Below are positions 1-64,000 of a stretch of DNA of 64,000 nucleotides, piece after piece. The stretch is from an uncultured Candidatus Saccharibacteria bacterium (GTDB lineage: Bacteria > Patescibacteriota > JABMPQ01 > JAQVVF01). Location: the NCBI GenBank assembly GCA_964574655.1, contig CAZNOH010000002.1:29620-93619 (forward strand). Reading direction: 5' to 3'. The notes under the pieces were generated by a model, which was given only the letters and a program-made list of their open reading frames with translations, had not been told where the DNA came from and searched no databases. The first letter of the stretch is position 1. The number at the start of each line of letters is the position of its first letter. Position numbers and translations under genes: made by a program.

Positions 1-571
1 TATCCTTCAAAACAATTGTTCTCAAGGCATAATTAAAAATCAAAGACAGAAAAATCGCTTCAGGCACAAATATTAACAAAGCTAGCATTAGTAATAATAC
101 AGCTCTGCCAAATAGTTGAAAATAAAAAAGTAAAAATACTGGAGTGCCAAGAATCATGAATGACAAAAATATAGTTAGTCCAAACAGTAACGATATTCCC
201 AAAATTCGCCAAAAATACTTTTTGCCAATCGCCAAACCATCCTTAACGCTTGTTTTCTCTCCTTTGTCTAACTTATCAGCACAACTAATTAAAGCGCTTT
301 GTGAAATTATGGATAATACCCATAATGCCAAGAAAATTAATAATAGGATTACCAGCATAATTATTATAAATGTTGTAGGGTTAAAACTGGTTAAGAAATT
401 TGCAACACTTGTATTGATTTGACTTGAGGTCGGCGGCTGTTCTAAATTAAAACTACCAAAATTCATTCCGCTTCCACCAGACATCAATGCAATAAACAAT
501 CCAAAAAACCACAGGAATTTATAATCCCAAGTTAGTTTAAAAGCACGTTTGACGATATTGATGTAGTCCAT
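1..571 (-). CDS. polytopic membrane protein, N-terminal part only (the gene runs off the window start)
   Basis: The reverse-strand ATG at 569-571 opens a hydrophobic, multi-TM-like reading frame that continues to position 1 and beyond. It is absent from the ORF track because no stop falls in the window. The 144..422 + ORF is its shadow. Confidence 0.4.
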   Translation of the reverse strand, partial: MDYINIVKRAFKLTWDYKFLWFFGLFIALMSGGSGMNFGSFNLEQPPTSSQINTSVANFLTSFNPTTFIIIMLVILLLIFLALWVLSIISQSALISCADKLDKGEKTSVKDGLAIGKKYFWRILGISLLFGLTIFLSFMILGTPVFLLFYFQLFGRAVLLLMLALLIFVPEAIFLSLIFNYALRTIVLKD

Positions 572-587
572 ATATTTGAAATTAAAA

Positions 588-1093
588 ATATTACGGATAT
601 TACGAGATATTACCGATATTACGTCTTTCTGCCGGCAGACAGGGATACTGTGACGTCATTTTTTAGGATAGCAGGAACTTATGTATTGATTTAAAATTTT
701 GTGAAGACTATTCAGCTTATAAATTAACACCTTAAATTCATCATTGGTTATTTTAGATCTATTCTTAAGCAAAAGCGTCCAATGCTTTGATTCTAATAAT
801 GATCCGCGAGAATTATAGTAAAATTTAATTCTATCTAGATAATGGAATCTACCATAACCTTCTGCAATGTTCGCACCAACTGAATCAACGGATCTTATGA
901 ATTGATCGCCTATTATCTTTTTATCTTGCCAAGCGAATCTATCGAAAATCTTCCAAGCATGATTGCTTAAATTGTACGCTAATTTATAAACAGCTAAATC
1001 TCCCAATTTAACATAATCTTTCATTGTCCCCCCAAAAGATTATTTAATATCTCAATATCAGTAATATCCGTAATATCTAATATCCGAATATCC
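588..1093. mobile_element. IVS-type cassette: inverted repeats of the ATATCCGTAATATC family flanking a four-helix-bundle gene
   Basis: The left arm at 588-626 (tattacggatattacgagatattaccgatattacg) is the reverse complement of the right arm at 1049-1093 (cagtaatatccgtaatatctaatatccgaatatcc). Confidence 0.5.
656..1024 (-). CDS. four-helix-bundle protein (TIGR02436; 23S rRNA intervening-sequence protein family)
   Basis: Carries the DSVGANIAEGYGR motif and the RGSLLE segment typical of this family, at about 120 aa. Confidence 0.75.
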   Translation of the reverse strand: MKDYVKLGDLAVYKLAYNLSNHAWKIFDRFAWQDKKIIGDQFIRSVDSVGANIAEGYGRFHYLDRIKFYYNSRGSLLESKHWTLLLKNRSKITNDEFKVLIYKLNSLHKILNQYISSCYPKK

Positions 1094-1098
1094 CGTGT

Positions 1099-2955
1099 TT
1101 ATTTTGTTTCAACTTCTAATTTCTCTGAGGTAATATTATTCTTGCCATTCATTAAAGTATTAAATTCTTCTTTTTCCATGACTTCATGATCAATTAAAGC
1201 ATTTGCGATTTCTTCTAGCTTTGCCTTATTTTTAACAATAGTCTCATTTGCAAGAATATATCCATTATCAACAAATCTTTTCACTTCTGCATCAATTTTT
1301 GCTGCTACAGCTTCAGAATAATCTCTTTGTTCTCCAATTTCTTTGCCTAAAAAAACTAATTCATCTTTCTGACCAAAAGTCATTGGGCCAAGATCAGACA
1401 TACCATAATCAGTCACCAATTTTCTGGCAACAGCAGTCACTTGTCTTAAATCAGAAGTCGCGCCAGTTGTTACGTCGCCAAAAATAATTTTTTCTGCGAC
1501 ATATCCGCCTAGCAATACCGCTATATCATCCAAGAATTCAGCTTTTGCATGAAAATGTTTTTCTTTTTCAGGAAGTTTAAGAGTATATCCAGCAGCTTGT
1601 CCTCTTGAAATTATAGAAATTTTTTGCACTGGATCAGCATTCGGCAACAAATCTGAAGTCAAAGCATGGCCTGCTTCATGATACGCTGCAATCTTTTTCT
1701 CTTCTGTAGATAGCATGAAACTTTTTCTTTCAGGTCCAAGCATAACTTTTTCTATTGCTTCAGTGCAGTTATCCATGCTAACAGTCTTCTTGTTTTTACG
1801 AGCTGCTGAAATTGCAGCCTCGTTCATTACATTTTTTAAATCAGCGCCAGAAAAGCCAGGAGTTCTTTGCGATAATACCTTAAGATCAACTTTCTTGTCC
1901 AATGGTTTGTTGTTTGCGTGAATTTTTAAGATTGCTTCTCTTGATTCCTTGTCTGGTAAATCCAAAATTACTCGTCTATCAAATCTGCCAGGGCGAAGCA
2001 GAGCTGGATCTAAAACATCAGGTCTATTAGTCGCTGCAATCACCACAATTCCAGAATTTGGAATAAATCCATCCATTTCAGATAAAATTTGATTCAAAGT
2101 TTGTTCTCTTTCATCATGAGATCCGCCTAATCCTGCGCCTCTGTGTCTGCCAACAGCATCAATTTCATCAATGAATATTAAGCATGGGGCAGTTTTCTTA
2201 GCTTTATCAAATAAATCTCTTACACGGGACGCGCCAACACCAACGAACATTTCCACAAATTCAGAACCAGAAATACTATAAAAAGGCACATTAGCTTCAT
2301 TTGAAACAGCTTTAGCTAATAAAGTCTTGCCTGTTCCTGGAGGGCCAATCAATAATACGCCTTTTGGAATTTCTGCACCAAGTTCTGAAAACTTTTTTGG
2401 ACTTTTCAAAAATTCTACAACTTCCCACAATTCTTCTTTTGCTTCTTTTGCGCCAGCAACATCTTTGAAAGCTATCTTCTTTATTCCTTTTTCTGGCTCA
2501 TATTTTTTTGCCCTTGATTCACCAAACATCATTGCTTTTGAGTTTGATTTTTGCAATCCTCTTGCCATGAACCAGATGAAAAAACCAACTAGCAAAAATG
2601 GAAGCAAGAAAGGCAAAATATTTGACAGCCAATACATTGTTCCAGACTGTTCTGAAACAATAATATTTACCTTAGCAAGTTTGTCAGGCTTGACTCCGTA
2701 ATTGTTTAAAGAATCAGTTAGAGACGCCTCTTCTTCTTTTTTTGCCTTTACTATTTTGTCATCAGCCTTTTTTATCTCTAATTCATTGCCATTGATTTTA
2801 ATTTCCTTGACTTGTTCGTTATTTATGTCAGATGTCAATTGCGTCAAAGAGATCTCATCAGTTTTTGTTAATGGTGTTTTATAAAAAGCAAAAATAGATG
2901 CGATTATAAAAAACACTAAAATCGCCAATAAAAAATTTTTGAGTATTTTTTTCAT
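1099..2955 (-). CDS. ftsH: ATP-dependent zinc metalloprotease FtsH
   Basis: N-terminal TM segment, Walker A GPPGTGKT, an AAA domain and the HEAGHA zinc motif; no SD. Confidence 0.95.
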
Positions 2956-2980
2956 AAATTAGTTAAAAGTTATAAAATAT

Positions 2981-3085
2981 AATACGAATACGAGTACGAA
3001 TAATGCGAATGATACGAATTGCAAATCGTCGTATTCGTAATTCGCAACATTCGCATTATTCGTATAGCCATTCGTATTATTATAT
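2981..3085. repeat. imperfect palindromic CGAAT/ATTCG-rich element, copy A
   Basis: aatgcgaatgatacgaattgcaaatcgtcgtattcgtaattcgcaacattcgcatt. Its reverse complement recurs at 58436-58518. Confidence 0.6.
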
Positions 3086-4048
3086 TTTTTCTAATAAACT
3101 AATTCTGTCATATTCTTTCCTAATTTGCAACCCCTTAATGTTCTTTAGAGAGCCAGTTTTTGCAGTTCTCAAAACTCTCAAAGCTTCTTCTAAATCTAAG
3201 AAACTGATATCCTTATATTTTGCTAATTTTAATCTCAAAATTGCTCTTTGCAATGACTTTTCTAAGGCTAAAAACTCATTCAATTTTAAAGAATTTTCAT
3301 CTAGACTTAGTTCGCTTAATTTAAGTTTAGCCATCTTCTCAATATAATCACAATCATCCTTTAATGTCTTTGCGCTTTGGCAAATTGTTGATCTAAAATT
3401 TTGATTATAACCTTCTTCTAAATAAGGCACTAATTCATGCCTAATTTTATTTCTCAAATATAATTTTTGTGAATTAGATGCATCAATTCTATGCTCTAAA
3501 TGATTTTCTTTCAAATAAAGCAAAATATTTCTTTTATAACAATCTAATAAAGGCCTAATAATATTATTTTGCTGATATTTAATTCCGCTCAAGCCCTTCA
3601 ATCCTGATCCTCTCAAGAAAAACATCAAAATAGTTTCCGCATCATCATCTCTATTATGCGCAACCGCAATTTTATTAGCCTTTTCTCTAGTCGAAATTTC
3701 ATTAAAATAATTATATCTAATTTCTCGGCATTTTGCTTCCAGTCCCTTATCATCAATCTTCAAATCTTTTACTTCTTTAACATAAATTGGCAAATTATAC
3801 TGCTCCGCAAGTTTACGAGCCAAAATCATATCCAAAAAAGAATCTTTTCCTCTTAAATTATAGTTTACATGCACCAAAATCAAATCAAAACCCAATTCTT
3901 GTTTTAAATTGGCCAAAATGTGAAGAAGGCAGACAGAATCTGGTCCAGCAGACAAGCCTAATACAATTCTGTCGGAAGAGTTGATTAGATTATTATCTTT
4001 AATTGTTTTCAAAACTTGTTCTTGCATAAGTAGCAAGTATTCTAGCAT
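3080..4048 (-). CDS. tilS: tRNA(Ile)-lysidine synthetase
   Basis: PP-loop SAGPDS motif near the N-terminus; about 320 aa. Confidence 0.85.
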   Translation of the reverse strand: MLEYLLLMQEQVLKTIKDNNLINSSDRIVLGLSAGPDSVCLLHILANLKQELGFDLILVHVNYNLRGKDSFLDMILARKLAEQYNLPIYVKEVKDLKIDDKGLEAKCREIRYNYFNEISTREKANKIAVAHNRDDDAETILMFFLRGSGLKGLSGIKYQQNNIIRPLLDCYKRNILLYLKENHLEHRIDASNSQKLYLRNKIRHELVPYLEEGYNQNFRSTICQSAKTLKDDCDYIEKMAKLKLSELSLDENSLKLNEFLALEKSLQRAILRLKLAKYKDISFLDLEEALRVLRTAKTGSLKNIKGLQIRKEYDRISLLEKI

Positions 4049-4082
4049 TAATCCAAAAATTTATCAAGGTTTTACGTTTCAG

Positions 4083-4170
4083 AGCGTTGGAGCTTCGGAC
4101 CGTCAGATCGTCAGAACGTCAGAACTTCCGACGCTCCGACGCTCTGACGCTCCGAAAATCCGACGCTCTA
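4083..4170. repeat. GC-rich tandem octamer array (CCGACGCT)n with a CAGAACGTCAGA leader
   Basis: ccgacgctccgacgctctgacgctccgaaaatccgacgct. The same family occurs at 25695-25788 and 25953-26045. Confidence 0.6.
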
Positions 4171-4253
4171 ATGCCTCCCAAACAAAAATCAGCGCTTCAC
4201 GCTGATCTTTTATAATATCTAATATCCGTAATATCGTAATTTCCAAATTTCCG

Positions 4254-5576
4254 TTATTCCTTTTTCTTTTCTTCAGACTTCTTTTTCTTCTTAGGCTTTT
4301 CTACTTTCTTTTCCTTCTTTTCTTTATCTTTTTTCTTATCTACAGATTTTTCTTCTTTTTTTCCTTTGTCCGCCGAAGCTTTAGCGGAGGTGGATTTTTT
4401 CTCTTCAGTCAACTCCTCGATCTCTTCTTCTTTCTTTTCAGAATCTAATTTTAAAGTTAATCCTAGTCTATGCTCTGCTGGCTCAATTGATAAGATTCTA
4501 AATTCTCTTTCTGATCCTATTACCAATTCTTTTTTAGCATCATCAATGCTGAACGGCAATTCAGAAACATGGACCAATCCATGAATATCTTTATCAAGTT
4601 GAATAAATATGCCGAATGGCTTTATTTCTTTTACAATTCCTTTTACAAGTTGGCCAACTTTATATCTCTTTACAGCTTCAATCCAAGGATCCCTTAATAA
4701 TTTTTTCATAGATAAAGTAATCTTTGAATCTTCAATGCCAATTATTTCTGCCTTTACTTTACCGCCGATTTTAACTAAGTTAGCTGGATCATCAACTCTT
4801 TGCCAAGACAATTCTGAAATATGGACCAAGCCTTCCAAGCCATCAAATTTTACAAAGATTCCAAAGTCAACTATTCCAGAAACTTCGCCTTCTACAACAT
4901 CACCGATTTTCACACTGCCGATTTTTTCTTTTTGTTTAGAAAAAGCAGCTTCCTTTTCTGAAATAATTAGTTTTTCATCTTTTGGATCAGCAGTCACAAT
5001 CTGAATTTTCATTTTTTTGCCAATGAAAGATTGCAGTTTTGACAATATCTTTTCTTGATCTCCGCCTTCAACTCTAGGATAATGCTCAGGTGTCAATTGT
5101 GAAACTGGCATAAAAGCAGGAATGCCAAATAAAGTGGTTAACAATCCGCCTTTATTTGCGCTCTGAATTTTAACAGTAATGATTTCTCTTTTGTCTCTTT
5201 TTTCATTCAATTCATCCCAAACTTCTTTCCTTGTTGCTTTTCTAAACGTTAGTTCTAAAATGTTTTCTTCATTTTCCATTTCCAAAATTGTGGCTTCAAC
5301 TTCATCGCCAACAGATAGCTCGCCATAAACATCCAAACTTTCCCAAAGCTCCTTACCACGAACTACGCCAATTCCATATTGACCCAAGTCAATATAAACA
5401 GCGTTCTTAGACATCTCAAGAACTTTGCCAATTAAAGTATCTCCAGGCTTTGGTACAACCTGAGCTTCTAATTGGTTCATGAAAGCTTCTTCTTCTTTCT
5501 TCTGTTCTAACTCTGTCTCTTTTACTTTTTCGCTGACAAGATTGTCTAGCGTCCTTAATTGTTTAGTGTTTTTCAT
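4254..5576 (-). CDS. rpsA: 30S ribosomal protein S1 with a lysine-rich C-terminal tail
   Basis: Multiple S1 domains (for example GKVLEMSKNAVYIDLG and GEVSGIVDFGIFVKF). The first 42 codons of the ORF as given in the track look non-native, so I prefer the start at MKNTKQ (ATG 5576-5574). Confidence 0.8.
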   Translation of the reverse strand: MKNTKQLRTLDNLVSEKVKETELEQKKEEEAFMNQLEAQVVPKPGDTLIGKVLEMSKNAVYIDLGQYGIGVVRGKELWESLDVYGELSVGDEVEATILEMENEENILELTFRKATRKEVWDELNEKRDKREIITVKIQSANKGGLLTTLFGIPAFMPVSQLTPEHYPRVEGGDQEKILSKLQSFIGKKMKIQIVTADPKDEKLIISEKEAAFSKQKEKIGSVKIGDVVEGEVSGIVDFGIFVKFDGLEGLVHISELSWQRVDDPANLVKIGGKVKAEIIGIEDSKITLSMKKLLRDPWIEAVKRYKVGQLVKGIVKEIKPFGIFIQLDKDIHGLVHVSELPFSIDDAKKELVIGSEREFRILSIEPAEHRLGLTLKLDSEKKEEEIEELTEEKKSTSAKASADKGKKEEKSVDKKKDKEKKEKKVEKPKKKKKSEEKKKE

Positions 5577-5733
5577 ATAGACCAGTATAAACAATAAATC
5601 TTTTTCTGGCAAGAGAATTGCCGCCAAATTGTTAAATTGATAAATTGTTAATCGACCGAACTTAAAAAAAATTAGCCATTTAGCAATTGAACAATTTAGC
5701 AATTAAGCAATAAAAAAACAGGTATAAAACCTG

Positions 5734-6009
5734 TTAAGTCAAAAGTGCGTTTACTTCTTGCTCGCTCATCCAACGATGCAAGGCAAACTTCCGCAAAAAC
5801 CTGTCGAAAATAGCAATGTCAGCTCTTGACAGTCTTTGCCAAAGAGAATCACTGTTTGCAACTTTGACAAGATCAGCGATTGTTCTGATTTGTCGTGTTT
5901 GCAATACGGAAACGGCATCTTCGGAAAGCCCAGAAATTGAAGCCTCTTTCAGAAGAGCTTCTTTTTTATTCGCTCGCAATTCATAACCGATCTGGTCATC
6001 GCTCCACAT
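5734..6009 (-). CDS. hypothetical protein (higher-GC islet with a strong SD)
   Basis: GAGGAGG lies upstream of the ATG, and the stop and start overlap the upstream gene by 14 nt. Confidence 0.45.
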   Translation of the reverse strand: MWSDDQIGYELRANKKEALLKEASISGLSEDAVSVLQTRQIRTIADLVKVANSDSLWQRLSRADIAIFDRFLRKFALHRWMSEQEVNALLT

Positions 6010-6322
6010 CAGTCTCCTCCTCTCTTGCTTCCTTTTCTCTTGCCAATATGGTCATTACTTGATCATATACATTCTTAGCAGCTCTCTGTACATGCGCTGG
6101 CTCAGCTCTCTCAGTAATTTGCTCTCGTGATTGAAAGAAAAAGACGCCATCTTTTACAAACAATCCAACATGAAATCTTCGAAATTTGATCACAAAACCA
6201 TTCTCAGCTAATTCCAAACTGTATTCTTCTTCGCCGATTCTTGAAAGAAATTCCAGAGTAAAAGTAGTTTCATTTGCCACGCAAGCGATAGCAATTGCCA
6301 ATGTTCGCGGTTTCAACTCCAT
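5996..6322 (-). CDS. hypothetical protein (higher-GC islet with a strong SD)
   Basis: AGGAGGAAGG precedes the ATG; it sits in an operon with 5734..6009. Confidence 0.45.
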   Translation of the reverse strand: MELKPRTLAIAIACVANETTFTLEFLSRIGEEEYSLELAENGFVIKFRRFHVGLFVKDGVFFFQSREQITERAEPAHVQRAAKNVYDQVMTILAREKEAREEETDVER

Positions 6323-6413
6323 TCCTTCCTCCTGCGTTTGAAGTAAGTATTATAAATATTAACACAAACAAAAATAATTGTCAAACATAACAAAAAAAGA
6401 CTAATAAATAGTC

Positions 6414-6704
6414 TTAAAGTTCAAATTCTCTCTGGCAAGTCAAGCACTCGAATTTTCGTAAAAAACCAGTTGTGGATCTTGAAACATCAAAATGACATTC
6501 CGGACAGCTTGTACCTTCAAAAAAAATTGGCCTTAGCTGTTCTCCGCATTCATGGCAATAATTGCAACCACTTTCTTGCAGACTGTTATGAAATCCTTCG
6601 CATCCTTGCAATGGAGTTAACCGCGCGTTGATGATTTCTCCGCACTCTGAACAATATTTTAAGCTACCTTGTTCATGCGGTAAACTGCAGGTTGTTGGCA
6701 TTGC
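6414..6704 (-). CDS. Cys-rich zinc-ribbon protein
   Basis: Four or more CxxC pairs (CSECGE, CNYCHECGE, CPECH, CLTCQ). The start is placed at MPTTC, which is preceded by AGGAGGAGG. Confidence 0.5.
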   Translation of the reverse strand, partial: AMPTTCSLPHEQGSLKYCSECGEIINARLTPLQGCEGFHNSLQESGCNYCHECGEQLRPIFFEGTSCPECHFDVSRSTTGFLRKFECLTCQREFEL

Positions 6705-6871
6705 CTCCTCCTTTTCATCCCAGGGTTCTTTTTTAAGTTTATCCAAGATACAAATAAAGTCAATAATAAGCAATCGTTTGCTCAACAAACACATATATTT
6801 AGCTAAATCTAGAGTTGCGAAAAATCAAAAACCATGCTAATATTAAATAGTAAAATAATAAAATCAAAATT

Positions 6872-7510
6872 ATGAATATCCAATGGTATGGACAATCTTG
6901 TTTTAAAATTGTCAGCAAAGATTTAACAATTTTTACCGATCCGTATGACAGAGAAACTGGCTTTAGACCTGCCAGAACGCACGCTGATATCGTTACTGTT
7001 AGCCACAACCATCATGACCATAATAATGTTGTTGAGCTAAAAGATAATCCTTTTGTAATTAATACTCCAGGAGAATACGAAATAAAATCAGTATTTGTCA
7101 AAGGAATTTCGTCATTTCATGATAAAAAAGATGGCGCTGAGCGTGGTGCCAATACAATCTTTACAATTACAGTTGAAGATATTAATATCTGCCATTTAGG
7201 CGATTTAGGTATGGAATTATCAGAAAAACAAATTGAAAGAATCGGTGAAGTTGATATATTAATGATTCCAGTTGGTGAAAAGTATACAATTTCAGTTGAT
7301 GAGGCCGTCAAAACTATCAATCAAATTGAGCCAAGAGTAATTATGCCGATGCATTATGCTTTGCCTGGTCAAAAGAGCGACCTTTCCAAAATTGACAATT
7401 TTCTAAAGGCAATGGGAGCAAAAAAAGAAACTATTGAAAAATATAGCATTAAAAAGAAAGATTTGGCTCATGATCAATCTGATGTTGTTGTTTTCAAAAA
7501 TTTAGGATAG
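6872..7510 (+). CDS. MBL-fold metallo-hydrolase (UPF0173/UlaG-like)
   Basis: HNHHDH metal motif and MBL-fold length; no SD. Confidence 0.8.
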   Translation: MNIQWYGQSCFKIVSKDLTIFTDPYDRETGFRPARTHADIVTVSHNHHDHNNVVELKDNPFVINTPGEYEIKSVFVKGISSFHDKKDGAERGANTIFTITVEDINICHLGDLGMELSEKQIERIGEVDILMIPVGEKYTISVDEAVKTINQIEPRVIMPMHYALPGQKSDLSKIDNFLKAMGAKKETIEKYSIKKKDLAHDQSDVVVFKNLG

Positions 7511-7557
7511 CGTTAACAGTCAGTAGCTGTTAATTAGCAATTGTTAATTTTTTAGCT

Positions 7558-8013
7558 ATGTTTGAAAATCGCTCTGAATCAGAAAGAAAAAAAATTTTCT
7601 GGCTTTTGGTTATTGGAATTACTCTTGTTGTCTTTATTGTTTGGATTATCCTTCTCGCCAAAGGTTTTATTCTCAACTCATCGAAAATAGCAGAAAAAAA
7701 AGATCGAAACATTAATCAACAAAATATTGGTTCAGTTACTGGCGATTTAAAAAGCGCGATTAACGAATTTAACAAGCTCGATGTAAAAGGAAAAATTTCT
7801 GACATCAAAAATGAATTCAGCAACCTAAAAAACAATCAAAATCAGAATCAGAATATTGATCAGTCTTTGAATATAAATGAAAGCGTGAATCAAAAACAAG
7901 TAAATGTGAATCAAGAACAAACAAACAAGCAAGAGCAAATAGAAGAACCGACAAATCAATCTATTATAGAAAATTTGAACAGCTTAATAATTCCTCGCCT
8001 GCCAGTAGAATAA
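7558..8013 (+). CDS. hypothetical membrane-anchored protein with a Q/N-rich tail
   Basis: One N-terminal TM segment followed by low-complexity NQNQN repeats. Confidence 0.45.
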   Translation: MFENRSESERKKIFWLLVIGITLVVFIVWIILLAKGFILNSSKIAEKKDRNINQQNIGSVTGDLKSAINEFNKLDVKGKISDIKNEFSNLKNNQNQNQNIDQSLNINESVNQKQVNVNQEQTNKQEQIEEPTNQSIIENLNSLIIPRLPVE

Positions 8014-8142
8014 AAATTCAGAATTTAGAATTTTGAATCAATTTTGAAATAAGAAATCAGAATTTGGAAATTAAGAAGAGTTTTAAAATTAAAAATTAAG
8101 TAATTTAAAATTGATTAAAAATTAAAAATTTAACCTACACAC

Positions 8143-10572
8143 ATGGAAATAGGTATAATTAGAGATCGCAAAATCATTGACGAAATGCAGGAATCATATC
8201 TTGACTATGCAATGTCAGTTATAGTCTCTCGTGCGCTTCCTGACGTTAGAGATGGAATGAAGCCAGTTCATCGCAGAATTTTATATGCAATGTGGGATAT
8301 CGGTCTTCGCGCCAATGCAAAATTTAGAAAATCAGCCACAGTAGTCGGTGAAGTTTTGGGTAAATACCATCCTCATGGCGATATTGCTGTCTATGACTCT
8401 TTAGTTCGCTTGGCTCAAGAATTTTCTATGCGTAATCCATTGGTCAATGGACAAGGAAACTTTGGTTCAGTAGATGGCGACTCAGCAGCTGCTATGAGGT
8501 ATACAGAGTGTAAATTATCTAGAATTGCTGAAGAAATGCTTTTTGATATTGAAAAAGAAACTGTCGATTTCATTGATAACTATGATGGTTCACATCAGGA
8601 GCCAACAGTTTTACCAGCAAAATTACCAAATACCTTGATTAACGGCACAATGGGTATTGCTGTTGGTATGGCTACAAATATCCCTCCTCACAATCTAATT
8701 GAAATTGTTAATGCCATCTCATTATTAATTGAAAAGCCCGAAGCTTCAGTTGAAGACTTGATGCAATTTGTTAAAGGTCCTGACTTTCCAACTGGCGGTA
8801 TGATTTTTAATAAACAGGAAATTCTGCAAGTTTATGCAACTGGTCGTGGTGGAATTACAATGAGAGGTGTTGCTGATATTGAAGAAGAAAAAAAGGGCAC
8901 TTTCAGAATTATAATTACAGAAATTCCATTCCAAGTAAACAAAGCTACATTGATCGAAAAAATAGCTGATCTAGTCAAGAATAAAAAGATAGACGGCATT
9001 AGAGATCTTCGCGATGAATCTGACAAGGACGGTATTCGCGTTGTTGTTGAATTAAAAAAAGAAGCATTTCCCAAAAAAGTTTTAAATAGATTATACAATC
9101 TGACACAGCTACAGGAAAAATTTCACGTAAATATGCTTGCTTTGGTTGATGGTATCAAGCCAATGGTTTTGAACTTAAAGATGATGTTGGAAAAATATGT
9201 AAAACACCGAGTTGTAATCGTAACTAGGCGCGCTCAATTTGATTTACGCAAGGCTAAAGAAAGAGCTCATATTTTAGAAGGCTTAAAAAAAGCTTTAGAC
9301 CATATTGATGAAATTATAAAAATAATTAGAAAATCAGAAAGCAAAGAAATTGCCCATTTGAATTTAGTCAAAAGATTCAAATTCAGCGATGCGCAGACTA
9401 CAGCAATCTTGGAAATGAGATTATCTCAATTAGCAGCATTGGAAAGACAAAAGATTGAGGATGAATTGAAAGAAAAAAGAAGAATTATTAAAGAATTAGA
9501 AACTTTGCTAGCAAGCAAAAAATTAATATTAGGCGTAGTCAAAACTGAAGTTATAGCTTTAAGAGACAAATTCGGAAATGAAAGGCAAACAAAGGTTTTT
9601 TCATCAGGCATTGAAGAATTCAAGCCAGAAGATCTAATTCCAAAAGAAGACATCGTTATCAGTCTTACACGTGGCGGTTATATCAAGAGTCTGCCAGAAG
9701 CAACCTATCATGCTCAAAAACGTGGCGGTAAAGGCGTTATCGGCATGGCTACCAAGGAAGAAGATGTTGTTGATCATTTTTTCATGGCTGATACCCATTC
9801 TGATATTCTTTTCTTCACAAATTCAGGCAAAGTATTTCAGCTAAAAGCTTATGAAATACCAAAAGCAACTCGTCAGGCTAAAGGACAATCAATTGTTAAT
9901 TTCTTACAGCTATCTTCCGAAGAAAAAGTAACAGCCTTGATTTCATTAGATAAGAGCGTTATTTCTAAATATTTAGTCATGGTGACAAAGCAAGGCGTGA
10001 TTAAAAAAGTCACTCTTGAAGAATTTGGTAATGTCAGAAGATCAGGTCTAATTGCAATTAAGATCAAACCAGGCGATGAATTAGAATGGGTCAAGCCAAC
10101 GTCAGGTGCAGATCAAATTGTTCTTATCACTAAAAATGGCCAATCAATCAGATTTAAAGAAAAAGATGTTCGCGCCATGGGTCGTACTGCTTCCGGAGTT
10201 CGCGGTATTAAATTAAAAGGCAGTGATATCATTGTTAGCATGCATACGATTTCAGAAAAAATTACCAAAGACCAAAAAATATTTGTTATTACAGAAAATG
10301 GCTATGGAAAAACTACAAAAATCAGCGCTTACAAAATTCAAGGTCGTGGCGGTTCTGGAGTTAAAACAGCTAAGATCACATCAAAAAATGGTCCAATAGT
10401 CGCCGCCGGGGCAATTGATAGCACTATTGAAGAGTTGATCATTATTTCTAAAAAAGGAACTGTTATCAGAATTTCTGCTGATGCTGTCCCAGAACATGGC
10501 CGTGCTACTCAAGGAGTTCGAGTCATGAGAATGGAAGCCGGAGACAAAGTTGCCAGCGTGGCGTATGTTTAG
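8143..10572 (+). CDS. gyrA: DNA gyrase subunit A
   Basis: [27 protein letters not shown] near the N-terminus, the AAMRYTE active-site region, and C-terminal beta-pinwheel repeats. Confidence 0.95.
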
Positions 10573-10602
10573 AGTTTAAAATGCGTAGGGGCGGACGCGT
10601 AG

Positions 10603-10633
10603 GGGTGGAGTTTATCTCCACCCTTTTGATTTC
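10603..10633 (+). terminator. intrinsic terminator after gyrA
   Basis: ggggtggag-tttat-ctccaccc followed by a T-run. Confidence 0.7.
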
Positions 10634-10657
10634 TCCGCAATTTTATTTTTCCCAAGA

Positions 10658-10685
10658 AAAAAACACCCAAGCTTGAGTGTTTTAG
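10658..10685 (-). terminator. intrinsic terminator for the 10696..11442 gene
   Basis: On the minus strand, aaacactcaagcttgggtgttttttt. Confidence 0.55.
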
Positions 10686-10695
10686 TAAAAAAGAA

Positions 10696-11442
10696 CTAGA
10701 TAATATACCACTTTCTCTTGCGCGTGATGACTGATGCTGGCACAAACACTGCCCAGTCAATTGCTCCGACCAAGTCAATCAAAACATATTTTTCTTTCTT
10801 TATCACAATGCAAGGATTATAATCAGAATATTTTGGTGTATGAGGAAGATTGCTTTGAAACCATGTCGCAAGTTTTGCGCGAATATCATCAGGCATTTTT
10901 TTCAGCCTGTAACGATTCAAACTACATTCCTTCTCGCTTTCCTCCGGATCATCAGAATATGCTAGCATCGGTAAATTAAAAGCATCTGCACCAAATCGCC
11001 AATGTCGAATCAGTGTGTCAGCCATGTCTTCAATACGATCTCCATCAATTTCTGTAGACAATTCAACGCTTTTCAACGCCAGCTCCCTGATTGTTCGCTT
11101 TTTGCAAGTTCCTCGCCAATCAACTCCAATTGAGTTAATATTTACAGCTTTTGTATCTGGCTTTTTATCAGCAGAAGTTAATGGCAGAATAAACGCATGC
11201 TCAATCTTGCCAACCATGTATTCTCCAGGAATCAACACATCGTATTTTTTTTTCCCGTCGTAAGAAATAAATGTGCATTCAATTTCGTCAAAAGCAACAA
11301 TTTTAGTCCAAAGAGGAGGCGCAATTCCAGTCATTTGTCCATTACTTACTTCTTGATGACCGCCATAAAGTCTATCAAGAAAACAAATCATCTCTTTTAT
11401 CTCTTCTGGGTCATGTGTGTACTGGCTTGGGCGTCTACGCAT
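10696..11442 (-). CDS. hypothetical protein (higher-GC islet with a strong SD)
   Basis: GAGGAGGAAG precedes the ATG. The GC content is visibly above that of neighbouring genes. Confidence 0.45.
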   Translation of the reverse strand: MRRRPSQYTHDPEEIKEMICFLDRLYGGHQEVSNGQMTGIAPPLWTKIVAFDEIECTFISYDGKKKYDVLIPGEYMVGKIEHAFILPLTSADKKPDTKAVNINSIGVDWRGTCKKRTIRELALKSVELSTEIDGDRIEDMADTLIRHWRFGADAFNLPMLAYSDDPEESEKECSLNRYRLKKMPDDIRAKLATWFQSNLPHTPKYSDYNPCIVIKKEKYVLIDLVGAIDWAVFVPASVITRKRKWYII

Positions 11443-11657
11443 TTCTTCCTCCTCTTGTCTTGGGTTTTAAGGTTCATTGATTTAGAACTCTTAATTATAT
11501 TAATAAATAAGATATTGTCAAGCACATTCCATAATATATTAATTATATTTAGGCTATAATAAAGCAAAATATATAATTTATAACATAATTGTCGGAATAA
11601 TTTGACACAAAAATAATAATAAATTATACTTAAATTGACATAATTAATCTAAATAAT

Positions 11658-12443
11658 ATGGAATCATCTATTTTACAAAAACTGCTTAATTTAGGCTTAC
11701 AGCCAAATGAAGCCAAAATCTATCTTGCTTTGCTTGAATTAGGAAAAGGCACAGTCACTCAAATCAGCTATAAAGCAGAATTAAATAGAACAACTGGTTA
11801 CGATGTTTTAGAACGCTTAGCAATAAATGGCCTAGTCAATCGCACAATTTCTGGCAAAGAAAAGAGAGAATACGCAGTTGAATCTCCATCGCATCTTCGT
11901 CAATATTTAGAAAACAAAAAACAGGCCTACGAACGCCGTTTAGCCGAGCTAAAATACGCTTTGCCTGATTTAGAATCTCTATATAAAACCGAAATAAAAC
12001 CAGTCATCAAATTTGCTGAAAGCAAAGAAGCAATGGAAAATCTTTATTATCATGTTTTAGATTCAAAAAGTGAAGTCTATTCAATCTTAAATTTACAGCA
12101 ATATGCCGAATTTTTTGATGAAATGGGCACTTATCAATCCAAGGAGCGCGACAAAAAAAAGATTAAAGAAAAAGTTTTAGCACTTGATAATAACACTGCC
12201 AGATGGTGGTATAATAAAACTTACAAGAATAAAAAAAATAAAAATTTTACCGAATATAAATGGTTAAAACCAAACAAAAAATCATCAACTGCCGGCGAAA
12301 TTAATATTTTTGATGATAAAGTGATTGGCGTTTTATTAAAACCAACCGAAAATATTGCTTTTGAAATTCAAAGTCAGACTTTTGCTGATTTTTTGAAAAT
12401 TATCTTTGAAATGGCCTGGAAACAAGGAAGTAAATCAAAATAA
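11658..12443 (+). CDS. TrmB-family transcriptional regulator
   Basis: N-terminal LGLQPNEAKIYLALLELGKGTVTQIS winged HTH typical of the TrmB family. Confidence 0.65.
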   Translation: MESSILQKLLNLGLQPNEAKIYLALLELGKGTVTQISYKAELNRTTGYDVLERLAINGLVNRTISGKEKREYAVESPSHLRQYLENKKQAYERRLAELKYALPDLESLYKTEIKPVIKFAESKEAMENLYYHVLDSKSEVYSILNLQQYAEFFDEMGTYQSKERDKKKIKEKVLALDNNTARWWYNKTYKNKKNKNFTEYKWLKPNKKSSTAGEINIFDDKVIGVLLKPTENIAFEIQSQTFADFLKIIFEMAWKQGSKSK

Positions 12444-12505
12444 TAAATAAGACAAAAAATCCAGCCTCATCGCCGGATTATTAAACAATTGAACAATCGA
12501 ACAAT

Positions 12506-12898
12506 TTAACTTTTTTTAGTTTTAATCTTCAAAGCTATTTCATCACTCACTTTCCAGTAATCCGCCAATCTTTTGTATAAATCATTCGCCATCTCTTCAG
12601 AATAAGTATGCACTGACAAATTCCTGTCCGCAGTCATTTTCAAACACACTTCAACATCTTCTTCAGATAAATTCAACAAATTTCTCAATTCGCGAAAACA
12701 AGCTTTTGGCGAAAAACAATCAATTCCTTCAATTTCTTTCAAATAAGTTTTAACAGTTTTCCACAGCAATTCATAGCTAAATTCATATCGTTGAATTGCC
12801 GCGTCTCTGATAACATCCGAAAATTCCATATCCAAAACCTCTTTCCACGCCTTATTTGCTTTTTCTAATTGTTCTAATTTTTCTTTTAAGTAAGCCAT
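12506..12898 (-). CDS. HEPN-domain protein of the HI0074 family (nucleotidyltransferase substrate-binding protein; toxin component)
   Basis: Length and helical profile match the HI0074 family. It overlaps its upstream partner by 13 nt. Confidence 0.7.
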   Translation of the reverse strand: MAYLKEKLEQLEKANKAWKEVLDMEFSDVIRDAAIQRYEFSYELLWKTVKTYLKEIEGIDCFSPKACFRELRNLLNLSEEDVEVCLKMTADRNLSVHTYSEEMANDLYKRLADYWKVSDEIALKIKTKKS

Positions 12899-13170
12899 AT
12901 AATTTTGCTATTTAAATTTTTATCTCTAAATTCTTTTTCTACTTTATTAAAATCAACAACATCGAATTTAAAAGGCAACAAAGATTCTTCTAATTCATCT
13001 TTTAAATTTCTTAATTTATCTTCATCAATCTTGCCATCAACAAATCCAAGATCAATGTCAGAAAATTTATTTTCAGTTACGCTTGAGCCAAAAACAAAAA
13101 ATCTTTCTTTATTTTTTGTATATTTATTAATAATTTCTTTAATTTTTTCTAAGTATTTTTTGTCTATCAT
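12886..13170 (-). CDS. minimal nucleotidyltransferase (MNT, HI0073-like; antitoxin component)
   Basis: FGSSVTENKFSDIDLGF matches the GS...DxD nucleotidyltransferase motif. Confidence 0.7.
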   Translation of the reverse strand: MIDKKYLEKIKEIINKYTKNKERFFVFGSSVTENKFSDIDLGFVDGKIDEDKLRNLKDELEESLLPFKFDVVDFNKVEKEFRDKNLNSKIIWLT

Positions 13171-13249
13171 AAAAATAGTATAACATTAAATTTTAGCAAA
13201 GTGAATTATCTACAAAAAATCCGGATAAATTCCGGTTTTTGTTTTAAAA

Positions 13250-13333
13250 TGCCCGGGGAGGGACTCGAACCCTCAAGACCTTGCGGTCACAGGATTTTAA
13301 GTCCTGCGTGTATACCATTCCACCACCTGGGCG
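13250..13333 (-). tRNA. tRNA-Leu(TAA)
   Basis: Anticodon arm CAGGA-CTTAAAA-TCCTG, a long variable arm, and T-arm GAGGGTTCGAGTCCCTC. The acceptor stem has one A-C mismatch. Confidence 0.75.
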
Positions 13334-13403
13334 CTTTCGAATTAAAAATTATAAATTCAAAATGAAAAACAATTATCAGCGTTTATCAATTTCAGAATCA
13401 GCG

Positions 13404-13874
13404 TTAGATCAGCGCTTGTCTGCTAATCTCATAAGCAACAATTCCGCCAGCCACGCTTACATTCAAAGATTCTTTCTTGCCCTTCATTGGAATCTCAATA
13501 AAATTATCACAATATTTCAAAATATCTTTTGATAATCCTTTCACTTCATTACCTAATACTAATGCAACTGGAAATTTAGGTTTATATTCAGAATAATTAA
13601 TGCTTTTTTTTGTTTGTTCAAGAGCAACTATATTATAACCACCATCTTTAAGTTTTTTCAATATCCGCCAAGTTGTAGTAACGCTCTCAAAAGCTACGAA
13701 TTTTTCAGCGCCTAATGCAACCTTAGCAATTCTTGAATGAGGAGGCGCAGGAGTTATCCCGCCTAAATAAATTTTATCAATCCCCGCTCCGTCGGCAGTT
13801 CTAAATATTGAGCCAACGTTGAATCTGCTTCGGACATTATCTAAGACTAAAACAAAATTTTCTATTTTGTCCAT
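13404..13874 (-). CDS. SpoU/TrmH-family RNA 2'-O-methyltransferase
   Basis: SPOUT motifs (GNEVKGLS, IPMKG, SLNVSVAGGI). Confidence 0.8.
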   Translation of the reverse strand: MDKIENFVLVLDNVRSRFNVGSIFRTADGAGIDKIYLGGITPAPPHSRIAKVALGAEKFVAFESVTTTWRILKKLKDGGYNIVALEQTKKSINYSEYKPKFPVALVLGNEVKGLSKDILKYCDNFIEIPMKGKKESLNVSVAGGIVAYEISRQALI

Positions 13875-14293
13875 TTTAAAATACCTCGCTTTATTAGATC
13901 TGGAAAGATCTTATTCTTTAATATTGGTGACAAATCATTCCACTCGCTATCTTGAGTAAACCAAATGATCTCTTTTATTTCGCTTGTCGGTCTAGCCTCG
14001 TGTTTAATATTTCCTTGATAAAGTTTAATTCTGACAAATTTATTTTCTTTTGGATCATCAGAAGATGCCTTGTCAATGTATGTTCCTACATATGAAGGAA
14101 CACCAATAATTTCGTTATCTGATCCTAGTTCTTCTTTGATCTCTCTCTTTAAACAAGTAATATCATCCTCGCCTGCTTCAATCTTACCGCCAGGCAATAT
14201 CAATTTTGACGTATAATCTTTTTTCCGACAAAGCAAAATCCTATCATTAAGCACAATCAACAAACCTATTTTGTCAAAATCGATATTTTGCAT
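13862..14293 (-). CDS. NUDIX hydrolase
   Basis: Nudix box GGKIEAGEDDITCLKREIKEELG. The start is placed at MQNIDF, since the longer ORF would run into tRNA-Cys. Confidence 0.75.
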   Translation of the reverse strand: MQNIDFDKIGLLIVLNDRILLCRKKDYTSKLILPGGKIEAGEDDITCLKREIKEELGSDNEIIGVPSYVGTYIDKASSDDPKENKFVRIKLYQGNIKHEARPTSEIKEIIWFTQDSEWNDLSPILKNKIFPDLIKRGILKWTK

Positions 14294-14332
14294 TTTTAAT
14301 TTTGAATTTTTAATTCGCAATGAGGCCTGGAC

Positions 14333-14403
14333 CGGATTTGAACCGATGTACGCAGTTTTGCAAACTGCTGCCTAGCCACTCGGCCACCAGGCCTTGAACA
14401 AAG
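14333..14403 (-). tRNA. tRNA-Cys(GCA)
   Basis: Anticodon loop TTGCAAA and discriminator U73. Confidence 0.8.
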
Positions 14404-14418
14404 TTAACTGGGCGGTAC

Positions 14419-14491
14419 TGGGCTCGAACCAATGACCTACTCGGTGTAAACGAGTTGCTCTACCAACTGAGCTAACCGCCCAAAACCATAT
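14419..14491 (-). tRNA. tRNA-Val(TAC)
   Basis: 5' end GGGCGGTTAGCTCAGTTGGTAGAGC and anticodon loop TTTACAC. Confidence 0.85.
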
Positions 14492-14500
14492 GCCGCGGGG

Positions 14501-14582
14501 GAGACTCGAACTCCCAAGCCTTACGGCACATGCACCTCAAGCATGCCTGTATGCCAATTCCAGCACCGCGGCAAGTTTAAGT
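14501..14582 (-). tRNA. tRNA-Leu(GAG)
   Basis: Long variable arm and anticodon loop TTGAGGT. Confidence 0.8.
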
Positions 14583-14616
14583 TGTAGTCAAGAAATTAAT
14601 TAGCATTGGAGCGGGA

Positions 14617-14690
14617 TACCAGAATCGAACTGGCACCTTAACCTTGGCAAGGTTACGTACTACCACTATACTAATCCCGCGAATAGCATC
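14617..14690 (-). tRNA. tRNA-Gly(GCC) with an encoded CCA
   Basis: Acceptor stem GCGGGAT/ATCCCGC, anticodon loop TTGCCAA, and a 3' TCCA encoded in the DNA. Confidence 0.8.
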
Positions 14691-14731
14691 AACTTTTAAC
14701 CTTATGAACTTTAAGAACTTTATAACTAATC

Positions 14732-15017
14732 TGCCGGAGGGCAGAATCGGACTGCCGACACAACGGTTTTCCGTTTGGACTATATCATATTCCTAAATAA
14801 TAGGAATTTGGGCGCTTCCCATGCATTAAAATGCATAGTACTCCTGAAAAGGATAGTCTCTACACCTGCCAAGCACACAAAATGTGTGCTTGGATTGGCT
14901 CGGGATTGTCAAATAAATTATCTGATGTTCCCCGAATTCACCCAATTTGCTTAATTCATTACTGAATTAAGGGCCGAAAACCTTCAGCCGTTTGCTCTAC
15001 CACTGAGCTACTCCGGC
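14732..15017 (-). tRNA. tRNA-Phe(GAA) interrupted by a group I intron (exons 15017-14985 and 14771-14732)
   Basis: The exons join to GCCGGAGTAGCTCAGTGGTAGAGCAAACGGCT|GAAAACCGTTGTGTCGGCAGTCCGATTCTGCCCTCCGGCA. The anticodon is GAA, and the intron lies between positions 33 and 34 after U33. Confidence 0.75.
14772..14984 (-). ncRNA. group I self-splicing intron in the tRNA-Phe anticodon loop
   Basis: On the RNA strand: a P-like element aaattgggtgaattcgggg, Q aatcccgagc (P4 pairing UCGGG/CCCGA), R gtgtagagacta and S atgatatagtcc (P7 pairing GACUA/UAGUC). A U sits at the 5' splice site and a terminal G (omega G) ends the intron. A GGCC internal guide sequence can pair with the exon end GGCU. Confidence 0.75.
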
Positions 15018-15048
15018 ACAATAACGTCAAAAACTGTTATATCAAAAA

Positions 15049-15618
15049 TTATTTCTTTTCTTCTTTTTTAGTATTGTCTTCTGGTTTTTTTGATTTATCT
15101 TCAACTTTTTGAATTTTTTCTTGTTCTGGTAAAATATTTGGGGCAGTTGTAATCCTTACATCTTTTTCAGTTGCTTCAGCTTTTTTCTTTGCTTCAGCTT
15201 CTTGCTTAATTCTAATCGCTTCCTTTTCTTTTACCTCATCAAAACCCATATTTTCTAAGTCTGAAGCACTTATCTCTTTTTCTTTTAATTTTGATTTCTT
15301 CTGTTCTAGGTTTCTTAAATAGTAAAGTTTTGCGCGTCTCACACTGCCTTTTTTCAAAACCTCAAGCTTAACAATGGTTGGCAAATGAAAAGGAAATATT
15401 TTTTCAACACCAACTCCGGAAGCAGTTTTTCTAACCGTAAATGAGCCATCAAGTCCACGACCACCATTCACTCTTAAAACAGTCCCTTGAAAAAACTGGA
15501 TTCTTTCCTTATCACCTTCCTTAATTTTTTGGTATACTTTTACAGTATCGCCAGGCTGAATGTCTGGCATTTCTCTTTTGATTTGATTCTTTTCAAACTT
15601 CTTTATTAATTCTTTCAT
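15049..15618 (-). CDS. rplS: 50S ribosomal protein L19 with a K/E-rich C-terminal extension
   Basis: VRRAKLYYLRNL core motif. Confidence 0.85.
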   Translation of the reverse strand: MKELIKKFEKNQIKREMPDIQPGDTVKVYQKIKEGDKERIQFFQGTVLRVNGGRGLDGSFTVRKTASGVGVEKIFPFHLPTIVKLEVLKKGSVRRAKLYYLRNLEQKKSKLKEKEISASDLENMGFDEVKEKEAIRIKQEAEAKKKAEATEKDVRITTAPNILPEQEKIQKVEDKSKKPEDNTKKEEKK

Positions 15619-15626
15619 AAATATAA

Positions 15627-16178
15627 TTAATTATCTATTTTCAATCCTCTTTTTTGCAAATTTTCTAAAACAAATTCAAGCGTTTCATTTGGATCTTTAT
15701 CGCTTGTTTCAACTATTAAATCATATATGGAAAAGTCTGATATGTCAATGCCATATGTTGATTTATATCGCTTTGCTTCACTTTTTTCCCGCATCTCAAC
15801 TTTTTTAGAAGTAATATCTAGCGTTTCATTTTCACGATGAGCAATTCTATCTAATCTAACATTAATTGGCGCAGTCACCCAAATTTTGAAAAAATCATTG
15901 CTTTGTTCGCGATGAGCAAACCAGCCTGATAATCTGCCTTCAATAATGCAATTATCATGAGAATCAGCAAAGCTCATCACTTGCCTATCCAAGCTCGTAT
16001 CAAAAGAATTATCGTTTTCTGTTAGCTTGCTAAATTCTTCCAGACTCAATCCTTTTTTCTTTGCCATCTCGCGATAAATTTTTCCAGCATAAATATAATC
16101 AAAACTCAAAGTCTTCTGCAAATTTTTGCACAGTGTTGTTGTGCCAGAGCCTGGTAATCCGCTAACAGTTATCTTCAT
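15627..16178 (-). CDS. cmk: archaeal-type cytidylate (CMP) kinase
   Basis: MKITVSGLPGSGTTT P-loop, with EEFSK, IEGRLSGW, IWVTAP and IYDLIVETS segments matching the archaeal CMP kinase family. Confidence 0.75.
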   Translation of the reverse strand: MKITVSGLPGSGTTTLCKNLQKTLSFDYIYAGKIYREMAKKKGLSLEEFSKLTENDNSFDTSLDRQVMSFADSHDNCIIEGRLSGWFAHREQSNDFFKIWVTAPINVRLDRIAHRENETLDITSKKVEMREKSEAKRYKSTYGIDISDFSIYDLIVETSDKDPNETLEFVLENLQKRGLKIDN

Positions 16179-16858
16179 TATAATTTACTTAAAAAATTGT
16201 TTAAATCTTCTGGTAATTCTATTTCAAAATTATTCTCAATTCCACTTGGCAATCTTAATTTAAGATAATGCGCATGTAAAAATTGTCTTTCTAATTCAGT
16301 ATCTTCCATTTTTCTAAATCTATATTCTTGATCGCCAACAATCGGATGTCCAATCTTTGTAAGATGCACTCTTATCTGATGTGTCCTGCCCGTTTCAATT
16401 TTTACATCTAGTAAAGAAAATTTTTCGCCATATTCTTTAATAACTTCGTAGCGTGTAACAGCTGGTTTGCTTATTTTTGAAAGCCTAGCTCTGACCTTGC
16501 CTTTCTTTTCTAGCGAATAAACAATAATTCCCTTCTTCTCTTTTAATATACCATAAACTAATGCAAAATATTTTTTTTCAATTTGTCTATTTTTAAAAAC
16601 ATCTATTAAATAATCATATGCTTTTTGATTTTTAGCGACAATTATTAATCCAGATGTATCTTTGTCTAATCTATGAACAATACCAGGTCGAGCTTCTTGA
16701 CCGACATTTTTAATCTCAGGATAATTTTCAACAACAAAATCAGATAATGTGTTATCTTTATATTTATTATCAGGATGAACAACAAGTCCAGCTGGTTTAT
16801 TTATAATCAGAACATCATCATCCTCAAAAACTATTGCTTCCTTAAGATTAAATTGCAT
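16178..16858 (-). CDS. RluA-family pseudouridine synthase
   Basis: HRLDKDTSGLIIVAKN catalytic motif. Confidence 0.8.
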   Translation of the reverse strand: MQFNLKEAIVFEDDDVLIINKPAGLVVHPDNKYKDNTLSDFVVENYPEIKNVGQEARPGIVHRLDKDTSGLIIVAKNQKAYDYLIDVFKNRQIEKKYFALVYGILKEKKGIIVYSLEKKGKVRARLSKISKPAVTRYEVIKEYGEKFSLLDVKIETGRTHQIRVHLTKIGHPIVGDQEYRFRKMEDTELERQFLHAHYLKLRLPSGIENNFEIELPEDLNNFLSKL

Positions 16859-16953
16859 AAAATTATTTAAGTCTAGTTTAACTTAATAAAATAATATTTT
16901 CAAAACTAAAAAACAGTTAAAAGAATGCTATAACTGTTCAAAGATAAACGATT

Positions 16954-17026
16954 TGGACCCGGCGGGACTCGAACCCGCGATCTCAGGCATGCCATGCTTG
17001 CGCTTTTCCTCTAAGCTACGGGCCCA
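16954..17026 (-). tRNA. tRNA-Ala(GGC)
   Basis: G3-U70 wobble pair in the acceptor stem and anticodon loop ATGGCAT; one A-C mismatch in the anticodon stem. Confidence 0.65.
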
Positions 17027-17697
17027 GTGTATTCAAATAACAATTTAGCGATAGTCTCTAACTCAAGCTGGATATCTGTGCCTCTACAAGTGACAACGCA
17101 GACACCTTTATAGTCTGGCTTCTTTGTTGTTCTGCCAATGGTTCTTGGATCCGGCTTAGTCTTGAAAAAATGATTCAAAGATATTCCGGTTATTTTAGCC
17201 CAATAGTTTTCTAAAGCCTTTATATCCTGGTCAGCTCTATATGAAACTCTACATCTTAAATCATTTAGGTTAATTTTCGGAAAACAATGCATTAATAAAA
17301 AGATAAAAAATCTTATCATTTTTGGATCAGAGTTGCCAAACATTATACCTCTGTGCGATTTCCATTTAGCACCTTCACAGATATATATAATAGAAAGTAT
17401 TATCCTTTGAGTATCAATATCTAATCTTTTTAATAAATATTGATTTCTAAACCTTAATAAGTCCAAAAAGGCACGATTTCTTTTCTGGGATGAAATCACA
17501 GATTTCTGCTGTGCGATATGTAATTTTGCTAAGTTCAGCTTTATAATCCTGTCCTTCTGTTTGCTAGTTAAAGTTATCTCTTTGCACCATCCAGATAGAG
17601 TACTTTTGGGTATTATTATGCCTAAAGTTTTTTCGATTTCCGTAAAAGTATAACCTTTTCTCCTCAAATTGATAGCTTTTTGTTTTATATTTATCAT
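17011..17697 (-). CDS. hypothetical protein with an N-terminal resolvase/transposase-like HTH
   Basis: KAINLRRKGYTFTEIEKTLGIIIPKSTLSGWCK. It lies between two tRNAs and overlaps the 5' end of tRNA-Ala by about 16 nt. Confidence 0.4.
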   Translation of the reverse strand: MINIKQKAINLRRKGYTFTEIEKTLGIIIPKSTLSGWCKEITLTSKQKDRIIKLNLAKLHIAQQKSVISSQKRNRAFLDLLRFRNQYLLKRLDIDTQRIILSIIYICEGAKWKSHRGIMFGNSDPKMIRFFIFLLMHCFPKINLNDLRCRVSYRADQDIKALENYWAKITGISLNHFFKTKPDPRTIGRTTKKPDYKGVCVVTCRGTDIQLELETIAKLLFEYTGPVA

Positions 17698-17766
17698 AAT
17701 GCTATCGTACCACAGACATTATCAATGTAAATAGAATTTTCACCTTTCACACTAAATTTACACGAA

Positions 17767-17838
17767 TGCCCTCACCAGGACTCGAACCTGGACTGCTAGT
17801 TCCGAAGACTAGCGTGATATCCGTTTCACTATGAGGGC
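17767..17838 (-). tRNA. tRNA-Arg(TCG)
   Basis: Anticodon arm CTAGT-CTTCGGA-ACTAG and acceptor stem GCCCTCA/TGAGGGC. Confidence 0.8.
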
Positions 17839-17901
17839 AATATTGCTTCAAGCACACTCTAATATAAAATCAAAGATAAATCAATCCATTATCACAAAAT
17901 T

Positions 17902-17929
17902 CTTGACAAATATTACAAATATGCTAATA
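17902..17929 (+). promoter_or_regulatory. sigma70-type promoter TTGACA-N16-TAATAT
   Basis: Consensus -35 and near-consensus -10, about 45 nt upstream of the SD-bearing ORF at 17974. Confidence 0.6.
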
Positions 17930-17973
17930 TGCTCATAGCCATTTAAAAACACAAGACAAGAGGAGGAGGGACT

Positions 17974-18276
17974 ATGACCGCAAATAAAACGCCGACAAAA
18001 TGGCAGTTTTTTAAGCACTGGCTTATTAATTATGCAGTGGGGATGGACATTTTTTTCATCATTATTTCTCTCCCGACAATTGTATTTATTTTGCTTCCGA
18101 CATTTGAAGCACAAGACGGATTCAAGGGGTTTACGCTCATTATCAAGATTCTAGCAAGCATGACCATCGCCTTCTTTTTCATTAACAGTTTACGCAATCT
18201 TTACGATTCCTGGAAATGGTATCTGTATGACATGAATCAAATTCAACCCAAAGAACCAAAGATATCAGCCCTTTAG
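17974..18276 (+). CDS. small two-TM membrane protein (higher-GC islet)
   Basis: Strong SD GAGGAGGAGGG, a hydrophobic core, and a terminator hairpin at 18296-18325. Confidence 0.5.
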   Translation: MTANKTPTKWQFFKHWLINYAVGMDIFFIIISLPTIVFILLPTFEAQDGFKGFTLIIKILASMTIAFFFINSLRNLYDSWKWYLYDMNQIQPKEPKISAL

Positions 18277-18593
18277 TGAATTATTTTGCCCTATTTCAAG
18301 CCTTTTTATGAGGCTTTTTTTAATGTTGAAAACAGCCAAATACTCAAAATCATAATGCCTTATCTAAGCCAAAAAGCATTGATATTTAGCAAATACTATT
18401 GACAAAATAATAAAGGTATGCTAAGATGACAAGCTATAGATTAAGCAATAAAAATAAAACCTTAGTACCTTCTAATTAGTTTTAGCCTCAAATTTGAGAG
18501 AAAGGCAGATCAGATATTAAATATTAGTTATACAGATCTTACGACTTTTTCTCAATTTTGAGGCAACGGCCAATCACGGCCTGGAGGCAGACA

Positions 18594-18653
18594 ATGCGTT
18601 ACGGAATCATCGGGATCCTGTTCGTTTGTGGCTCTTCCAGAATCAACAATTAA
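18594..18653 (+). CDS. candidate 19-aa hydrophobic peptide MRYGIIGILFVCGSSRINN
   Basis: GGAGG lies 6 nt upstream of the ATG, in a 600-bp non-coding region that has a second TTGACA-N17-TAAGAT promoter at 18399-18427 and a long stem at 18485-18563. Confidence 0.25.
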   Translation: MRYGIIGILFVCGSSRINN

Positions 18654-18908
18654 ATTGCTGATTGTGGAAGGAAATAAATAATCAACTTTAATGTTACAAG
18701 ATATTATTAAAGTAAAGATTCTAGATCTTTACTCAATGATCATGACTTCTCCATTCGGTTTATACCTAATAATGAAGAAGTAACAAAAATCTCCAAGCAG
18801 GGGATTTTTTGTTTGGAAAAAATCTGTTAAAATAAAACTAAGTTATAAAGTCCATAAAGTTATAAAGTTTTTAAAGTACTTTACAAACTTTATAACTTTA
18901 CAAACTTT

Positions 18909-19997
18909 ATGAACTACAAGAAGATAATTCCTATTAGCGTAATTATACTGGCGATAGCTTTGTCTTTTGTTTTTATTAAGTTCAAAGCAACAGCGCCTGA
19001 TCCATTAAAAAATTGGACTTTAAAACAAAAAGTTGGTCAATTATTAATGGTTAATTTTAATGGCACTGAACCTGATTACTATGTTAACAAGATGATTCTA
19101 GAAAGAAATGTCGGTGGCGTGATTTTAATGGGAGCAAATATTAAAGACAGCGAGCAAGTCAAAATTTTAACGAATGCCTTGCAATATAATACAACGCAAA
19201 ATGAAAAGCAAATCCCTTTATTTATTTCAGTTGACCAAGAAGGCGGGGAAGTCACAAGGCTAAAAGATGTAGAGAAAACAGCGCAGAAAGCTATTAAGAC
19301 TGAAGACCAAGCACAAAAAATTGCCAAGACTAGGGGAGAGCAACTATTAAATTTAGGGATAAATATTAATTTAGCGCCTGTTCTAGATTTTAGTGATGAC
19401 AAAAAATCATTTATTTATTCTCGGACTTTTGAAACTGATTTAGATAATACAACGAAATTAGGTATCTCAACTGCAAAAGGGTATAATCAAGCAAAAATTA
19501 TTTACGTGCCTAAGCACTTCCCCGGCCATTTTAATTCTGTAATTGATTCTCATCAAGAATTGCCAATGATTTTAGAATCAGAAAAAGAAATGCTTAAAAA
19601 TGTTGAGCCATTTGCAGAAGTAATCAAAGACCAAGATCCAAAGATAATAATGACATCTCATACACTTTATCCCGAGATAGATCCAAAATATCCAGCAACG
19701 TTATCAAAGAAAATATTAAATAATATATTAAGAAAAAAGCTGAAATTTAATGGATTGATTATGACTGATGATTTAAGTATGAAAGCATTAACAACAAAAT
19801 ATCCAATTGAAGAAACAGCAGTAAAAGCCTTACAGGCGGGAAATGATATTCTATTAATTATCAGCGAACCTGAAGAGCAAGTCAAAGTTTTTGATGCAAT
19901 TATAAAAGCAGTCGAAGAGAATAAAATATCAGAAAAAGAAATTGATCAAAAAGTGATTAAAATTCTAGAAACAAAGAATCAGATGTTAGATAAATAG
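18909..19997 (+). CDS. nagZ: beta-N-acetylhexosaminidase, GH3 family, membrane-anchored
   Basis: KVGQLLMVNFNG, DQEGG, KHFPGHF and MTDDLSMKA are GH3 N-terminal domain motifs; N-terminal TM segment. Confidence 0.8.
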   Translation: MNYKKIIPISVIILAIALSFVFIKFKATAPDPLKNWTLKQKVGQLLMVNFNGTEPDYYVNKMILERNVGGVILMGANIKDSEQVKILTNALQYNTTQNEKQIPLFISVDQEGGEVTRLKDVEKTAQKAIKTEDQAQKIAKTRGEQLLNLGININLAPVLDFSDDKKSFIYSRTFETDLDNTTKLGISTAKGYNQAKIIYVPKHFPGHFNSVIDSHQELPMILESEKEMLKNVEPFAEVIKDQDPKIIMTSHTLYPEIDPKYPATLSKKILNNILRKKLKFNGLIMTDDLSMKALTTKYPIEETAVKALQAGNDILLIISEPEEQVKVFDAIIKAVEENKISEKEIDQKVIKILETKNQMLDK

Positions 19998-20053
19998 ATT
20001 GGCCAAAAATAAATAAAATGCTATATTCAAGTTAGAAGATATTAAAAAATATT

Positions 20054-20224
20054 ATGAAAAACAAAAATCTTAAAACACAATTTGGAACAGATCAGCCGGT
20101 CACTCTAAAAAAGCCTGATTACAGTCAAAAAACATTAAAAAAGCTGCTTGATCTTATTGAAAAAAATCGAAAGATTGAAGAAGAATGGCAGGCTAAAAAT
20201 ATAAAACATGAATGTTCTGTATAG
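20054..20224 (+). CDS. small 56-aa ORF overlapping the next gene by 17 nt
   Basis: MKNKNLKTQFGTDQPVTLKKPDYSQ... It is below the cutoff of the ORF track, and its stop overlaps the ATG at 20208. Confidence 0.3.
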   Translation: MKNKNLKTQFGTDQPVTLKKPDYSQKTLKKLLDLIEKNRKIEEEWQAKNIKHECSV

Positions 20225-20816
20225 TGAAAATCTAATTTCGCATTTACGGAACGCAAATGTACTTTTGGATAATGATTTTCTAAGCTCTTTACATCAAGAC
20301 AAGGAATATTTTCGTGTCTTTTTTGATTTAGCTAAATCAAAAAATAGTCAGATTATAATAGACCCATTTACGAAATTAGAATTTCTTAGAGATTCGAAAA
20401 ATATCGAACAACGAAAAACAAAGAAAAGCTTTATTGAATTAGAAAATTTTTTCCTACCTGCAAACATTTATTATGATTTAGTTCGCAAGCAATTAGATAT
20501 TGCCTTATTTTTATCAGACAAATATAAAGGACAAGCTACTAGTCAAAACAAGAAAAATCAACAAAATACGCAATGTTCGCCTAGCACTGTTGATTTGTTG
20601 CTTGCAGCCAGATCGATGCTACAGAATTCAATGAATATTATTATAATAACAGGCAATAAAAAAGATTATCCTTCATTTCTCTTTGATCTTATAGGAACAA
20701 TAAACTATGAAGAAATAAGTGGGAGTATAAAAACATTTAGCTTAATCGAGTTTAAAGAAGAAAAATCAACTGAATACCTTAGAGAACTTCAAGAAAGATG
20801 GGACACAAAAGATTAA
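20208..20816 (+). CDS. hypothetical protein, possibly PIN-like
   Basis: Acidic residues at NVLLDNDFL, TVDLLLAA and IIITGNKKDY in a PIN-like arrangement. This is a weak call. Confidence 0.4.
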   Translation: MNVLYSENLISHLRNANVLLDNDFLSSLHQDKEYFRVFFDLAKSKNSQIIIDPFTKLEFLRDSKNIEQRKTKKSFIELENFFLPANIYYDLVRKQLDIALFLSDKYKGQATSQNKKNQQNTQCSPSTVDLLLAARSMLQNSMNIIIITGNKKDYPSFLFDLIGTINYEEISGSIKTFSLIEFKEEKSTEYLRELQERWDTKD

Positions 20817-20887
20817 ATCAAAAAAAACAGCGGAAAATTCTGCTGTTTTTTTGTTATTTATAATTTAGTTATTTTTATTATTGGCAA

Positions 20888-21835
20888 TCACATCCATCTC
20901 TTCAGCCACTCCAGCATCTTTTCCGGCTTTGTTTCAAAATAGCTGTAAGATTCAAAACGATGTTTTGTATCATAAATCCAAAAAAACTCTTTTGGGTTAT
21001 CTGGAGTGTCGCGATAAAAGCCTTCAATATCAGAAAGCTCTGTCCATGGATCATTTTTCGCCTGCACATACATTGTCGGCACTCTCAAATCCCTAACATA
21101 ATCTTTTGGCGACATCATTTCCATATGTTCGCCTCCTCGCATCACTACAAATTTCTTAATCATCGGCATAAATATTTTCTGGCCAATCGGCATTAAAACA
21201 ATTTTCATATATGTTCTAATAAATACTTCCATAGAAATCGGCTGTATTGCAAATAGGCATTTAACATTTTTAAAAGCATTAGGTACTTTGCTCATGGCAA
21301 TAATCGTTGAATTGGCGCCCATGCAAAAGCTGACAAATCCAACAGGCATATTCTTAAGATCATCTCTTTTCTGAATATAATTCATCGCGCCAACAACATC
21401 CTTGTATTCTTCCAAGCCGACTCCGGCAATTCCTTTGTTTGAACTAGCATCGCTTTCACCATGATTGCGGAAGTCAAACATCAATACAGAATAGCCTTGA
21501 TTATGCAGATGTTTGGCAGTATTTAGAAACTGAACTTCTTTATAATATAATTTAGTTAAATTTTTATAAGCAACAGTTGAGCCATACTTTGTTAATCCAC
21601 CAACATGAGTCATGATAATCAACTTATCTAAATTTCCCGGTATCAGCCAGCCACGAATTATCACGCCATCAGAAGCCTTGAATTCAATTTTTTCATAATT
21701 CATTCCATAATCTTTCGGATTTTTCGGCACAGGCTGGCGATTAAGATGAATCACAGTTCCAGCTAAAAAATAGGCCATGCCAAAATAAATCATGGCAATA
21801 GCTAAAATAATAATTACAAGATATATGAAAATCAT
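20888..21835 (-). CDS. alpha/beta-hydrolase fold protein, membrane-anchored
   Basis: N-terminal TM segment, a nucleophile elbow VSFCMGANS and HGESD segments. Confidence 0.65.
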   Translation of the reverse strand: MIFIYLVIIILAIAMIYFGMAYFLAGTVIHLNRQPVPKNPKDYGMNYEKIEFKASDGVIIRGWLIPGNLDKLIIMTHVGGLTKYGSTVAYKNLTKLYYKEVQFLNTAKHLHNQGYSVLMFDFRNHGESDASSNKGIAGVGLEEYKDVVGAMNYIQKRDDLKNMPVGFVSFCMGANSTIIAMSKVPNAFKNVKCLFAIQPISMEVFIRTYMKIVLMPIGQKIFMPMIKKFVVMRGGEHMEMMSPKDYVRDLRVPTMYVQAKNDPWTELSDIEGFYRDTPDNPKEFFWIYDTKHRFESYSYFETKPEKMLEWLKRWM

Positions 21836-21930
21836 AAAATCAACTTACTTCTATATTATAATACAACGTAATCAATTTAAAAACAAAAACAGCATTCAGT
21901 GCTGTTTTTTGATTTACTTATTTTTCTTAA

Positions 21931-22002
21931 GGTGGCTAAAGGGAATCGGACCCTTGTAGCTGCTGCCACAGAGCAGTGCTCTGCCATTGAGCTATAGCCA
22001 CC
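21931..22002 (-). tRNA. tRNA-His(GTG) with an encoded G-1
   Basis: Anticodon loop CTGTGGC and an extra 5' G pairing with C73. Confidence 0.8.
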
Positions 22003-22078
22003 ATTATGCCAATTAAAAATTCCAAATGAAAAATGAAAAATTACTTTTAACTTTAGACTTTTAACTTTTAACTTCGTC

Positions 22079-22150
22079 TGCCCTCGGCACGAATTGAACG
22101 CACATTCACCCCTTAGGACGGGGTTGTTCTATCCGTTGAACTACGAGGGC
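22079..22150 (-). tRNA. tRNA-Arg(CCT)
   Basis: Anticodon arm ACCCC-GTCCTAA-GGGGT, D-arm GTTC/GAAC, and acceptor stem GCCCTCG/CGAGGGC. Confidence 0.7.
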
Positions 22151-22247
22151 CCGAACGAAGTTTCTGTAATAGTCACGCCTAGTATTGATTATTGAACATC
22201 TGTATTCAAAGTTGATAACTTCAATTGCAGAAACTTCGTTCGGGCCG
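22147..22247. repeat. 100-bp hairpin (16-bp arms) abutting tRNA-Arg(CCT) at an islet boundary
   Basis: gggcccgaacgaagtttctg...cagaaacttcgttcgggcc. Confidence 0.6.
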
Positions 22248-22382
22248 AGGACCCTTATACGTCCAATTCACAAAACCTCCATAACATTTCTAATTATATA
22301 TGAAAAATATTGACAGGTCAATTACACTTTGCATTTCTATAAGCTGAAAAAATAAAAAAACCGTTAAAAAACGGTTAGATAA

Positions 22383-22670
22383 TCAACATAGTACAAAATT
22401 CGCATAAAAAGAACCAAAATCAGTATCAACAATTCCATTCTTGCCAAATACCATCTCAACGATCGTTTGAATTGCCTGATGAACTGTTCTGCCCGAGCTG
22501 TCCATGATCAACCAGTCATTCCATTCGTCAATTTTTGCACCATCCCTATCCAAAAGCGTTACACCCATCCGTGATCCGCCATCAGAAGCATTCCATGAAA
22601 TCCTGATTTTTCCGATGTTATTCTTCTTTGCCAGAAGACGATCATGAAGCGTTTGCTTGTTGTCAGACAT
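22383..22670 (-). CDS. hypothetical 95-aa protein (islet; SD AGGAGG)
   Basis: Start at MSDNKQ. The longer track ORF 22383..22859 overlaps the zinc-ribbon gene out of frame and is rejected. Confidence 0.45.
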   Translation of the reverse strand: MSDNKQTLHDRLLAKKNNIGKIRISWNASDGGSRMGVTLLDRDGAKIDEWNDWLIMDSSGRTVHQAIQTIVEMVFGKNGIVDTDFGSFYANFVLC

Positions 22671-22893
22671 TTCGAGCCTCCTGATGCGTGCAACTCGAAA
22701 AGCTTGTGCAACGAGTGCAAACAAGCACTCCCTCTCCGGCGATACTTTCACAATCTGGACAGCACGGCTTTTCGCAAACTGAGCAGACATCAAAACTCTT
22801 GTGGTCTTCAGGAGTAACAATATAATCCTTACCACAGCAAGGACAATGAAATGTGCCAACCTGACCAGGAAGAAGAATCTGTGTCGTCTGCAT
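22663..22893 (-). CDS. Cys-rich zinc-ribbon protein (76 aa)
   Basis: CPCCGK, CSVCEKPCCPDC and CTRC motifs; SD GAAGGAGA. Confidence 0.5.
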   Translation of the reverse strand: MQTTQILLPGQVGTFHCPCCGKDYIVTPEDHKSFDVCSVCEKPCCPDCESIAGEGVLVCTRCTSFSSCTHQEARNV

Positions 22894-23102
22894 TTTGTCT
22901 CCTTCTGCTCTTTAAAGAGCGACCCTGATCAAAAACTATCAAAGAAAACTGTATTTGTCAACGCTTTTCAATATTTCCATCCAAAGATGATAACTAGTAC
23001 ATTTTATTATTCTTCAAAAAAACTTGTAAGTAAATGCTTGCCAAAAATAAAAGGTTATGTTAGTCTAATACATTGCACCTTCACAACCAGAGAGGGAGAA
23101 AC

Positions 23103-23789
23103 ATGGCCAGACAACAAGTTTTGGTTGAGGAATTAGTAAGGCAAGAAGAAACACGATTCATTGATCAAATGGGAGATTTGGAAGCACAAAGATCAGCTGA
23201 AAGAAATGCCGTTGAAGAAATCGAAACAGGCATTCCAAGAATGCGTGAAACTGTTACTGACGCTTTTCCTAGTATTGAAGCGAATGAACTCAATCGGCTT
23301 TTGCAAGAAGCCCGAATGACTCTTCGTCGTAAAGCTGGACTTGAAGCGCCTGATCAAAATGAAGCTGAATCACTGGCTAGGGTTGTAGGCAATCGATTTG
23401 TGCATAAATACATGATGCTTTGGGCAATCTTGATTGTCTTGAGCTTCATCGTCAGTATGATTGGAATTAACTATTTGGTTGAAAATGATAAGTCAGTAGC
23501 AACGGAATCGCAGGTTCCTGTTTCAATCGAAGCTATCCACGTAACAGGTACAAATCAAGTGAACATCAATGTCTATTCCAGCACAGACGCAGATGAAGTG
23601 CTTCTTTATCGCAACACCAGCGTAGTTAAGAAATGGCAAAAGGGCGGAAATTTTTTTCCAGTTGTAGAGTATCATGATCGCGGTACTTACGTGTATTTTG
23701 CCGAAGCGTTTCGCGACGGAGTTAAGACCACCAGTCAACAGGTTCAGGTGGTCTTTGGTCAAAACAACAAGGAGGGACAGCAGAGATGA
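23103..23789 (+). CDS. hypothetical single-TM protein (islet)
   Basis: SD GAGGGAG precedes MARQQ; there is a central TM segment. Confidence 0.5.
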   Translation: MARQQVLVEELVRQEETRFIDQMGDLEAQRSAERNAVEEIETGIPRMRETVTDAFPSIEANELNRLLQEARMTLRRKAGLEAPDQNEAESLARVVGNRFVHKYMMLWAILIVLSFIVSMIGINYLVENDKSVATESQVPVSIEAIHVTGTNQVNINVYSSTDADEVLLYRNTSVVKKWQKGGNFFPVVEYHDRGTYVYFAEAFRDGVKTTSQQVQVVFGQNNKEGQQR

Positions 23790-24058
23790 CATTCTTGTGG
23801 GCATTGCTTGTAAGTGCAATCGGAGCAATTAGTTTCAATTTCGGAAAACGTGAAACAAGCTATTGGCTAGGTTATGGAATTAAATTTGCTTGCTATCTGG
23901 CACTCGTCTGGCTAATCCAATATCATGTTCTGACAACCTTCGATGCAATGCGAACAATAACCTGGATTCTTGTATTGATGGGCATTAGCAATGGACTGAT
24001 GTACTCTTTGAAGCAACAGAAGACGGTCCAGTTACTGGCGGAATCATCGGAGCACTAG
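23786..24058 (+). CDS. small membrane protein (islet)
   Basis: Three hydrophobic segments; its stop overlaps the next start. Confidence 0.45.
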   Translation: MTFLWALLVSAIGAISFNFGKRETSYWLGYGIKFACYLALVWLIQYHVLTTFDAMRTITWILVLMGISNGLMYSLKQQKTVQLLAESSEH

Positions 24059-24141
24059 TTTCCGTTGTTCTCCTACTTTGCTTTAGTATCAACAGCTGTG
24101 AGTGTGCTCGTGCTGAAGATCTCTACAAAACAGTTGCAACA

Positions 24142-25641
24142 ATGCAGGTAGATGCTACCAAGTTCAACCAGAATCCAGTTGACGAGAATCATATCAGAGT
24201 TGTGCCAAAAGAAACAGCCATGAGGGTTGCAAAACAAGAGATTTCTTCCAGCGGTCAGAACTACGGCGCATACTATGAATTCCAAAATCAGAGTATGACA
24301 ATCCAGAAGGTTAATGGACGGCTCTATTGGGTCGCTCCAATGGAATTCGCTGGATATTTCAAGTCAGTAAATGCAAAGTTTACGCCAGGATACATCATGA
24401 TTTCAGCTGAAGATGAAACGGAAAAGCCGAAGTTGGTAACAAAGAAAGCTGATGGATCATCGATCAAAATGATCTATCTGATGTCAGCATGGTTCGGTGA
24501 TGAACTTGATCGATTCCTGTATAACAAGCATCCAGATTGGTATCTCGACGACTTCTCCTTTGAAGTCGATGAGGAATTGAATCCATGGCAGGTTGCGACA
24601 GTCCTTGATCGTTTCGCTGGCTACAATTACTACACTGTAAAAGGCGTACTAGTTGTGAGTCCAGAAACTGGTGAAGAAAAATTCTACAAGGTTGAAGATA
24701 TTCCAAGCTGGGTTGATCGAGCCGTTCCGCAAAAATTGGCAATCAATTTTTTCAGATGGTGGGGCACTTACAAGTATGGTTGGATGAACAACGTGAATTC
24801 CAATCCAGATTTGAAGAAACCAACTGAAATTAGTGGCCAGTATGCAGTCGAAATGATTTGGGGATCTGATGATGAACCGTACTGGTTCACAGGATTCACT
24901 TCTATGAACGACAATGATCAAGCTCTTGTTGGCAAAGCTTTTATGGATACAAGGACAGGAAGGTTCTTCTACATTCCAGCAAGTGGAGCCACAGAGGAAA
25001 GAGTTGCAAGTGACATTCACGCAGTACTCGGCAAGCAAACAGTCGATCTGGCTGTAAGTGAACCGATTCCCTACAATATGTATGGACAACCTAACTGCTG
25101 GGTAGCGCAAGTCATTTCGATGCCAAGCGGTGAAGGCCAAGCACAACATAGTGGCGGAGCGCTTGTCAAAATCGCGATTGTCAATGGTGATACAACAGCA
25201 CCACCAGTCTTGGCTGAAAGCAAGCGAGAGGCACTAACACTCTTCAAGCAGTCTCTTGCTAGAAATGGAATCCAGACAACGGTCAGCGATACGAGCGCGC
25301 GGAAAGAACTGAGGGGAAGTATCCAGCGACTCAGCATCATCCCTCAGGAAAATTCAACAAGCATTCGATTCAGTCTCGAAGGCAGTTCTCTGGAGTTTGC
25401 CTGCGATTTGTTGAAATCTGATCAGAGCAAAACGTCACTGACGCTTGCTAAGCCAGGTGATGTTGTAAATATTATCTATTTCGAAACCAAGGAAAGACTC
25501 GTCACTGTCGATGACTTCTCAGTTGAAGGCCAAGTCCCAGTCACCTCTCCAAACCAGGAGAGAATGGACGAGACTGTTCGACAGCAACGTGAACTCGAAC
25601 AAGAGCAGGCTCCCCCAGTTCAACCAGTTCCCGCACAATAA
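24142..25641 (+). CDS. hypothetical 499-aa protein (islet)
   Basis: Long ORF with no recognisable motifs; GC about 44% against an AT-rich host. Confidence 0.55.
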   Translation: MQVDATKFNQNPVDENHIRVVPKETAMRVAKQEISSSGQNYGAYYEFQNQSMTIQKVNGRLYWVAPMEFAGYFKSVNAKFTPGYIMISAEDETEKPKLVTKKADGSSIKMIYLMSAWFGDELDRFLYNKHPDWYLDDFSFEVDEELNPWQVATVLDRFAGYNYYTVKGVLVVSPETGEEKFYKVEDIPSWVDRAVPQKLAINFFRWWGTYKYGWMNNVNSNPDLKKPTEISGQYAVEMIWGSDDEPYWFTGFTSMNDNDQALVGKAFMDTRTGRFFYIPASGATEERVASDIHAVLGKQTVDLAVSEPIPYNMYGQPNCWVAQVISMPSGEGQAQHSGGALVKIAIVNGDTTAPPVLAESKREALTLFKQSLARNGIQTTVSDTSARKELRGSIQRLSIIPQENSTSIRFSLEGSSLEFACDLLKSDQSKTSLTLAKPGDVVNIIYFETKERLVTVDDFSVEGQVPVTSPNQERMDETVRQQRELEQEQAPPVQPVPAQ

Positions 25642-25694
25642 TATAGTTATCCGTACCTTTTTTCAAACCACATTCGTGGTTTTTTTATTTATTG

Positions 25695-25788
25695 GAACTT
25701 CGGAGTTTCGGAACTTCAGATCGTCAGAACGTTCCGACGTTCCGACGTTCCGACGTTCCTAAGCTCCGACAGTCCGAAGCTCTGTTCC
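25695..25788. repeat. tandem octamer array (CCGACGTT)n of the GACGTTCC family
   Basis: cagaacgttccgacgttccgacgttccgacgttcc. Confidence 0.6.
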
Positions 25789-25952
25789 TAACCTGTGCAT
25801 AACTATGGTATAACTTGTGTTTTGGTGTTCGCTAGTTATTGGTATTCTTTTTAATAAATGCTATAATTATGTCGAAAGTGTCGGACACTTTAGACAGATG
25901 CTTGAATAAGGCAAAAAAGCGTGTTATAGCAAAAATGTTCCACGTGGAACAA

Positions 25953-26045
25953 TCGGAGCGTCGGAGAATCAGAACGTCAGATCGTCGGAGCGTAGGACGT
26001 TCCGACGTTCCGACGTTCTGAAGCTCCGAAGATCTGACGCTCCAA
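25953..26045. repeat. tandem octamer array of the GACGTTCC family, second copy in the same orientation
   Basis: tcagaacgtcagatcgtcggagcgtaggacgttccgacgttccgacgttctg. Confidence 0.6.
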
Positions 26046-26056
26046 ATTCAAAAATT

Positions 26057-26806
26057 ATGGAAATCAAGGAATCATTGCAACAATTTGGATTAAAGCTATC
26101 CGAGTCCAACCTGTACCTGGCTGGCTTAAAATTGGGACCTGTCACAGTTAATGCCTTGGCAAAAGAGGCGAATGTGAAACGCACTACTGCCTATGCCAGT
26201 CTTGAAAAACTCAAAAAAATAAAACTCGCAAAAGAATATAAAAAGGGGAGATCTACAATCTTTGAAATGTGTTCTCCAGAAAGTCTACGTGATACACTTA
26301 AAATTCAAAGAGAAAAACTTATCGAACAAGAAGTGCTTCTCACCGATCTAATACCAAATATCAACGACTTCCTCAAATCAGAAACAAAGGTTGAAAATAT
26401 TAAAAAGTATGATAAGATTGAAGAAATTAAACAGATTTTATTTGATTTATTCTTGTCTAAAGATAAATTGCTAATCATGGGCTCAGACAAGTATCTTACA
26501 GAATATTTAGACAAACTAAAATTTCTAGACAAATTCTTAAGCAAAAGAATAGAAAAGAACAACAATATCTATATAGTTACAGATGCAAAAGACATTATGA
26601 CAGGCAAGTATCCTGATAATCAATCATCTCCTCATTACAAGTTCACTCCTAATCAAATAGACTTTAAATCACTGATCTTAATCTCAGGCAATCGCTTCTT
26701 ACAGATTCATTTCAATGCAAAGGTTACCGGTTTATATATAGAAGACAAGCATTTCATTTCTGCAATGAGATATTTCTTCCAGTTCTTGTGGAATAGTCTT
26801 AAATAA
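26057..26806 (+). CDS. TrmB-like transcriptional regulator (paralog of 11658..12443)
   Basis: N-terminal HTH LSESNLYLAGLKLGPVTVNALAKEANVKRTTAY. It is flanked by the palindrome ATGTTCCACGTGGAACA at 25936-25951 and 26884-26901. Confidence 0.55.
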   Translation: MEIKESLQQFGLKLSESNLYLAGLKLGPVTVNALAKEANVKRTTAYASLEKLKKIKLAKEYKKGRSTIFEMCSPESLRDTLKIQREKLIEQEVLLTDLIPNINDFLKSETKVENIKKYDKIEEIKQILFDLFLSKDKLLIMGSDKYLTEYLDKLKFLDKFLSKRIEKNNNIYIVTDAKDIMTGKYPDNQSSPHYKFTPNQIDFKSLILISGNRFLQIHFNAKVTGLYIEDKHFISAMRYFFQFLWNSLK

Positions 26807-26814
26807 GCAAGCGC

Positions 26815-26862
26815 TGATTCGACGCTGATACTGACGCTGATTCGACGCTGATAATCGCTTAA
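26815..26862. repeat. tandem 11-mer repeat (TTCGACGCTGA)n
   Basis: gctgattcgacgctgatactgacgctgattcgacgctgataat. Confidence 0.5.
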
Positions 26863-26912
26863 ATTTAGTCTGGCAATATTAGAATGTTCCACGTGGAACA
26901 TTTCGAATCTTT

Positions 26913-26983
26913 CGGGGCATAGTATACCGGTAGTACGCGTCCTTCGGGAGGATGTAGACTGGGTTCGATTCCCAGTGCCCCGA
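26913..26983 (+). tRNA. tRNA-Pro(CGG), copy 1
   Basis: C1-G72 pair, anticodon loop TTCGGGA, T-arm CTGGGTTCGATTCCCAG. Confidence 0.75.
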
Positions 26984-26990
26984 TTCGAAT

Positions 26991-27068
26991 TATAAATAAC
27001 TAAATGAAAAATAACAAAATTGCCGTCGGGTCGATAATTTAGTTATTTTGTTATTTAGTTATTTATAA
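26991..27068. repeat. tRNA-associated hairpin element (arms ATAACTAAAT...AACAAAATT)
   Basis: aaataactaaatgaaaaataacaaaatt-gccgtcgggtcgat-aatttagttattttgttatttagttattt. A homolog occurs at 30409-30493. Confidence 0.6.
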
Positions 27069-27076
27069 TTCACAGT

Positions 27077-27147
27077 GGGCCTATGGTATAGTGGCAGCAC
27101 GTGGCATTCGCATTGCCAAGACGGCGGTCCGATTCCGCCTAAGTACA
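27077..27147 (+). tRNA. tRNA-Ala(CGC)-like, possibly degenerate
   Basis: Anticodon arm TGGCA-TTCGCAT-TGCCA, a G3-U70 pair, T-arm GGCGGTCCGATTCCGCC. The acceptor stem has two mismatches. Confidence 0.45.
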
Positions 27148-27245
27148 TATTAACAATCAACTCCTAACAAATAGCATTTAACAAATTAAAAAAAATAAAT
27201 TCTAAATCCTAAACTCTAAATAAACTCAAAAATAAAATTCAAAAT

Positions 27246-28616
27246 ATGCTAAAAAAAATCATCAAAAATTCGCCACTATACTTGTTTTACGCCTTTATTT
27301 TCACCATTCCATTTCAAAAACGCCACATCTTCAATTTAGCAACCGCAAAAATAAATGATGTCTTTGTTGAATGGCAAACAATATCATTGTATATTTCTGA
27401 CATTCTATTAATTTTGTGTTTAATATTTTGGTTAATTAATTTAGTATTTCTTAAAAAACAAGAAACACAGAAAATAGACAAGTTATATTATATACTGCCA
27501 ATTTTAATCTTCTTCTTTAGTTTAGTAAGCGTTTTGGTAAATTATAATGCTTATATAGATCATAATGTGGCAATATATAAAATAACTAAATTAGCAGAAT
27601 TAATTCTGCTTTTTATTTTTATCATCAAGAATATTAATACAAAGAAAGTAATCACTATTTCCCTATCTACGCTCATAGCATCTGGAGTAGTGTCATCAAT
27701 AATTGCTATTCTACAATACCTAAAACAGCAAACACTTGGCTTAACAATGCTTGGTGAGCCATTAGTATTGCCAATACTGCCAAATGTAGCCAAAATCGTC
27801 CTAGACAATGGCAATGTCATTATGCGGGCTTATGGCACTTTTCCACATCCAAACGTACTAGCAGGCTTCCTGCTAGCAAACTTAGTGTTTGCAACTGCTC
27901 TAATTATCTATATTGTAGCTAATTATGGCTTAAATAAGCCTAAATATAGACTATTGACAATTCTAGTTTCATTTGGTGTAATACTGCAGATCTTCGCCTT
28001 TGTCTTCACATTCTCAAGAACAGCTTGGATTGCCTTAGTCATTGCATTGATATTATTTTGCATTTTACTAAGAAGGCAAATTACAGAAGCCTTAAAAAAA
28101 ACTCACGAGAGCCGTTTTTATCACATAATTGCAATTGTATTATTAGCAATAATCTTCGTGATAATTTCACAATGGCCACAAATCACCTCTCGAGCCGTAA
28201 TAGCAGATCAAAATGGTGATAAGGCAGTATCAAATCGAGCCTTCTATAACCAGGTATCGCTTGAAATAATAAAAAAACACCCAATCTTTGGAATTGGATA
28301 TGGAAATTTTGCTAGTCAAATGCAAAAGTATACTAGTCAAAAAATTGAATGGTGGCAATATCAGCCAACTCACAATATTTACTTATTAATTTGGGCAGAA
28401 ACTGGAATCTTTACCTTGCTTTCATTTTTAGCTCTAATCATAGTTATTAGTTATCAGTTAACAGTTAACAAATCGTTATTCAATCTAGCTAGCTTTAGTA
28501 TTTTAGTTGCCTTTTTGTTTATTGCCTTATTCGATCATTACTTATTCACAATTCAGCAGGGACAACTTCTTTTTTGGCTAATATTGGGCTTCACTGCAAC
28601 AAAAATTGACAAATAA
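27246..28616 (+). CDS. O-antigen ligase/Wzy-like polytopic membrane protein
   Basis: About 12 predicted TM segments and a periplasmic loop with FTFSRTAWIALVIAL, typical of Wzy_C-type proteins. Confidence 0.5.
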   Translation: MLKKIIKNSPLYLFYAFIFTIPFQKRHIFNLATAKINDVFVEWQTISLYISDILLILCLIFWLINLVFLKKQETQKIDKLYYILPILIFFFSLVSVLVNYNAYIDHNVAIYKITKLAELILLFIFIIKNINTKKVITISLSTLIASGVVSSIIAILQYLKQQTLGLTMLGEPLVLPILPNVAKIVLDNGNVIMRAYGTFPHPNVLAGFLLANLVFATALIIYIVANYGLNKPKYRLLTILVSFGVILQIFAFVFTFSRTAWIALVIALILFCILLRRQITEALKKTHESRFYHIIAIVLLAIIFVIISQWPQITSRAVIADQNGDKAVSNRAFYNQVSLEIIKKHPIFGIGYGNFASQMQKYTSQKIEWWQYQPTHNIYLLIWAETGIFTLLSFLALIIVISYQLTVNKSLFNLASFSILVAFLFIALFDHYLFTIQQGQLLFWLILGFTATKIDK

Positions 28617-28686
28617 AAAACCGGAAATTATTTCCGGCTTGTCCGCCTAAGTCACTTTAAAGACGAAGGTGAATTTTTATTAGAAA

Positions 28687-28995
28687 TTATTTAATTATAT
28701 CTTTCAGCAAATTGTTCGCGAGATTGCCCAAGAAATTCGTACTTTGATCATAATAATACATTGCAATTGAAATCGCCAAAAGGGTAAAAGACAGAATAAT
28801 CAAATTCCTCAAGTCTTTATTTATGTAGTTTGTTTTTAATGCTAGTGCGCCTGACTCGTTATTTAATTTTTTGCCATCATTTACAATCGGCGAATACATT
28901 TCTTTTTCAGCTTCCTGATTTTTATACAAATTCTTAATGTAATCAAGGTTTTTTTGTCTTCTTTCTTCGCTATTTTTCTTATTTTTCTTTCCCAT
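28687..28995 (-). CDS. hypothetical protein with a C-terminal TM segment
   Basis: K/E-rich N-terminus and one TM segment. Confidence 0.4.
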   Translation of the reverse strand: MGKKNKKNSEERRQKNLDYIKNLYKNQEAEKEMYSPIVNDGKKLNNESGALALKTNYINKDLRNLIILSFTLLAISIAMYYYDQSTNFLGNLANNLLKDIIK

Positions 28996-29413
28996 AAAAT
29001 TTTAGTTAATATTATAAACCATACATTAATGCAAGTAGGCCTTAAATAAACTTCTAGCTTAAATAAAAAAAACTTCTTGTCCTCCGGAGTCCAGCAGGCC
29101 TGCCTGCCGTAGTCAAAGCGAAGGCAGGACAAAGGAGGATTAATTTATAATTAATAAATATCATATCAAAAAACTAAAGTCAATTTTCCTTGTCTGACGA
29201 AGCAAAAAAGTGCGAAGGCAGATAAAAAACAAAAACCCCAGCAATAAGCTAGGGCTTTTGTTTTAGAATAGAAAGAACAAATGTTTAATTCAATTTCTAA
29301 TTATAATAAAAAATAAATAATAGTCAAGATACTTATCAACAACAAAACAGTTTTACATTTTAAACTAGAATGTTATATTGAATTATCACTTAATAATAAT
29401 TAACAAAAAACAA

Positions 29414-29965
29414 ATGGAGAACAAAGCAAAGAAAGCAGCCATTATTTTATCTGCTTTAGCAATTGCACTAGTTATAACAGGTGCAGGATGCAAAAAAAGC
29501 TCAAGTACAACAACAGAAAAAAATTGGACATCAGCAACTGACAAGGGTTCAATTACTGACAAGGCTATTTCTGGAAAAATAAATGGCAAAGATGTTTCAA
29601 TCGCAAATGTTACTGTTAAAAAATGGGACAATGAATATGACTGGTCGTTCTCAAATCAAGCACCATCTGCTGCTTGCGGAGTAGTTACAGGAAACGATGC
29701 AGTAAACATTAGCATGAAAACTTTGCAAAAAGGCACATTTGAAAAGAAAGTAGACGAAGAATTGCCATTCAACGATTACAGCTCATATTATTATTACAGC
29801 CAAGAAAATGGCACACCAATGAGCATTAATACAAATTGGGATGCTAAGGTTGTTATCAAGAATATTGACGAAGCTAATAAGAAAGTAACAGGCTGGGCAA
29901 AAGTCAGCTACGATGATAATAAGACAAACATTTCTGGATCATTTACTGCTGACCTCTGCGAATAA
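29414..29965 (+). CDS. putative lipoprotein
   Basis: Signal peptide with lipobox ITGAGC; start placed at MENKAKK. Confidence 0.5.
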   Translation: MENKAKKAAIILSALAIALVITGAGCKKSSSTTTEKNWTSATDKGSITDKAISGKINGKDVSIANVTVKKWDNEYDWSFSNQAPSAACGVVTGNDAVNISMKTLQKGTFEKKVDEELPFNDYSSYYYYSQENGTPMSINTNWDAKVVIKNIDEANKKVTGWAKVSYDDNKTNISGSFTADLCE

Positions 29966-30335
29966 TAAAAATCGCGAATTTACACAAATTCAGCACAAAT
30001 TTCACAAATAAAAAATGACGTTTTAACACGTCATTTTTTTATGTTTGCTAGAATTGGCTAAGGTTGGAGTGAGATTTAATGAAAAATCTTTTTAAAGATC
30101 ATTCATATAAACCTTAGCCAGTTTTAGGAAACAGTTCAGTATGTATATCTTGTCAATAGTATTAACATAATATAGCAGTATTTTGCCTTGTTTAAGGCAA
30201 ACAACGTTTAGATAATTTTGTAATATTTAAAAATAGAATACTAATCAACAATATGCTTGATTTATTTATAAAATGTATTAGAATAAGGATAACAAGTAGC
30301 TTGGAGCAATAGATCGCAAGCTCGTATCAAATTTT

Positions 30336-30406
30336 CGGGGTGTAGTATACCGGTAGTACGCGTCCTTCGGGAGGATGTAGACTGGGTTCAATTCCCAGCA
30401 CCCCGA
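30336..30406 (+). tRNA. tRNA-Pro(CGG), copy 2
   Basis: Identical to copy 1 except for compensatory acceptor-stem changes (CA/TG to TG/CA) and a G-to-A change in the T-loop. Confidence 0.75.
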
Positions 30407-30408
30407 AA

Positions 30409-30493
30409 TTAATAACTAAATAACTAAATTCAAAATAACAAAATTATCGTTGATAAATTTAGTTATTTAGCATTTTGTTATTTAGTTATTTTT
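30409..30493. repeat. tRNA-associated hairpin element, second copy
   Basis: aataactaaataactaaattcaaaataacaaaatt-atcgttgat-aaatttagttatttagcattttgttatttagttattt. Confidence 0.6.
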
Positions 30494-30497
30494 AAAT

Positions 30498-30568
30498 GCG
30501 GGTATCGTATACCGGTATTACCTCAGCTTTCCAAGCTGATGAAAGGAGTTCAATTCTCCTTACCCGCT
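30498..30568 (+). tRNA. tRNA-Gly(TCC)
   Basis: Acceptor stem GCGGGTA/TACCCGC, anticodon arm TCAGC-TTTCCAA-GCTGA. Confidence 0.7.
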
Positions 30569-30735
30569 TGGTCAGTTTAAAATAGAATATTTTCAATTGA
30601 CCAAGCTCAAAAAACAGCACTAATAACGCTGTTTTTTTGATGCGCAAATTGTATAAAAAAATAAAAAAAAATATATTTCCACATAATAATTATTATGTTA
30701 TAATAATTCAAACAGTTTATGTTATCAAAAACAAA

Positions 30736-32469
30736 ATGAACCTAACAAGAGAACAACTTATTCAAATTCTAGTTGCAACAAAAATAATAGACGAAGCTAG
30801 ATTAGATGAGCTAATTAACCTCGCTAAAAAGGAAAATCAAAAAATAGAAAACGTGCTTGCTAGCGAAGGCATTATAGAAGAAAATGATTTATCGCAAAAA
30901 TATGCTGAAACTATTGGCGTTCCTTTTGTTGATCTAACAAAAGTTTCCATTAGAAAAGATCTATTGTTCCAAATTCCTGAAATAATCGCAAAAGCCAGCA
31001 ATGTTATTATCTTTGACGAAACAGATGAAGGAATAAAGATTGCCATGGTTGATCCAGAAGATCTGCAAACAATTGAATTCATTAAAAAGCAACTTCCTGG
31101 TAAAAGACTGCAAGTCCACCTTGCTACAAAGAAAGGAATGCTTTCCGTTTTAAAACAATACAAAAAAGGCTTACAGGCAGAATTTAATGAAATCATTGAT
31201 CAAAGTCTAGCAGCAACAAAAACCTCAGAAAAAGATTTGAAAAAAATGGCAGCTAATCTTCCAATAGTTAGAATCGTTGATACCTTGCTTGAACATGCTG
31301 TTTTGCAAAATGCTAGCGATGTGCATATTGAGCCTCTAGAAAAAAAAGCAATTGTTCGCTATAGAATTGATGGAATCCTACATGACGTTATTGTTCTGCC
31401 AAAAGAAATTATGCCTGGCATTGTTGCTAGAATAAAAATCATTACCGATTTGAAAATAGATGAACATAGATTGCCACAAGACGGACGTTTCAAAATAGAA
31501 AAAGAAGGTTACAAATTTTCTTTTCGTGTGTCCATACTGCCCATTTTTGATGGCGAAAAAATAGTCATGCGTTTATTATCAGAGACATCAGAAGTTCTGA
31601 CATTAGAACAGCTCGGCTTACAGCACGAAGCATTGGAAAAAGTAAAACTAAACATTCAGAAACCTTATGGCATGGTTCTGATCACTGGCCCAACAGGTTC
31701 AGGTAAAACAACAACACTCTATGCCATCATGGGAATTCTGAATACACCAGAAGTAAACATTTCCACAATTGAAGATCCGGTCGAATATAGAATGCCAAGA
31801 ATCAGCCAAAGCCAAGTAAAACCAAAGATTGGCTTCACTTTCAGCAACGGATTACGCGCACTTCTTCGTCAAGATCCGGACATTATCATGGTTGGTGAAA
31901 TTCGCGATAGCGAAACAGCAGGAATGGCGATTCATTCTGCTTTAACTGGCCATCTAGTATTATCAACACTTCATACAAATGATGCATCAAGCGCTCCTAC
32001 AAGACTTATTGATATGGGCGCAAAACCATTTTTAGTTACATCAACTTTAAATGTAGTTATCGCACAGCGCTTGGTTAGAAAAATTTGTACAAATTGCATG
32101 GAAAAATACAAGCTTGATAAGACAATGATTAATCTCTTAAAAAAGGAATTTGGCATTGAGCATCTTATGGAAGCACTAGTAAAAAGCAAGATTATGACAA
32201 ATCCAAAGCCAATTGAAGAAATTGAATTTTCCAGAGGCAAAGGTTGCGATCAATGTAATCAAGAGGGATCAAAAGGCAGAATTGGTATTTATGAAGTTTT
32301 TGAAACCTCGCCAAAAATTAATGAACTCGTGCTAGCCGACGCGCCAAGCGGAAAAATCAGCAAACAAGCTCAAGATGAAGGAATGCTGACAATGGCGCAA
32401 GATGGTTTTGTTAAAGCAGTTACTGGAATTACGACAATTGATGAAATTCTCAAGGTTACCAAAGATTAG
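30736..32469 (+). CDS. pilB: type IV pilus assembly ATPase PilB (GspE family)
   Basis: T2SSE_N-like N-terminal domain, Walker A GPTGSGKTT, a C-terminal tetracysteine CTNC...CDQC. Start placed at MNLTREQ. Confidence 0.9.
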   Translation: MNLTREQLIQILVATKIIDEARLDELINLAKKENQKIENVLASEGIIEENDLSQKYAETIGVPFVDLTKVSIRKDLLFQIPEIIAKASNVIIFDETDEGIKIAMVDPEDLQTIEFIKKQLPGKRLQVHLATKKGMLSVLKQYKKGLQAEFNEIIDQSLAATKTSEKDLKKMAANLPIVRIVDTLLEHAVLQNASDVHIEPLEKKAIVRYRIDGILHDVIVLPKEIMPGIVARIKIITDLKIDEHRLPQDGRFKIEKEGYKFSFRVSILPIFDGEKIVMRLLSETSEVLTLEQLGLQHEALEKVKLNIQKPYGMVLITGPTGSGKTTTLYAIMGILNTPEVNISTIEDPVEYRMPRISQSQVKPKIGFTFSNGLRALLRQDPDIIMVGEIRDSETAGMAIHSALTGHLVLSTLHTNDASSAPTRLIDMGAKPFLVTSTLNVVIAQRLVRKICTNCMEKYKLDKTMINLLKKEFGIEHLMEALVKSKIMTNPKPIEEIEFSRGKGCDQCNQEGSKGRIGIYEVFETSPKINELVLADAPSGKISKQAQDEGMLTMAQDGFVKAVTGITTIDEILKVTKD

Positions 32470-32550
32470 CGCGATGATAATTTAATATCCGAATATCTTA
32501 ATATCGGTAATATCTTTATTCATAAAGATATTCGGATATTAGGATATTAA
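32470..32550. repeat. orphan palindromic hairpin of the AATATCCG family between pilB and pilC
   Basis: aatatccgaatatcttaatatcggtaatatc...gatattcggatattaggatatt. Confidence 0.55.
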
Positions 32551-32564
32551 AATATTAAACTAGC

Positions 32565-33782
32565 ATGCCGAAATTTACTTATCTGGCTCGCGACAATCAA
32601 GGCAATATAAAAAGAGGCGAATTAACCGCGCCTAATGAAAAGTCATTAGCAAAGACATTGAGAAGCAAGGGCTTGCTTTTAACGCACGCTGAAAAAGAAG
32701 AAATCAAAAAGCATTTTTTCAGCAAAGACATGTCAGGCTTTCTAAGCAAAATAACTACAACTGACAAGATTCTTTTTACAAGAAACATGCAAGTAATGAT
32801 TAAAGCTGGTTTGCCAATTTCCAAATCACTAGAAATTCTTGTAAAACAAACCTCAAAAAAAAACTTCAAAAAAATAATTTCAGATATTTCTAGCAATGTT
32901 CAAAAAGGTAAAACATTAGCAGATAGTTTAGCAGTTTATCCAAAAATATTTCCACCCTTATTTGTTAACATGATCAAAGTCGGCGAAGTTGGTGGTGAAT
33001 TAGAAAAAGTCTTAGATCAGCTAGCTACTCAAATGAAAAAAGACAACGATCTTCTGTCTAACATCAAATCAGCAATGATTTATCCAGTCATTATTTTGCT
33101 TTTGATGATTGCAGTCGTGACAGTTATGATAATCTTTGTTTTACCTGAGTTGGCTAATGTTTTTAGAGATGTACAGGCTGATCTTCCTTTGCCTACTAGA
33201 ATACTCATCGGTTTTTCTGATTTTATTAGCAAATATGGAATTTACGTTGGAATCGCAATTATTGCTTTAGGCGTTCTGTTCTACATAATAATAAAAACTA
33301 AAGAAGGCCATAGAAGATTTCACAAAATACTGCTAGTCATCCCAGTTCTTGGCATTAACATTAAAAAAGTTAATCTAGCGCGTTTTGCAAGAACAACTAG
33401 CACTCTGCTTGTTAGTGGCGTTCCAATTGTTACAACATTAAATATTACCGGAGAGGTTTTAGGTAATTCAATATATCGTGAAGCAGTATATTCAGCAGGA
33501 GATGAAGTCAAAAAAGGTTTGCGCCTAGTTGAGGTACTAGAAAAAAACAAAAAATTATTTCCACCTCTTGTTACGCAAATGGTTGCGGTAGGAGAGGAAA
33601 CAGGCAGTTTAGATACTATTTTAAAGGATATTGCCGAATTTTATGAGGCAGATGTAACAAGAACAACTGAAAATTTGGCTTCAGTTATCGAGCCAATACT
33701 CATGATTACGCTAGGAATTGGTGTTGCTATTATGGCAATTGCCATTATTTCTCCAATATATTCGTTAATGGAAAAGATATAA
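32565..33782 (+). CDS. pilC: type IV pilus platform protein PilC (GspF family)
   Basis: Two GspF repeats and three TM segments, with a conserved MIKAGLPISKSLEIL segment. Confidence 0.85.
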   Translation: MPKFTYLARDNQGNIKRGELTAPNEKSLAKTLRSKGLLLTHAEKEEIKKHFFSKDMSGFLSKITTTDKILFTRNMQVMIKAGLPISKSLEILVKQTSKKNFKKIISDISSNVQKGKTLADSLAVYPKIFPPLFVNMIKVGEVGGELEKVLDQLATQMKKDNDLLSNIKSAMIYPVIILLLMIAVVTVMIIFVLPELANVFRDVQADLPLPTRILIGFSDFISKYGIYVGIAIIALGVLFYIIIKTKEGHRRFHKILLVIPVLGINIKKVNLARFARTTSTLLVSGVPIVTTLNITGEVLGNSIYREAVYSAGDEVKKGLRLVEVLEKNKKLFPPLVTQMVAVGEETGSLDTILKDIAEFYEADVTRTTENLASVIEPILMITLGIGVAIMAIAIISPIYSLMEKI

Positions 33783-33808
33783 TATTTAGTTTAAGATTAA
33801 ATATAAAA

Positions 33809-36154
33809 GTGCAAAAAAACAAAAAATTTGAAAAAGCCTTTACATTAGTAGAAACACTGATCGCCTTAGCCATACTAGCAATAGTGTCAGTAGGTATTTT
33901 TGGTATCTTCAAAGCTGTTAATAAGAGCGCTGGTATTTACGAAACTAGGACAGTTGCTACTGGTCTTGCAAATGCGCAAATGGAATTAATTAGAAATCTT
34001 CCTTATCTACAGGTTGGTACAACAGAGGGCTGGCCACAAGGCAACATTCCTTCAACTGCTGCTGCTAAAAACATTAACAATGTAAACTATATTGTTCATA
34101 CTGATATCCAATATGTTGACGACCCTTTTGATGAATTAGCACCTAATGATCCATATAATGCAGATTACAAAAAAGCTCGTGTTTGGGTAACATGGGATAA
34201 ATATCCTAGTGATCATCCAGTCGTTCTAGTCACAAATGTTGTTCCAAAAGGACAAGAATCTATAGAAAATGGTGGAACTCTGTCACTTCAAGTTTTTGAT
34301 AATGCAGTTGCCCCAGTATCACAAGTTTCAGTTCACATAGAAAATACTAATCTAATTCCAAATATTAATATCAACACACAAACAAATAATCAAGGCGAGC
34401 TAATTGTTCCAGCCTTGCCAATTGACACAGGCAACAACTACTATATAAGAGTAACAAAAACTGGTTACACTTCTGATTACACTGTTCCCATTACTCAACA
34501 AAATCCAAGTCCGACCTTGCCAAATCAGTCCATGCAACAAGGAACAATTACAGAAGTTAGCTTTACGATTGATCAAATCAGTCGTCTAACAATAAACGCT
34601 ACCGGCACAGAAGGTGGCGGCAGTTGGTGGGATGTTGGCTATCAATATCGCAAACAAGTAACCGTTCAAAATAACAATGTAAATATTTTGCCAGCTCATT
34701 CTTCAGTTGTCTTGAATCTTGACCATTATAGTCTAGTTCAAGCAGGTAAATCATTAAGCAATGGCAACGATATCAGAATTGTCTATTTTGATGGTTCAAG
34801 CTGGCATGATCTAGATAGAATAAATAGTACCTCCTGGAACCAAAATGGCACGCCAACAAAAATTTGGTTCGCGACACAGCAAGATATTGCTGGATCAGCA
34901 ACTTCAGATAGTTATTATTTATTTTACGACAATAGCGCTGCAATCAATCCAAGTACAAATCTTGCTTCTATATTTACTCCAGAAAGAGATAGTAATACAG
35001 CTGGACTATATTATTTTGAAAATTCAGAAGGAACAACAATAACTGATTCTTCTGGCAATAATAATGGCACTGTATCAAGCACAGCCTGGACAAGTGGCTT
35101 TAGCGGAAATTCATTGCTCTATAATTTGCCGACGTCATATTCAAAAGTTTCAGTTGCCGATGATTCTTCATTAGATATAGAAGGGCAGATAACATTGGAA
35201 GCATGGGTTAATCCAACCTCAATTGCTGGTAATCAATCCGTAATAGACCGTCTTAATAATTTTGCTTTATGGTTAGACAATGGCAAGCCTTCATTCGGTG
35301 TTTTTGACCAAGTTGCAGGCTTAAAAAGTATTCAAGCAATAGATACAATTCCTACTGATACTTGGACCTATATATCTGGCACTTATCTTCCAGGCAACAT
35401 GAAGGTTTTTATAAATGGTGAAGAAAAAAATTCAAAAAGCGAAACTGTAACTTATTTAACAGCAAATTCATCACCAATGTTTTTTGGCAATGGCGATAAT
35501 TTCGGCGAAAAATCATCTCAGTTTATCGGAAAAATTGATAGCGCCAAAATTTCCAATATAATCAGAGTCAATTTTCCATTTAGCAATATTCCAAATACTA
35601 ATTTATTGCTTGGCAATGAAGAAAGCGTTGTCACTGCTAATCCAGTTGCTGGTGTTAGCTTAAATATTGTTGGCGAAAGGCCACTTGGTCATGATGGAGA
35701 TGGAAATCCAATCATTAGAAACACATATCTAAATCAAGCAACAAATGCATCCGGCCAATTAATACTTTCAAATATTGAATGGGATAAATATACAATATCT
35801 TTAGCAGGTATAGGTTACGATCTAGCTGAGATCTCTCCTCCTAATCCAGTCAATGTTACACCTAATGAGAATCAAGTCGTAACCTTAGTTTTAGTTCCTC
35901 ATACTGATAACAGCTTAAGAGTTACAATTGTTGATAGCGCTAAAGAGCCAATCAACCAAGCCTTAGTTCATGTTACAGGCAACGGATTTGACCAAACAAA
36001 AACAACTGGCTCAGCAGGACAAGTATTCTTTAGCTCGTTATCTCAAGGTGCATATAATATAGAAGTCACAAAAACAGGATATGAAATATTAACTACTACT
36101 CAAGATGTTTCTGGCACAACAAGCCGTGAAATAATTTTAGCCCCACAACTTTAA
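33809..36154 (+). CDS. giant prepilin-like protein (781 aa) with CarbopepD-regulatory-like and LamG/ConA-like domains
   Basis: GTG start. Type IV pilin N-terminus KAFTLVETLIALAILAIV; a LamG-like block LEAWVNPTSIAG...KVFINGEEK; beta-sandwich repeats ending ...YNIEVTKTGYE. Confidence 0.7.
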   Translation: MQKNKKFEKAFTLVETLIALAILAIVSVGIFGIFKAVNKSAGIYETRTVATGLANAQMELIRNLPYLQVGTTEGWPQGNIPSTAAAKNINNVNYIVHTDIQYVDDPFDELAPNDPYNADYKKARVWVTWDKYPSDHPVVLVTNVVPKGQESIENGGTLSLQVFDNAVAPVSQVSVHIENTNLIPNININTQTNNQGELIVPALPIDTGNNYYIRVTKTGYTSDYTVPITQQNPSPTLPNQSMQQGTITEVSFTIDQISRLTINATGTEGGGSWWDVGYQYRKQVTVQNNNVNILPAHSSVVLNLDHYSLVQAGKSLSNGNDIRIVYFDGSSWHDLDRINSTSWNQNGTPTKIWFATQQDIAGSATSDSYYLFYDNSAAINPSTNLASIFTPERDSNTAGLYYFENSEGTTITDSSGNNNGTVSSTAWTSGFSGNSLLYNLPTSYSKVSVADDSSLDIEGQITLEAWVNPTSIAGNQSVIDRLNNFALWLDNGKPSFGVFDQVAGLKSIQAIDTIPTDTWTYISGTYLPGNMKVFINGEEKNSKSETVTYLTANSSPMFFGNGDNFGEKSSQFIGKIDSAKISNIIRVNFPFSNIPNTNLLLGNEESVVTANPVAGVSLNIVGERPLGHDGDGNPIIRNTYLNQATNASGQLILSNIEWDKYTISLAGIGYDLAEISPPNPVNVTPNENQVVTLVLVPHTDNSLRVTIVDSAKEPINQALVHVTGNGFDQTKTTGSAGQVFFSSLSQGAYNIEVTKTGYEILTTTQDVSGTTSREIILAPQL

Positions 36155-36159
36155 ACAAT

Positions 36160-36771
36160 ATGTTCAGAATATTTAAAAAAGAAAATGGTCTTACAGCTAT
36201 TGAACTAGTTATTACAATTGCAATTCTTGCGCTTGTTTCTGCAGCTCTCTATGGGTTTGTTACAATTTCCTTGAAAGCACAACAAAAAAGTTTTTCTGAA
36301 ATAAAAGCCGGAAATGAAGCCAGAAAGGCAATTCTCTCAATTGCCGATAATCTTCGTGATGCAATTCAGTCAGATTCAGGAAGCTACCCAATTCTAAGCG
36401 CAGGAAACCAAACAATTACATTTTTCACAAATATTGATCAAGACAGTGGAATTGAACGCGTTCGCTATTTTTTATCAGGAACAAATCTAAATATGGGAGT
36501 AATAGAACCTCAAGGAACACCAGTAACTTATCCAGCTGGCCAAGAACAAGTAAAGACAATTGCTCGCTATATGCAAAATGGAGCCAATCCAATCTTCTAC
36601 TATTATGATAAAAATTATACAGGCACAGAAGCAGCAATCAATCCAAGTAATGTCGGTGAAATCAGATTAATTAAAATAGTTGTTATCGTTGATGCAAATC
36701 CAAACAGCGATCCTCCTGCAACAACCATGGAAACAGAAGCACAATTACGTAATTTGAAAGACAATCTCTAA
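36160..36771 (+). CDS. prepilin-like (minor pilin/pseudopilin) protein
   Basis: N-terminal GLTAIELVITIAILALV class III signal. Confidence 0.65.
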   Translation: MFRIFKKENGLTAIELVITIAILALVSAALYGFVTISLKAQQKSFSEIKAGNEARKAILSIADNLRDAIQSDSGSYPILSAGNQTITFFTNIDQDSGIERVRYFLSGTNLNMGVIEPQGTPVTYPAGQEQVKTIARYMQNGANPIFYYYDKNYTGTEAAINPSNVGEIRLIKIVVIVDANPNSDPPATTMETEAQLRNLKDNL

Positions 36772-36943
36772 ACAAACTCTAAATTCTAAATACTAAACTC
36801 TTAATAAATCCAAAATCAAAATTATCAAAAAAATCTACATAAGCTTTTGGATATTTGAATTTTATCATTTGAATTTATTTAGGAGTTAAAAGCGACATTA
36901 GAAGCTTTTAACGAGTTTAGAATTTAGAATTTTTGAAAAAAAT

Positions 36944-38344
36944 ATGAATAATTCAACAAGATCTCAAAAGGGTGCAGCATTAATTGTAGTATTGGTTTTC
37001 ACAAGCATTTTTATGGTTGTGGCAATCGGTTTATTGCAATTAGTCGGTACCTTATACAAAACATCTGTAAAAAAACAAAGCTCTCTTCGCGCATTACAAA
37101 TTGCCGAAGCTGGAGTCAATTATTACAAATGGCGTCTTTCGCATTCTCCAAATGATTATTCAGGTTCAGGAGATTACAACTATACAGATCCTTATGGTGG
37201 AGTGATTGGCCGTTATAATTTACAGATTACTCCGCCAATAACTGGTTCAACAATTCTTACAATTACATCAACAGGTTATCTGAACGACGATCCAAATATC
37301 CACCGCACGATAGAAGTAAAATATGGAAAAAAATCTTTATCAGATTACACATTTTTTACTCATAGTAATGTTTGGTTTGGAGATGATGAAGAAGTAAAAG
37401 GCAAGATCCATTCAAATGGCGGAATCAGAATGGACGGCATTGGCGATTCAATAACAGAAAGTTCTCGAGAAAAATATATTTGCGGACCAGAGCATGGTTG
37501 CAATTATGTTGAACATGATGGAGTTTGGGGCACAGGAGAGATACAAGAGCTATGGCATTTCCCACCAGCCTATCAAGTTCCAACAATTGATTTTAATTCA
37601 CTTAGCGTTAATCTAGGCGGAGCTGGGGGATTAAAAGAAAAGGCGCAATCAGCAGACGGAGATTATATCGGCTATTCAGGCAGTTTTGGTTATCGCATCA
37701 AATTCAATGCCAATCCCGCAACTTATGATCTATATCGTGTTACAAGCACAAGGTCATCATATGGTTACGATCTTGCTGACGGCTGGAAATGGCGATACAT
37801 TGATATTCGCAACCAAACATATGTTGCTACATATCCAATTCCAGCAAATGGAATAATATTTGTTGAAGATCAAGTTTGGGTTGATGGAGATGTGCAAGGA
37901 CGAATTACGCTTGCTTCCGCAAATTTTTTGGCAACTGGCTCAGATCGTAGTATAATAATTAATGGAGATATCAATTATGTAGCAAAAGATGGTAATCATG
38001 TGCTAGGACTTATTGCTCAAAAAGATATTCTAGTCCCGCTTTATAGTCCAGAAAGGCTTGAAATCAATGCAGCGATGATCGCTCAAAAAGGACATGTTTT
38101 TTTGTATAACTACCAAGCCTCTCGTTATGGTGCAAGCTTAGTAGTAAAAGATTATATTGAAGTATATGGAAGTATCGGAACAAATAATATCTGGACCTGG
38201 TCATGGGTAAATTCACAAGGAACCGTAGTATCAGGCTATAAACAAACTGAAACCATCTTTGATAAGAATTTAACATACGCGCCTCCTCCAGATTTTCCAC
38301 ATAAAGAAGAATATGAACAAATCAGCTGGAAAGAAATACATTAG
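36944..38344 (+). CDS. prepilin-like protein (PilX-like, 466 aa)
   Basis: N-terminal GAALIVVLVFTSIFMVVAIGLL hydrophobic helix, then a large globular domain. Confidence 0.55.
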   Translation: MNNSTRSQKGAALIVVLVFTSIFMVVAIGLLQLVGTLYKTSVKKQSSLRALQIAEAGVNYYKWRLSHSPNDYSGSGDYNYTDPYGGVIGRYNLQITPPITGSTILTITSTGYLNDDPNIHRTIEVKYGKKSLSDYTFFTHSNVWFGDDEEVKGKIHSNGGIRMDGIGDSITESSREKYICGPEHGCNYVEHDGVWGTGEIQELWHFPPAYQVPTIDFNSLSVNLGGAGGLKEKAQSADGDYIGYSGSFGYRIKFNANPATYDLYRVTSTRSSYGYDLADGWKWRYIDIRNQTYVATYPIPANGIIFVEDQVWVDGDVQGRITLASANFLATGSDRSIIINGDINYVAKDGNHVLGLIAQKDILVPLYSPERLEINAAMIAQKGHVFLYNYQASRYGASLVVKDYIEVYGSIGTNNIWTWSWVNSQGTVVSGYKQTETIFDKNLTYAPPPDFPHKEEYEQISWKEIH

Positions 38345-38349
38345 TTAAT

Positions 38350-38488
38350 AATAGCTAATAATCAATAATCAATAATCAACGAATATCCAATATCCAATAA
38401 CTGAATAATCAATAAAGTGATCATCGTCGATTTGGTTATTAGAAGATTGGTTATTGATTATTCGTTGATTATTGGTTATTGATTATTC
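38350..38488. repeat. about 140-bp perfect-arm palindrome upstream of pilM
   Basis: aataatcaataatcaataatcaacgaatatcc...ggttattgattattcgttgattattggttattgattatt. Confidence 0.6.
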
Positions 38489-38496
38489 AAGAATTT

Positions 38497-39570
38497 ATGA
38501 GTAACTTTTTCACTCCTAAAAAACAAGCATTCGGTATAGAAATAAGCGATGCTTCAATAAAAGTTCTCCAACTGAAAAAAGGAGGCAAATTTTGTAAACT
38601 TCTAGGCTATAATATTTTAAAAATTCCTCAAGGATTAGTAGTCTCAGGTGAAATAAAAGACACGAATATACTTGCCACTCATATTCAAAGAGCTGTGCAA
38701 AATGCAAAGCCAAGAAGAATTTCAACCTCAAATGTGGTTTGCTCGCTTCCAGAAAACAAAACATTTGTCAGGATATTAGAAATTCCTCAGATGAGCAAAG
38801 AAGAGCTTAGCGAAGGAATTAAATGGCAAGCAGAGCAATATATACCATTGCCAATAGACACAGTTTATTTAGATTGGCAAATTATTGAAACAGTAGATAG
38901 CAAACAAAGAATTCTAGTTGCCGCTGCACCCAAAAAGCTTGTTGATGACTACATAAAAGCATTAAAAACAGCCAAGCTAAAGCCTTTAGTTTTGGATCTT
39001 GAAGAAGCTGCTGAAGCGCGTGCTTTGATTTCTGAAGATCAAAAAGAAGCAAGTCTGATAGTTGATATCGGCGCCACAAAAACAGTATTTATTGTTCATG
39101 ATCGAAAAATAGTTCCTTTTGCATCCAATACTCAAGAAGTTTGTGGAAATAAATTTACCGAAAATATTAGCAAAGCCTTAAAAATAAGAATTGAAGATGC
39201 AGAAGTTAAAAAAACAGCTTGTTGCAGTTCAGAGCTATCTTCCGAAGAAAAAGCATTGCTGCAATCAATTTATCCATTATTTGATTCTCTTGCTATTCAG
39301 ATAACCAAAATCATTAATTACTATCAAAATCATTTCAAATCTGCAAATCCTATCAGCAACATTATTTTGTGTGGTGGAGGCGCAGGGATATCTGGCATAG
39401 TTCCTCATTTAACATTAAAATTAAAAATGAAAATAGCTGTTGCTAATCCGCTTGCTAATTTATCAGTAAAAAAGAATTTACCAATAAATAAAAAAGACAT
39501 TTTAAGATTAACAACTGTTATTGGGCTTGGAATTAGAGGTTCAGAAATCATTGAATATAGTAAACTATAG
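38497..39570 (+). CDS. pilM: type IV pilus assembly protein PilM (actin-like ATPase fold)
   Basis: FGIEISDASIKVLQL N-terminus and a two-lobed actin-like length; start placed at MSNFF. Confidence 0.8.
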   Translation: MSNFFTPKKQAFGIEISDASIKVLQLKKGGKFCKLLGYNILKIPQGLVVSGEIKDTNILATHIQRAVQNAKPRRISTSNVVCSLPENKTFVRILEIPQMSKEELSEGIKWQAEQYIPLPIDTVYLDWQIIETVDSKQRILVAAAPKKLVDDYIKALKTAKLKPLVLDLEEAAEARALISEDQKEASLIVDIGATKTVFIVHDRKIVPFASNTQEVCGNKFTENISKALKIRIEDAEVKKTACCSSELSSEEKALLQSIYPLFDSLAIQITKIINYYQNHFKSANPISNIILCGGGAGISGIVPHLTLKLKMKIAVANPLANLSVKKNLPINKKDILRLTTVIGLGIRGSEIIEYSKL

Positions 39571-40103
39571 GATGATGCCAATCTACAAATCTTATGCCAA
39601 TTTACAAATTGCTAATATGTTAATGTCATGAATAATTTTACGAATTTGGTTTATCCAGAACTTTCGTATAAGATAACGGGTGTTTTATTTGATACTCATA
39701 ATAGTTTAGGAAGATTTTGTAACGAACAACAATATTCAGATTTTCTTGAGGACAATCTGAAGAAAATGAAAATAAAATATGAACGTGAAAAAATATTACC
39801 AAAATCTTTTGAAGAAGAACAAAAGGGACGAAACAGAATTGATTTTTTGATTGAAGACAAAATAATTTTAGAAATCAAAGCAAAAAGAATCGTTTTGAGA
39901 GAAGATTATTATCAAGTTAAAAGATATTTAATTGCCTTTAATAAAAAATTAGGCCTACTCGTAAATTTCAGAGACAAATATATTAGGCCAAAGCGTATTT
40001 TAAACTCCTCAGTAAAAGAGTATGAAAGTGTTAACAATCAGCAAATCGGCATAGCAAATTAGCAATTTGTAAATTGGCATAAAATTAGCGTATTGGCATC
40101 ATT
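39571..40103. mobile_element. cassette flanked by inverted repeats, carrying a GxxExxY gene and inserted between pilM and pilN
   Basis: The left arm at 39571-39619 (gatgatgccaatctacaaatcttatgccaatttacaaattgctaat) is the reverse complement of the right arm at 40050-40103 (attagcaatttgtaaattggcataaaattagcgtattggcatcatt). The left arm starts right after the pilM stop codon. Confidence 0.6.
39628..40062 (+). CDS. GxxExxY family protein (TIGR04256; IVS-associated)
   Basis: YPELSYKITGVLFDTHNSLG N-terminus and the downstream IDFLIEDKIILEIKA...LGLLVNF segment match the family pattern. Confidence 0.8.
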   Translation: MNNFTNLVYPELSYKITGVLFDTHNSLGRFCNEQQYSDFLEDNLKKMKIKYEREKILPKSFEEEQKGRNRIDFLIEDKIILEIKAKRIVLREDYYQVKRYLIAFNKKLGLLVNFRDKYIRPKRILNSSVKEYESVNNQQIGIAN

Positions 40104-40117
40104 AAATCCAAACGTCC

Positions 40118-40669
40118 ATGATCACAATCAATCTATTATCATCTGAAGAAAAAAAGGATATTTCCTACGAAAGAAGCAATATCTCTCTTGTCGGTTCTTT
40201 TGTCATACTTGGCTTTGTCCTTATAATGCTTACTTTTGTGCTTTACACAATCAGCGACGTTCAGAAAGGCACTTTAAATGCAGTAGCTTCTGAAACAAAA
40301 AACATTGAAAAATTTCTCAATCAAGAAGGGAATGCACAAATTGAATCAAAGATAAAACAAATCAACAATTACTTAAGCACAATCAAGGCAATAGAAGAAG
40401 ATAGAACTGATTTTGCTAAAACACTTACAGAAATTGCTAACCAAACTATCACAGGCATCAGAATTTTTGACATTAAGCTAAACAAGACTGACAAAAACTT
40501 TGAAATTTCAGGCAATGCAGTTGCAAGAGATAATTTAGTGCAATTCACTAGCAATCTAGGAAAGACAGGCTATTTTGAAAGCATTGAATCTCCTCCATCA
40601 AACTTAATAAGCCCAACAGATATTAGCTTTAAAGTAACCGGCAAATTAACAGATAAAGCGTTAAAATGA
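40118..40669 (+). CDS. pilN: type IV pilus protein PilN
   Basis: N-terminal ITINLL motif followed by one TM segment and a coiled-coil region. Confidence 0.75.
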   Translation: MITINLLSSEEKKDISYERSNISLVGSFVILGFVLIMLTFVLYTISDVQKGTLNAVASETKNIEKFLNQEGNAQIESKIKQINNYLSTIKAIEEDRTDFAKTLTEIANQTITGIRIFDIKLNKTDKNFEISGNAVARDNLVQFTSNLGKTGYFESIESPPSNLISPTDISFKVTGKLTDKALK

Positions 40670-41355
40670 AGACTCTAAACAAAAATCAGAAATCATGGCT
40701 AACAATAGGCATCAGTCTAGGCATTGTTTTGATTTACGCAGGATTAGTTATTTATCCTCAAACATCAAATATCCTTGAGCTCAACAGCAAAATCTATAAA
40801 GAAAAAATTAGACAAGCTGAGCTAAAAATCCAAGAAAATGATATAAAGCAGGCAAAGGACAGAGAGAGCGATGTAGATATCATCTTGGATCAGCTCTCAA
40901 TTCACTTAACAACAAAAGACGATATTCTGAATTTTATTATTGAGCTTGAAAACATCGCAAAACAAACAAACAATACTCAGGAAATAAATATAGTAGAGCA
41001 GACAAATGCGCCTCAAGTCCAAAAAACAGAAAATGAAGAAAAGCCAAGCAACACGAATACTGGCACTAATTCATCGGCCACTGTTGATCAGGAGCAAGCT
41101 AGCACAGCAAAAGATTTCATTGAGGTTGAAGTTAAGCTTCAAGGCTCTTTTGAAGATTTAATCGCTTACCTTAGCGAACTAAAAAAAGCCACCATTCTAA
41201 CCGATGAAACTTCTCTTGAAAGCCAGTTAGCTGAGCTAGCATCAACGCAAACAAACAAGCAGCTTGTCCAAAATGAAACAGCGCCTCAAACAAGCGACCT
41301 TTCATCAACGCTCAAACTTAGAGTTTATATAAAAGATCAAAATGTCACAAAATAG
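40666..41355 (+). CDS. pilO: PilO-like pilus assembly protein
   Basis: N-terminal TM segment then coiled coil; 4-nt overlap with pilN; placed in the pilMNO order. Confidence 0.6.
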   Translation: MKTLNKNQKSWLTIGISLGIVLIYAGLVIYPQTSNILELNSKIYKEKIRQAELKIQENDIKQAKDRESDVDIILDQLSIHLTTKDDILNFIIELENIAKQTNNTQEINIVEQTNAPQVQKTENEEKPSNTNTGTNSSATVDQEQASTAKDFIEVEVKLQGSFEDLIAYLSELKKATILTDETSLESQLAELASTQTNKQLVQNETAPQTSDLSSTLKLRVYIKDQNVTK

Positions 41356-41626
41356 CCCCAAAACAAGCCAAAAAGTAACGAATTACTTCCAGAAGAATAA
41401 CAACAAAGCAATTATTCTTGGTGTTTTTGTTGTCTCATTTTGCTTCGTTATATTTGGATCTTGGGTTTATCTGGTAACCTTTCTAATGCCTAAAGAGCCA
41501 GTCCAAAGCGAGATAATGCAAAAACGCCTTAAAATCGATAGCAAGAAATACGAAGGCATTATGCAAAGCCTTGCGAATGACCAAGAATCAAAAGCCCTCT
41601 CTCCAAGCACCAATCCTTTTAAATAA
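41342..41626 (+). CDS. small single-TM protein (PilP-position gene?)
   Basis: Overlaps pilO by 14 nt; one TM segment. Confidence 0.4.
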   Translation: MSQNSPKTSQKVTNYFQKNNNKAIILGVFVVSFCFVIFGSWVYLVTFLMPKEPVQSEIMQKRLKIDSKKYEGIMQSLANDQESKALSPSTNPFK

Positions 41627-41789
41627 GCATTATTGTCTTATACAGTATGAAAACAGGCACTTTTTGATTATGGCTATTTCAAGCCAAAATGACCTAAAAA
41701 TGATAATTGCTAGTGTATAATTATGACTATTTTAAAACGTTGTGCGTATTCTGCCTTATAAGAGCCAAAAGAAGAATTCAAAAAAAGGC

Positions 41790-41856
41790 TTGACATGGTT
41801 TTTGGGCAGTATACAATACAAGTACAGCCGAACGTATATGATACCTTCGGTTTTTT
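41790..41856 (+). promoter_or_regulatory. promoter TTGACA-N16-TACAAT followed about 10 nt later by an intrinsic terminator (leader or small RNA)
   Basis: ttgacatggtttttgggcagtatacaat...ccgaacgtatatgataccttcggtttttt. It lies about 300 nt upstream of the LysM-CHAP gene. Confidence 0.5.
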
Positions 41857-42152
41857 AATCCCTAAAATTAACTTATCTAATCTAGCCTTTTTTAAAGGCT
41901 AGATGAACCTAAATTGACTGGATAGCGAAAGACGATCTGTTTACACTTGAACTGGTTACCAATCAATTTGCAAGGAATACATATAAGCCTATTACTAGGA
42001 CAAGAAAAATCTTTGTTCATCTAATACCCAATATCAAAATTGGGCTGAGCAAGATTTATAACAAGTTTACAAAAACAAAAGAAAAAATCCAAAAACATTT
42101 AAAAATATTAGAACCTTTAAAAAATATTGCTAAAAAATATAGCAAATTCTAT

Positions 42153-43268
42153 TTGCACGCTGCTGTCATTATTATTGCTATTACTGTTGCAACATTCAAT
42201 GTATTAGCAAAAGAAGAAACAGTAACAGTCAAAGACAGTAGCATTTTAGCTAACTTAGTATTCCCAGAACAACAAAAATACGAAATTGTTAAGAATGCTA
42301 ACAAAAAGCCAGCTAAGACTAATTACTTATCTATTATATCAATCGCTTCTGCTTCACCTACTGGTGGTGCAATGAATACAAGCAAAAATGCTGTTGGTGC
42401 AACTTCAATTGCAACATTAGCTAAAGCTACAAAAAGCTTGCCTATGTTCAATAGCGATACATTAGTTAAAAATAGTTCAGTTAAAACTATCAAAACTAAG
42501 ACTGAAACAGAAAAAAGAAATGAACCTTTCAAGTATTTCGTAAAAGATGGTGATACAATTACTAACATCGCTTACAATTTCGCTGTTGATCCAGCTACTA
42601 TATTAGTAGAAAACGATTTATATGCTGATGACATCATCAAGCCTGGTATGGAATTAACTATCCTTCCAGTTCCTGGAACTTCTAAAAAAGTAGAAGCTGG
42701 CGATACTTTGGATCAAATTGCTGCTGACTCTGAAGCTGATCTTGAAAAAATTATAAAATTCAACAAATTAGCTAAAGCAGACAGTATCAAAGAAGGTCAA
42801 ATCTTAATTATTCCTGATGGAAAACGTTCTATTCAGGAAAGACCTATTCCAACTCCAGAAGAACAAGAAACATTAATTGCTACTTACAACGAAACAAACG
42901 ATACACAATACGAAACACCAAGCGTATATCAATCTCCAGTTGTTCATATTCAAGGTAGAGTTGCAAACAACTTTCCTTGGGGACAATGTACTTGGTATGT
43001 TGCTGAAAAACGCGGAGACGTTACATGGAATGGTAATGCCCGTGAATGGTTATGGAATGCCCAAGCTCAAGGTAGAGCAACAGGTAGAATTCCAGCCGTA
43101 GGCGCAATCATGGTTACAAACGAATCATGGTATGGCCACGTTACCTATGTAGAAGCTGTTAACGGTGACTCTGTCACTATCAGCGAAATGAACTTCGCAG
43201 GATTTGGTATTGAATCTACAAGAACAGTTTCAAATAGCAATGGTGTTATTCTAGGCTACATTTATTAA
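42153..43268 (+). CDS. LysM-LysM-CHAP peptidoglycan hydrolase
   Basis: Two LysM modules (DGDTITNIAYNF and AGDTLDQIAADS) and a C-terminal CHAP domain with Cys in GQCTWYVAEK and His in GHVTYVE. Confidence 0.8.
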   Translation: MHAAVIIIAITVATFNVLAKEETVTVKDSSILANLVFPEQQKYEIVKNANKKPAKTNYLSIISIASASPTGGAMNTSKNAVGATSIATLAKATKSLPMFNSDTLVKNSSVKTIKTKTETEKRNEPFKYFVKDGDTITNIAYNFAVDPATILVENDLYADDIIKPGMELTILPVPGTSKKVEAGDTLDQIAADSEADLEKIIKFNKLAKADSIKEGQILIIPDGKRSIQERPIPTPEEQETLIATYNETNDTQYETPSVYQSPVVHIQGRVANNFPWGQCTWYVAEKRGDVTWNGNAREWLWNAQAQGRATGRIPAVGAIMVTNESWYGHVTYVEAVNGDSVTISEMNFAGFGIESTRTVSNSNGVILGYIY

Positions 43269-43397
43269 AAAAGATATCCAGATAAAACCCCGGATTTTCC
43301 GGGGTTTTTGTTTTATTTAAAATGTGTTATATTATAATAAATTAAAGACGCGATTAATCGCGTCTTTACAAAAAATACTAAAAAATAAAATCAAAAC

Positions 43398-45167
43398 ATG
43401 TTCAAAAAAGCATCAATTATGGCAAGTGTTTTGTTATTAAGCTTTGTGCTAATAACAAATAATTCCTTAGCTGCTTTGAGTTGGGAAACTCAAGTAAGTG
43501 GAACAACGCATGAACTAAAAAGTATCTCAATTGCAACCAATAGCATCGGACTGGCTGGGGGATACAATTCATTAACTGGCGAAAGTGTATTAATAAGAAC
43601 AACAGATGCTGGTACTACATGGGAAAATGCTGGAACTACAATTTCATTTGGGGCAGGAATCTATGAAACAATGGACGTCAGTACCTATTTTAGTTCAAGC
43701 GAAAACAAAGTTTATGTAGCCGCAATATTTTCCCACAGCTCAGGAGGATATGGTCATGTTTTTAAAACAAATGACTTAGCTAATCTAAGTGGTGCATGGA
43801 CAAATACAAATATGGGGTTTGGAACTTACCAAACAAGCTCTGTCAAACAAATTGATCAAAATAATATCTATACCACTGGAAGCGATTCCGGATCTAGCGT
43901 TATAACAAAAAATGGGGCATTGCTTACAAATACTGATGCTTTGACCATCAAGCTAGTTGATATTGATTGTACTGACGAGAATCATTGCTGGGCAATTGGT
44001 TCAGGCGCTGTTGCTATTACTAGCAATGGCTCGACTTTCGATAGCGGGTATATCAGTGGTTTACCGATAGTTATTTCTGGTATTGATATGGTTAATAGCT
44101 CTCTTGGCTATATTGTCGGAAATAGCGGGACTATTTACAAGTGTTCAAGCAATAATTGTGCAAGCGAATCAGATTGGTCGCAAATGAGCAGTGGCTTGAC
44201 AGATAATCTACAAGGCATTAGTTGTATTAGCGCTGATACCTGCTGGACAGTCGGCAACTCTGGAGTTATCTATAAAACTACTAACGGTGGCACAAGTTGG
44301 TCATCCGAAACAAGCGGTACTATTTTAGCTCAATTAGATTCAACTGCACCAACAACAACAGCCTCACCAGCAGGAGGAGAATACGCTTCAGCTCAAACAG
44401 TTACTCTGACTGCAACAGATGAAGATTCAGGAGTTGACGCAACATATTATACAATCGATGGCTCAACACCAACCACTTCTTCAACAGTTTATTCATCACC
44501 AATCGCAATCTCAGCTACAACAACCCTCAAGTTTTTCTCAGTCGATAATGCTGGCAACAGCGAAAGTGTAAAAACAGAAAGCTATGTAATAAGCACAACG
44601 CCGACACCAACGCCATTCAACAAAAAAATCAATCTTGAAAACGCAGTTCTAGATACAACTTACCACAGCACAGAATCAAATACTGACCTTCTATTCTACA
44701 GGCTTCCAAAACAAGGAGTAATTACAGATCTTTATGTTAAGATCACTCGTAACAAAAAGAAATATAACTCAAATTTTAAGAAGAAATTGAGCTATCCAGG
44801 CTTTGTCACTCTCACATCAAATATTGGCAAAGTAGATAAAGACATTTACAGCAAAGTAAAAAAGCACATCAAATTCAAAGTTGCTATCCGTTATTCGCAG
44901 AACAAGATTAACAAGCTAAACCTAAAAGAAAAGAATCTAAGACTTTTCTACAAGAATCAAAATAATGTTTGGAAAGGACCATTCACTGTTTATCAGAACA
45001 AAGACAACAATGTCATCAAGTTCAAAATCAGAAACTATCTTCTCAAATCAAATACAACTAGCATGCTAGGAAACAGAACATTCTCTCCAGCATTCTACTT
45101 CCAAGACCTGACAAAGATTAAATTCATCGTTGCCGAAAAAAACGCCTTGATAGAACTCAATAACTAG
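43398..45167 (+). CDS. secreted BNR/sialidase-like repeat protein with a chitobiase/hexosaminidase-C-like Ig domain
   Basis: Signal peptide, repeated TTDAGTTW and TTNGGTSW motifs, and PAGGEY...TLTATDEDSGVDATYYTIDGSTPT. Confidence 0.7.
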   Translation: MFKKASIMASVLLLSFVLITNNSLAALSWETQVSGTTHELKSISIATNSIGLAGGYNSLTGESVLIRTTDAGTTWENAGTTISFGAGIYETMDVSTYFSSSENKVYVAAIFSHSSGGYGHVFKTNDLANLSGAWTNTNMGFGTYQTSSVKQIDQNNIYTTGSDSGSSVITKNGALLTNTDALTIKLVDIDCTDENHCWAIGSGAVAITSNGSTFDSGYISGLPIVISGIDMVNSSLGYIVGNSGTIYKCSSNNCASESDWSQMSSGLTDNLQGISCISADTCWTVGNSGVIYKTTNGGTSWSSETSGTILAQLDSTAPTTTASPAGGEYASAQTVTLTATDEDSGVDATYYTIDGSTPTTSSTVYSSPIAISATTTLKFFSVDNAGNSESVKTESYVISTTPTPTPFNKKINLENAVLDTTYHSTESNTDLLFYRLPKQGVITDLYVKITRNKKKYNSNFKKKLSYPGFVTLTSNIGKVDKDIYSKVKKHIKFKVAIRYSQNKINKLNLKEKNLRLFYKNQNNVWKGPFTVYQNKDNNVIKFKIRNYLLKSNTTSMLGNRTFSPAFYFQDLTKIKFIVAEKNALIELNN

Positions 45168-45493
45168 TAGCAGTATAAGCTATTCGCAATCTAAAGCCCC
45201 TGGAAGAGGGGCTTTTTTGTGTTCAAAATTAAGCCACAGACAGGGATATATGTCAAATAGGCACTTTTCTAGGCAATATAGCAAAAGGCGTGTTCTAGCT
45301 TCAAATATTGAGTTTTTAAGGTATTGGACAGGTGTTATTTTATAATAATCAATAATGTATGCCAGAATCCCTTGACTGACAAATATCAATGGCTAGAGTG
45401 TATTTATTGTTTTTTTTAATAGCTAAAATAACAATGCTTTGCTTCATTTAAGCCTAAGCATGTAATATTTAAGCCCTTTTTTCAGAAATAGCC

Positions 45494-45562
45494 TTGACAC
45501 TACTTGCTCAGATGTTAGTATGTAATGTTTTGAGGTAATCACGTATGGTACGTGATTTTTTG
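45494..45562 (+). promoter_or_regulatory. promoter TTGACA-N16-TAGTAT followed at once by an intrinsic terminator (second leader of the same type)
   Basis: ttgacactacttgctcagatgttagtat...atcacgtatggtacgtgattttttg. It lies about 125 nt upstream of the SLT gene. Confidence 0.5.
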
Positions 45563-45685
45563 TTCCAATAAAAACGTGCTTTGCGCTTAGAAATATTGGC
45601 TTATGAAAGCCATATTATTGAGCATAAAGCATACGAAATGCTGACTAAATAGCAATATTTGTTAGCATGAGTTGCTTTCAATTAA

Positions 45686-46327
45686 TTGAAGAAATATTTA
45701 ACTTTAGTCGCTGCTGTTGCCTTTTTGACAATGGCACTATTCCCAAATATATCTAATGCTAAAATTGACAATGATAAATTGTCAAAAGCTAATATGCTAG
45801 AGAATAGATTAAATAAAAAAATTGAATTTAATGCTGAATTAGGCATTAATAAAGAAAAAATTGAAAAGAATAAAGCTAAGAAATCAGCTAAATTAGCTGC
45901 TGCTAAAGAAAACGCTGAAAAAGTTCAGAAAGATCTTGAGCTAGCTAAGACTCCTGATACCACTGGCTTTGACAACATTTATAAAGCTGCTGGTGAAAAA
46001 TATGAAGTGCCATGGCAAATTTTGTCTGGTGTTCACTTGATAGAAACACGTAGATCTGGTGATACTTCTATTGCATCTTATGCTGGTGCGCAAGGACCAA
46101 TGCAGTTCATTCCATCAACTTGGGCTATGTATGGTGTTGATGGTGACGGTGATGGTAATGCTAATATTCATGATTCTGATGACGCCATTTATTCTGCTGC
46201 TAACTATTTGTCTGCCTCTGGTGCAAGCAATGGCGATATATATAACGCTTTATTTGCTTATAACCACGCTGACTGGTATGTAAACCAAGTTTTGGATAAT
46301 GCTAGAGCTGTTGGTTATAATGCCTAA
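45686..46327 (+). CDS. SLT-domain lytic transglycosylase (MltB-like), secreted
   Basis: Signal peptide and the GAQGPMQFIPSTW motif. Confidence 0.8.
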   Translation: MKKYLTLVAAVAFLTMALFPNISNAKIDNDKLSKANMLENRLNKKIEFNAELGINKEKIEKNKAKKSAKLAAAKENAEKVQKDLELAKTPDTTGFDNIYKAAGEKYEVPWQILSGVHLIETRRSGDTSIASYAGAQGPMQFIPSTWAMYGVDGDGDGNANIHDSDDAIYSAANYLSASGASNGDIYNALFAYNHADWYVNQVLDNARAVGYNA

Positions 46328-46469
46328 TCGTGCGAATATCGCGAATGGCTTTGCCAACAAAAAACACGAATAAATTGAAAAACACGCTTCTCATGAAGCG
46401 TGTTTTATTTTGTATAAGCATAAATTTAAACACAAAAAAACTCGTCTAGCGAGTTATGAAAATGAACTG

Positions 46470-46766
46470 TTATTTAGCCAATGGATTCACAATCTCCATT
46501 TCAACTCCATCATTGATAACAGCAGAAAGTACAATGTCACGAATTTGATGATGGACTCTGCCACTGTCTTGTAAAAGAGCAGCCATTTTCAAAACTGCCA
46601 CATGATTTGGGTGTAATACACGATTCTCATCGCGACAATGTCTGACAAATTCAATGAAGGCAATAGAATTCTGGTGAACCAATCTTCTCAATGAATTCAT
46701 GATTATTGGCAAAAAATTCTTGCCAACTGTTGCGCCATTTTTCAAAGTCACCATCTCAATGCTCAT
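46470..46766 (-). CDS. hypothetical 98-aa protein (islet; SD AAGGAGGG)
   Basis: Terminator on the minus strand at 46436-46458; divergent from 46895..47302. Confidence 0.5.
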   Translation of the reverse strand: MSIEMVTLKNGATVGKNFLPIIMNSLRRLVHQNSIAFIEFVRHCRDENRVLHPNHVAVLKMAALLQDSGRVHHQIRDIVLSAVINDGVEMEIVNPLAK

Positions 46767-46894
46767 CTTACCCTCCTTGTCTCTGTTGCATCATGACTGC
46801 TTATAAAATAGCACGATGACTAATTAAGTCAATATTATTGACACAAAGTCAATATAATAGTAATCTAACAAGCTCAAAGACAAGGGAGGAAAAG

Positions 46895-47302
46895 ATGGCG
46901 AGAAAACAGCAAGAATTGACTTTTAAGCAAATTAGAAAGGTACTGGAGGACCTGAGGGGCTTAACACCAGAAATCATTGATAGAATAATAATTTTTAGCC
47001 AAGATTATGTTTCGCTTAGAATGAGAAATGAACTTTTGAATTTACACATGGTCGCTCGATGTTTTCCTCAAAATACAGCAAAGGCTGTAAACATTATGTT
47101 GGATGCACTGGACATAGGAACAATCACAGAATTTACTGATGGATTTGTAGAAGCGCATCAGAAAGCATTTGCACTGCGAAAAAAGTCAAAAATTCCGCAT
47201 GATCCTTTATTGCTTTCAATCGAATTGCTAGAATACTGCTCTCCATTTATTCAAACTACTAGGAATAAGAATAAAAGAATGTTCACTTTAAAAGACCTAT
47301 AA
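46895..47302 (+). CDS. hypothetical protein (islet; SD AGGGAGG; start at MARKQQ)
   Basis: A palindromic operator-like site ATTATTGACacaaaGTCAATAtAAT lies in the divergent promoter region at 46825-46852. Confidence 0.5.
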   Translation: MARKQQELTFKQIRKVLEDLRGLTPEIIDRIIIFSQDYVSLRMRNELLNLHMVARCFPQNTAKAVNIMLDALDIGTITEFTDGFVEAHQKAFALRKKSKIPHDPLLLSIELLEYCSPFIQTTRNKNKRMFTLKDL

Positions 47303-47319
47303 GGCCTTTTTTTATTTGG

Positions 47320-48849
47320 TTAGCTATTTTCTTTTGGCCGATATTGCAACGCTTCGGCAATATGCTTTGATTCAATATTATCCAAACCTTCCAGATCAGC
47401 TATTGTTCTAGAAACCTTCAAAATTCGGTTGTAGGCACGAGCAGAAAGATGAAGGGTATTTACAGCATTACGCAAGAGCTCTTGCGACACAGAGTCAATT
47501 CTGCAAAAATTCCTCATCTCTGAATGGCCCATTTCTGAATTAGAGGTTATTTGCATATTTGTAAATCGTTTCCCCTGAATTTCGCGAGCTCTCTGAACAC
47601 GCCCCTGAACATTCGAGGATTTTTCAGCTAATGTTTCATCAACTAAATTTTCATATTTTACTTTAGGCACATCAATATGCAAATCAATTCTATCCATCAA
47701 TGGGCCAGAAATTCTTTTCTGATAACGTGAGACTTCAATCGGCGTGCAAGAACATTCTTTGTCATTGCACATATAATATCCGCAAGGACAAGGATTCATA
47801 GACGCAACTAAAGTGAATTTAGCTGGAAAAGATAATGTTTGCTGAGCACGAGATATCTGAATAATGTTATCTTCTAATGGCTGTCTAAGATTATCAAGTA
47901 TTTTACGATCAAATTCAGGCAATTCATCTAAAAATAAAACACCGCGATGCGCCAAGCTTATTTCACCTGGCCTAGGCCAAGCACCCCCGCCAACCAAGCT
48001 GACACCAGAAGCAGTATGATGCGGACTTCGAAATGGTCTAATCTTAACAAGAGAATCATTGTCGCTTAGCAAACCAGCAATAGAATAAATTTTAGTCACT
48101 TCAAGAGCTTCTGCAACTGTCATTTTCGGCAGAATAGTCGGCAAAGTCCTAGCCAATAATGTTTTTCCAGATCCAGGAGGACCAGACATCAGAATATTGT
48201 GTGAACCAGAAGCAGCAATCTCCAAAGCGCGTTTAGCATGTTCCTGACCTTTTATATATGCCAAATCAAATTTGGAAATTACGTTATTGTCTTCCAGGAT
48301 AACTAATCCTTGTGATTTAGTTGGAACAATAACATTCGTGCCTGTTAAATGCATTATTAGCTGAAATAGCGACTTTACCGGAAATATTTCAATGTCAGAA
48401 ATCAAACTTGCTTCAGCCAAATCGCACTCAGGCAAAAATAATTGTTTAAAGCCCTTTTCTTTTACCATTGATGCAACAGAAATTATGCCATTGATATGCC
48501 TGAGCTCGCCTTCTAAAGATAATTCGCCAATAAAAATTTTGTCTTTTTCATCAAAATCAAGATTGCCAGACGCTTTAAGTATTGTCAAAGCCATCGCTAA
48601 ATCAAAAGCCGGCCCCTCTTTTTTGAGATTAGCCGGCGCTAAATTAACAGTTACTCTCTTTGGTGGAAACGAAAATCCACTATTTTTTATAGCTGAACGC
48701 ACTCTTGCTCGTGATTCCTGAACTGTTTTATCAGGTAATCCGACAACATCAAAAACTGGCTGAATGCTATTTTGAAAAATATCAGCTTCGACTTGTATTG
48801 GATAACAATCCAAACCTATTACAGATGCGCTTATGACCCTCCCAGGCAT
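47320..48849 (-). CDS. comM: Mg-chelatase-like AAA+ protein YifB/ComM
   Basis: N-terminal Lon-like domain, Walker A SGPPGSGKT, C-terminal ChlI-like region. Confidence 0.85.
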   Translation of the reverse strand: MPGRVISASVIGLDCYPIQVEADIFQNSIQPVFDVVGLPDKTVQESRARVRSAIKNSGFSFPPKRVTVNLAPANLKKEGPAFDLAMALTILKASGNLDFDEKDKIFIGELSLEGELRHINGIISVASMVKEKGFKQLFLPECDLAEASLISDIEIFPVKSLFQLIMHLTGTNVIVPTKSQGLVILEDNNVISKFDLAYIKGQEHAKRALEIAASGSHNILMSGPPGSGKTLLARTLPTILPKMTVAEALEVTKIYSIAGLLSDNDSLVKIRPFRSPHHTASGVSLVGGGAWPRPGEISLAHRGVLFLDELPEFDRKILDNLRQPLEDNIIQISRAQQTLSFPAKFTLVASMNPCPCGYYMCNDKECSCTPIEVSRYQKRISGPLMDRIDLHIDVPKVKYENLVDETLAEKSSNVQGRVQRAREIQGKRFTNMQITSNSEMGHSEMRNFCRIDSVSQELLRNAVNTLHLSARAYNRILKVSRTIADLEGLDNIESKHIAEALQYRPKENS

Positions 48850-48980
48850 GTTTCAATATTAAAAATTAAAAAGTCAAAATGAAAAATAACGTAACGACGA
48901 CATTGACAGCCTGAAATTATTATGCTATATATATTATAATAATGTAAAGTCGAGGAAAAGACAAAGGGGAGAAGGAAAAG

Positions 48981-49400
48981 ATGGAACTAGAAGAAGGAGA
49001 AGAAATGGCAGAAAGCAGGATTGAAAAGCTTCTTGAAATTGCACTGGAAATCGTGGGCTGTTACATGTATATCCATAAAGTGGAAGAAATAGACATTGAT
49101 CAAGGCCCTGGATCTCGGATTGTAGAGCAGTGGGTACGCATGCACTTTTGCACAAAAAAAGATATGAGAGAACGCTTCGAAGACACACCAAACGCACAAA
49201 ACGCACAAAACACACCAAACGCACACACTTATTTTTTGAAGGTTGATTTTGCAGAAATTATATTTCAACAGGCAATTCTGAAGTTGCTCGAGCTCGGTAC
49301 TGGACAAAAATTTCAACAAATTTCGCACCATGATTGTCGGACCGTATACATCCGCCAAGATTTCTTGGATGAATACAATCAATTATCCAAAAAGCCATAA
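48981..49400 (+). CDS. hypothetical acidic protein (islet; SD GGGGAGAAGGA)
   Basis: Preferred over the overlapping minus-strand ORFs because of its SD and the terminator tcgcactcatgtgcga plus a T-run at 49418-49445. It contains a CAAACGCACA simple repeat. Confidence 0.5.
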   Translation: MELEEGEEMAESRIEKLLEIALEIVGCYMYIHKVEEIDIDQGPGSRIVEQWVRMHFCTKKDMRERFEDTPNAQNAQNTPNAHTYFLKVDFAEIIFQQAILKLLELGTGQKFQQISHHDCRTVYIRQDFLDEYNQLSKKP

Positions 49401-49538
49401 AAACAATAGATCTTTTTTCGCACTCATGTGCGATTTTTTTATAGCTTAAATCATTAAGTATAGACAAAAACAATTTATTATGTTATCTTAAAAAGTAATG
49501 TTCTTTCACAAGCGGTGAAAGCCGCAAGGAGGAGAGGA

Positions 49539-50075
49539 ATGAAGAAATTCATGATTTTGTTTGCACTTTTCTTCTGCGCATGTGCAACTTCGTCAACTCC
49601 ATCAGTGAAATATGTCACAGTCGAAGATGTTGCACCAGAATATACAGCCTTCAAGCGTGAAAAGCCGATCAATCCCGTCTCAATATGGCCAGATGCAAAT
49701 TTGCTCTCGAATGATCGCGAGCCACAAATTATCAAAGAATGGACGAGCAAAGCAAGCGAAAGTGAACAGCATGATGCAGAGTTCAAAGGGCCACTTTGGT
49801 TCAAGCAACTCAGTGAGCAAGCAAATGCATTGAAAGCAAATGCCGGCTCATGCTTGATGGTGTACTATATGGGAAAACTGCAATCAAAAGACAATAAAGG
49901 CGATTGGTGGAGAGATGCACTTATGATTCAAGGCGTTCCTTCATGGCTAGTCATTGTCGGCAGGCAACTATATACGCTGACAGATGAAAATCCCGAAATG
50001 ATCATGGTTCAGCTCGTAGGCAATTGTGTCCATCTGAAAACCGTAGCATTTCATCATGGCGGAGGATATCATTAA
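49539..50075 (+). CDS. putative lipoprotein (islet)
   Basis: SD AAGGAGGAGAGG; MKKFMILFALFFCAC signal peptide with a lipobox. Confidence 0.55.
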   Translation: MKKFMILFALFFCACATSSTPSVKYVTVEDVAPEYTAFKREKPINPVSIWPDANLLSNDREPQIIKEWTSKASESEQHDAEFKGPLWFKQLSEQANALKANAGSCLMVYYMGKLQSKDNKGDWWRDALMIQGVPSWLVIVGRQLYTLTDENPEMIMVQLVGNCVHLKTVAFHHGGGYH

Positions 50076-50094
50076 CGTTCTTTTTCTACACGCT

Positions 50095-50562
50095 CTAGCG
50101 TGTTTTTTTATTACTCGCCTTTCTAAATTCAAGCACAATCATTATAATTATGCCTATAATTATATAAAAATCAGCAAGATTTAGAACGCTTAAATTAAAT
50201 AAATGAATATAATCAACAACAAAGCCTCTATATATTCTATCAATTAAGTTAGAAAAAGCGCCAGCAATCACTAGCATTAAAGAAAAAAGAATCAAAAAAT
50301 TCATATTTTTCAACTCTTGTTGAAATTTTTGCAGTAAAAAGTATAATACTAAAAATATTACAAGATACATAATCACTTTTGGCATTGGAAAGCCAAAAGC
50401 AATGCCAGAATTCTGGAATTGAGCAATTCCAAAATTATTGTTTAATACAAAAAAACCATCTTGAGGAAGATAGTTTACAACAATAAATTTACAAAATTGA
50501 TCAAAAAAAACTAAAACCAAGCCAATTATAATCAAATATAAAACCTTAATTTTGTTTTTCAT
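50095..50562 (-). CDS. lspA: lipoprotein signal peptidase II
   Basis: NSGIAFG, NLIDR and FNLAD motifs; four TM segments. Confidence 0.85.
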   Translation of the reverse strand: MKNKIKVLYLIIIGLVLVFFDQFCKFIVVNYLPQDGFFVLNNNFGIAQFQNSGIAFGFPMPKVIMYLVIFLVLYFLLQKFQQELKNMNFLILFSLMLVIAGAFSNLIDRIYRGFVVDYIHLFNLSVLNLADFYIIIGIIIMIVLEFRKASNKKTR

Positions 50563-50573
50563 TTAACCAAATA

Positions 50574-50936
50574 CTATTTTTTTGTTTTTGCGCAATCTAT
50601 GCACAATTTTGCAGTTGGACTAGCTTCTAATCTTGCCTTGTCCATATCTTTGGCGCATTTTTCACATTTTCCGAATGAGCCTTCTTTTATTCTATCTAAA
50701 GCTTCATTAACATCTTTAAGTTTCAATTCTAAATTGCTCTCAACAGACAAATTGCTATCATAAAGTGATACTTCAGCTGCTTCAGCAGTGTTATCAAAGA
50801 TTGGATCGCCAAAATTACTAAATTTTGCATCAAAAGTTCCTTTTGTTTTAGGATCTTTTGTTGCAACATCGCCTAAACTCTTCACAAGCTGTTGTTTTTC
50901 TTTTTCTAATTTTTCTTTTATATTGTTGTCTTGCAT
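50574..50936 (-). CDS. DksA/TraR-family C4 zinc-finger protein
   Basis: C-terminal CEKCAKDM...CIDCAK. Confidence 0.75.
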   Translation of the reverse strand: MQDNNIKEKLEKEKQQLVKSLGDVATKDPKTKGTFDAKFSNFGDPIFDNTAEAAEVSLYDSNLSVESNLELKLKDVNEALDRIKEGSFGKCEKCAKDMDKARLEASPTAKLCIDCAKTKK

Positions 50937-52013
50937 TTGTATTATATTTAATATCTAATACATTAAGTTTACCACTAAATTAAATAAAAATCCAGTGAAA
51001 TAAAAAAAAACAGGCGCCAGAGGGCGCCCGTTAAAAATATTTAATGGCGCTCTGGCACCCGTTGGAGTCATATCTTACCGCCTTTCTCCTATTTGTGTTT
51101 AGCACATAGGATAAGAGCAGGATTTAGCGATATAACTCATACAAGGTGCACAAGAAGCCTGATAGTTCTTCAATGTGTCTTTTCTCTCACCGTCCTTCTG
51201 GCTTTTGATCTATTTTGGATCTTGGCCTTAATTTTTGTTTTTGATTTTTTGACCCCAATTGATTTGGAGTATAAAGTACAATACGGGTGTATCAGCACCC
51301 TTAACGGACAGAGAGAGCGTGCCTCACGCGAATACTCACTGATTTCACTAATTGCCACTAATGCGATTAGAATTAGTGTTAATTAGTGAAATTAGTGTAG
51401 ATTAATGTGAAGGACGCTCTTTCCGTACGGTCGCAGTAAAATAGATTTTAATTAAGATATCGTTAATCAGCATAAGTTGCCCAAAGCTGACCAAATGGCA
51501 GAGCCATTGAAGATTAGCGCGGGTAAAAGAAGAGGAAATATACAATAGTTCATCTTATAAACATATATTACCACTCAGGATAGCAAAAGAAATGTGTTCT
51601 TTTGGCTCGTCTATGAATCATTTTAGCTTTTTTCTATGTAAATCAAGATTCTCCACTCTGCAACACGTCAAAGAGCAAACTTTTCTTCAATTACAATATA
51701 AACTAGGCAGAAAGCCTAATCTGATTCTGACAAGCTCAAATTTTGAAAAAACGTTTTTTGTTTTTGTTTCTACATATATTATAGCATGAAATAACAATTT
51801 GTTCAAACCTTGTGATAAATAATAATTAGGGCTTTAATAAAGCCAATATGCGAGTTATCAACAGTGAACAATAAAGTTATACACAGGCATGTTAATAACT
51901 ATTAAGCAGTTTTGAACAACATAGTACCAGCTTATCCACAGTCTTTTGAACAATTTAATAACAAAAAAATCCAGATAACTGGATTAAAAAGATCTAATAT
52001 TGAATTTTTAAGA

Positions 52014-52253
52014 TCAATCTCCGCCAAAACGAGGCTCAGTGCCAAGCGGACAGATACCTCGCTCTTTTGCCATTTTCAAAAGTTCATAATCAGCAGGCGA
52101 GATCAGCACTACAACAGATTTGGTGTGTTCGTCATAAGACGTGATGACAACAGCACAACAACTTTTGTCTCGTATCGAGCCGATCTGTTCTAGAAGAAAG
52201 CTTGCTTGACGAAAGCTTGCTAGTTCATCAAGTCCAATTCTTTTTTCCTGCAT
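52014..52253 (-). CDS. Phd/YefM-like antitoxin-fold protein (islet)
   Basis: SCCAVVITSYDEHTKSVVVLISPADYELL matches the Phd/YefM beta-hairpin pattern; SD GAGGAGG; start placed at MQEKRIG. Confidence 0.5.
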   Translation of the reverse strand: MQEKRIGLDELASFRQASFLLEQIGSIRDKSCCAVVITSYDEHTKSVVVLISPADYELLKMAKERGICPLGTEPRFGGD

Positions 52254-52273
52254 TTCTCGTCCTCCTCTCGTGG

Positions 52274-52624
52274 CTAGCAAAGCAAAATATAATCCAAATC
52301 AGTAATCGGAGCAGCACACATTTCCTTCTCTCGCAATTCATCGCCAGTAACATAAACATAGCTGCCAGATTCCAACGTACTGACAATACGGGCTGGATTT
52401 TGAATAACATCAATAAAATCAATCTCAATTACATTGCAGACTCGTTTAGAATCTGCCCAAAAATGTTTCAAGCGATCCAAGGCAAATGCAGTAATAATCA
52501 CTCCGAGCTGTTTTTCTCCATCCACAAGAACAGCAACATAGCCACAATCAAGATAATAGTAGGCGCAGGTTGGATCAGCTAGAAAATCAGAATACAAAAG
52601 CTCTTTTGCAACAGCTGAAATCAT
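52274..52624 (-). CDS. hypothetical 116-aa protein between two Phd-like genes
   Basis: SD AGGAAGG. Confidence 0.45.
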   Translation of the reverse strand: MISAVAKELLYSDFLADPTCAYYYLDCGYVAVLVDGEKQLGVIITAFALDRLKHFWADSKRVCNVIEIDFIDVIQNPARIVSTLESGSYVYVTGDELREKEMCAAPITDLDYILLC

Positions 52625-52656
52625 TATTCGCCTTCCTTTTTGCCATCAGCACCTCG

Positions 52657-52860
52657 CTATAAGGCAGAAAGCGGAATTGTTATGGGAATGCCAGCTATGC
52701 CGAGATCTCTCAAAATATCTGGCGAAACTATTCCTGCTATAGCCTTGCTATGCTTTTTTATAACAATGCAGTCCGTTCGTTCTGCAGTACTGATTTCATC
52801 AAGTAGCGAATCAAGATCTCCTGGCAACGATTCAATATCATAAGAAACCTGTTCTAGCAT
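52657..52860 (-). CDS. second Phd/YefM-like small protein
   Basis: RTDCIVIKKHSKAIAGIVSPDILRDL; SD AGGAGG precedes MLEQV. Confidence 0.45.
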   Translation of the reverse strand: MLEQVSYDIESLPGDLDSLLDEISTAERTDCIVIKKHSKAIAGIVSPDILRDLGIAGIPITIPLSAL

Positions 52861-52877
52861 TGTCTTCCTCCTTTTTC

Positions 52878-53159
52878 CTAGAGTAGCATCTTTTCTGTCA
52901 GCCAATTTTCAAATCTTGAAAACAGAAAAGGAAATACAACAAAAAAAATAATTATTGACAGTAAAAAAGAATAAGGAATTTTTGCTACAATATCAAAGTC
53001 AAAGATTTCCCATAATAAAATAATAGTCACCGAAGATAAAGACAAAGAAGCAAAAAAACTTAAGAGATAGTTAACTGCTAGTATAGAAATATCAATTTTA
53101 CCGGATTCAGAATATAGCACAAAATCACGCCACCACTTTTTTTGCTTTTGCTCAGGCAT
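52878..53159 (-). CDS. small two-TM membrane protein (islet)
   Basis: SD GAGGAGG. Confidence 0.45.
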   Translation of the reverse strand: MPEQKQKKWWRDFVLYSESGKIDISILAVNYLLSFFASLSLSSVTIILLWEIFDFDIVAKIPYSFLLSIIIFFVVFPFLFSRFENWLTEKMLL

Positions 53160-53230
53160 TACGTCCTCCTCTTTTTTTTCCGTTTAGATTGTCAAAGAAC
53201 AAATAATAATATCCAAATTAAATAATAATG

Positions 53231-55933
53231 TCAATTCTTTAAAAACTTTTCAACCTCATTGCCGATTTCCTTGATTTCGTAATGTCCAACGCCAACTCTA
53301 GGCAAAGCTTGAAGAAATTTTGCGCCATAATCAGTATTTTCTAATCTTAAATCAAGCATCACAACAACGCCTTTGTCAGTCTTTGATCTAATCAATCTGC
53401 CAAATCCTTGTTTGAAAGTCAAAATTGCACGAGGAATAGAGTATTGCATGAACTTATTTTGATATTGTGAAGATCTTGCTTCAAAGATTGGCTCGCTTGG
53501 AACTTCAAAAGGAATTTTGACAATTACCAGACAAGACAAATTATCTCCAGGAATATCAACGCCTTCCCAGAAAGATGCCGTTCCAAGTAGTATTGTATTT
53601 TTATCTTTTTTAAAAGCATTTAGTAATTTCATTTTACCTCCAGTCACGCCTTGCGCTAAAACTTTCACACCTTCTTGTCGCAATTCATAAGCCAATTTTT
53701 TATAAACATGCCTGATTGCCGAGTAAGATGTAAAAAGAGCCATAGTTCTGCCCTTTAACCTTTTTCCAATATCAATTAATACATCGCAAGTCTTATTATT
53801 AAAATCATTATGATTTGGCAATGGAAAATCAGTTGGCAAAATTATTGTTGACTGCTTTTCGTATTCATAATGAGAGGGGATTTGAATTTTATCAAAAGTA
53901 TCATCTAATCCTAATTTTTTAGCAAAATAATCAAAGCCTTGATCAGTAGTTAACGTGGCTGAAGATAAAATAACAGTTTCTTTCTTAGTAAACAAGCTCT
54001 CTTTCAAATAGCCATCAATATTCAACGGCGCAAAAAACAAATTAATCTTTTCTTCTCTGAAAGTCAGCCAATAGATTCCATTTTCTGTTGGATTAATAAT
54101 GATTTCTTTTAGCAAATCTTTTGTCTCTCTATTTTCCATAATCAAGCCATCAAGATCATAGAAAATTTCTTGCCAAGCTATATCTGTTGATGCGTAATTA
54201 ATTTTCAAATGATCCAATAGCTCAACCAAGCCTTTTTCTACAATTTCAAACAACAAAACAAGATTATTAATTGAGCCAGTCACTTTCCACCATTCACCAT
54301 AATTTCTTACTCTGTCAGTCAATAATAATTTTAGCCGGCCATTATAAAAATCCTGAAAAGCATTATTCTTAATAAAAATATTCAAAATGCCAAAAAACAG
54401 ATCAGTTTGATTCGTCAGTTTTTCTAAATTATGCAAAATTTTATCTTTTAATTCAGAATTATCTTTCTTACTAATCTTATTTATAATTGCTTTAACATTT
54501 TTCAAAAATTCATCGATTTTTTCATTTGAAACAAATTTAGTTAGTTGAGAAGTCATACTATCTTCAAGATGATGAGCTTCATCAATGATCAAGTGCTTAT
54601 AATCCAAATAATTTTCATCATCAGAGTTCAAAGCCAGCAAAGCATGATTAATAATTACAATGTCTGCAGTTTTTGCTTCTTCTTTTGCTCTATAATAAAA
54701 ACATTTCTTTTGATTTGGACATTTTCTCTTCAAGCAAAAATTAGAATTGCAGACCAAGCTTCGTTTTATCCAATCCTCATGAAAATTTAAAGCTAATTCT
54801 CCTAAAATTCCTTCTTTAGTTTCTGGAAGCCATAATAAAATTTTAATCAAAACTGTTAATTCATCTTCATTTAAATCTTTTTTAGACCTAAAGTCTTCAA
54901 ATCTTCTCAAACAAAGATAATTTTCTCTGCCAACTAGCTTTTTTGCTTTGAAATTAAAATTTACTGCTTCAGATGCAACTGGAATATCTTTATAAAGCAA
55001 TTGATCCTGAAGATTCAAGGTATGTGTTGAAATAACAATTTTTTCATTATTTGCCTTGGCAAAATAGATAGCTGGCAATAAATAGGCTAGTGACTTGCCA
55101 ACGCCAGGTCCTGCCTCAACAACCAAATGTTTTTGACCTAAAAAAGTCTGGCTCACTTTTTTCATCATCTCAACTTGATTTGGCCGGAATTCAAAATTCT
55201 TGAAAACCTTGCTTAATTTTCCTTGATTCTCAAACATCTTTTCAATCTTATCTAATTCAAACTCAGGAATAACATCTTTTTTAGCTTGCAAAGTTTTTTT
55301 GGATAGTTCGTCAACGACTTTATGAACTTTAAGAACTTTATGAACTTTTAACTTGCTCGCAAACAGGTCTTTCAAGCTCCATTCATGTCTAGCTAGTATT
55401 TTTTCAATATCTTTAATTATCGTATTATCTAATCCATTAATTTTATCAAGCAAAAACAAAAATAGCTGATGAGTGGCTAAAACATCGCCCATTGCGCGAT
55501 GGCTTTGCAAATTTTTTATTTTCAAAAAAGAAACCAATGATTCAAGACTATGTGATCCAAGACTCGGCAGTAAAACAGTTGCTAATTTCCAGGTATCATA
55601 AGATTTATTTGTTAAATCTATTCCTTTGGCTTTCAAATAGCCCAAATCAAAAGAAATATTATGTCCAACAATAGGAAAATCGTTGACAAATTTAATTAAA
55701 TTATCTTGGACTTGATGCAAAAGAGGAGCATCTTTAACAATATCTTCTGTAATTCCAGTTATTGCCTTAATTATTTTTGGAATATCAGTTTTTGGATTAA
55801 CAAATGTCTGAAATTCATCAATTATTTTGTCATCCTGAAATTTAATTACCGCAATCTCAATAATTTCGCCAAGCGTGGGAGAAAGATCAGTTACTTCTAT
55901 ATCGAGGCAAACGTAAGTTTTTAGTTTAAGCAT
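53231..55933 (-). CDS. dinG: DinG-family ATP-dependent helicase fused to an N-terminal DnaQ-like 3'-5' exonuclease
   Basis: CLDIEVTDL exonuclease motif I, Walker A, the DEAHHLED box and C-terminal helicase motifs. Confidence 0.85.
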   Translation of the reverse strand: MLKLKTYVCLDIEVTDLSPTLGEIIEIAVIKFQDDKIIDEFQTFVNPKTDIPKIIKAITGITEDIVKDAPLLHQVQDNLIKFVNDFPIVGHNISFDLGYLKAKGIDLTNKSYDTWKLATVLLPSLGSHSLESLVSFLKIKNLQSHRAMGDVLATHQLFLFLLDKINGLDNTIIKDIEKILARHEWSLKDLFASKLKVHKVLKVHKVVDELSKKTLQAKKDVIPEFELDKIEKMFENQGKLSKVFKNFEFRPNQVEMMKKVSQTFLGQKHLVVEAGPGVGKSLAYLLPAIYFAKANNEKIVISTHTLNLQDQLLYKDIPVASEAVNFNFKAKKLVGRENYLCLRRFEDFRSKKDLNEDELTVLIKILLWLPETKEGILGELALNFHEDWIKRSLVCNSNFCLKRKCPNQKKCFYYRAKEEAKTADIVIINHALLALNSDDENYLDYKHLIIDEAHHLEDSMTSQLTKFVSNEKIDEFLKNVKAIINKISKKDNSELKDKILHNLEKLTNQTDLFFGILNIFIKNNAFQDFYNGRLKLLLTDRVRNYGEWWKVTGSINNLVLLFEIVEKGLVELLDHLKINYASTDIAWQEIFYDLDGLIMENRETKDLLKEIIINPTENGIYWLTFREEKINLFFAPLNIDGYLKESLFTKKETVILSSATLTTDQGFDYFAKKLGLDDTFDKIQIPSHYEYEKQSTIILPTDFPLPNHNDFNNKTCDVLIDIGKRLKGRTMALFTSYSAIRHVYKKLAYELRQEGVKVLAQGVTGGKMKLLNAFKKDKNTILLGTASFWEGVDIPGDNLSCLVIVKIPFEVPSEPIFEARSSQYQNKFMQYSIPRAILTFKQGFGRLIRSKTDKGVVVMLDLRLENTDYGAKFLQALPRVGVGHYEIKEIGNEVEKFLKN

Positions 55934-56088
55934 AAAAAATAGTGATTGAATATTGAAAATTGAATATTAAGATTAAAAAACGTTAAACTAATCTTAACAC
56001 ATAAATATTCAATATTTAATATTCAATATTTATCGTATAAAAAAAGCAGAAATAAATCTGCTAAAACAAAAAGGACAAAAACTATTAT

Positions 56089-56706
56089 TTATGGACGCGC
56101 GTAATCATCAAAGATCAGGCCTAGAAGAATAAAATCATTTTGCATAGACCCATATGATTCATCGATCAAATCAAAATTAGGGTTGTCAGAAAGAAGTTCG
56201 GTTCTGATTTTTTCCAAAAGAAGATAGACTCGTTGCATTCTATATAACTTGTCTTCATCATAAGAATCAACAAAATCATCAAGTCTTTCGAGTCTGTCAA
56301 TTAAGGCATTGTATTTATCTGCAAGAGAATGGAGTTTAAAGCAATTCTTGGATTTTTGATCGTCAGCTCTCTTTTTTGCCTTTTCATATTTTCTTTTCTC
56401 AGAATTATAGATCCAGCGAGTAGAAAGTCCGAGAATCAGTGCAAGTGCCCAAAAAACAATACTAAACTGTAACAGGTCAATTTCTTTTCTAAAAGGATGA
56501 AAAAATTCAAATGCCAGATATACGCCCATACAAAATGCAAAGAAAATCCAATAATTTCTTTTTGACTTTTTTGGGTTAAAGTATAAAGAGCGCAATTCAG
56601 AAACTGCAGAATTATATAGATTGGAAAGCTCGCGCACATAATTTGTAACGTCAAATTTTTTCACGCATAGCATACTTAATTTGCTTTCGTTGATTTCTGC
56701 GCTCAT
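56089..56706 (-). CDS. hypothetical two-TM protein (islet; SD AGGAGGGAG)
   Basis: Flanked by near-identical hairpins aaaaagcagaaaNaaatctgctaa at 56049-56075 and 56798-56822. Confidence 0.45.
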   Translation of the reverse strand: MSAEINESKLSMLCVKKFDVTNYVRELSNLYNSAVSELRSLYFNPKKSKRNYWIFFAFCMGVYLAFEFFHPFRKEIDLLQFSIVFWALALILGLSTRWIYNSEKRKYEKAKKRADDQKSKNCFKLHSLADKYNALIDRLERLDDFVDSYDEDKLYRMQRVYLLLEKIRTELLSDNPNFDLIDESYGSMQNDFILLGLIFDDYARP

Positions 56707-56855
56707 CTTCTCCCTCCTCTTGGTTGTGCAAGGAACAATATAATAGATTACACTTTGCGATAATTATTGTCAATATTAGCCTAATATTTCTAAAAAATAA
56801 AAAAGCAGAAAAATCTGCTAATATTTAATATTTAATTCTTAATTCTTAATAATAG

Positions 56856-58418
56856 CTAATATAGTCTTATCAATCCATTGATCGAATTTCCATCTTCAAA
56901 GCCAAGAGTCAGGTCGCCTTTCAATTCAATTCCAAAATTATTCAAAAAATCTAAAGAATTCAAGTACAGCAATCCATTGTTTGCTTTAATCTGTGCGCTA
57001 ATTACAGCATTTTCGTTTTTAAAAGATTTCAAAATTTCTTTCAGCGAATCATTTATACTGGCAAGTATTAATTTATTATCAAACAGGCAATAACTAAAAC
57101 TATCTAAATTTTTCTTTTCATCTTTCAAAACTAAAGTTCTGATTTTAAATTCCTCAAAATCAGCATTAACAAATTTAAATTTAGAAACATCTGGCAACAG
57201 TTCAATTCCTTCTGATCCATCAGCTAATTCAATCTTTTTCTCTCGAGGTTTTAATCTCGCAAAATATTTTATCAATCCATTTTCAATTTCCACCATTTTT
57301 GCTGACAATTTATTTTCATTGCCAACTTCAGAAATTATTGCCCAAGCTGTTTTGTCTTTTTTGCCAGGCAAAATAATGAATTCAAAATTATTATCAAATA
57401 AAGGCATCAAATCTTTTTCAAAGCTCAATCCATAATTATTATTAAGCTGATCCTCAAAGCCATTCAAAAATTGTAAAAAATTAATATTTGAATCAGCTTC
57501 TTTTTTTAAATCTTGATAAGTATTTTGTAAATTATTTCCTGAATAAGCCATAATCGTTTTATTTGGCAAGAATTTAAATGGCTCTTTCAAGGATAATTGC
57601 TTATTTAAATTCAAATCAGAATATATTTTTAATTCAATATTTGAATTATCTTCTTTTGCGGTTAAAAAGAAATAATTATTATCAAAAATAAATTTATCAA
57701 TACTATTTAAAGCATTGAAATTTGGAAGCAAAGCAAACAGATCATTATTCTTTCTAGAAAATGCATACAAAAAAGAATCAGTTAAAACTTTTTTGTTAAC
57801 CTGAGAAAAATATTTATCATATCTCAAACTTTTCGCTTGATCAAAATTTGCGTCAATTACTTTTCTCAAAGCATCATCATTGTCAGAAATGACTAAAACA
57901 TTATTAATTTCCAAATAGCTAAATGCATTTTGATTAGCTAATCTCACATTATTAATCTTAACATCTCGATAATCAAAAAAACTGAGCTTAGAATTATTAA
58001 TTACATTATTTTTGAATAATTCCAAATTAGCATCTTTAAAGATAAAAATATTTGATTTATCTAAACTAGCATAAGCGCTTTCCGTGCCTAAAACAGACTC
58101 CAAATTGTTTGGCAAAATATTTTTCGCTATTTTTGAAGCTAGAATCAAATCATTATATTTTAAATTTTCATTGCTGATTTTTGATTTATCAATATAAACA
58201 TAAAATTGAACGTTATTTGGAACTAGCTTAACTAATGAATCAGAATTTTTTGCTTTAAAATAATCAAAAATAAAAAAACCAGCCAACGTTAAAAGGCCAG
58301 CAATGATTAAAATAGTTGCCAAAACTAAAATTACTCTTGGCCAAATATGGCGTTTTCTACCTTTTATTTCTTGTACTGGTGAAATAAAGATCTGTTCTTT
58401 TTTCTTGATTATATCCAT
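56856..58418 (-). CDS. large N-terminally anchored protein of unknown function, paralog 1
   Basis: One N-terminal TM segment; the start at MDIIKKK is preferred because the longer ORF reads through repeat element B. Confidence 0.55.
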   Translation of the reverse strand: MDIIKKKEQIFISPVQEIKGRKRHIWPRVILVLATILIIAGLLTLAGFFIFDYFKAKNSDSLVKLVPNNVQFYVYIDKSKISNENLKYNDLILASKIAKNILPNNLESVLGTESAYASLDKSNIFIFKDANLELFKNNVINNSKLSFFDYRDVKINNVRLANQNAFSYLEINNVLVISDNDDALRKVIDANFDQAKSLRYDKYFSQVNKKVLTDSFLYAFSRKNNDLFALLPNFNALNSIDKFIFDNNYFFLTAKEDNSNIELKIYSDLNLNKQLSLKEPFKFLPNKTIMAYSGNNLQNTYQDLKKEADSNINFLQFLNGFEDQLNNNYGLSFEKDLMPLFDNNFEFIILPGKKDKTAWAIISEVGNENKLSAKMVEIENGLIKYFARLKPREKKIELADGSEGIELLPDVSKFKFVNADFEEFKIRTLVLKDEKKNLDSFSYCLFDNKLILASINDSLKEILKSFKNENAVISAQIKANNGLLYLNSLDFLNNFGIELKGDLTLGFEDGNSINGLIRLY

Positions 58419-58435
58419 TAGATTATGTGAAAATA

Positions 58436-58518
58436 TAATACGAATAAACGTACAAATAATGCGAATGTTGCGAATTACGAATACGACGATTTGCAATTCG
58501 TATCATTCGTATTATTAT
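58436..58518. repeat. CGAAT/ATTCG palindromic element, copy B (reverse complement of 2981-3085)
   Basis: aataatgcgaatgttgcgaattacgaatacgacgatttgcaattcgtatcattcg. Confidence 0.6.
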
Positions 58519-60134
58519 TTCACAATTATCTCAGCATCAATAAAATTACCAGACCACTTTCTATTCTTTGTTATCCTAATCGCGCTTAAAGATTTTGCCA
58601 GACTATCCACGCTCGCATTATCGTCGCCGCCAAAATTAGAAGATAATTTTAATATAGAATCAATTGAAATATAGATTAGCTGTTCAGATTTGTTTTTTTC
58701 AAATTCCTTAAAATCAGTAACGCTATTTAATTTATCACCAGATTGTAAATTTTCCAATATCTTTTCACTGCTGAATATTACCAATTTATCATCTTTCACA
58801 AAATATCCAAGATCAAATGTTTTTTTTGGCAAATTTATTACTTTATAAGTGGTATTCTTGTTTTTTCTAGCAACAAAACTGACTTCTTTATCATTATTCA
58901 AATATTTTCCAATTAATTTTGCAACAGATCCTTCAATGCTATTCATTTTTTCTTGCGCATTATTTTTATCTTTTAAATCAAGCATCAAAGCTAGTCTGAT
59001 TTTTTCATTTGTAAAATCAGGCGCTAAATAAAATCCATATTGGGAGCTAAACAAATCTAATATTTCATTCAAATCAATCCCATATTCTAATTTTGCGCCA
59101 CGAGAGATTAAAGCAAATTCTGCGCTTGGATCAGGTGAATTGCCAGCAACCAAGCTTGTGAGTATTGGCTTCAAGCTTGATCCTTCCATATAGAAAGCAG
59201 CATCTGAAGCAACAAAGTCAGCAAATTTTGGTTTTATCTTTTTATTATCGCTGATCTTGAAAAGTTCGGGCATGTAGATTTTTGCCAAAATCTTGTCATC
59301 AGTTGCTGAAAATCTTACTCCAGCATAATATTTTCCGCCAATTTCTTTTAATTTTCCTAGCACATCATCGTCTAATTTCAAATTAGACTTCATGAAGACC
59401 TTCAACAGCTCCAAAACATCGCCATAAACAAAGACAACGCCGTCTTGATGATTCAATTTATTTTTTGATTTTATATATTTTCTATCAAAAGCCAAAGCTT
59501 TATTGTTACCTAATTTTGTATCAATCATTTTCTTTAAACCATCAGGAAATTCTGAAATCAGTAAATAATTATCATAAATTGCATAAGAAAGGCTTTTTTT
59601 TCTCGTAATGTTTACTATTTGCTTGCCTCTAAAGTCTTCCTTATCAACAACATAGCCCTTTTTTTCTATGCTATCAGTAAAAACATTCAAAAAGTTGTTT
59701 AACAAGTCTTGATTCTTAATCTCAACTAGAAAAATCTTTGAAAAGCGGTCATTTGTCACCCTAATATTACCAATTGCAATTTTTTGTCCTAACCAGCTAT
59801 AAAAAGTATCTTCATCAATTTTTAAATCATCTGGAGTTATTCCAGCAAGCACCAAACTTCGCAAATAATCACTAAATGCTTTATCATTACCCATTCTTTT
59901 GGCGATTTCTGTTAATTTCATGTTTTGCTTTGAGTCTTTGTTGATATCAACGATTGCAAAAGAGATCAAATCATTCGGGACAAAAGATTCAATGCTTTTC
60001 TTGGCAATATTCAAAGAATACATTGAAAAAATAATTCCCAAGCCAAAAACAAGCACCAGAAATATTGCAATTGTGATGATTAGCTTTTTATTACGTTTTT
60101 GTTTTTTTAAATTCTCTTTTCGTTTTTGAGACAT
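58515..60134 (-). CDS. large N-terminally anchored protein of unknown function, paralog 2
   Basis: Same architecture as 56856..58418, in tandem on the same strand. Confidence 0.55.
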   Translation of the reverse strand: MSQKRKENLKKQKRNKKLIITIAIFLVLVFGLGIIFSMYSLNIAKKSIESFVPNDLISFAIVDINKDSKQNMKLTEIAKRMGNDKAFSDYLRSLVLAGITPDDLKIDEDTFYSWLGQKIAIGNIRVTNDRFSKIFLVEIKNQDLLNNFLNVFTDSIEKKGYVVDKEDFRGKQIVNITRKKSLSYAIYDNYLLISEFPDGLKKMIDTKLGNNKALAFDRKYIKSKNKLNHQDGVVFVYGDVLELLKVFMKSNLKLDDDVLGKLKEIGGKYYAGVRFSATDDKILAKIYMPELFKISDNKKIKPKFADFVASDAAFYMEGSSLKPILTSLVAGNSPDPSAEFALISRGAKLEYGIDLNEILDLFSSQYGFYLAPDFTNEKIRLALMLDLKDKNNAQEKMNSIEGSVAKLIGKYLNNDKEVSFVARKNKNTTYKVINLPKKTFDLGYFVKDDKLVIFSSEKILENLQSGDKLNSVTDFKEFEKNKSEQLIYISIDSILKLSSNFGGDDNASVDSLAKSLSAIRITKNRKWSGNFIDAEIIVK

Positions 60135-60139
60135 GGATA

Positions 60140-60275
60140 AAATATCTAATTTCTAATTCATAATTTCTATTGAATGTCTAATATCCCAATTTCTAATTCT
60201 AGCTATCGGCAAATAGCTTTAGAAATTAGTAATTCAATAGAAATTAGAAATTTAAAATTAGATATTCTAATTATA
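60140..60275. repeat. about 130-bp imperfect palindrome (AATTTCTAATT repeats) upstream of paralog 2
   Basis: ctaatttctaattcataatttctattgaat...attcaatagaaattagaaatttaaaattag. Confidence 0.5.
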
Positions 60276-60406
60276 GCCTACAAAAATAATCCTCGCAAAT
60301 GCCAGCGAAAAATTGACAAAAACTATATTATTGTATAAGATAATCAACTGTCAAATTTTTAGCCGCCAAAAAACAAACCAGGGCGGCTTAAATCGCGGAG
60401 GCGAAC

Positions 60407-61189
60407 ATGAATAGGCAGGAAATCGTCGATCTTTTGCAAACAAAAGAATGGTTCAGAAATACGTCGCCGGAAATTCAGAATTTGCTGCTAAATCTGCCAG
60501 GATCAGACATTGATAACGGAAAAAATGATTGCACTGGATTTCTTGTAGATCTCGCAAAGCGACCGGAATCAGGTGGTGGAATTCGATATTTGCAAATCGC
60601 CCAAGTCATGATTCCGGACGCCCGACCAATTTTCGGCATCATCGTCGTCTTCGAAGTCCAGAATTTGAAGAGCAATGCTATCTATCATTATCAATACTTT
60701 TCTTGGCGCCATGGCCCAGCTTCTGGAGTCAAAGGCTTGCTATTGATTGAAGATGAGAGAAGTGGAAGAATTACCCATCTCGTGGTCATGCGTGGCTACA
60801 AGAACGGACCTGCCTGCATTGAATTCGATTGCATCGGTGGTTTTGCTGAAGGCAAGGGTGTTTCTGACGACATTGCTCGAGAATTAAGAGAAGAGCTTGG
60901 GCTTCCTGAAATTCCGCCCATCAAGAGAAGAATTGAACTAGGACGTCTTGCAACAGATGCAGGAATGACCAACAATCGACCTTCACTCTATGCTACCATC
61001 ATCTCTTGTGATTCGGCTTCCGCGATTCATGAAGGAGAATCTGCCAATCCAGATCCTTGGGAGCCTCGCTCTGGTCCGATCATCGTGCCGGTTGAGCAAC
61101 TTTCTGAGCTCATCAGACATAATGATGATGCTTATTTTCACGCCTGCCTGTCTCGCTTGGCAGCCAATGGCATCAATTTGTTTGTGTAA
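60407..61189 (+). CDS. NUDIX-domain protein (islet; SD GGAGG)
   Basis: Nudix box GGFAEGKGVSDDIARELREELGL. Confidence 0.6.
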   Translation: MNRQEIVDLLQTKEWFRNTSPEIQNLLLNLPGSDIDNGKNDCTGFLVDLAKRPESGGGIRYLQIAQVMIPDARPIFGIIVVFEVQNLKSNAIYHYQYFSWRHGPASGVKGLLLIEDERSGRITHLVVMRGYKNGPACIEFDCIGGFAEGKGVSDDIARELREELGLPEIPPIKRRIELGRLATDAGMTNNRPSLYATIISCDSASAIHEGESANPDPWEPRSGPIIVPVEQLSELIRHNDDAYFHACLSRLAANGINLFV

Positions 61190-61396
61190 ATTTATTTTGA
61201 TCTTTAACTAAGCTTTACCCAAGGCTTTTTTTATTTCCTCTTGCAAAACAATAAAAATCCTGTTATTATAGTTTTACTATAAATTAATACGCTATTTAGG
61301 CCCTGAATTTATTGAAGGGCTTGAATAGACGTGAATTTCGTGTAATTTAATTATATTTTTAATAAATTTAATTAAAGATAACGAAAGAACAACATT

Positions 61397-61759
61397 ATGT
61401 TAAGCAAAAAGAAAAAGACTTCATTAATGAAGAAGTATGCAACTCACAAAGGTGACACTGGTTCACCAGAGGTTCAAATCGCTATTTTAAGCGCAGAAAT
61501 TGAAGAATTGGCAGAACATTTAAAGACTCACCGCAAAGACAATTCTTCAAGACGAGGTTTGCTTGGAAAAGTTCATCAAAGAAGAAAATTAATGACTTAT
61601 CTTTCCAAGGAAAATGAAGAAGCATACGCCAGCATAGTCAAAAAGCTAAAGCTTAAAAAAATAAAGAAAGAAACTGAAGTTGAAAAGAAAAGAGCAGAAG
61701 GAATCAGAAAAATTGGACAAGATCCAGAACAAGAAGAAACAGAAGAAGGCATGGAATAA
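61397..61759 (+). CDS. rpsO: 30S ribosomal protein S15 with a K/E-rich C-terminal extension
   Basis: GDTGSPEVQIAILSAEI...HRKDNSSRRGLLGKVHQRRKLMTYL. Confidence 0.85.
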   Translation: MLSKKKKTSLMKKYATHKGDTGSPEVQIAILSAEIEELAEHLKTHRKDNSSRRGLLGKVHQRRKLMTYLSKENEEAYASIVKKLKLKKIKKETEVEKKRAEGIRKIGQDPEQEETEEGME

Positions 61760-61957
61760 AGCAATAAAAGTTTCCGCGTCTTTTGCGTACGATTCTGCGT
61801 TATTCTGCGCAGAAACACGCTGAATTTAACGCAGAAGACGCAGAATTTATATAACAGAATTTATATTAATTAATTACGGAATTCTCTCTCAACTTGATCT
61901 CCAAATAATCAGACATACGTCTGCAATTTGTAGGTCAATAGAGAAGAATCAAAACAA

Positions 61958-64000
61958 ATGTTAAATTTGTTCAAGAAAAGCACTGGTCCAAAAGAATTCG
62001 AAATAGTTCTTGGGGACAGGAAGCTTATCATCAAGACTGGCGAATTAGCCCAGCAAGCAAATGGAGCAGTTATGTGCCAATATGGCGAAACTGTTGTTTT
62101 AGCAACTGCAGTAATCTCAAAATCTGTCAGGCCAGAGATCAATTATTTTCCGTTGATGGTTGATTTTGAAGAAAAATTATACGCAGGTGGAAAAATCAAG
62201 GGTTCTCGTTTTATCAAGCGTGAAGGCAAGCCATCTGATGAATCAATTGCCAAGGCTCGTTTGATTGACCGTTCAATCAGACCATTATTTCCTCAATACA
62301 TTGTTAATGATATTCAAGTTATCGTTGAAGTTTTAGCAGTTGATGGAGAAAATGATGCTGATATTGTTGGTTTAATCGGCGCATCAACGGCTCTAGCTAT
62401 TTCTGACATTCCATTCAACGTAACAATCGGCGCAGTTAGAATTGGCAGAGTAAATAATGAATTAGTTTTAAATCCAATATTTGCAGATCGTGAAAAATCA
62501 GATTTAGATTTAATTGTCTCTGCTTCAAAAGAAAAGACTTTGATGCTAGAAGCGCAAGGACATGAAGTAGAAGAAGAAGCCATGTTCAAGGCTGTAGAAT
62601 TTGGTAAAAAGCATATTTCAACTATTATTGATTTTATTTCTAAAATTCAAGCTGAAATTGGTAAGAAAAAATTAGAATTTAAAGAGCCAGAATTACCAGC
62701 AGGATTGAAAGAAGATGTTAAGAATTTGGCTCAAGAAAAATTAGACAAAATATTATTTGCTGGACCTTCTAGAATTAGAAAAGGCGAGGTTTATCAGCTT
62801 TGTGATGAAATTGCAGAAGAATTAGCTAAAAAATACGGTGAAGAAAAGAAAGGCCTTGTAAATTCAGAATGTCATAAATTCTCAGAAATTTTTGTTCGTG
62901 ATAATGTTTTGAATAACAACAAAAGAGTTGGCAATCGCAAGATGGATGAAATCAGAAAATTAGAAGCAAAAGTTGGAATGTTGCCACGTGTTCATGGCAC
63001 TGGCTATTTTAAAAGAGGCGGAACACAAGTTCTGACAATCACAACTCTAGGCTCACCTTCTGACAAGCAAATCATTGAAGATGCTGAAGAAGAATACAAA
63101 AAACGCTACATTCATCATTATAATTTCTTGCCATTTTCAGTTGGCGAGACATTTCCTTTACGTGGACCTTCAAGACGTGATATTGGTCATGGAATGTTGG
63201 CTGAAAAAGCAATTGAACCATTATTACCAAAAGAAGAAGATTTTCCATACACAATGAGATTAGTTTCCGAAGTTTATTCCTCAAATGGCTCTTCATCTAT
63301 GGCATCTGTTTGCGGATCTTCGTTGTCATTAATGGATTCTGGTGTTCCAATCAAAGAACAAGTTGCTGGTATTGCTATGGGTATGGCTTCAACTGATGAT
63401 AATAATTACAAAATTTTAACAGATTTACAGGATCTTGAAGATTCCGAAGGCGGAATGGATTTCAAGATTGCAGGCACAAAAAATGGCATCACCGCTATTC
63501 AATTAGATACTAAGACATTAGGTCTTACAGACAAAATGATTAGCGATACTTTAACACAAGCCAAAAAAGCCAGATTAGAAATTTTAGACGTTATGAATAA
63601 GGTAATCGCAGAGCCAAGAAAAGATTTATCTCAATATGCTCCAAGAATATATACAATTCACATCAATCCAGAAAAAATCAGAGATGTAATAGGACCAGGC
63701 GGTAAAATGATTAACAAGATTATTGAAGAAACAGAAGTTGATATTGATGTTGAAGATGATGGTACAATCTTTATTACTTCTAATAACAAAGAAAAAGCCC
63801 AAAAAGCTTTAGCATGGGTCAAAGATTTGACTCGTGAAGTCAAAGTTGGCGAAATCTTTGTTGGCAAAGTAGTCAGAATCATGAACTTCGGCGCTTTCGT
63901 TGAGCTATTTCCAGGCAATGACGGAATGGTCCATATTTCTAAATTAGCGCCTTATCGAGTGAATAAAGTAGAGGACATCGTCAAACTTGGTCAAACCGTT
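61958..64000 (+). CDS. pnp: polynucleotide phosphorylase (5' portion; continues past the window end)
   Basis: N-terminal GDRKLIIKTGELAQQANGAVMCQYGETVVLATAV, a KH domain near 63650, and the start of an S1 domain at the window end. Confidence 0.85.
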   Translation, partial: MLNLFKKSTGPKEFEIVLGDRKLIIKTGELAQQANGAVMCQYGETVVLATAVISKSVRPEINYFPLMVDFEEKLYAGGKIKGSRFIKREGKPSDESIAKARLIDRSIRPLFPQYIVNDIQVIVEVLAVDGENDADIVGLIGASTALAISDIPFNVTIGAVRIGRVNNELVLNPIFADREKSDLDLIVSASKEKTLMLEAQGHEVEEEAMFKAVEFGKKHISTIIDFISKIQAEIGKKKLEFKEPELPAGLKEDVKNLAQEKLDKILFAGPSRIRKGEVYQLCDEIAEELAKKYGEEKKGLVNSECHKFSEIFVRDNVLNNNKRVGNRKMDEIRKLEAKVGMLPRVHGTGYFKRGGTQVLTITTLGSPSDKQIIEDAEEEYKKRYIHHYNFLPFSVGETFPLRGPSRRDIGHGMLAEKAIEPLLPKEEDFPYTMRLVSEVYSSNGSSSMASVCGSSLSLMDSGVPIKEQVAGIAMGMASTDDNNYKILTDLQDLEDSEGGMDFKIAGTKNGITAIQLDTKTLGLTDKMISDTLTQAKKARLEILDVMNKVIAEPRKDLSQYAPRIYTIHINPEKIRDVIGPGGKMINKIIEETEVDIDVEDDGTIFITSNNKEKAQKALAWVKDLTREVKVGEIFVGKVVRIMNFGAFVELFPGNDGMVHISKLAPYRVNKVEDIVKLGQTV

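Follow-up and report, generated by a model that had tools for sequence, protein, structure and literature searches.

The window (the whole 64-kb stretch of DNA that was analysed) carries near its left end a gene for a four-helix-bundle (4HB) protein, enclosed by two inverted arms of short tandem units. Together the gene and its arms, hereafter the 4HB cassette, occupy the entire spacer that separates ftsH from the gene after it. The features at the locus are as follows:

1 to 571, minus strand: downstream host gene, the N-terminal part of a DUF7544 membrane protein cut by the window edge (PF24400 in contig L001; syntenic in L084-L087).
585 to 623, minus strand: 3' (downstream) arm (TRF array of period 9 at 588-623, inverted pairs, closing stem).
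628 to 639, no strand assigned: small G+C palindrome, TCTGCCGGCAGA, between the 4HB stop codon and the 3' arm, forming a local hairpin within the large stem in both MFE and centroid structures.
656 to 1024, minus strand: 4HB gene, 122 aa (HMM matches to the TIGR02436 / PF05635 'S23p / 23S rRNA IVS protein' family).
1028 to 1033, minus strand: G6 run 4-9 nt before the ATG, a possible Shine-Dalgarno-like site of the 4HB ORF, its function suggested by the sequence.
1045 to 1094, minus strand: 5' (upstream) arm (TRF arrays at 1041-1093; inverted pairs I1, I3, I4 and I8; closing stem of the folds).
1099 to 2955, minus strand, as the cassette: upstream host gene ftsH (ORF list; Pfam content of the identical gene in L002).

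The original prediction had named the product of ORF 656-1024 as a TIGR02436 four-helix-bundle protein, and both family HMMs bore this out; the ORF scored 83.3 bits against TIGR02436 (cut-off 24), with residues 12-117 covering profile positions 1-107 of 109, and 82.9 bits against PF05635 (23S_rRNA_IVP; cut-off 33.8). The product is a member of this family. It has 1888 homologues, and an alignment of 28 relatives contained 27 invariant columns; all but one of the 28 were CPR by annotation or inference. The S23p family motif is reported as GxxRxxxSxxxNxxE (PMC3936711); the RxxxSxxxNxxE portion is present in the window protein as R44, S48, N52 and E55, of which S48, N52 and E55 are invariant across the 28 sequences. 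An AF2 monomer model (pLDDT 94.9) placed helices at residues 11-29, 32-57, 62-88 and 94-118, and Foldseek aligned it with Xcc0516 (2GSC; TM 0.88/0.94, rmsd 1.0) and BT_0352 (2RLD; TM about 0.8), both free-standing S23p proteins. The window protein is accordingly modelled as an up-and-down four-helix bundle like these two; a homopentameric ring is a feature of the S23p family.

The model was also similar to Avd (4DWL, 8UBE; TM about 0.76-0.88), which shares the four-helix-bundle fold and the Pfam/CDD superfamily, and PF05635 is the Pfam family that matches Avd-like proteins of diversity-generating retroelements, or DGRs (PMC10053308). On this resemblance the gene could be read as encoding a DGR accessory protein, but Avd belongs with a reverse transcriptase and template/variable repeats, and its sequence identity to the window protein is about 9-10%; the nearest structures are instead the free-standing 2GSC and 2RLD. 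Around the 4HB gene lie ftsH, tilS, an S1-domain gene and the DUF7544 gene, and we rejected this reading, which we hold to be very improbable, because no reverse transcriptase was found in the neighbouring genes or in the window's large ORFs.

Both arms are built wholly of tandem units. The 5' arm, which starts 5 nt from the FtsH stop codon, consists of six GATATT-type units of 7-9 nt (GGATATTC GGATATTA GATATTAC GGATATTAC TGATATT GAGATATT), and the 3' arm consists of four units (TAATATC GGTAATATC TCGTAATATC CGTAATAT) followed by T5, ending 16 nt short of the DUF7544 start codon (ATG). TRF resolved these as a 9-nt array of ATATTACGG (3.9 copies, 588-623) and an array of AATATCCGT (4.8 copies, 1054-1093), between which inverted pairs of 37 nt (I1, 76%), 18 nt (I3, 94%) and 16 nt (I4, 100%) were found. 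The 16-mer ATATTACGGATATTAC gave 7 matches at up to 3 mismatches, against 0.69 expected.

That the two arms are inverted relatives of each other held on proper alignment; local alignment of one spacer with the reverse complement of the other scored 40, compared with 13.9 +/- 2.2 for 2000 shuffles, none of which reached 40, and of 654 positions with the same geometry along the window, just 2 reached the score. Low-complexity, A+T-rich spacer DNA might produce such inverted repeats by chance, and the window, at 34% G+C, does hold many short tandem repeats. A chance origin is nevertheless refuted by the shuffle test, in which the arms stood about 12 standard deviations above the mean, and by recurrence of the same design in most of the 79 homologous loci described below; we regard it as next to impossible.

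When the sense-strand RNA was folded, positions 1094-1061 paired with 585-622 and positions 1059-1045 with 644-658, and this arm-arm stem closed the cassette in both the MFE and the centroid structure (z = -3.6). In these folds the terminal inverted repeats of the 4HB cassette form a stem that encloses the ORF, and since the fold pairs 1094-1061 with 585-622, the limits of 588-1093 first proposed for the cassette were right to within a few bases. Between the FtsH stop codon and the 4HB ATG there was no sigma-70-like site, and no canonical terminator was found. The candidate roles of the cassette as a promoter or an intrinsic terminator were rejected on the absence of such consensus sites; to judge from the sequence, ftsH is the probable source of read-through transcription. 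Three Logan contigs that encode an identical 4HB protein (L001-L003) are the same as the window base for base across the cassette, and are thus uninformative on repeat-number polymorphism.

The original prediction had counted this locus as the second of two cassettes, and the first also exists, along with several hairpins that carry no gene:

2974 to 3103, no strand assigned: ORF-less hairpin filling the TilS-FtsH spacer (I5; z = -9.7), with arms that align to the consensus of the GxxExxY arms.
4213 to 4244, no strand assigned: solitary AATATC/GATATT array in the S1-TilS spacer, found in repeat searches, with no partner arm nearby.
32477 to 32557, no strand assigned: gene-less hairpin between pilB and pilC (PilB/PilC Pfam matches), of the same unit family as the 4HB arms (I16; spacer z = -6.1).
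39572 to 40102, plus strand: companion cassette after pilM (PilM match), a GxxExxY ORF between 51-nt arms.
58417 to 58516, no strand assigned: second, ORF-less copy of the 2974-3103 hairpin, in inverted orientation between two DUF3352 genes (86% identity over 105 nt).

The GxxExxY ORF of the companion cassette (39628-40062; PD-(D/E)XK, TIGR04256 / PF13366) scored 80.6 bits against TIGR04256 (cut-off 35). Its arms (39572-39622 and 40052-40102) are 51 nt each and 86% complementary, form the closing stem of the fold (z = -8.8), and end in ATGAT...ATCAT, adjoining the stop and start codons of the host genes. The arm sequence, with ends ATGATGC...GCATCAT, is conserved across five other genomes and unrelated insertion contexts (L089-L096); 15 columns are invariant in 14 arms when those of GxxExxY cassettes are aligned with the hairpins at 2974-3103 and 58417-58516. 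No GxxExxY relatives were found in viral contigs. The hairpin at 32477-32557 carries GATATTCGGATATTAG in its 3' arm and TAATATCGGTAATATC in its 5' arm, each a 16-nt exact match to a 4HB arm, with the order of its arms inverted relative to the 4HB cassette.

Two protein families associated with rRNA intervening sequences (IVSs) had been predicted to occur here as free intergenic cassettes far from any rRNA gene. The separation from rRNA stands, as Rfam detected 12 tRNAs and no rRNA genes in the window; the cassettes are not loosely intergenic, but fill stop-to-start spacers within strings of co-directional genes. The gene-less hairpins likewise run from a stop codon to the next start. In a fold scan of the intergenic spacers, 16 of 59 had z <= -5, values that are somewhat generous because mononucleotide shuffles were used, and 13 of the 16 lay between co-directional features, tRNA-tRNA spacers included. 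Such abundance, and the stop-to-start placement of the gene-less hairpins, would be expected if long intercistronic hairpins were an ordinary host feature by which these CPR genomes punctuate their operons (REP-like mRNA stabilisers, processing sites or terminators), with the 4HB gene vertically inherited inside one of them. We consider this explanation unlikely on the comparative evidence set out below.

A second set of observations in the window is consistent with mobility at the DNA level, through an element like those of REPIN/RAYT systems or the MITEs. The arms would then be terminal inverted repeats, or single-stranded DNA hairpins for a mobilising enzyme; the GxxExxY nuclease, and somehow the 4HB protein too, would serve mobilisation, the gene-less hairpins would be non-autonomous, and the RNA stem would be a by-product. 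Conservation of the GxxExxY arms over five unrelated insertion contexts, the consensus shared by the ORF-less hairpins, the dispersal of several hairpin families through the window at 81-86% identity, and the two exact 16-mers common to the hairpin at 32477-32557 and the 4HB arms all point in this direction. The 4HB protein, to our knowledge, has no catalytic activity, which argues against it.

The design was then compared across homologous loci. The whole comparison covered about 90 related places, and the survey proper comprised 79 homologous 4HB loci from CPR, Bacteroidota, Gammaproteobacteria, Omnitrophota and others, a breadth that is difficult to reconcile with a host feature of one lineage. 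Arrays of period 6-10 lay within 160 nt of the 4HB ORF at 66 of the 79 loci, and on both sides of it at 44; array density was 16.4% in 4HB flanks versus 1.2% elsewhere. Complementarity between the flanks was at or above the 95th percentile of the null in about 47 of 83 loci, far above the null expectation. The 5' arm began at a median of 1 nt past the upstream stop codon (IQR -4 to 9, n = 40), and no conserved 23S or 16S motif lay within 4 kb of the 4HB gene at any of the 79 loci. The units vary from locus to locus while the arms of each locus remain complementary, which amounts to covariation on a large scale. All relatives examined at 64-71% identity (L098, L101, L004 and L085) carry ATATT-unit arms in other gene contexts; since these neighbourhoods are unrelated, the arm type recurs with this 4HB lineage, a pattern that also argues against an ordinary host feature. 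Other 4HB cassettes carry different units even inside one genome, which would be hard to explain by a single sequence-specific enzyme acting on DNA.

As a separate observation, the arms of a Saprospiraceae 4HB cassette, (GTCATTG)n, are a rotation of the cyanobacterial STRR2 repeat TTGGTCA, a possible lead; the sole plasmid match (Pseudanabaena, 37% identity) had no clear arms, and no paper was found that joins the two.

Orientation and base pairing bear on whether the arms act in RNA or in DNA. Both neighbours were co-directional at 54 of 66 loci, compared with a baseline of 56.8% (p = 1.6e-5), and the 4HB gene was read with both neighbours at 54 loci and against both at 2, a bias that a purely DNA-level mechanism does not predict. 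Among the mismatches of 45 arm pairs, G:U on the sense strand was not in excess over A:C (56 vs 47, p = 0.43), and there is thus no sign of selection on the stem at the RNA level on that strand; a DNA-level role for the arms suits this lack of a strand-specific wobble signature equally well. No target-site duplication was seen; cassette-free sites in relatives hold unrelated structured spacers instead of a clean empty site, so that insertion boundaries or target duplications are not definable there. We regard mobilisation at the DNA level as possible but doubtful, and it does not exclude the RNA-level explanation developed below, with which it is compatible.

Presence/absence polymorphism was looked for at the TilS-FtsH-[ ]-DUF7544 site, for which syntenic loci were recovered via FtsH homologues; a metagenome scan with the DUF7544 neighbour yielded one locus. 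A 4HB cassette was present in the window and in L085, and absent in L084 and in L086/L087. FtsH of L085 and L086 is 98.2% identical, yet only L085 has a 4HB cassette, and L086 carries a gene-less hairpin at the very same site. A gene-less hairpin there is what a host feature would allow; the difference in presence at such close relationship is not. Furthermore, the 4HB proteins of the window and L085 are 64.5% identical, compared with 74-87% for the neighbouring genes, so low a value for a vertically inherited gene that it, too, counts against the host-feature explanation; the window protein is no closer to its same-site counterpart than to unrelated CPR 4HB proteins (best 71%).

These comparisons show that 4HB cassettes appear and disappear among close relatives while the chromosomal site stays the same, and that the cassette design is widespread and prone to gain and loss. 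An active or recently active pool of hairpin-bounded elements had been proposed from the window alone; gain, loss or replacement at the L085/L086 site, the conserved GxxExxY arms and the dispersed ORF-less copies agree with such a pool, and 'active' holds in the evolutionary sense only.

We propose, with confidence about evenly divided, that the 4HB cassette is an IVS-type, hairpin-bounded element outside rRNA which moves or turns over on its own, owes its transcription to read-through and is probably cut by RNase III. The two inverted arms would form a long stem, with the 4HB gene in its loop. The cassette would have no promoter of its own and would be read through from ftsH, and the arms would pair in the transcript to give a stem of ~45 bp. 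By analogy with rRNA IVSs in which this gene family also occurs, RNase III would probably cut this stem, which would free a monocistronic 4HB mRNA and part the cistrons on either side, at little cost to the host operon. The tandem units of the arms probably reflect growth by slippage, as pairing in a shifted register tolerates insertions and deletions. If Avd, a structural relative, is a guide, the 4HB protein could be a nucleic-acid binder, with its own stem as one possible target.

More tentatively, as a possibility we would rate below an even chance, the elements could form a two-tier hairpin family in CPR, Bacteroidota and others. Stems of 7-10-nt units would occupy stop-to-start junctions and, as IVSs, rRNA helices; the 4HB (Avd-like) and GxxExxY proteins borne in some of their loops would propagate or maintain the hairpins, and gene-less hairpins would be non-autonomous derivatives. 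By juxtaposing stop and start, whether through an RNase III cut or spatially, the stem would let the host operon keep working.

Proteins of the 4HB 'S23p' and GxxExxY families occur in great numbers, and we know of no function for either; for 30 years the rRNA IVSs, in which they were first found, have remained a curiosity that lacks an explanation. Should the rRNA IVS be just the visible special case of an element housed mostly in operon spacers, both protein families gain a testable context in the form of their own arms, and CPR genomes acquire a named class of dispersed repeats that shapes operon transcripts. The association of these proteins with cas and other operons reported previously (PMC3936711) would then be explained more simply as promiscuous insertion. 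There are also risks for annotation, in that arms of tandem units may be misread as mini-arrays, and cassettes taken for functional members of their host operons.

Among known systems, the Correia/nemis MITEs of Neisseria, reportedly described by De Gregorio et al. in 2002-2003 and said to form an mRNA stem that is a substrate of RNase III, resemble the 4HB cassette in their terminal inverted repeats, long stem and co-transcription with neighbouring genes. Correia elements differ in that they have no ORF, belong to one fixed sequence family and duplicate a TA target, whereas the units of 4HB-type cassettes vary. Searches of open-access papers and preprints turned up no description of 4HB or GxxExxY genes that stand free between repeat arms, and outside rRNA a gene-in-hairpin cassette design seems not to have been reported before.

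REP/REPIN elements and their RAYT genes, said to have been treated by Nunvar in 2010 and by Bertels and Rainey in 2011, likewise combine dispersed intergenic palindromes with one gene bracketed by inverted copies, and lie between co-directional genes. This sharing of dispersed and gene-bracketing repeats is clear for the GxxExxY arms; for the 4HB arms it amounts to just the two exact 16-mers. The RAYT gene encodes an HUH/Y1 (IS200/IS605-like) transposase, whereas the window cassettes encode a 4HB protein and a PD-(D/E)XK nuclease, neither of which is such a transposase. In addition, a REPIN is a single short palindrome, in contrast to arms that are arrays of 7-10-nt units, and cassettes of the window type are themselves multi-copy and change location.

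Intervening sequences with an S23p / four-helix-bundle ORF interrupt the 23S rRNA of Leptospira, Coxiella burnetii, Xanthomonas and Brucella. In CPR, 23S_rRNA_IVP ORFs are present in 16S and 23S insertions (PMC11270868). The Coxiella IVS has a 28-bp terminal stem and is excised by RNase III, and strain-variable tandem heptamers (GACAGAT x2-3) adjoin its S23p ORF (PMC4990558). That ORF is decaying and its protein is probably untranslated (PMC4990558), whereas the 4HB cassette protein is strongly conserved, and the analogy may therefore be incomplete. An rRNA IVS sits in an rRNA helix, classically through insertion into 23S (helix 25 or 45) or 16S; the 4HB cassette instead fills a stop-to-start spacer between protein genes, its arms are longer and consist wholly of tandem units, and RNase III excision, demonstrated for IVSs, is for the cassette a prediction by analogy. 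The two are alike in their protein family, in an ORF placed in the loop of a terminal-inverted-repeat stem, in the short tandem repeats beside that ORF and in their sense orientation within the host transcript; as in the classical rRNA IVS, the presence of the 4HB cassette among close relatives is sporadic and its distribution patchy.

The cassette at 588-1093, in which a gene for a four-helix-bundle protein (4HB; TIGR02436/PF05635, S23p) is bounded by two inverted arms, lies in chromosomal DNA of 34% G+C from a Patescibacteria (CPR) bacterium; the top protein relatives are annotated Falkowbacteria, Magasanikbacteria and Patescibacteria group. The arms fill the spaces between the 4HB ORF and its neighbours:

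Features of the 4HB cassette and its surroundings
3080-4048, minus strand: tilS, from gene order
1099-2955, minus strand: ftsH, from gene order, directly upstream of the 4HB ORF
1094-1045, read on the sense strand: 5′ arm, six GATATT-type units, beginning 5 nt past the FtsH stop codon
between 5′ arm and 4HB ORF, read on the sense strand: G6 run, then ATG
656-1024, minus strand: 4HB ORF, 122 aa, matching TIGR02436 and PF05635
628-639: small G+C palindrome between the 4HB stop and the 3′ arm
623-585, read on the sense strand: 3′ arm, four complementary units, past the small palindrome
after the 3′ arm: T5 run, with the ATG of the downstream gene 16 nt on
571 to the window edge, minus strand: DUF7544 membrane-protein gene, downstream of the 4HB ORF

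Both arrays and their mutual complementarity were recovered by TRF and by a repeat finder; the arm-arm score was 40, against 13.9 +/- 2.2 in shuffled sequences, none of which (0/2000) reached 40. When the 526-nt sense RNA was folded, the MFE and centroid structures alike were closed by a stem of the paired arms. Together these results confirm that the gene sits between related inverted repeat arms, as had been proposed from the sequence.

The encoded protein is an ordinary member of its family, and the original prediction was right in this as well: it scored 83.3 bits against TIGR02436 (cut-off 24) and 82.9 bits against PF05635 (cut-off 33.8). Its AlphaFold model (pLDDT 94.9) consists of four helices and superposed most closely on the free-standing S23p proteins Xcc0516 (2GSC, TM 0.88/0.94) and BT_0352 (2RLD), and more poorly on Avd (4DWL, 8UBE), the accessory protein of diversity-generating retroelements. 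That the gene is a component of such a retroelement was rejected, as no RT was found among its neighbours or the large ORFs of the window. Among 28 relatives, 27 positions of the protein are invariant, which indicates that it is in use; in contrast to the decaying Coxiella ORF, the window-type protein is strongly conserved.

The generality of this arrangement was assessed in a scan with one genome per species, which yielded 79 loci encoding 4HB relatives, from CPR groups, Bacteroidota, Gammaproteobacteria, Omnitrophota, Campylobacterota and others. Within 4 kb of the 4HB gene, none of the 79 showed motifs conserved in 23S or 16S rRNA. Arrays of 6-10-nt tandem units lay within 160 nt of the ORF at 66/79 loci, on both sides at 44/79, and occupied 16.4% of 4HB flanks versus 1.2% elsewhere; complementarity between upstream and downstream flanks reached at least the 95th percentile of a null of mismatched flank pairs in about 47/83 loci. 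The units vary by locus (GTCATTG, GGTTCATT, GAAATTAG, GGAAATAAAT, AGATTAAG and others), and two 4HB copies in one genome can carry different units; despite this variation, both arms match each other within each locus, so that structure is kept without sequence. Placement is equally regular: the 5′ arm starts a median of 1 nt from the upstream stop codon (IQR -4 to 9, n=40) and the 3′ arm ends a median of 12.5 nt before the next start. The 4HB gene is co-directional with both neighbours at 54/66 loci, versus 56.8% for ordinary genes of the same loci (p=1.6e-5), and opposed to both at two. In one Saprospiraceae MAG (L070, 3835-3891 / 4364-4453, and L078) the arms consist entirely of heptamers, (GTCATTG)n / (CAATGAC)n; rotated, GTCATTG gives the cyanobacterial STRR2 repeat TTGGTCA, a hint at a possible relation of STRR arrays to 4HB cassettes.

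A search with FtsH homologues retrieved four syntenic loci (L084-L087). L084, whose FtsH is 91% identical to that of the window, lacks a 4HB gene, its spacer measuring 188 nt; in L086/L087 CAAATTT units form a gene-less hairpin that makes up the 124-nt spacer; and L085, which matches L086 at 98.2% identity in FtsH and 93.4% in DUF7544, has a 4HB gene between short arms of ATATT units precisely at the FtsH-DUF7544 site. Presence/absence of the cassette between close relatives, a check proposed from the sequence, was thus observed. The 4HB proteins of the window and L085 are 64.5% identical, versus 74-87% for the flanking genes, and the window protein is nearer (71%) to one from an unrelated context; independent gain or replacement of the cassette at one site is the simplest reading. 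Relatives at 64-71% identity occupy other neighbourhoods (L098, Memo-[ ]-YebC-RuvC; L101; L004), and all those examined have ATATT-unit arms, so this arm type recurs with the window's 4HB lineage. The same ftsH gene string contains a second variable spacer, between tilS and the S1-domain gene: L084 (3275-3700) and L086 (3492-3881) have a short Peptidase_M50-like gene there on the opposite strand, which L085 and the window lack; window 4049-4253 instead holds hairpins, a stem resembling a terminator and a lone GATATT array.

The companion cassette encodes a GxxExxY protein (TIGR04256, PD-(D/E)XK; ORF 39628-40062) between arms of 51 nt with 86% complementarity (fold z-score -8.8), immediately after pilM within a type IV pilus gene string. 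Rfam identified no rRNA gene in the window, and 12 tRNAs were found; both IVS-associated families therefore occur here as cassettes without nearby rRNA, as anticipated. Five GxxExxY relatives from other CPR genomes are likewise embedded between genes (MacB/FtsX-[ ]-response regulator; YcaO-[ ]-nitroreductase; FtsX-[ ]-HTH; RmlD-[ ]-RmlA; ArgRS-[ ]-IleRS), and the arms of the GxxExxY family share the consensus ATGATGCnAATnTGCnAATnTAATGCnAATnnTACGAATTGCnAAT in all contexts, which makes the case stronger here than for 4HB. The arm ends read ATGATGC...GCATCAT (L089, L090, L094, L096 and window 39568-40118), and at several loci the upstream TGA or downstream ATG overlaps them (e.g. agTGATGCG, GCATCATGgag), so the element may supply or preserve host codons. 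A strong asymmetry of the 4HB arms (45 arm pairs, L004-L085 plus the window), with G in the 5′ and C in the 3′ arm in 303 base pairs versus 79 for the reverse (p=5e-32), is absent from six GxxExxY cassettes.

Sixteen of the 59 intergenic spacers in the window had fold z-scores of -5 or below against mononucleotide shuffles, 13 of them between co-directional features, including tRNA genes. Their hairpins form dispersed families, the two listed here among others:

Gene-less hairpins and arrays in the window
2974-3103 and 58417-58516: hairpin family, 86% identical
4079-4172, 25691-25783 and 25953-26045: G+C-rich hairpin family, units ACGTTCCG / TCGGAGCG, about 81% identical
4213-4244: solitary array of 4HB-arm (GATATT-type) units

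With same-site turnover, these families support the proposed pool of hairpin-bounded elements. The first family fits the GxxExxY arm consensus in alignment, with 15 columns invariant over 14 arms, and so looks like an ORF-less GxxExxY cassette. The nearest gene-less relative of the 4HB cassette is the pilB-pilC spacer hairpin (32477-32557), which has two exact 16-mers of the 4HB arms in inverted order, C-rich arm 5′ and G-rich arm 3′, as would be seen where two adjacent cassettes join or where one has circularised. The hairpins at 25691-25783 and 25953-26045 lie ~170 nt apart downstream of an ORF (24142-25641), and the stretch between them has no similarity to 4HB or GxxExxY proteins. A tRNA gene and its following hairpin (units AATAACTAAAT / ATTTAGTTATT) are duplicated at 26910-27068 and 30333-30495 (82% identity); with a tRNA gene on either side, each hairpin would sit within a multi-tRNA precursor. 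Four long spacers (296-632 nt; 14681-15048, 18277-18908, 29966-30335, 45390-45685) with fold z-scores of -5.5 to -7.3 had no Rfam match at gathering threshold, and could hold divergent structured RNAs or more hairpin elements. A 40-nt palindrome of CGCAGAA-type units (61772-61845) lies just past the S15 gene (61397-61759), between convergent genes. Elsewhere, an adjacent HI0074-family nucleotidyltransferase substrate-binding protein (TIGR01987) and Pol-beta-type nucleotidyltransferase (PF18765) at 12506-13170 (minus strand) look like an MNT/HEPN-type toxin-antitoxin module.

Neither a promoter-like site between ftsH and the 4HB ORF nor a canonical terminator was found, so the cassette is probably transcribed by read-through. 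Read-through from ftsH would carry it into the host transcript, where the arms, judging from the RNA fold, would pair into a stem of ~45 bp; RNase III may cleave this stem, by analogy with rRNA IVSs bearing the same gene family, freeing a monocistronic 4HB mRNA and parting the flanking cistrons. The Coxiella IVS has a 28-bp stem with mapped RNase III cleavage sites, and tandem heptamers beside its ORF whose number varies by strain (PMC4990558); CPR rRNA insertions also encode the 4HB family (PMC11270868). Such processing would explain the life of the element in both rRNA and essential operons. The weak point of the RNA stem is the wobble test, in which G:U was not in excess on the sense strand among arm mismatches (56 vs 47, p=0.43). 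A role in DNA fits the data equally well, the arms then being the terminal repeats of an element of REPIN/RAYT-like or MITE-like kind; the two roles are compatible with each other.

Taken alone, the window locus is one among thousands of 4HB genes; its value is that it exposes a regular cassette architecture, apparently undescribed, and suggests a connection, open to test, among rRNA IVSs, operon hairpins and two abundant proteins without known function. The literature, incompletely covered, describes rRNA IVSs and Avd homology, and gave no account outside rRNA of tandem-unit arms, stop-to-start placement, co-orientation or ORF-less relatives. 23S_rRNA_IVP genes have been noted inside cas operons (PMC3936711), which promiscuous insertion would explain. 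The window elements resemble REPIN/RAYT systems in their dispersed palindromes and palindrome-bracketed gene, but differ in having no HUH transposase. The 4HB cassette matches the classical IVS in all except the defining rRNA location and, lacking this, is not to be classed as an rRNA IVS; it is clearly a cassette of that type and would work like one.

Follow-up and report, generated by a model that had tools for sequence, protein, structure and literature searches.

Two elements 55 kb apart, copy A (2965-3090) and copy B (58431-58524), are paralogous copies of a single quasi-palindromic spacer in the genome of a Patescibacteria (CPR) bacterium. They belong to a larger class, as some 20 intergenic hairpins of the same build, made of mirrored 7-9-nt tandem repeats and differing in sequence, are found in the window, by which is meant the whole 64-kb stretch of DNA that was analysed. 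Relatives have hairpins of this build as well. The preliminary description overlooked these sister hairpins. Taken alone, the identity of A and B and their membership of the class can be stated with high confidence, while the pair on its own is a modest observation.

The core of A (3006-3060) is the exact reverse complement, over 55 nt, of the core of B (58455-58509), and this 55-mer has a single plus-strand occurrence (58455) and a single reverse-complement occurrence (3006). A repeat search extended the inverted match to 82 nt at 91% complementarity (2999-3080 against 58435-58516), and the original report of two inverted copies with a near-identical core of about 55 nt is thus borne out. When a 30-mer taken from the core was searched with up to 3 mismatches, A and B were the sole matches in the window, against an expectation of 0.00 from 100 shuffles. 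The perfect identity takes in the non-repetitive loop and joins two unlinked gaps. In the inverted alignment, B lacks 21 nt of A (2990-3010, ACGAGTACGAATAATGCGAAT), by which the partner of one outer arm is gone, and since ACGAAT direct repeats stand at both edges of this segment, the loss points to a slippage-type deletion in B. The outer left arm of B also matches A in direct orientation, without gaps, at 33 of 38 positions, which is at least as good as the inverted match, and its right end, CATTCGTATTATTAT, is identical to A 3067-3081, so that possibly just the central ~36 nt differ in orientation between the copies. Searches of genome, metagenome and viral contig collections gave zero exact matches to the core 21-mer, and the pattern ACGAATNNNRCGAAT was not found among the first 23 loci. 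A loose 9-periodic CGAAT pattern had more than 120 matches in the viral contig collection, and these were unrelated.

The arms of both copies consist of tandem units of about 9 nt (xxxxCGAAT), the complement of which is mirrored on the opposite arm. In A, the CGAAT motifs of the left arm are spaced by 12, 9 and 9 nt and the ATTCG motifs of the right arm by 7, 9, 9 and 12 nt; the two arms of the palindrome (2979-3026 and 3033-3080) are 81% complementary and enclose a loop of ~6 nt. Folded as RNA, A forms a stem of 48 pairs; its sense-strand energy is -50.5 kcal/mol (z = -9.5) and its antisense-strand energy -45.9 kcal/mol (z = -8.1). The shortened hairpin of B reaches -27.6 kcal/mol (z = -4.1) on the sense strand, which is weaker than the antisense value of -33.5 kcal/mol (z = -5.4), and its inner stem of 26 bp (58455-58516) is enclosed by an outer TGTGAAA/TTTCACA stem. 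Each copy is an imperfect palindrome, as had been proposed, with an extended stem formed by terminal inverted repeats, and the full extents slightly exceed those first given (2981-3085 and 58436-58518).

Both elements span the entire spacer between two same-strand genes, from stop to start, in agreement with their earlier placement in short gaps. Copy A fills the gap between tilS (3080..4048, minus strand; a TilS-type tRNA(Ile)-lysidine synthetase, PF01171), which lies upstream, and ftsH (1099..2955, minus strand), which lies downstream. The TAA stop of tilS (3080-3082) forms the 5' base of the hairpin, the ATG of ftsH follows ~10 nt past the 3' base, and the final ~10 nt ahead of this ATG, AACTAATTT, are conserved in relatives. 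Copy B fills the gap between two DUF3352 genes, both on the minus strand; the upstream gene (58515..60134) has its TAA stop within the hairpin base, and the ATG of the downstream gene (56856..58418) lies 12 nt past the hairpin. The two DUF3352 proteins share just 25% identity, indicating that they are old paralogs. Direct duplications are absent from the flanks of A and B, those of B being the inverted TGTGAAA/TTTCACA pair. By-eye inspection of the initiation regions revealed no obvious Shine-Dalgarno motif.

Across the window, a folding z-score of -4 or lower was found in 22 of 53 gaps, compared to 0 of 53 length-matched coding segments. Hairpins were defined by their energy on both strands; the number of pairs failed to separate coding from non-coding DNA, and a gapless palindrome scan recovered 11 hairpins and missed those with indels. 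Every hairpin that is stable on both strands falls outside genes. The z-score threshold is reached in 19 of 40 co-directional gaps and 1 of 8 divergent gaps, with co-directional and convergent gaps both richer in hairpins than divergent ones, and the hairpins end 3-30 nt upstream of start codons. Tandem arrays of 7-9 nt were detected by TRF in most gaps, and autocorrelation of the intergenic DNA peaks at lags 7-8, whereas coding DNA has just a 3-periodicity. Unit sequences range from AT-rich to 58% GC and have no common recognition motif, although recurring families are present in the window: CGAAT (two copies), a GC-rich octamer (three), AATATCCG (three to four) and TAACTAAAT (two to three). 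Rfam at the gathering threshold flagged tRNAs alone, with zero matches at any hairpin and no rRNA in the window. Pairing including G.U was more stable on the sense strand for 18 hairpins, on the antisense strand for 10 and equal for 3, and the G.U counts (71 versus 54) do not significantly favor the transcribed strand. The arms thus look complementary as DNA, rather than like an RNA structure kept by selection.

The GC-rich octamer hairpin at 4081-4169 (CGTCAGAA/TCCGACGC), with family members at 25692-25777 and 25953-26037, has the canonical S1-gene terminator (4188-4206) on one side and a conserved promoter-like tilS block on the other. It lies outside obvious transcription units, a conserved -35-like TTGATA follows 13 nt downstream of it, and it may be untranscribed. 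The hairpin at 32474-32566, built of AATATCCG units and without an ORF, fills the gap between a T2SSE (pilB-like) and a T2SSF (pilC-like) gene from stop to start. An AATAATC/AATATCC heptamer hairpin upstream of pilM (38361-38483) has 48 pairs and folds at -50 kcal/mol, and an octamer hairpin of TTCTGCGT units (61776-61841) lies between the genes at 61397..61759 and 61958.., which synteny with the related locus L043 predicts to be rpsO (S15) and pnp. Another hairpin, specific to the window, occurs at 51305-51429 inside a conserved non-coding block.

Two hairpins are split by guest genes. In the first (588-1093), inverted arrays at 588-623 (ATATTACGG) and 1041-1093 (AATATCCGT) flank a gene (656..1024, minus strand) for a PF05635 '23S rRNA intervening sequence protein', which lies at the apex; these arms share the AATATCCG unit family with 32474-32566. 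The PF05635 gene has a syntenic counterpart in L001, and is missing from the equivalent site in L037 and L045. In the second (39572-40102), a PDDEXK_3 gene (39628..40062, plus strand) is inserted between pilM and pilN within 51-nt arms (39572-39622 and 40052-40102) that are 86% complementary, and its flanks, when joined, fold at -57 kcal/mol. Relatives have just a 75-80-nt hairpin at the pilM-pilN site and no PDDEXK_3 gene.

Comparison with relatives shows that gene order and hairpin position tend to be kept while the hairpin sequence is replaced. The tilS-ftsH adjacency is retained in all five related genomes examined (5/5), and the gap holds hairpins of TAGTAAC units in L024/L045 (z -7.5), TAATAGC units in L037 and AGGTTAT units in L010 (z -4.9), a hairpin of z -4.2 in L020 and a short one of z -1.7 in L001; none of those in the five genomes can be aligned to A. 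The close relatives L001, L037/L038 and L045 share the order S1-tilS-ftsH, except that one additional small gene separates S1 from tilS in L037 and L045. Likewise, the DUF3352-DUF3352 adjacency is kept in L039/L040, L041/L042 and L043, the pair is followed by a helicase gene in L039, L041 and L043, and the hairpin in the gap is weak in L039/L041 and strong in L043. As far as sequence goes, the collections searched agree with the outcome that the preliminary description had set against its own reading, namely two copies and no conservation in relatives, but position and structure are conserved. About 35-50% of the gaps in relatives are structured, so that finding a hairpin again between tilS and ftsH exceeds chance just modestly, with an estimated probability of roughly 0.03-0.06.

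The hairpin families themselves are genome-specific and multi-copy. The TAGTAAC family occupies 4 gaps of contig Ga0376277_0000067, GC-octamers occur at the three window sites and at the equivalent pre-tilS site in L024/L045, and the S15-PNPase gap of L043 carries the same TTCTGCGT unit family as the window. The counterpart of 4081-4169 is missing ahead of tilS in L001, the closest relative, and hairpins are present, absent or replaced between genomes with proteins that are 75-87% identical. A specific coupling between the tilS-ftsH and DUF3352 gaps, which have a family in common both in the window and in Ga0376277, was considered and set aside, as TAGTAAC is also found in at least two other Ga0376277 gaps.

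The reading favored here, which as a whole statement is judged about evenly balanced between right and wrong, is that of a hairpin grown by slippage, templated as a palindrome, copied between gaps and acting as an RNA stem. Replication slippage would expand and contract the short units, intrastrand quasi-palindrome templating would keep the arms complementary to each other as DNA, and a hairpin would occasionally be copied into another gap, or overwrite the hairpin already there, giving rise to genome-specific multi-copy families. A polycistronic RNA running across A or B would then carry a 26-48-bp double-stranded stem, which could serve as intercistronic punctuation, through RNase III-type processing and/or as a stabilizing stem-loop, and could bring stop and start codons together for translational coupling. 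Because A and B have opposite orientations in equivalent contexts, just the stem, and not a specific strand sequence, can matter. A processing or stabilizing element of RNase III type combined with coupling is the most likely role of the A/B stem, and the conserved S15-PNPase hairpin and the guest genes at apices would be in keeping with the RNase III analogy. Taken alone, an RNA-level function of the A/B hairpin is more tentative, falling a little short of an even chance. Against the favored reading, the G.U test found no significant preference for the transcribed strand, B is degraded by its 21-nt loss and folds less stably in the sense direction, and the hairpin at 4081-4169 may be untranscribed and is absent from L001.

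Several of the same observations would also suit a selfish, non-autonomous mobile hairpin (MITE- or REPIN-like, or a stem-only derivative of an element like the intervening sequences (IVS) of 23S rRNA, the full form of which would carry a PF05635 or PDDEXK_3 gene in its loop) that has no host function, is tolerated in gaps and prefers pre-existing hairpins. The perfect 55-nt identity across unlinked gaps, loop included, argues for this, as do the genome-specific, multi-copy families, their presence, absence and replacement between genomes at 75-87% protein identity, the pairing without strand bias, the guest genes lying exactly at apices and missing from equivalent sites in relatives, and the ORF-less 32474-32566 with the unit family of the PF05635-gene arms. 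The literature regards IVS as selfish elements that spread horizontally (PMC4990558), and CPR rRNA genes carry PF05635 ORFs as well as short ORF-less insertions at IVS sites (PMC11270868). Against it, a Pfam scan of the ~62 window proteins found no transposase, RAYT or IS200-type/Y1 protein, target-site duplication is not evident, and no terminal motif is common to the hairpin families. Moreover, the CGAAT family has 2 copies in 64 kb and a core 21-mer without an exact match in the collections searched, the synteny of the PF05635 gene in the window and L001 indicates that it was not recently mobile, and local slippage explains the internal tandem periodicity better than transposition does. A mobile hairpin without host function is, on balance, a possible but unlikely account. 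A broader version, which we consider rather improbable, would have IVS-like elements colonizing any transcribed spacer, whether between protein genes, between tRNAs or in a long conserved non-coding region; full forms would carry a PF05635 four-helix-bundle gene or a PDDEXK_3 nuclease gene at the apex. ORF-less hairpins, A and B among them, would then represent landing pads for these forms or derivatives reduced to the stem, spread from gap to gap by a hairpin-directed process that needs no classical transposase and used by the host as RNase III punctuation.

That the genes of each pair are separated by a bidirectional intrinsic (Rho-independent) terminator or attenuator is improbable. The U-rich tracts after A (sense strand, ATTTTATAACTTTT; opposite strand, ATTTTTTCT), the start of the hairpin at the stop codon and the enrichment of hairpins in co-directional and convergent gaps are in line with such an element, but the terminator scan called neither A nor B, and they are not intrinsic terminators. 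Ordinary terminators, with GC-containing stems of 6-14 bp and T-runs, exist separately in the window (20822-20852, 4188-4206, 5717-5735 and 56045-56062), and three gaps have the long hairpin behind one of them. The short GC-rich stem with a U-tract that marks an intrinsic terminator was called at 4188-4206, 5735-5717, 56062-56045 and elsewhere, and not at A or B, nor do the gaps of A and B have a separate terminator. Most sister hairpins have no T-run past the stem, and between A or B and the next start codon there is no promoter-like site above background, the best candidates matching 9 of 12 consensus positions.

The hairpins might instead work as DNA, as arrays of protein sites or as cruciforms with a role in nucleoid organization, supercoiling insulation or as UP-like promoter elements. 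Complementarity at the DNA level without strand bias, the position of 4081-4169 just upstream of the -35-like TTGATA and the ends of hairpins 3-30 nt before start codons are compatible with this idea, which is nevertheless very improbable, as unit sequences are wholly different between hairpins and so offer no common motif, hairpins are rare in divergent, promoter-only gaps (1/8), and the 7-9-nt period differs from the DNA helical repeat. Closest to negligible is the large inversion between the copies raised in the preliminary description, in which A and B would act as homologous-recombination substrates inverting the 55-kb segment: their perfect 55-nt inverted identity (82 nt at 91%) suffices in principle for RecA-type recombination, given its minimal homology lengths, but conservation of the tilS-ftsH and DUF3352-DUF3352 adjacencies in relatives makes the present arrangement ancestral at both junctions (S1-tilS-ftsH; DUF3352 pair then helicase) and argues against a fixed inversion, though a low-frequency isomer may exist, GC skew just follows gene strand and carries no inversion signature, and possibly just the central ~36 nt differ in orientation.

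The genomes of CPR/Patescibacteria are tiny, which makes their retained spacers informative. A large share of the gaps is occupied by long hairpins complementary at the DNA level; between close relatives these tend to stay in place but change in sequence, and within one genome they group into spreading families. Should they prove to be signals for RNA processing or coupling, they would reveal the means by which polycistronic transcripts are punctuated and balanced in these organisms; if selfish, they would form a class of transposase-less hairpin elements tied to the 'intervening sequence' genes of PF05635 and PDDEXK_3 type. The hairpins also have a practical side, as their centers break short-read assemblies and scaffolding can be misled by inverted copies like A and B. 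The Logan unitigs, 1.1-2.9 kb long, stop halfway through A and halfway through 4081-4169, and those from SRR13723393/SRR13723394 end at the repeat core and carry no junction information.

The literature searched contained no description of this hairpin class in CPR, Patescibacteria or Parcubacteria, and comparison must be made with elements of other groups. The preliminary description likened A and B to REP/BIME-type elements, and this is apt in that they are extragenic, palindromic and hairpin-forming, and that the REP/BIME/REPIN sequences of Proteobacteria also often lie between co-oriented genes; a REP/BIME-like role as mRNA hairpins is plausible. REPINs, which are inverted doublets, form hairpins in ssDNA or mRNA (PMC3116915; PMC3733652). 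The likeness does not appear to extend to class, however, because REPs are 20-40 nt long, come in tens to hundreds of nearly identical copies and are associated with a RAYT transposase, whereas A and B are single hairpins of ~100 nt with a tandem periodicity of ~9 nt, the only two copies in the 64 kb of the window, which has no RAYT among its ~62 scanned proteins. The marks of a MITE are likewise missing, there being no target-site duplication at the flanks and no transposase in the window. The IVS of 23S rRNA, which RNase III excises, form an extended stem-loop from terminal inverted repeats (a 28-bp stem in Coxiella) with an optional PF05635 ORF in the loop (PMC4990558), to which the PF05635 and PDDEXK_3 genes in hairpin loops of the window are similar, but A and B separate protein genes instead of being inserted at an rRNA helix apex, and they have an ORF-less loop of ~6 nt. 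The TAACTGA heptamers of Beggiatoaceae, Cyanobacteria and Bacteroidetes are intergenic and lie just upstream of starts, in regions with few canonical ribosome-binding sites; they were proposed to act in translation, and a single inverted case was reported (PMC4679880). They share with the window hairpins the short tandem repeats in intergenic DNA a few nt before starts, but are direct arrays of one heptamer, where those described here are mirrored hairpins with a unit that varies from site to site.

In the early region of phage T7 and in E. coli rpsO-pnp, long imperfect hairpins occupy spacers, where RNase III cuts separate the cistrons and set their stability; the E. coli S15-PNPase spacer holds a leader that is cut in this way. 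The window and L043 similarly have a conserved hairpin in the predicted S15-PNPase spacer, although the T7 and E. coli hairpins are conserved unique sequences and those described here are tandem-repeat palindromes. Judged by analogy, the closest known counterpart of the A/B class is the STRR hairpin of cyanobacteria. Between hupS and hupL, the 7-bp STRR units fold into hairpins, for which a role in transcript stability or translational coupling has been proposed but not proven (PMC2670836). The two have in common short tandem units (7 bp there, 7-9 nt here) in non-coding DNA and a hairpin between co-transcribed genes, and in the window the arrays are indeed confined to non-coding DNA and hairpins are found between cistrons. 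An STRR also reportedly lies inside the RNase P RNA gene, to judge by the title of a 1997 paper by Vioque (cited in PMC2858038), a case paralleled by the window hairpin in the conserved non-coding block (51305-51429). The STRR belong to heterocystous cyanobacteria and comprise a few named heptamers, whereas the hairpins described here use many unit sequences, several of them recurring at 2-4 sites within the 64 kb, their mirrored arrays often take up the entire gap between stop and start, and two members carry a gene in the loop.

A and B, the hairpin copies in the tilS-ftsH gap and in the gap between two DUF3352 genes, are paralogous copies of a tandem-repeat quasi-palindrome. The pair recognized in the preliminary description (2981-3085 and 58436-58518) was borne out: a 55-mer has one copy at 58455 and one, reverse-complemented, at 3006, giving an exact 55-nt inverted match that lengthens to 82 nt at 91% identity when mismatches are allowed. 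They are the sole matches in the window to a 30-mer of the core at up to 3 mismatches (0.00 expected, 100 shuffles). Each copy is also self-palindromic, as had been described, with fold z-scores of -4.1 to -9.5 across strands: A folds at -50.5 kcal/mol (z = -9.5) on the sense (-) strand and -45.9 kcal/mol (z = -8.1) on the antisense strand, and B at -27.6 kcal/mol (z = -4.1) and -33.5 kcal/mol (z = -5.4), respectively. The full structures span 2965-3090 (A) and 58431-58524 (B). CGAAT spacings of 12, 9 and 9 in the left arm of A, and ATTCG spacings of 7, 9, 9 and 12 in the right, indicate that each arm is a tandem array of a ~9-nt unit, mirrored on the opposite arm. Alignment shows B to be A without 21 nt (2990-3010) that lie between two ACGAAT direct repeats; the loss unpairs one outer arm and looks like a slippage deletion. 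Core identity in the inverted alignment is 61/62. The outer left arm of B matches the left arm of A in direct orientation (33/38, ungapped) and its right end is identical to A 3067-3081, so that either the entire element has been inverted or the central ~36 nt alone would have flipped.

The flanking genes also bore out that description. All are on the - strand, with a PF01171 TilS-type gene (3080..4048) upstream of A and ftsH (1099..2955) downstream, and DUF3352 genes upstream (58515..60134) and downstream (56856..58418) of B, the proteins of which share only 25% identity. At A and at B alike, the TAA stop of the upstream gene falls inside the 5' hairpin base, and the ATG of the downstream gene is 10-12 nt past the 3' base. 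Since the contexts of A and B are equivalent and their orientations opposite, any function must lie in the stem and not in a strand-specific sequence.

The same architecture, built from other units, fills the window (34% GC), and A/B is one of many examples of a class that is both genome-wide and lineage-wide. Tandem Repeats Finder (TRF) detected 7-9-nt arrays in most gaps, and a repeat search with RNAfold showed them to be arranged as long hairpins. Sister hairpins occur at 5623-5708, 18841-18915, 30042-30133, 32474-32566, 38361-38483, 51046-51159, 51305-51429, 55945-56030, 60138-60269, 61776-61841 and 61881-61949, GC-rich octamer hairpins at 4081-4169, 25692-25777 and 25953-26037, and hairpins between tRNAs at 26974-27082 and 30411-30490. 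All hairpins stable on both strands are intergenic. Fold z-scores of -4 or below were found in 22/53 gaps (co-directional 19/40, convergent 2/5, divergent 1/8) versus 0/53 length-matched coding segments, and autocorrelation gave an intergenic peak at lags 7-8, with coding DNA showing 3-periodicity only. Rfam returned only tRNAs over the window, leaving the hairpins unmatched.

Several other features adjoin these repeats. The tRNA-Pro(CGG) gene is duplicated (26910-27082 and 30333-30490, 93% identical), and after each copy a hairpin of TAACTAAAT units fills the spacer before the following tRNA (Ala or Gly); the arrangement looks like a segmental duplication including the hairpin. GC content rises to 0.42 at 22000-26000 (0.33-0.35 elsewhere in the window), a region that contains five ORFs without Pfam matches (22383-25641), is bordered by GC-octamer hairpins (25692-26037) and may be an acquired island. 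Repeats of a ATTGAACA unit (12480-12510) adjoin an MNT/HEPN-type toxin-antitoxin pair of overlapping small genes with NTase_sub_bind (HEPN-like) and Polbeta nucleotidyltransferase domains (12506-13170). Upstream of a dksA/traR-like gene (50574..50936) there is ~1.08 kb without an ORF (50937-52013, - strand), conserved at the DNA level in the related loci L039, L041 and L042 (81% over ~570 nt, 91% over ~320 nt). The mismatches show no 3-periodicity, indels measure 1-2 nt, no frame is free of stops and Rfam gave no match; the stretch is probably a large non-coding RNA that has not been described. Its sole non-aligning segment is occupied by the window-specific hairpin 51305-51429.

Homologues of FtsH, TilS, DUF3352 and PilM assign the window to Patescibacteria, and a 251-kb NCBI contig encodes a TilS 100% identical to that of the window. 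The core 21-mer of A/B had no exact match in genome, metagenome or viral collections. Gene order is kept in the close relatives, which are L001/L041 (GCA_028699085.1), L037-L040/L049 (JGI Ga0265425/Ga0265451) and L024/L043/L045/L050 (Ga0376277_0000067). All of these, and the more distant L010 and L020, have a hairpin in the tilS-ftsH gap (z -1.7 to -7.5), built from mutually unrelated units (TTACAACT, TAATAGC, TAGTAAC, AGGTTAT), and sequence conservation is limited to the ~10 nt that immediately precede the ftsH ATG. In L039/L041 the hairpin of the DUF3352 gap is weak and AT-rich, and in L043 it is a strong one of TAGTAAC units. Because about 35-50% of gaps in these genomes are structured, this positional recurrence is suggestive rather than proven. 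Logan unitigs identical to the window (SRR13723393/SRR13723394; L036, L047, L048) end exactly at the centres of A and 4081-4169, indicating that the palindromes fragment de Bruijn assemblies.

Hairpin sequences turn over rapidly and form families within genomes. The GC-octamer hairpin before tilS recurs at the corresponding position in L024/L045, where the AAAACCTTGAT block again follows it, and is missing from L001, where the S1 terminator is retained. Hairpins of the TAGTAAC family are found in at least four gaps of Ga0376277 (after gyrA, tilS-ftsH, DUF3352-DUF3352 and pilM-pilN). Multi-copy families are thus particular to each genome, and in this one A and B make up the CGAAT family. In the window, as in Ga0376277, one family is common to the tilS-ftsH and DUF3352 gaps, which may be coincidence given the abundance of TAGTAAC.

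For 31 hairpins the direction of transcription was defined; of these, 18 were more stable on the sense strand, 10 on the antisense strand and three equally on both, with 71 vs 54 G.U pairs. Neither asymmetry is significant. At the DNA level the arms act as complements of each other, which fits slippage with intrastrand templating and is no proof of an RNA function. We infer that slippage and palindrome-templated correction generate the hairpins, which would occasionally be copied between gaps. If transcribed, A and B would form a double-stranded RNA stem from stop to start that could serve as RNase III-type punctuation, a stabiliser or a translational coupler.

Two hairpins carry a gene in the loop. 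Downstream of ftsH, a PF05635 ('23S rRNA intervening sequence protein') gene (656..1024) lies between inverted arrays of the AATATCCG type (588-623 and 1041-1093), the unit family also seen in the ORF-less hairpin 32474-32566; at this site L001 has the gene, and L037 and L045 carry a plain hairpin instead. Between pilM and pilN, a PDDEXK_3 (PF13366) gene (39628..40062) sits at the apex of hairpin 39572-40102 (51-nt arms, 86% complementary), the flanks of which fold at -57 kcal/mol with the ORF removed; relatives with 84-85% identical PilM have a 75-80-nt hairpin alone. The window (61776-61841) and L043 (2475-2563) share a conserved TTCTGCGT octamer hairpin, which in L043 lies inside the S15-PNPase spacer; by this synteny, window genes 61397..61759 and 61958.. 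would be rpsO and pnp. The E. coli S15-PNPase spacer carries the RNase III-cut pnp leader. The PF05635 and PDDEXK_3 genes in hairpin loops have the architecture of 23S rRNA intervening sequences, whose stem of terminal inverted repeats is the site of excision by RNase III (PMC4990558), and CPR rRNA genes have PF05635 ORFs and short ORF-less insertions at intervening-sequence sites (PMC11270868).

The main rival to the slippage-and-copying explanation with its RNA role, and one compatible with it, is that the hairpins are selfish elements akin to intervening sequences. A role as terminators is less likely. A consensus scan that does call ordinary short-stem, T-run terminators in the window did not call A or B, most long hairpins lack a T-run, and three gaps are ordered stop, canonical terminator, long hairpin, next start. 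Hairpin 4081-4169, at least, may be outside any mRNA, as it lies upstream of a conserved promoter-like block (TTGATA-17-TGnTAGAAT). This block upstream of tilS (AAAACCTTGATAA...TGCTAGAAT, 4039-4067), conserved in L001, L024 and L045, reads as a -35/extended -10 promoter, which would place the true tilS start further downstream than the ORF's first ATG (the TilS protein P0001 has 315 aa vs 322 aa for the ORF called here). Also less likely is the proposal that A and B mediate inversion, unsupported as stated and in conflict with the conserved synteny at both junctions; the REP/BIME label finds no support as stated either, and a protein-array reading is likewise less likely.

The A/B pair itself is minor; for CPR, the literature searched yielded no account of the hairpin class or of a link between it and apex-borne PF05635/PDDEXK_3 genes. 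Of published analogues, the STRR hairpin that separates hupS from hupL in cyanobacteria is the closest, and the same roles have been proposed for it (PMC2670836). A further one is found in arrays of heptamers that lie shortly before start codons where ribosome-binding sites are scarce (PMC4679880). A/B is a variant of the known tandem-repeat-hairpin kind, found in another phylum and having additional features.

Follow-up and report, generated by a model that had tools for sequence, protein, structure and literature searches.

Shine–Dalgarno-led accessory gene cassettes in an otherwise SD-less Parcubacteria genome segment

Two classes of gene start in one window

The 64,000-nucleotide stretch of DNA analysed here (the window) comes from a small-genome candidate-phyla bacterium, a member of the Parcubacteria, in which housekeeping genes begin translation without a Shine–Dalgarno (SD) motif. 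Scattered among these SD-less core genes are ∼14 tiny, fast-evolving gene cassettes of mostly unknown function (Table 1); strong SDs are found on roughly a quarter of the window genes, all of them accessory or orphan. Our preferred explanation, to which we assign a probability of about 0.55, is that these islets belong to a gene pool of the Patescibacteria as accessory cassettes resembling phage morons, and that a still SD-competent ribosome reads them in a host whose core genes are SD-less and partly leaderless.

Pfam searches verified FtsH, TilS, S1, GyrA, PilB/C/M, DinG, ComM, L19 and S15 as core genes. Core-gene upstream regions are A/T-rich and G-depleted, the internal genes of core operons likewise have no SD, and the core genome is essentially SD-free. 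A Pribnow-like hexamer ends 7–8 nt upstream of some ATGs, and some core genes are probably leaderless.

All nine islets marked in the first-pass annotation are present at the coordinates given there, and in each of them GGAGG, GGAGA or GGGAG precedes the ATG of at least one ORF by 4–10 nt. Across the window, GGAGG occurs 4–10 nt upstream of the ATG in 18 ORFs of at least 60 aa, one or two of which fall within or antisense to core genes, against an expected 0.07 (mean of 100 first-order Markov simulations, maximum 1). When pairing was predicted against CACCUCCUUU, an assumed anti-SD that may not be the host 16S tail, the islet genes (n = 19) gave duplex energies of −8.2 to −12.4 kcal/mol and 42 of the 44 core genes −3.4 to +2.9 kcal/mol, the two core exceptions (656-1024 and 13404-13874) both giving −9.3 kcal/mol. 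The predicted energies at the window starts are fully bimodal, islet against core, with a GC shift alongside, and bear out the earlier description of the core genes as lacking an SD. None of the window SDs extends to GGAGGT, and 5′ of the SD the cassette leaders have an AGACAAG extension in common.

Cassette anatomy and composition

The SD-led units carry near-perfect TTGACA −35 boxes, cassette promoters matching on average 5.5 of the six positions as opposed to 3.9 in 33 core first genes (p = 8e-6). The −10 box lies 28–65 nt from the ATG, and the leaders are purine-rich and T-free; over positions −30 to −1 the share of T is 10% in islet genes and 37% in core genes. Intrinsic terminators were found downstream of most units, as had been annotated. 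The higher GC first ascribed to the islets was also recovered, both overall (0.40 in islet genes, 0.33 in core genes) and at third positions (GC3 0.37 and 0.27, respectively; p = 4e-7). GC1 and GC2 are elevated as well, and islet proteins use less K, N and I and more R, P, W and C. Since all three codon positions and amino-acid usage shift together, the change looks mutational, unlike codon selection. With a textbook promoter, SD and terminator on each, the cassettes look like add-on modules and not like a new molecular machine.

Table 1. SD-led units of the window, with strand in brackets (r, refined ORF start)
Unit	Span	Promoter and leader	ORFs	SD	Terminator
U1	6392..6763 (-)	TTGACT-16-TAAACT at 6763-6736	6414-6701r (-), 95-aa multi-CxxC zinc-ribbon protein	aaaaGGAGGAGGca	weak hairpin and T-run
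U2	5717..6384 (-)	TTGACA-17-TAATAT at 6384-6356	5996-6322 (-), 108 aa; 5734-6009 (-), 91 aa	own GGAGG each	5735-5717
U3	10660..11521 (-)	perfect, TTGACA-16-TATAAT at 11521-11494	10696-11442 (-), 248 aa	AAGAGGAGGaagaa	10683-10660
U4	17903..18316 (+), adjoins tRNA-Arg	TTGACA-16-TAATAT	17974-18276 (+), 100-aa membrane protein	AAGAGGAGGAGGG	18298-18316
Decayed cassette	18399..18653 (+)	TTGACA-17-TAAGAT; ∼160-nt leader		GGAGG, then ATG	
U6	22350..22961 (-)	TTGACA-17-TAGTTT at 22961-22933	22663-22893r (-), 76-aa Cys-rich zinc ribbon; 22383-22670r (-), 95 aa	GAAGGAGA; cAGGAGGc	hairpin and T-run near 22352-22378
U7	23040..25685 (+)		23103-23789r (+), 228 aa, one transmembrane helix; 23786-24058 and 24142-25641 (+), one ∼638-aa membrane protein gene	agagaGGGAGA; AAGGAGGG	∼25660-25685
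U8	46439..46832 (-)	46832-46805	46470-46766 (-), 98 aa	cAAGGAGGGtaag	46455-46439
U9	46838..47315 (+), divergent from U8	TTGACA-17-TAATCT	46895-47302r (+), 135 aa	AAGACAAGGGAGGaaaag	T-run hairpin after ORF
U10	48903..49433 (+)	TTGACA box near 48903 upstream of TATAAT	48981-49400 (+), 139 aa	AAAGGGGAGAAGGaaaag (weaker)	49418-49433
U11	49461..50103 (+)	TAGACA-17-TATCTT	49539-50075r (+), 178 aa, lipoprotein-type signal peptide	cAAGGAGGAGAGGa	50088-50103
U12	51968..53234 (-), four-gene operon	TTGACA-17-TATTAT at 53234-53206	52878-53159 (-), 93-aa membrane protein; 52657-52860r (-), 67 aa; 52274-52624 (-), 116 aa; 52014-52253r (-), 79 aa	AAGGAAGG (116-aa ORF, weak)	51985-51968
U13	56045..56773 (-)	TTGACA-17-TAATCT at 56773-56745	56089-56706 (-), 205-aa membrane protein	AAGAGGAGGGAG	56062-56045
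U14	60313..61235 (+)	TTGACA-17-TAAGAT; hairpin in leader	60407-61189 (+), 260-aa divergent Nudix-fold protein, 46% GC	cgcGGAGGcgaac	

Islet products and their homologues

Among the islet products are zinc-ribbon proteins, a lipoprotein, a Nudix-fold enzyme and membrane proteins, both small ones and one of 638 aa. The islet proteins had no significant match in Pfam, NCBIfam or PADLOC (four of the 20 lay outside the PADLOC/NCBIfam scan), and two marginal matches in PHROG (E about 0.008–0.009); for the U2 proteins, neither Pfam nor PHROG gave a match above threshold. Among 1.84 billion representatives, two islet proteins, those of U10 and U11, had no homologue and three had one to five clusters; the U3 protein has just five weak homologue clusters. 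The U14 protein, which has no Pfam match, belongs to a family of more than 100 clusters, and its AF2 model (pLDDT 93) is matched by Foldseek to ADP-ribose pyrophosphatases (E = 2e-11).

All named islet homologues are from Patescibacteria MAGs. The U7 gene for the 638-aa protein is interrupted in the window by a frameshift near 23990; its family is represented, distantly, in cultured phages of Lactobacillus and Enterococcus and occurs in IMG/VR contigs too. Three points here count against the cassette reading: in other lineages most distant members of this family lack a leading SD, the remaining islet proteins have no match in sequenced phages or plasmids, and a Pfam-type scan of the window found no integrase, transposase or phage structural genes.

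Conservation and turnover in relatives

The same SD rule holds across ∼430 kb from related Parcubacteria. The 24 related loci contain 25 strict SD-led ORFs and 337 non-SD ORFs, with median lengths of 114 and 300 aa and GC excesses of +6.8 and −0.3 points, respectively (p = 1e-8). Two of the 25 SD-led ORFs had a Pfam match, while 40 size-matched controls matched 34 Pfam families.

Synteny with three relatives indicates a mixed history. Four islets lie at the same place in relatives with the SD kept, their proteins being 37–60% identical as against 81–90% for the core. The U1 orthologue in L002 (150-437) is 58% identical, with the SD gaaGGAGGag, and that of U4 (8795-9094 in the same locus) is 37% identical and keeps its SD. 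In L055/L056, the U8 orthologue is 50% identical, again with its SD, and the U9 orthologue (P0129) is 42–46% identical, with the SD GGAAAGGAGGaaaag. The 116-aa gene of U12 has a counterpart in L056 at 60% identity, which carries a strong SD, AAAGGAGGAAAG, and the partner genes of the two differ. U7 has an orthologous SD-led operon in L028 and L029, at the same tRNA-Arg/TrmB/Wzy_C position, and its segment is missing from L002. Orthologues at 37–60% identity retain GGAGG at the canonical 5–8-nt spacing amid intergenic DNA that diverges, a pattern of conservation suggesting that the cassette SD is under selection.

At least four islets hold conserved positions in relatives with 76–88% GyrA identity and are therefore long-term residents, so that their persistent GC excess is not simply un-ameliorated foreign DNA. 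This counts against the cassette reading, as do the small GC excess of the orthologous cassettes in L055 and L056 and the short or imperfect direct repeats that flank the cassettes.

Four other islets are missing from the closest relative. The segments missing in MAG STF1_73 are 10567-13248, 22324-25780, 48873-50119 and 55943-56798; the first, which contains U3, is missing from L002 and L003. The gyrA/tRNA-Leu site holds a different SD-led ORF in L002 and is empty in L003. In L055 and L056 the U10 site is empty, and U11 and U13 are missing. The decayed cassette retains 19 codons in the window, where alignment with L002 reveals a deletion of ∼390 bp; L002 has an intact 125-aa lipoprotein ORF (52% GC) at this site. 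Three cassette sites adjoin tRNA genes (tRNA-Leu 13250, tRNA-Arg 17766 and tRNA-Arg 22079), and the borders of 10567-13248 carry a 10-nt exact (25-nt, 76%) repeat, one copy of which overlaps the tRNA-Leu 3′ end. Imperfect terminator-containing direct repeats (56011-56064 and 56796-56856) flank U13.

Repeated acquisition, as proposed in the first-pass annotation, thus survives in part. The islets are self-contained units of atypical composition with mostly orphan genes, several are polymorphic in presence among close relatives, and one family has phage members. A donor of a different lineage finds no support: the named homologues are from Patescibacteria, and the other families have no match in sequenced phages or plasmids. 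Nor does a purely recent origin, given the long residents, whose orthologues keep the SD and usually the GC excess.

Preferred reading and alternatives

On the cassette reading, each unit supplies its own near-consensus sigma-70 promoter and intrinsic terminator; between them lie a purine-rich, T-free leader of 28–65 nt, which carries the strong SD, and from one to four short ORFs encoding mostly Patescibacteria-restricted or orphan proteins. Placed between operons of the SD-less core genome, it would need this full set because the insertion site would lack usable signals. At fixed intergenic sites cassettes come and go, decay and are exchanged, diverging much faster than core genes, and they would move through a mobile pool of the Patescibacteria that is less AT-biased (phage, other elements, transformation). 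The host 16S would keep a canonical anti-SD that reads their SDs.

A native specialised regulon is possible, although we consider it unlikely. The islets would then be vertical, lineage-specific genes, for example for proteins that an episymbiont uses at its surface or in contact with its host, with strong signals for high or conditional expression and a GC excess kept up by selection or biased gene conversion and not by foreign origin. Consistent with this, SD-led orthologues hold their positions in STF1_73 and CSMAG_2461-type genomes, many islet products are membrane or secreted proteins, homologues are restricted to Patescibacteria, and islet GC follows the host background (52–53% in a 41–44% genome, 42–45% in a 32–38% genome). 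However, the closest relative lacks about half of the islets, unrelated SD-led ORFs take the place of some of them in relatives, the joint shift in codon positions and amino-acid usage looks mutational, and the highly expressed native genes for L19, S15 and S1 resemble the core, with neither SD nor GC shift.

It is improbable that the host ribosome has lost its anti-SD, leaving the SD-like motifs as non-functional baggage of imported genes or as signals read otherwise, either as an S1-bound purine-rich enhancer or by a ribosome subpopulation as in the bS21-lacking Flavobacterium ribosomes. Tsurumaki et al. 2022 (PMC9297842), a study confined to features of the 16S that does not deal with SD-bearing gene classes, detected CCTCCT in no more than 48% of the 16S genes of Parcubacteria. 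This figure fits such a loss, as do the SD-free core, operon-internal genes included, and the window SDs, which stop short of GGAGGT and share the AGACAAG extension. Yet GGAGG persists at its spacing in diverged orthologues, and relatives have extended canonical complements such as AAGGAGGTGA, as SD:anti-SD pairing predicts. These conserved SDs argue that the lineage keeps a putative working anti-SD. A 16S 3′ tail with its anti-SD intact would read ...CACCUCCUU.

Expression optimisation, with SD, consensus promoter and G/C-ending codons together marking high expression, is very improbable. The combination of promoter, SD and terminator is a classical strong-expression signature, and L010 has SD-led pilin genes with GC3 ∼0.8, but the L19, S15, S1 and pilus-machinery genes lack both SD and −35 box and are core-like in GC3, amino-acid composition is shifted too, and the cassettes are dispensable among close relatives. 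That the pattern is an artefact of chimeric MAG assembly, mis-called starts or chance purine runs is scarcely credible: the source is a metagenome-assembled contig and several listed ORF starts were corrected, but the simulations fall far below the observed count, the features are common to orthologues in other MAGs, and islet junctions (gyrA/U3 and DUF3352/U14/rpsO) recur in the independent Logan assemblies L001 and L033, so the islets are not assembly chimeras. All six islet proteins used in the representative search were matched at 100% identity in an NCBI contig and in Logan assemblies. In the cluster-member listing the 23103-23789 protein appeared in both, that of 17974-18276 in Logan only, and that of 6414-6701 had no match.

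Comparison with known systems

Phage morons, a concept due to Hendrix and Juhala, are independent accretion units in lambdoid and other phages (reviewed in PMC3594210). Like an islet, each is a single short ORF or an operon that has a sigma-70-type promoter and a factor-independent terminator of its own, lies between genes of a backbone that is otherwise collinear, differs from its flanks in nucleotide composition and is present or absent depending on the relative. Here, in contrast, the islets sit in a cellular core chromosome (gyrA, dinG, comM and rpsO neighbourhoods) and not in a prophage, there are no phage genes near them, and they are GC-richer than the backbone, not AT-richer, and differ from it in initiation style.

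The islets also resemble tRNA-adjacent islets and ORFan genes in their atypical composition, in their short, orphan, fast-evolving genes, in indel polymorphism and in the three sites beside tRNA genes. They differ in that no integrase or recombinase is present, most cassettes are shorter than 1.3 kb, most sites lie away from tRNA genes and several cassettes are old residents.

Anti-SD-lacking Parcubacteria belong to the same phylum-level group, and the SD-less core fits little reliance on SD pairing, but the conserved SDs here point to a putative working anti-SD. Bacteroidia have ‘SD-blind’ ribosomes with an SD-led rpsU (PMC9976891, PMC13000453); there the strong SD is on a regulatory target, here on accessory or orphan genes. 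The first-pass annotation had called two initiation styles in one replicon unusual, which overstates the case: mixed styles within one genome are already known, GeneMarkS-2 fits dual start models to many genomes, and an SD match precedes ∼3% of genes in Bacteroides ovatus (10.1101/193490). As in the SD-poor genomes of GeneMarkS-2 groups B, C and X (10.1101/193490), most window genes are SD-less and preceded by A/T-rich sequence, strong SDs occur on a minority, and dual start signals coexist. The Pribnow-like hexamer before some ATGs recalls the leaderless group C, from which the window differs in that its operon-internal core genes are also SD-less.

Two classes of translation start

ORFs were called across the window, and the 20 nt 5′ of every start were scored against CACCUCCUUU. 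The pairing energies are starkly bimodal: the 19 islet genes range from −8.2 to −12.4 kcal/mol, whereas 42 of the 44 core genes lie between −3.4 and +2.9 kcal/mol. GGAGG with an ATG 4–10 nt further on, at the head of an ORF of 60 aa or more, was observed 18 times; Markov simulations yielded 0.07 on average and never more than 1. The nine islets proposed in the first-pass annotation are all real and SD-led; their coordinates stood, while several ORF starts had to be moved to the SD-led ATG. Two units came in addition to these, a minus-strand second operon in islet 4 (22383–25641) and a decayed cassette. In what follows the islets are divided into the cassettes U1–U14, small SD-led gene units between SD-less core genes.

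Pfam matches identify the core genes as those for FtsH, TilS, S1, GyrA, a NagZ-like GH3 protein, PilB/C/M/N, pilins, a LysM-CHAP protein and ComM, and likewise LspA, DksA, DinG, DUF3352, L19, S15 and PNPase. A G-rich SD-like motif is present at the gene for the window's bAvd-like 23S_rRNA_IVP protein (656–1024).

Cassette anatomy and composition

At the level of sequence pattern, the predicted promoters of the cassettes are close to consensus. A perfect TTGACA precedes 9 of the 13 cassette first genes, and 12 of the 13 have at least five of the six matches; among core first genes a perfect box was seen once in 33. The mean number of −35 matches is 5.5 for cassettes versus 3.9 for core first genes (p = 8e-6). 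The cassette −35 box lies 16–18 nt from a TAnnnT box, which ends 28–65 nt before the ATG. The leaders are nearly free of T from −17 to −1, and several share AGACAAG directly 5′ of the SD. Hairpins with T-runs, as expected of terminators, lie 3′ of U2, U3, U4, U8, U10, U11, U12 and U13; the terminators of U1, U6, U7, U9 and U14 were assessed by eye. The core upstream regions are G-depleted, A/T-rich and without a position-specific motif, and core initiation regions are less structured (−4.4 versus −7.4 kcal/mol, p = 0.012).

The islets also differ in composition, with a GC content of 0.40 versus 0.33 in the core and a GC3 of 0.37 versus 0.27 (p = 4e-7); GC1 and GC2 are 0.48 and 0.36 in islets, and 0.41 and 0.31 in the core. 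G/C-ending codons are commoner in islets for nearly every amino acid, and residue usage is shifted, with R, P, W and C up and K, N and I down. Codon bias of highly expressed genes was rejected as the source of the GC shift because the ribosomal protein genes (L19, S15 and S1) have the composition of core genes.

Gain, loss and retention among relatives

The source MAG belongs to the Patescibacteria (Parcubacteria-type) and has 34% GC. In GyrA it shares 88% identity with the MAG STF1_73 (JAQVVF01), 76% with CSMAG_2461 (JAUWOX01) and 62–64% with many Komeilibacteria/Parcubacteria MAGs. Six islet proteins used as queries have exact counterparts on a single NCBI contig of 251 kb, and also in Logan assemblies made independently. 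The protein of 23103–23789 was likewise located in the NCBI contig and in Logan, 17974–18276 in Logan only and 6414–6701 in neither, and two cassette junctions were reproduced by Logan contigs.

Both STF1_73 loci and one further relative (L055) are collinear with the window over 6.4–26.8 kb and 36.4–59.5 kb. Within this common frame, some cassettes keep their SD in place in orthologues that have diverged widely, and others are missing altogether from STF1_73 (see table). Bona fide core genes in the same comparison are 81–90% identical. In the divergent intergenic region between U8 and U9, conservation is limited to the SDs and promoter boxes.

Cassettes, variable segments and non-coding elements of the window
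Feature	Position	Strand	Observation	Amino acid identity to STF1_73/relative orthologue
U1	6392–6763		SD retained in place	58%
U4	17903–18316		SD retained in place	37%
U8	46439–46832		SD retained in place	50%
U9	46838–47315		SD retained in place	42%
U12, part	51968–53234 (whole unit)		SD retained in place	60%
Segment with U3, SD-less TrmB-like gene and HEPN/MNT pair	10567–13248		Missing in STF1_73	
Segment with U6 and U7	22324–25780		Missing in STF1_73	
Segment with U10 and U11	48873–50119		Missing in STF1_73	
Segment with U13	55943–56798		Missing in STF1_73	
Decayed cassette	18399–18653		Promoter, leader, SD and 19 codons kept	
Leader of decayed cassette	18399–18566	+	~160 nt, paired hairpins	
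HEPN/MNT pair	12506–13170	−	Very AT-rich, SD-less	
Direct repeat at gyrA/tRNA-Leu site	10575–10599, 13243–13267		25 nt, 76% identical	
Direct repeats flanking U13	56011–56064, 56796–56856		~50 nt, 73% identity	
Short tandem repeat arrays	25690–25790, 25950–26040		GC-rich	
Conserved non-coding segment	51001–51320	−	~320 nt, z = −6.3	

Differences run in both directions. The decayed cassette is the reverse case, since STF1_73 carries an intact lipoprotein cassette of 52% GC at this place. The gyrA/tRNA-Leu site holds 2.7 kb in the window, another SD-led ORF of 112 aa in STF1_73 and nothing in CSMAG_2461. Islet 4 is missing in the closest relative but occurs in a CSMAG_2461-type genome, with strong SDs (including AAGGAGGTGA), with GC excess and at exactly the window's position (tRNA-His/tRNA-Arg...TrmB/tRNA-Ala/Wzy_C). 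Given its presence at an identical site in the more distant genome, the islet is old and has been lost from STF1_73.

An SD-less ORF at 7558–8013 (+), encoding 151 aa without a Pfam match, shares just 53% identity with its orthologue in STF1_73; therefore fast evolution is not exclusive to the SD-led class. One STF1_73 locus (L056, 107–2063) contains the core of a diversity-generating retroelement (bAvd and reverse transcriptase), where the arrangement differs from that of the window.

Generality in the clade

Strict SD criteria were applied to 24 related loci, amounting to ~430 kb. As in the window core, the majority of genes in the relatives lack an SD: 337 ORFs are clearly SD-less and 25 are SD-led. 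The median lengths are 300 aa for SD-less and 114 aa for SD-led ORFs, and the GC excess over the locus is −0.3 versus +6.8 points (p = 1e-8). Only two SD-led ORFs out of 25 matched Pfam, one a DUF and the other a pilin motif; among 40 size-matched SD-less controls, 34 Pfam families were matched. The most extreme GC excess among SD-led genes is that of two tandem type IV pilin genes with identical SD leaders (L010, 19230–20130), which have 60–62% GC and a GC3 of ~0.8, the locus as a whole having 35.5% GC.

Homology and origin of the islet proteins

None of the 20 islet proteins gave a significant match in Pfam, nor did any of the sixteen scanned against NCBIfam and PADLOC; two gave marginal PHROG matches. 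For toxin–antitoxin or defence families, PADLOC returned no match, and no cassette protein passed the Pfam threshold. An exhaustive profile search of 1.84 billion representatives left two proteins without a homologue and three with 1–5 weak clusters each, and placed the 260-aa protein of U14 in a large unnamed family. The model of this protein (pLDDT 93) has a predicted Nudix fold, and its Foldseek matches are ADP-ribose pyrophosphatases (E = 2e-11). Paralogy among the islets was rejected, as all-against-all BLASTP gave only one marginal match. The ORF at 48981–49400 contains four copies of a 9-nt tandem repeat (49180–49225) that encode a low-complexity TPNAQNAQNTPNAH stretch.

The 90-aa and 499-aa ORFs at 23786–25641 (+) form the gene of a single membrane protein of ~638 aa, with a frameshift near 23990; the open frame runs 51 codons 5′ of 24142 without a start codon, and intact homologues have 630–646 aa. 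The break could mark a pseudogene, result from a sequencing error or reflect programmed shifting. A fold search with the protein gave no clear PDB match (TM <0.2). Cultured phages of Lactobacillus and Enterococcus carry full-length homologues with 25% identity, the one in phage vB_Lcr_AB1 being part of the early accessory region, and members are also present in IMG/VR contigs. The SD and GC excess as a universal trait of this family was rejected, distant members being mostly SD-less.

The other islet proteins had no match among sequenced phages and plasmids; the 248-aa protein of U3 had no relative in viral scans, and all named homologues come from Patescibacteria MAGs. Nine small islet proteins searched as one concatenated query also gave no match, which probably reflects a limit at the word-index candidate step and so is weak evidence.

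Proposed moron-like cassettes in an SD-poor core

The description that fits best is one of moron-like accessory cassettes set in a core genome which for the most part has given up SD-dependent initiation. Like phage morons, the cassettes have their own predicted promoter, their own factor-independent terminator, an atypical composition and a presence/absence pattern among collinear relatives. Unlike them, they are not located in a phage or prophage: their neighbours are housekeeping genes, with no phage hallmark near the cassettes by Pfam or PHROG. The cassettes behave as morons do, but they do not qualify as phage morons. They differ, too, from tRNA-targeting integrative islets, which have an integrase or recombinase, in that the scan of window ORFs turned up no integrase, recombinase or transposase.

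For the core genes, hexamers of the form TAnn[AT]T that end at −7/−8 are far commoner than those at other offsets, with enrichment among core first genes: 8 of 36 genes have one in the window, as do 30 of 138 in the relatives, where the baseline is ~6 per position. Examples of −10-like TAnnAT boxes are found at the core starts 6872, 27246, 43398, 47320, 4254–5576, 12886–13170, 17011–17697 and 39628. This suggests that a share of the core mRNAs may be leaderless.

A majority of SD-less genes is also the condition of SD-poor genomes with a retained anti-SD (Bacteroidia-like; GeneMarkS-2 groups B, C and X). The coexistence of different start signals in a single genome is already established (10.1101/193490; Bacteroidia work), and the earlier view that two initiation styles in one replicon are unusual is overstated. 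Correctly spaced SDs are kept in highly diverged orthologues, from which we infer that the host ribosome still reads them. Alternatively, the 16S anti-SD would be nonfunctional or inaccessible, as reported for about half of Parcubacteria, or masked as in Bacteroidia, and the SD-led cassettes would be translated separately, by a ribosome subpopulation, through an altered 3′ tail that matches the extended AAGACAAG-GGAGG leader, or by means of a factor from a mobile element. Tsurumaki et al. (PMC9297842) found the anti-SD motif in just 48% of Parcubacteria 16S genes. We regard separate translation as improbable. If true, it would amount to a private translation channel for accessory genes, to the use of the cell or of its parasites. 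Neither the window nor more than 50 further loci contain rRNA, the universal 16S motif matched only unrelated IMG/VR contigs, and neither 16S nor the rplA region, whose features define the Parcubacteria subgroup that lacks the anti-SD and uL1, is contained in the sequences examined. A 16S 3′ tail ...CACCUCCUU would favour moron-like cassettes read by the host ribosome, and a missing CCUCC their separate translation; a tail complementary to AAGACAAGGAGG would mean extended pairing.

The moron-like cassettes constitute a pattern of genome architecture and not a new molecular system. What is new is the tight coupling, across a Parcubacteria clade, of SD, consensus promoter, GC excess and orphan genes of fast turnover. 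As a clade rule, a consensus −35 box, a T-free purine leader and GGAGG mark a fast-turnover orphan gene set, and where most such genes cannot be annotated, the SD-led orphans are the likeliest candidates for host or phage interaction. The pattern bears directly on anti-SD retention and loss in Parcubacteria. Start finders with a single model will mis-start the SD-led cassette genes, and canonical signals are probably usable for heterologous expression in these bacteria.

Borders, repeats and non-coding elements

Border repeats were seen at two units only, and they are short or imperfect. The imperfect repeat at the gyrA/tRNA-Leu site, in which the 10 nt TTTAAAATGC match exactly, bounds the 2.7-kb segment that relatives lack; these borders were set independently by synteny, and the right-hand copy overlaps the tRNA-Leu 3′ end. 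The pair would be an att-like signature without an integrase; no att-type repeat with a copy in a tRNA 3′ end was found at the other cassette sites. Both repeats flanking U13 include a terminator hairpin, which would fit a duplication of the target terminator upon insertion.

The HEPN-like (NTase_sub_bind) and MNT (Pol-beta NTase) genes inside the variable segment next to tRNA-Leu resemble a toxin–antitoxin-type module, and are the only such pair in the window. They are SD-less yet accessory; therefore not all accessory genes here are SD-led.

The conserved non-coding segment is 91% identical to both L055 and L056, where the adjacent CDS is ~80% identical. It folds well below its shuffles, has a strong terminator at its end (51032–51009) and no Rfam match, and is probably an undescribed structured RNA. 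The leader of the decayed cassette, behind a TTGACA promoter, is ~95% identical to that of STF1_73, far above coding DNA. It has no Rfam match, and may be a riboswitch or sRNA controlling the lipoprotein cassette deleted here. Finally, two arrays of CGTTCCGA-type repeats bracket a 150-nt segment conserved in STF1_73, just 5′ of the TrmB-like gene at 26057.
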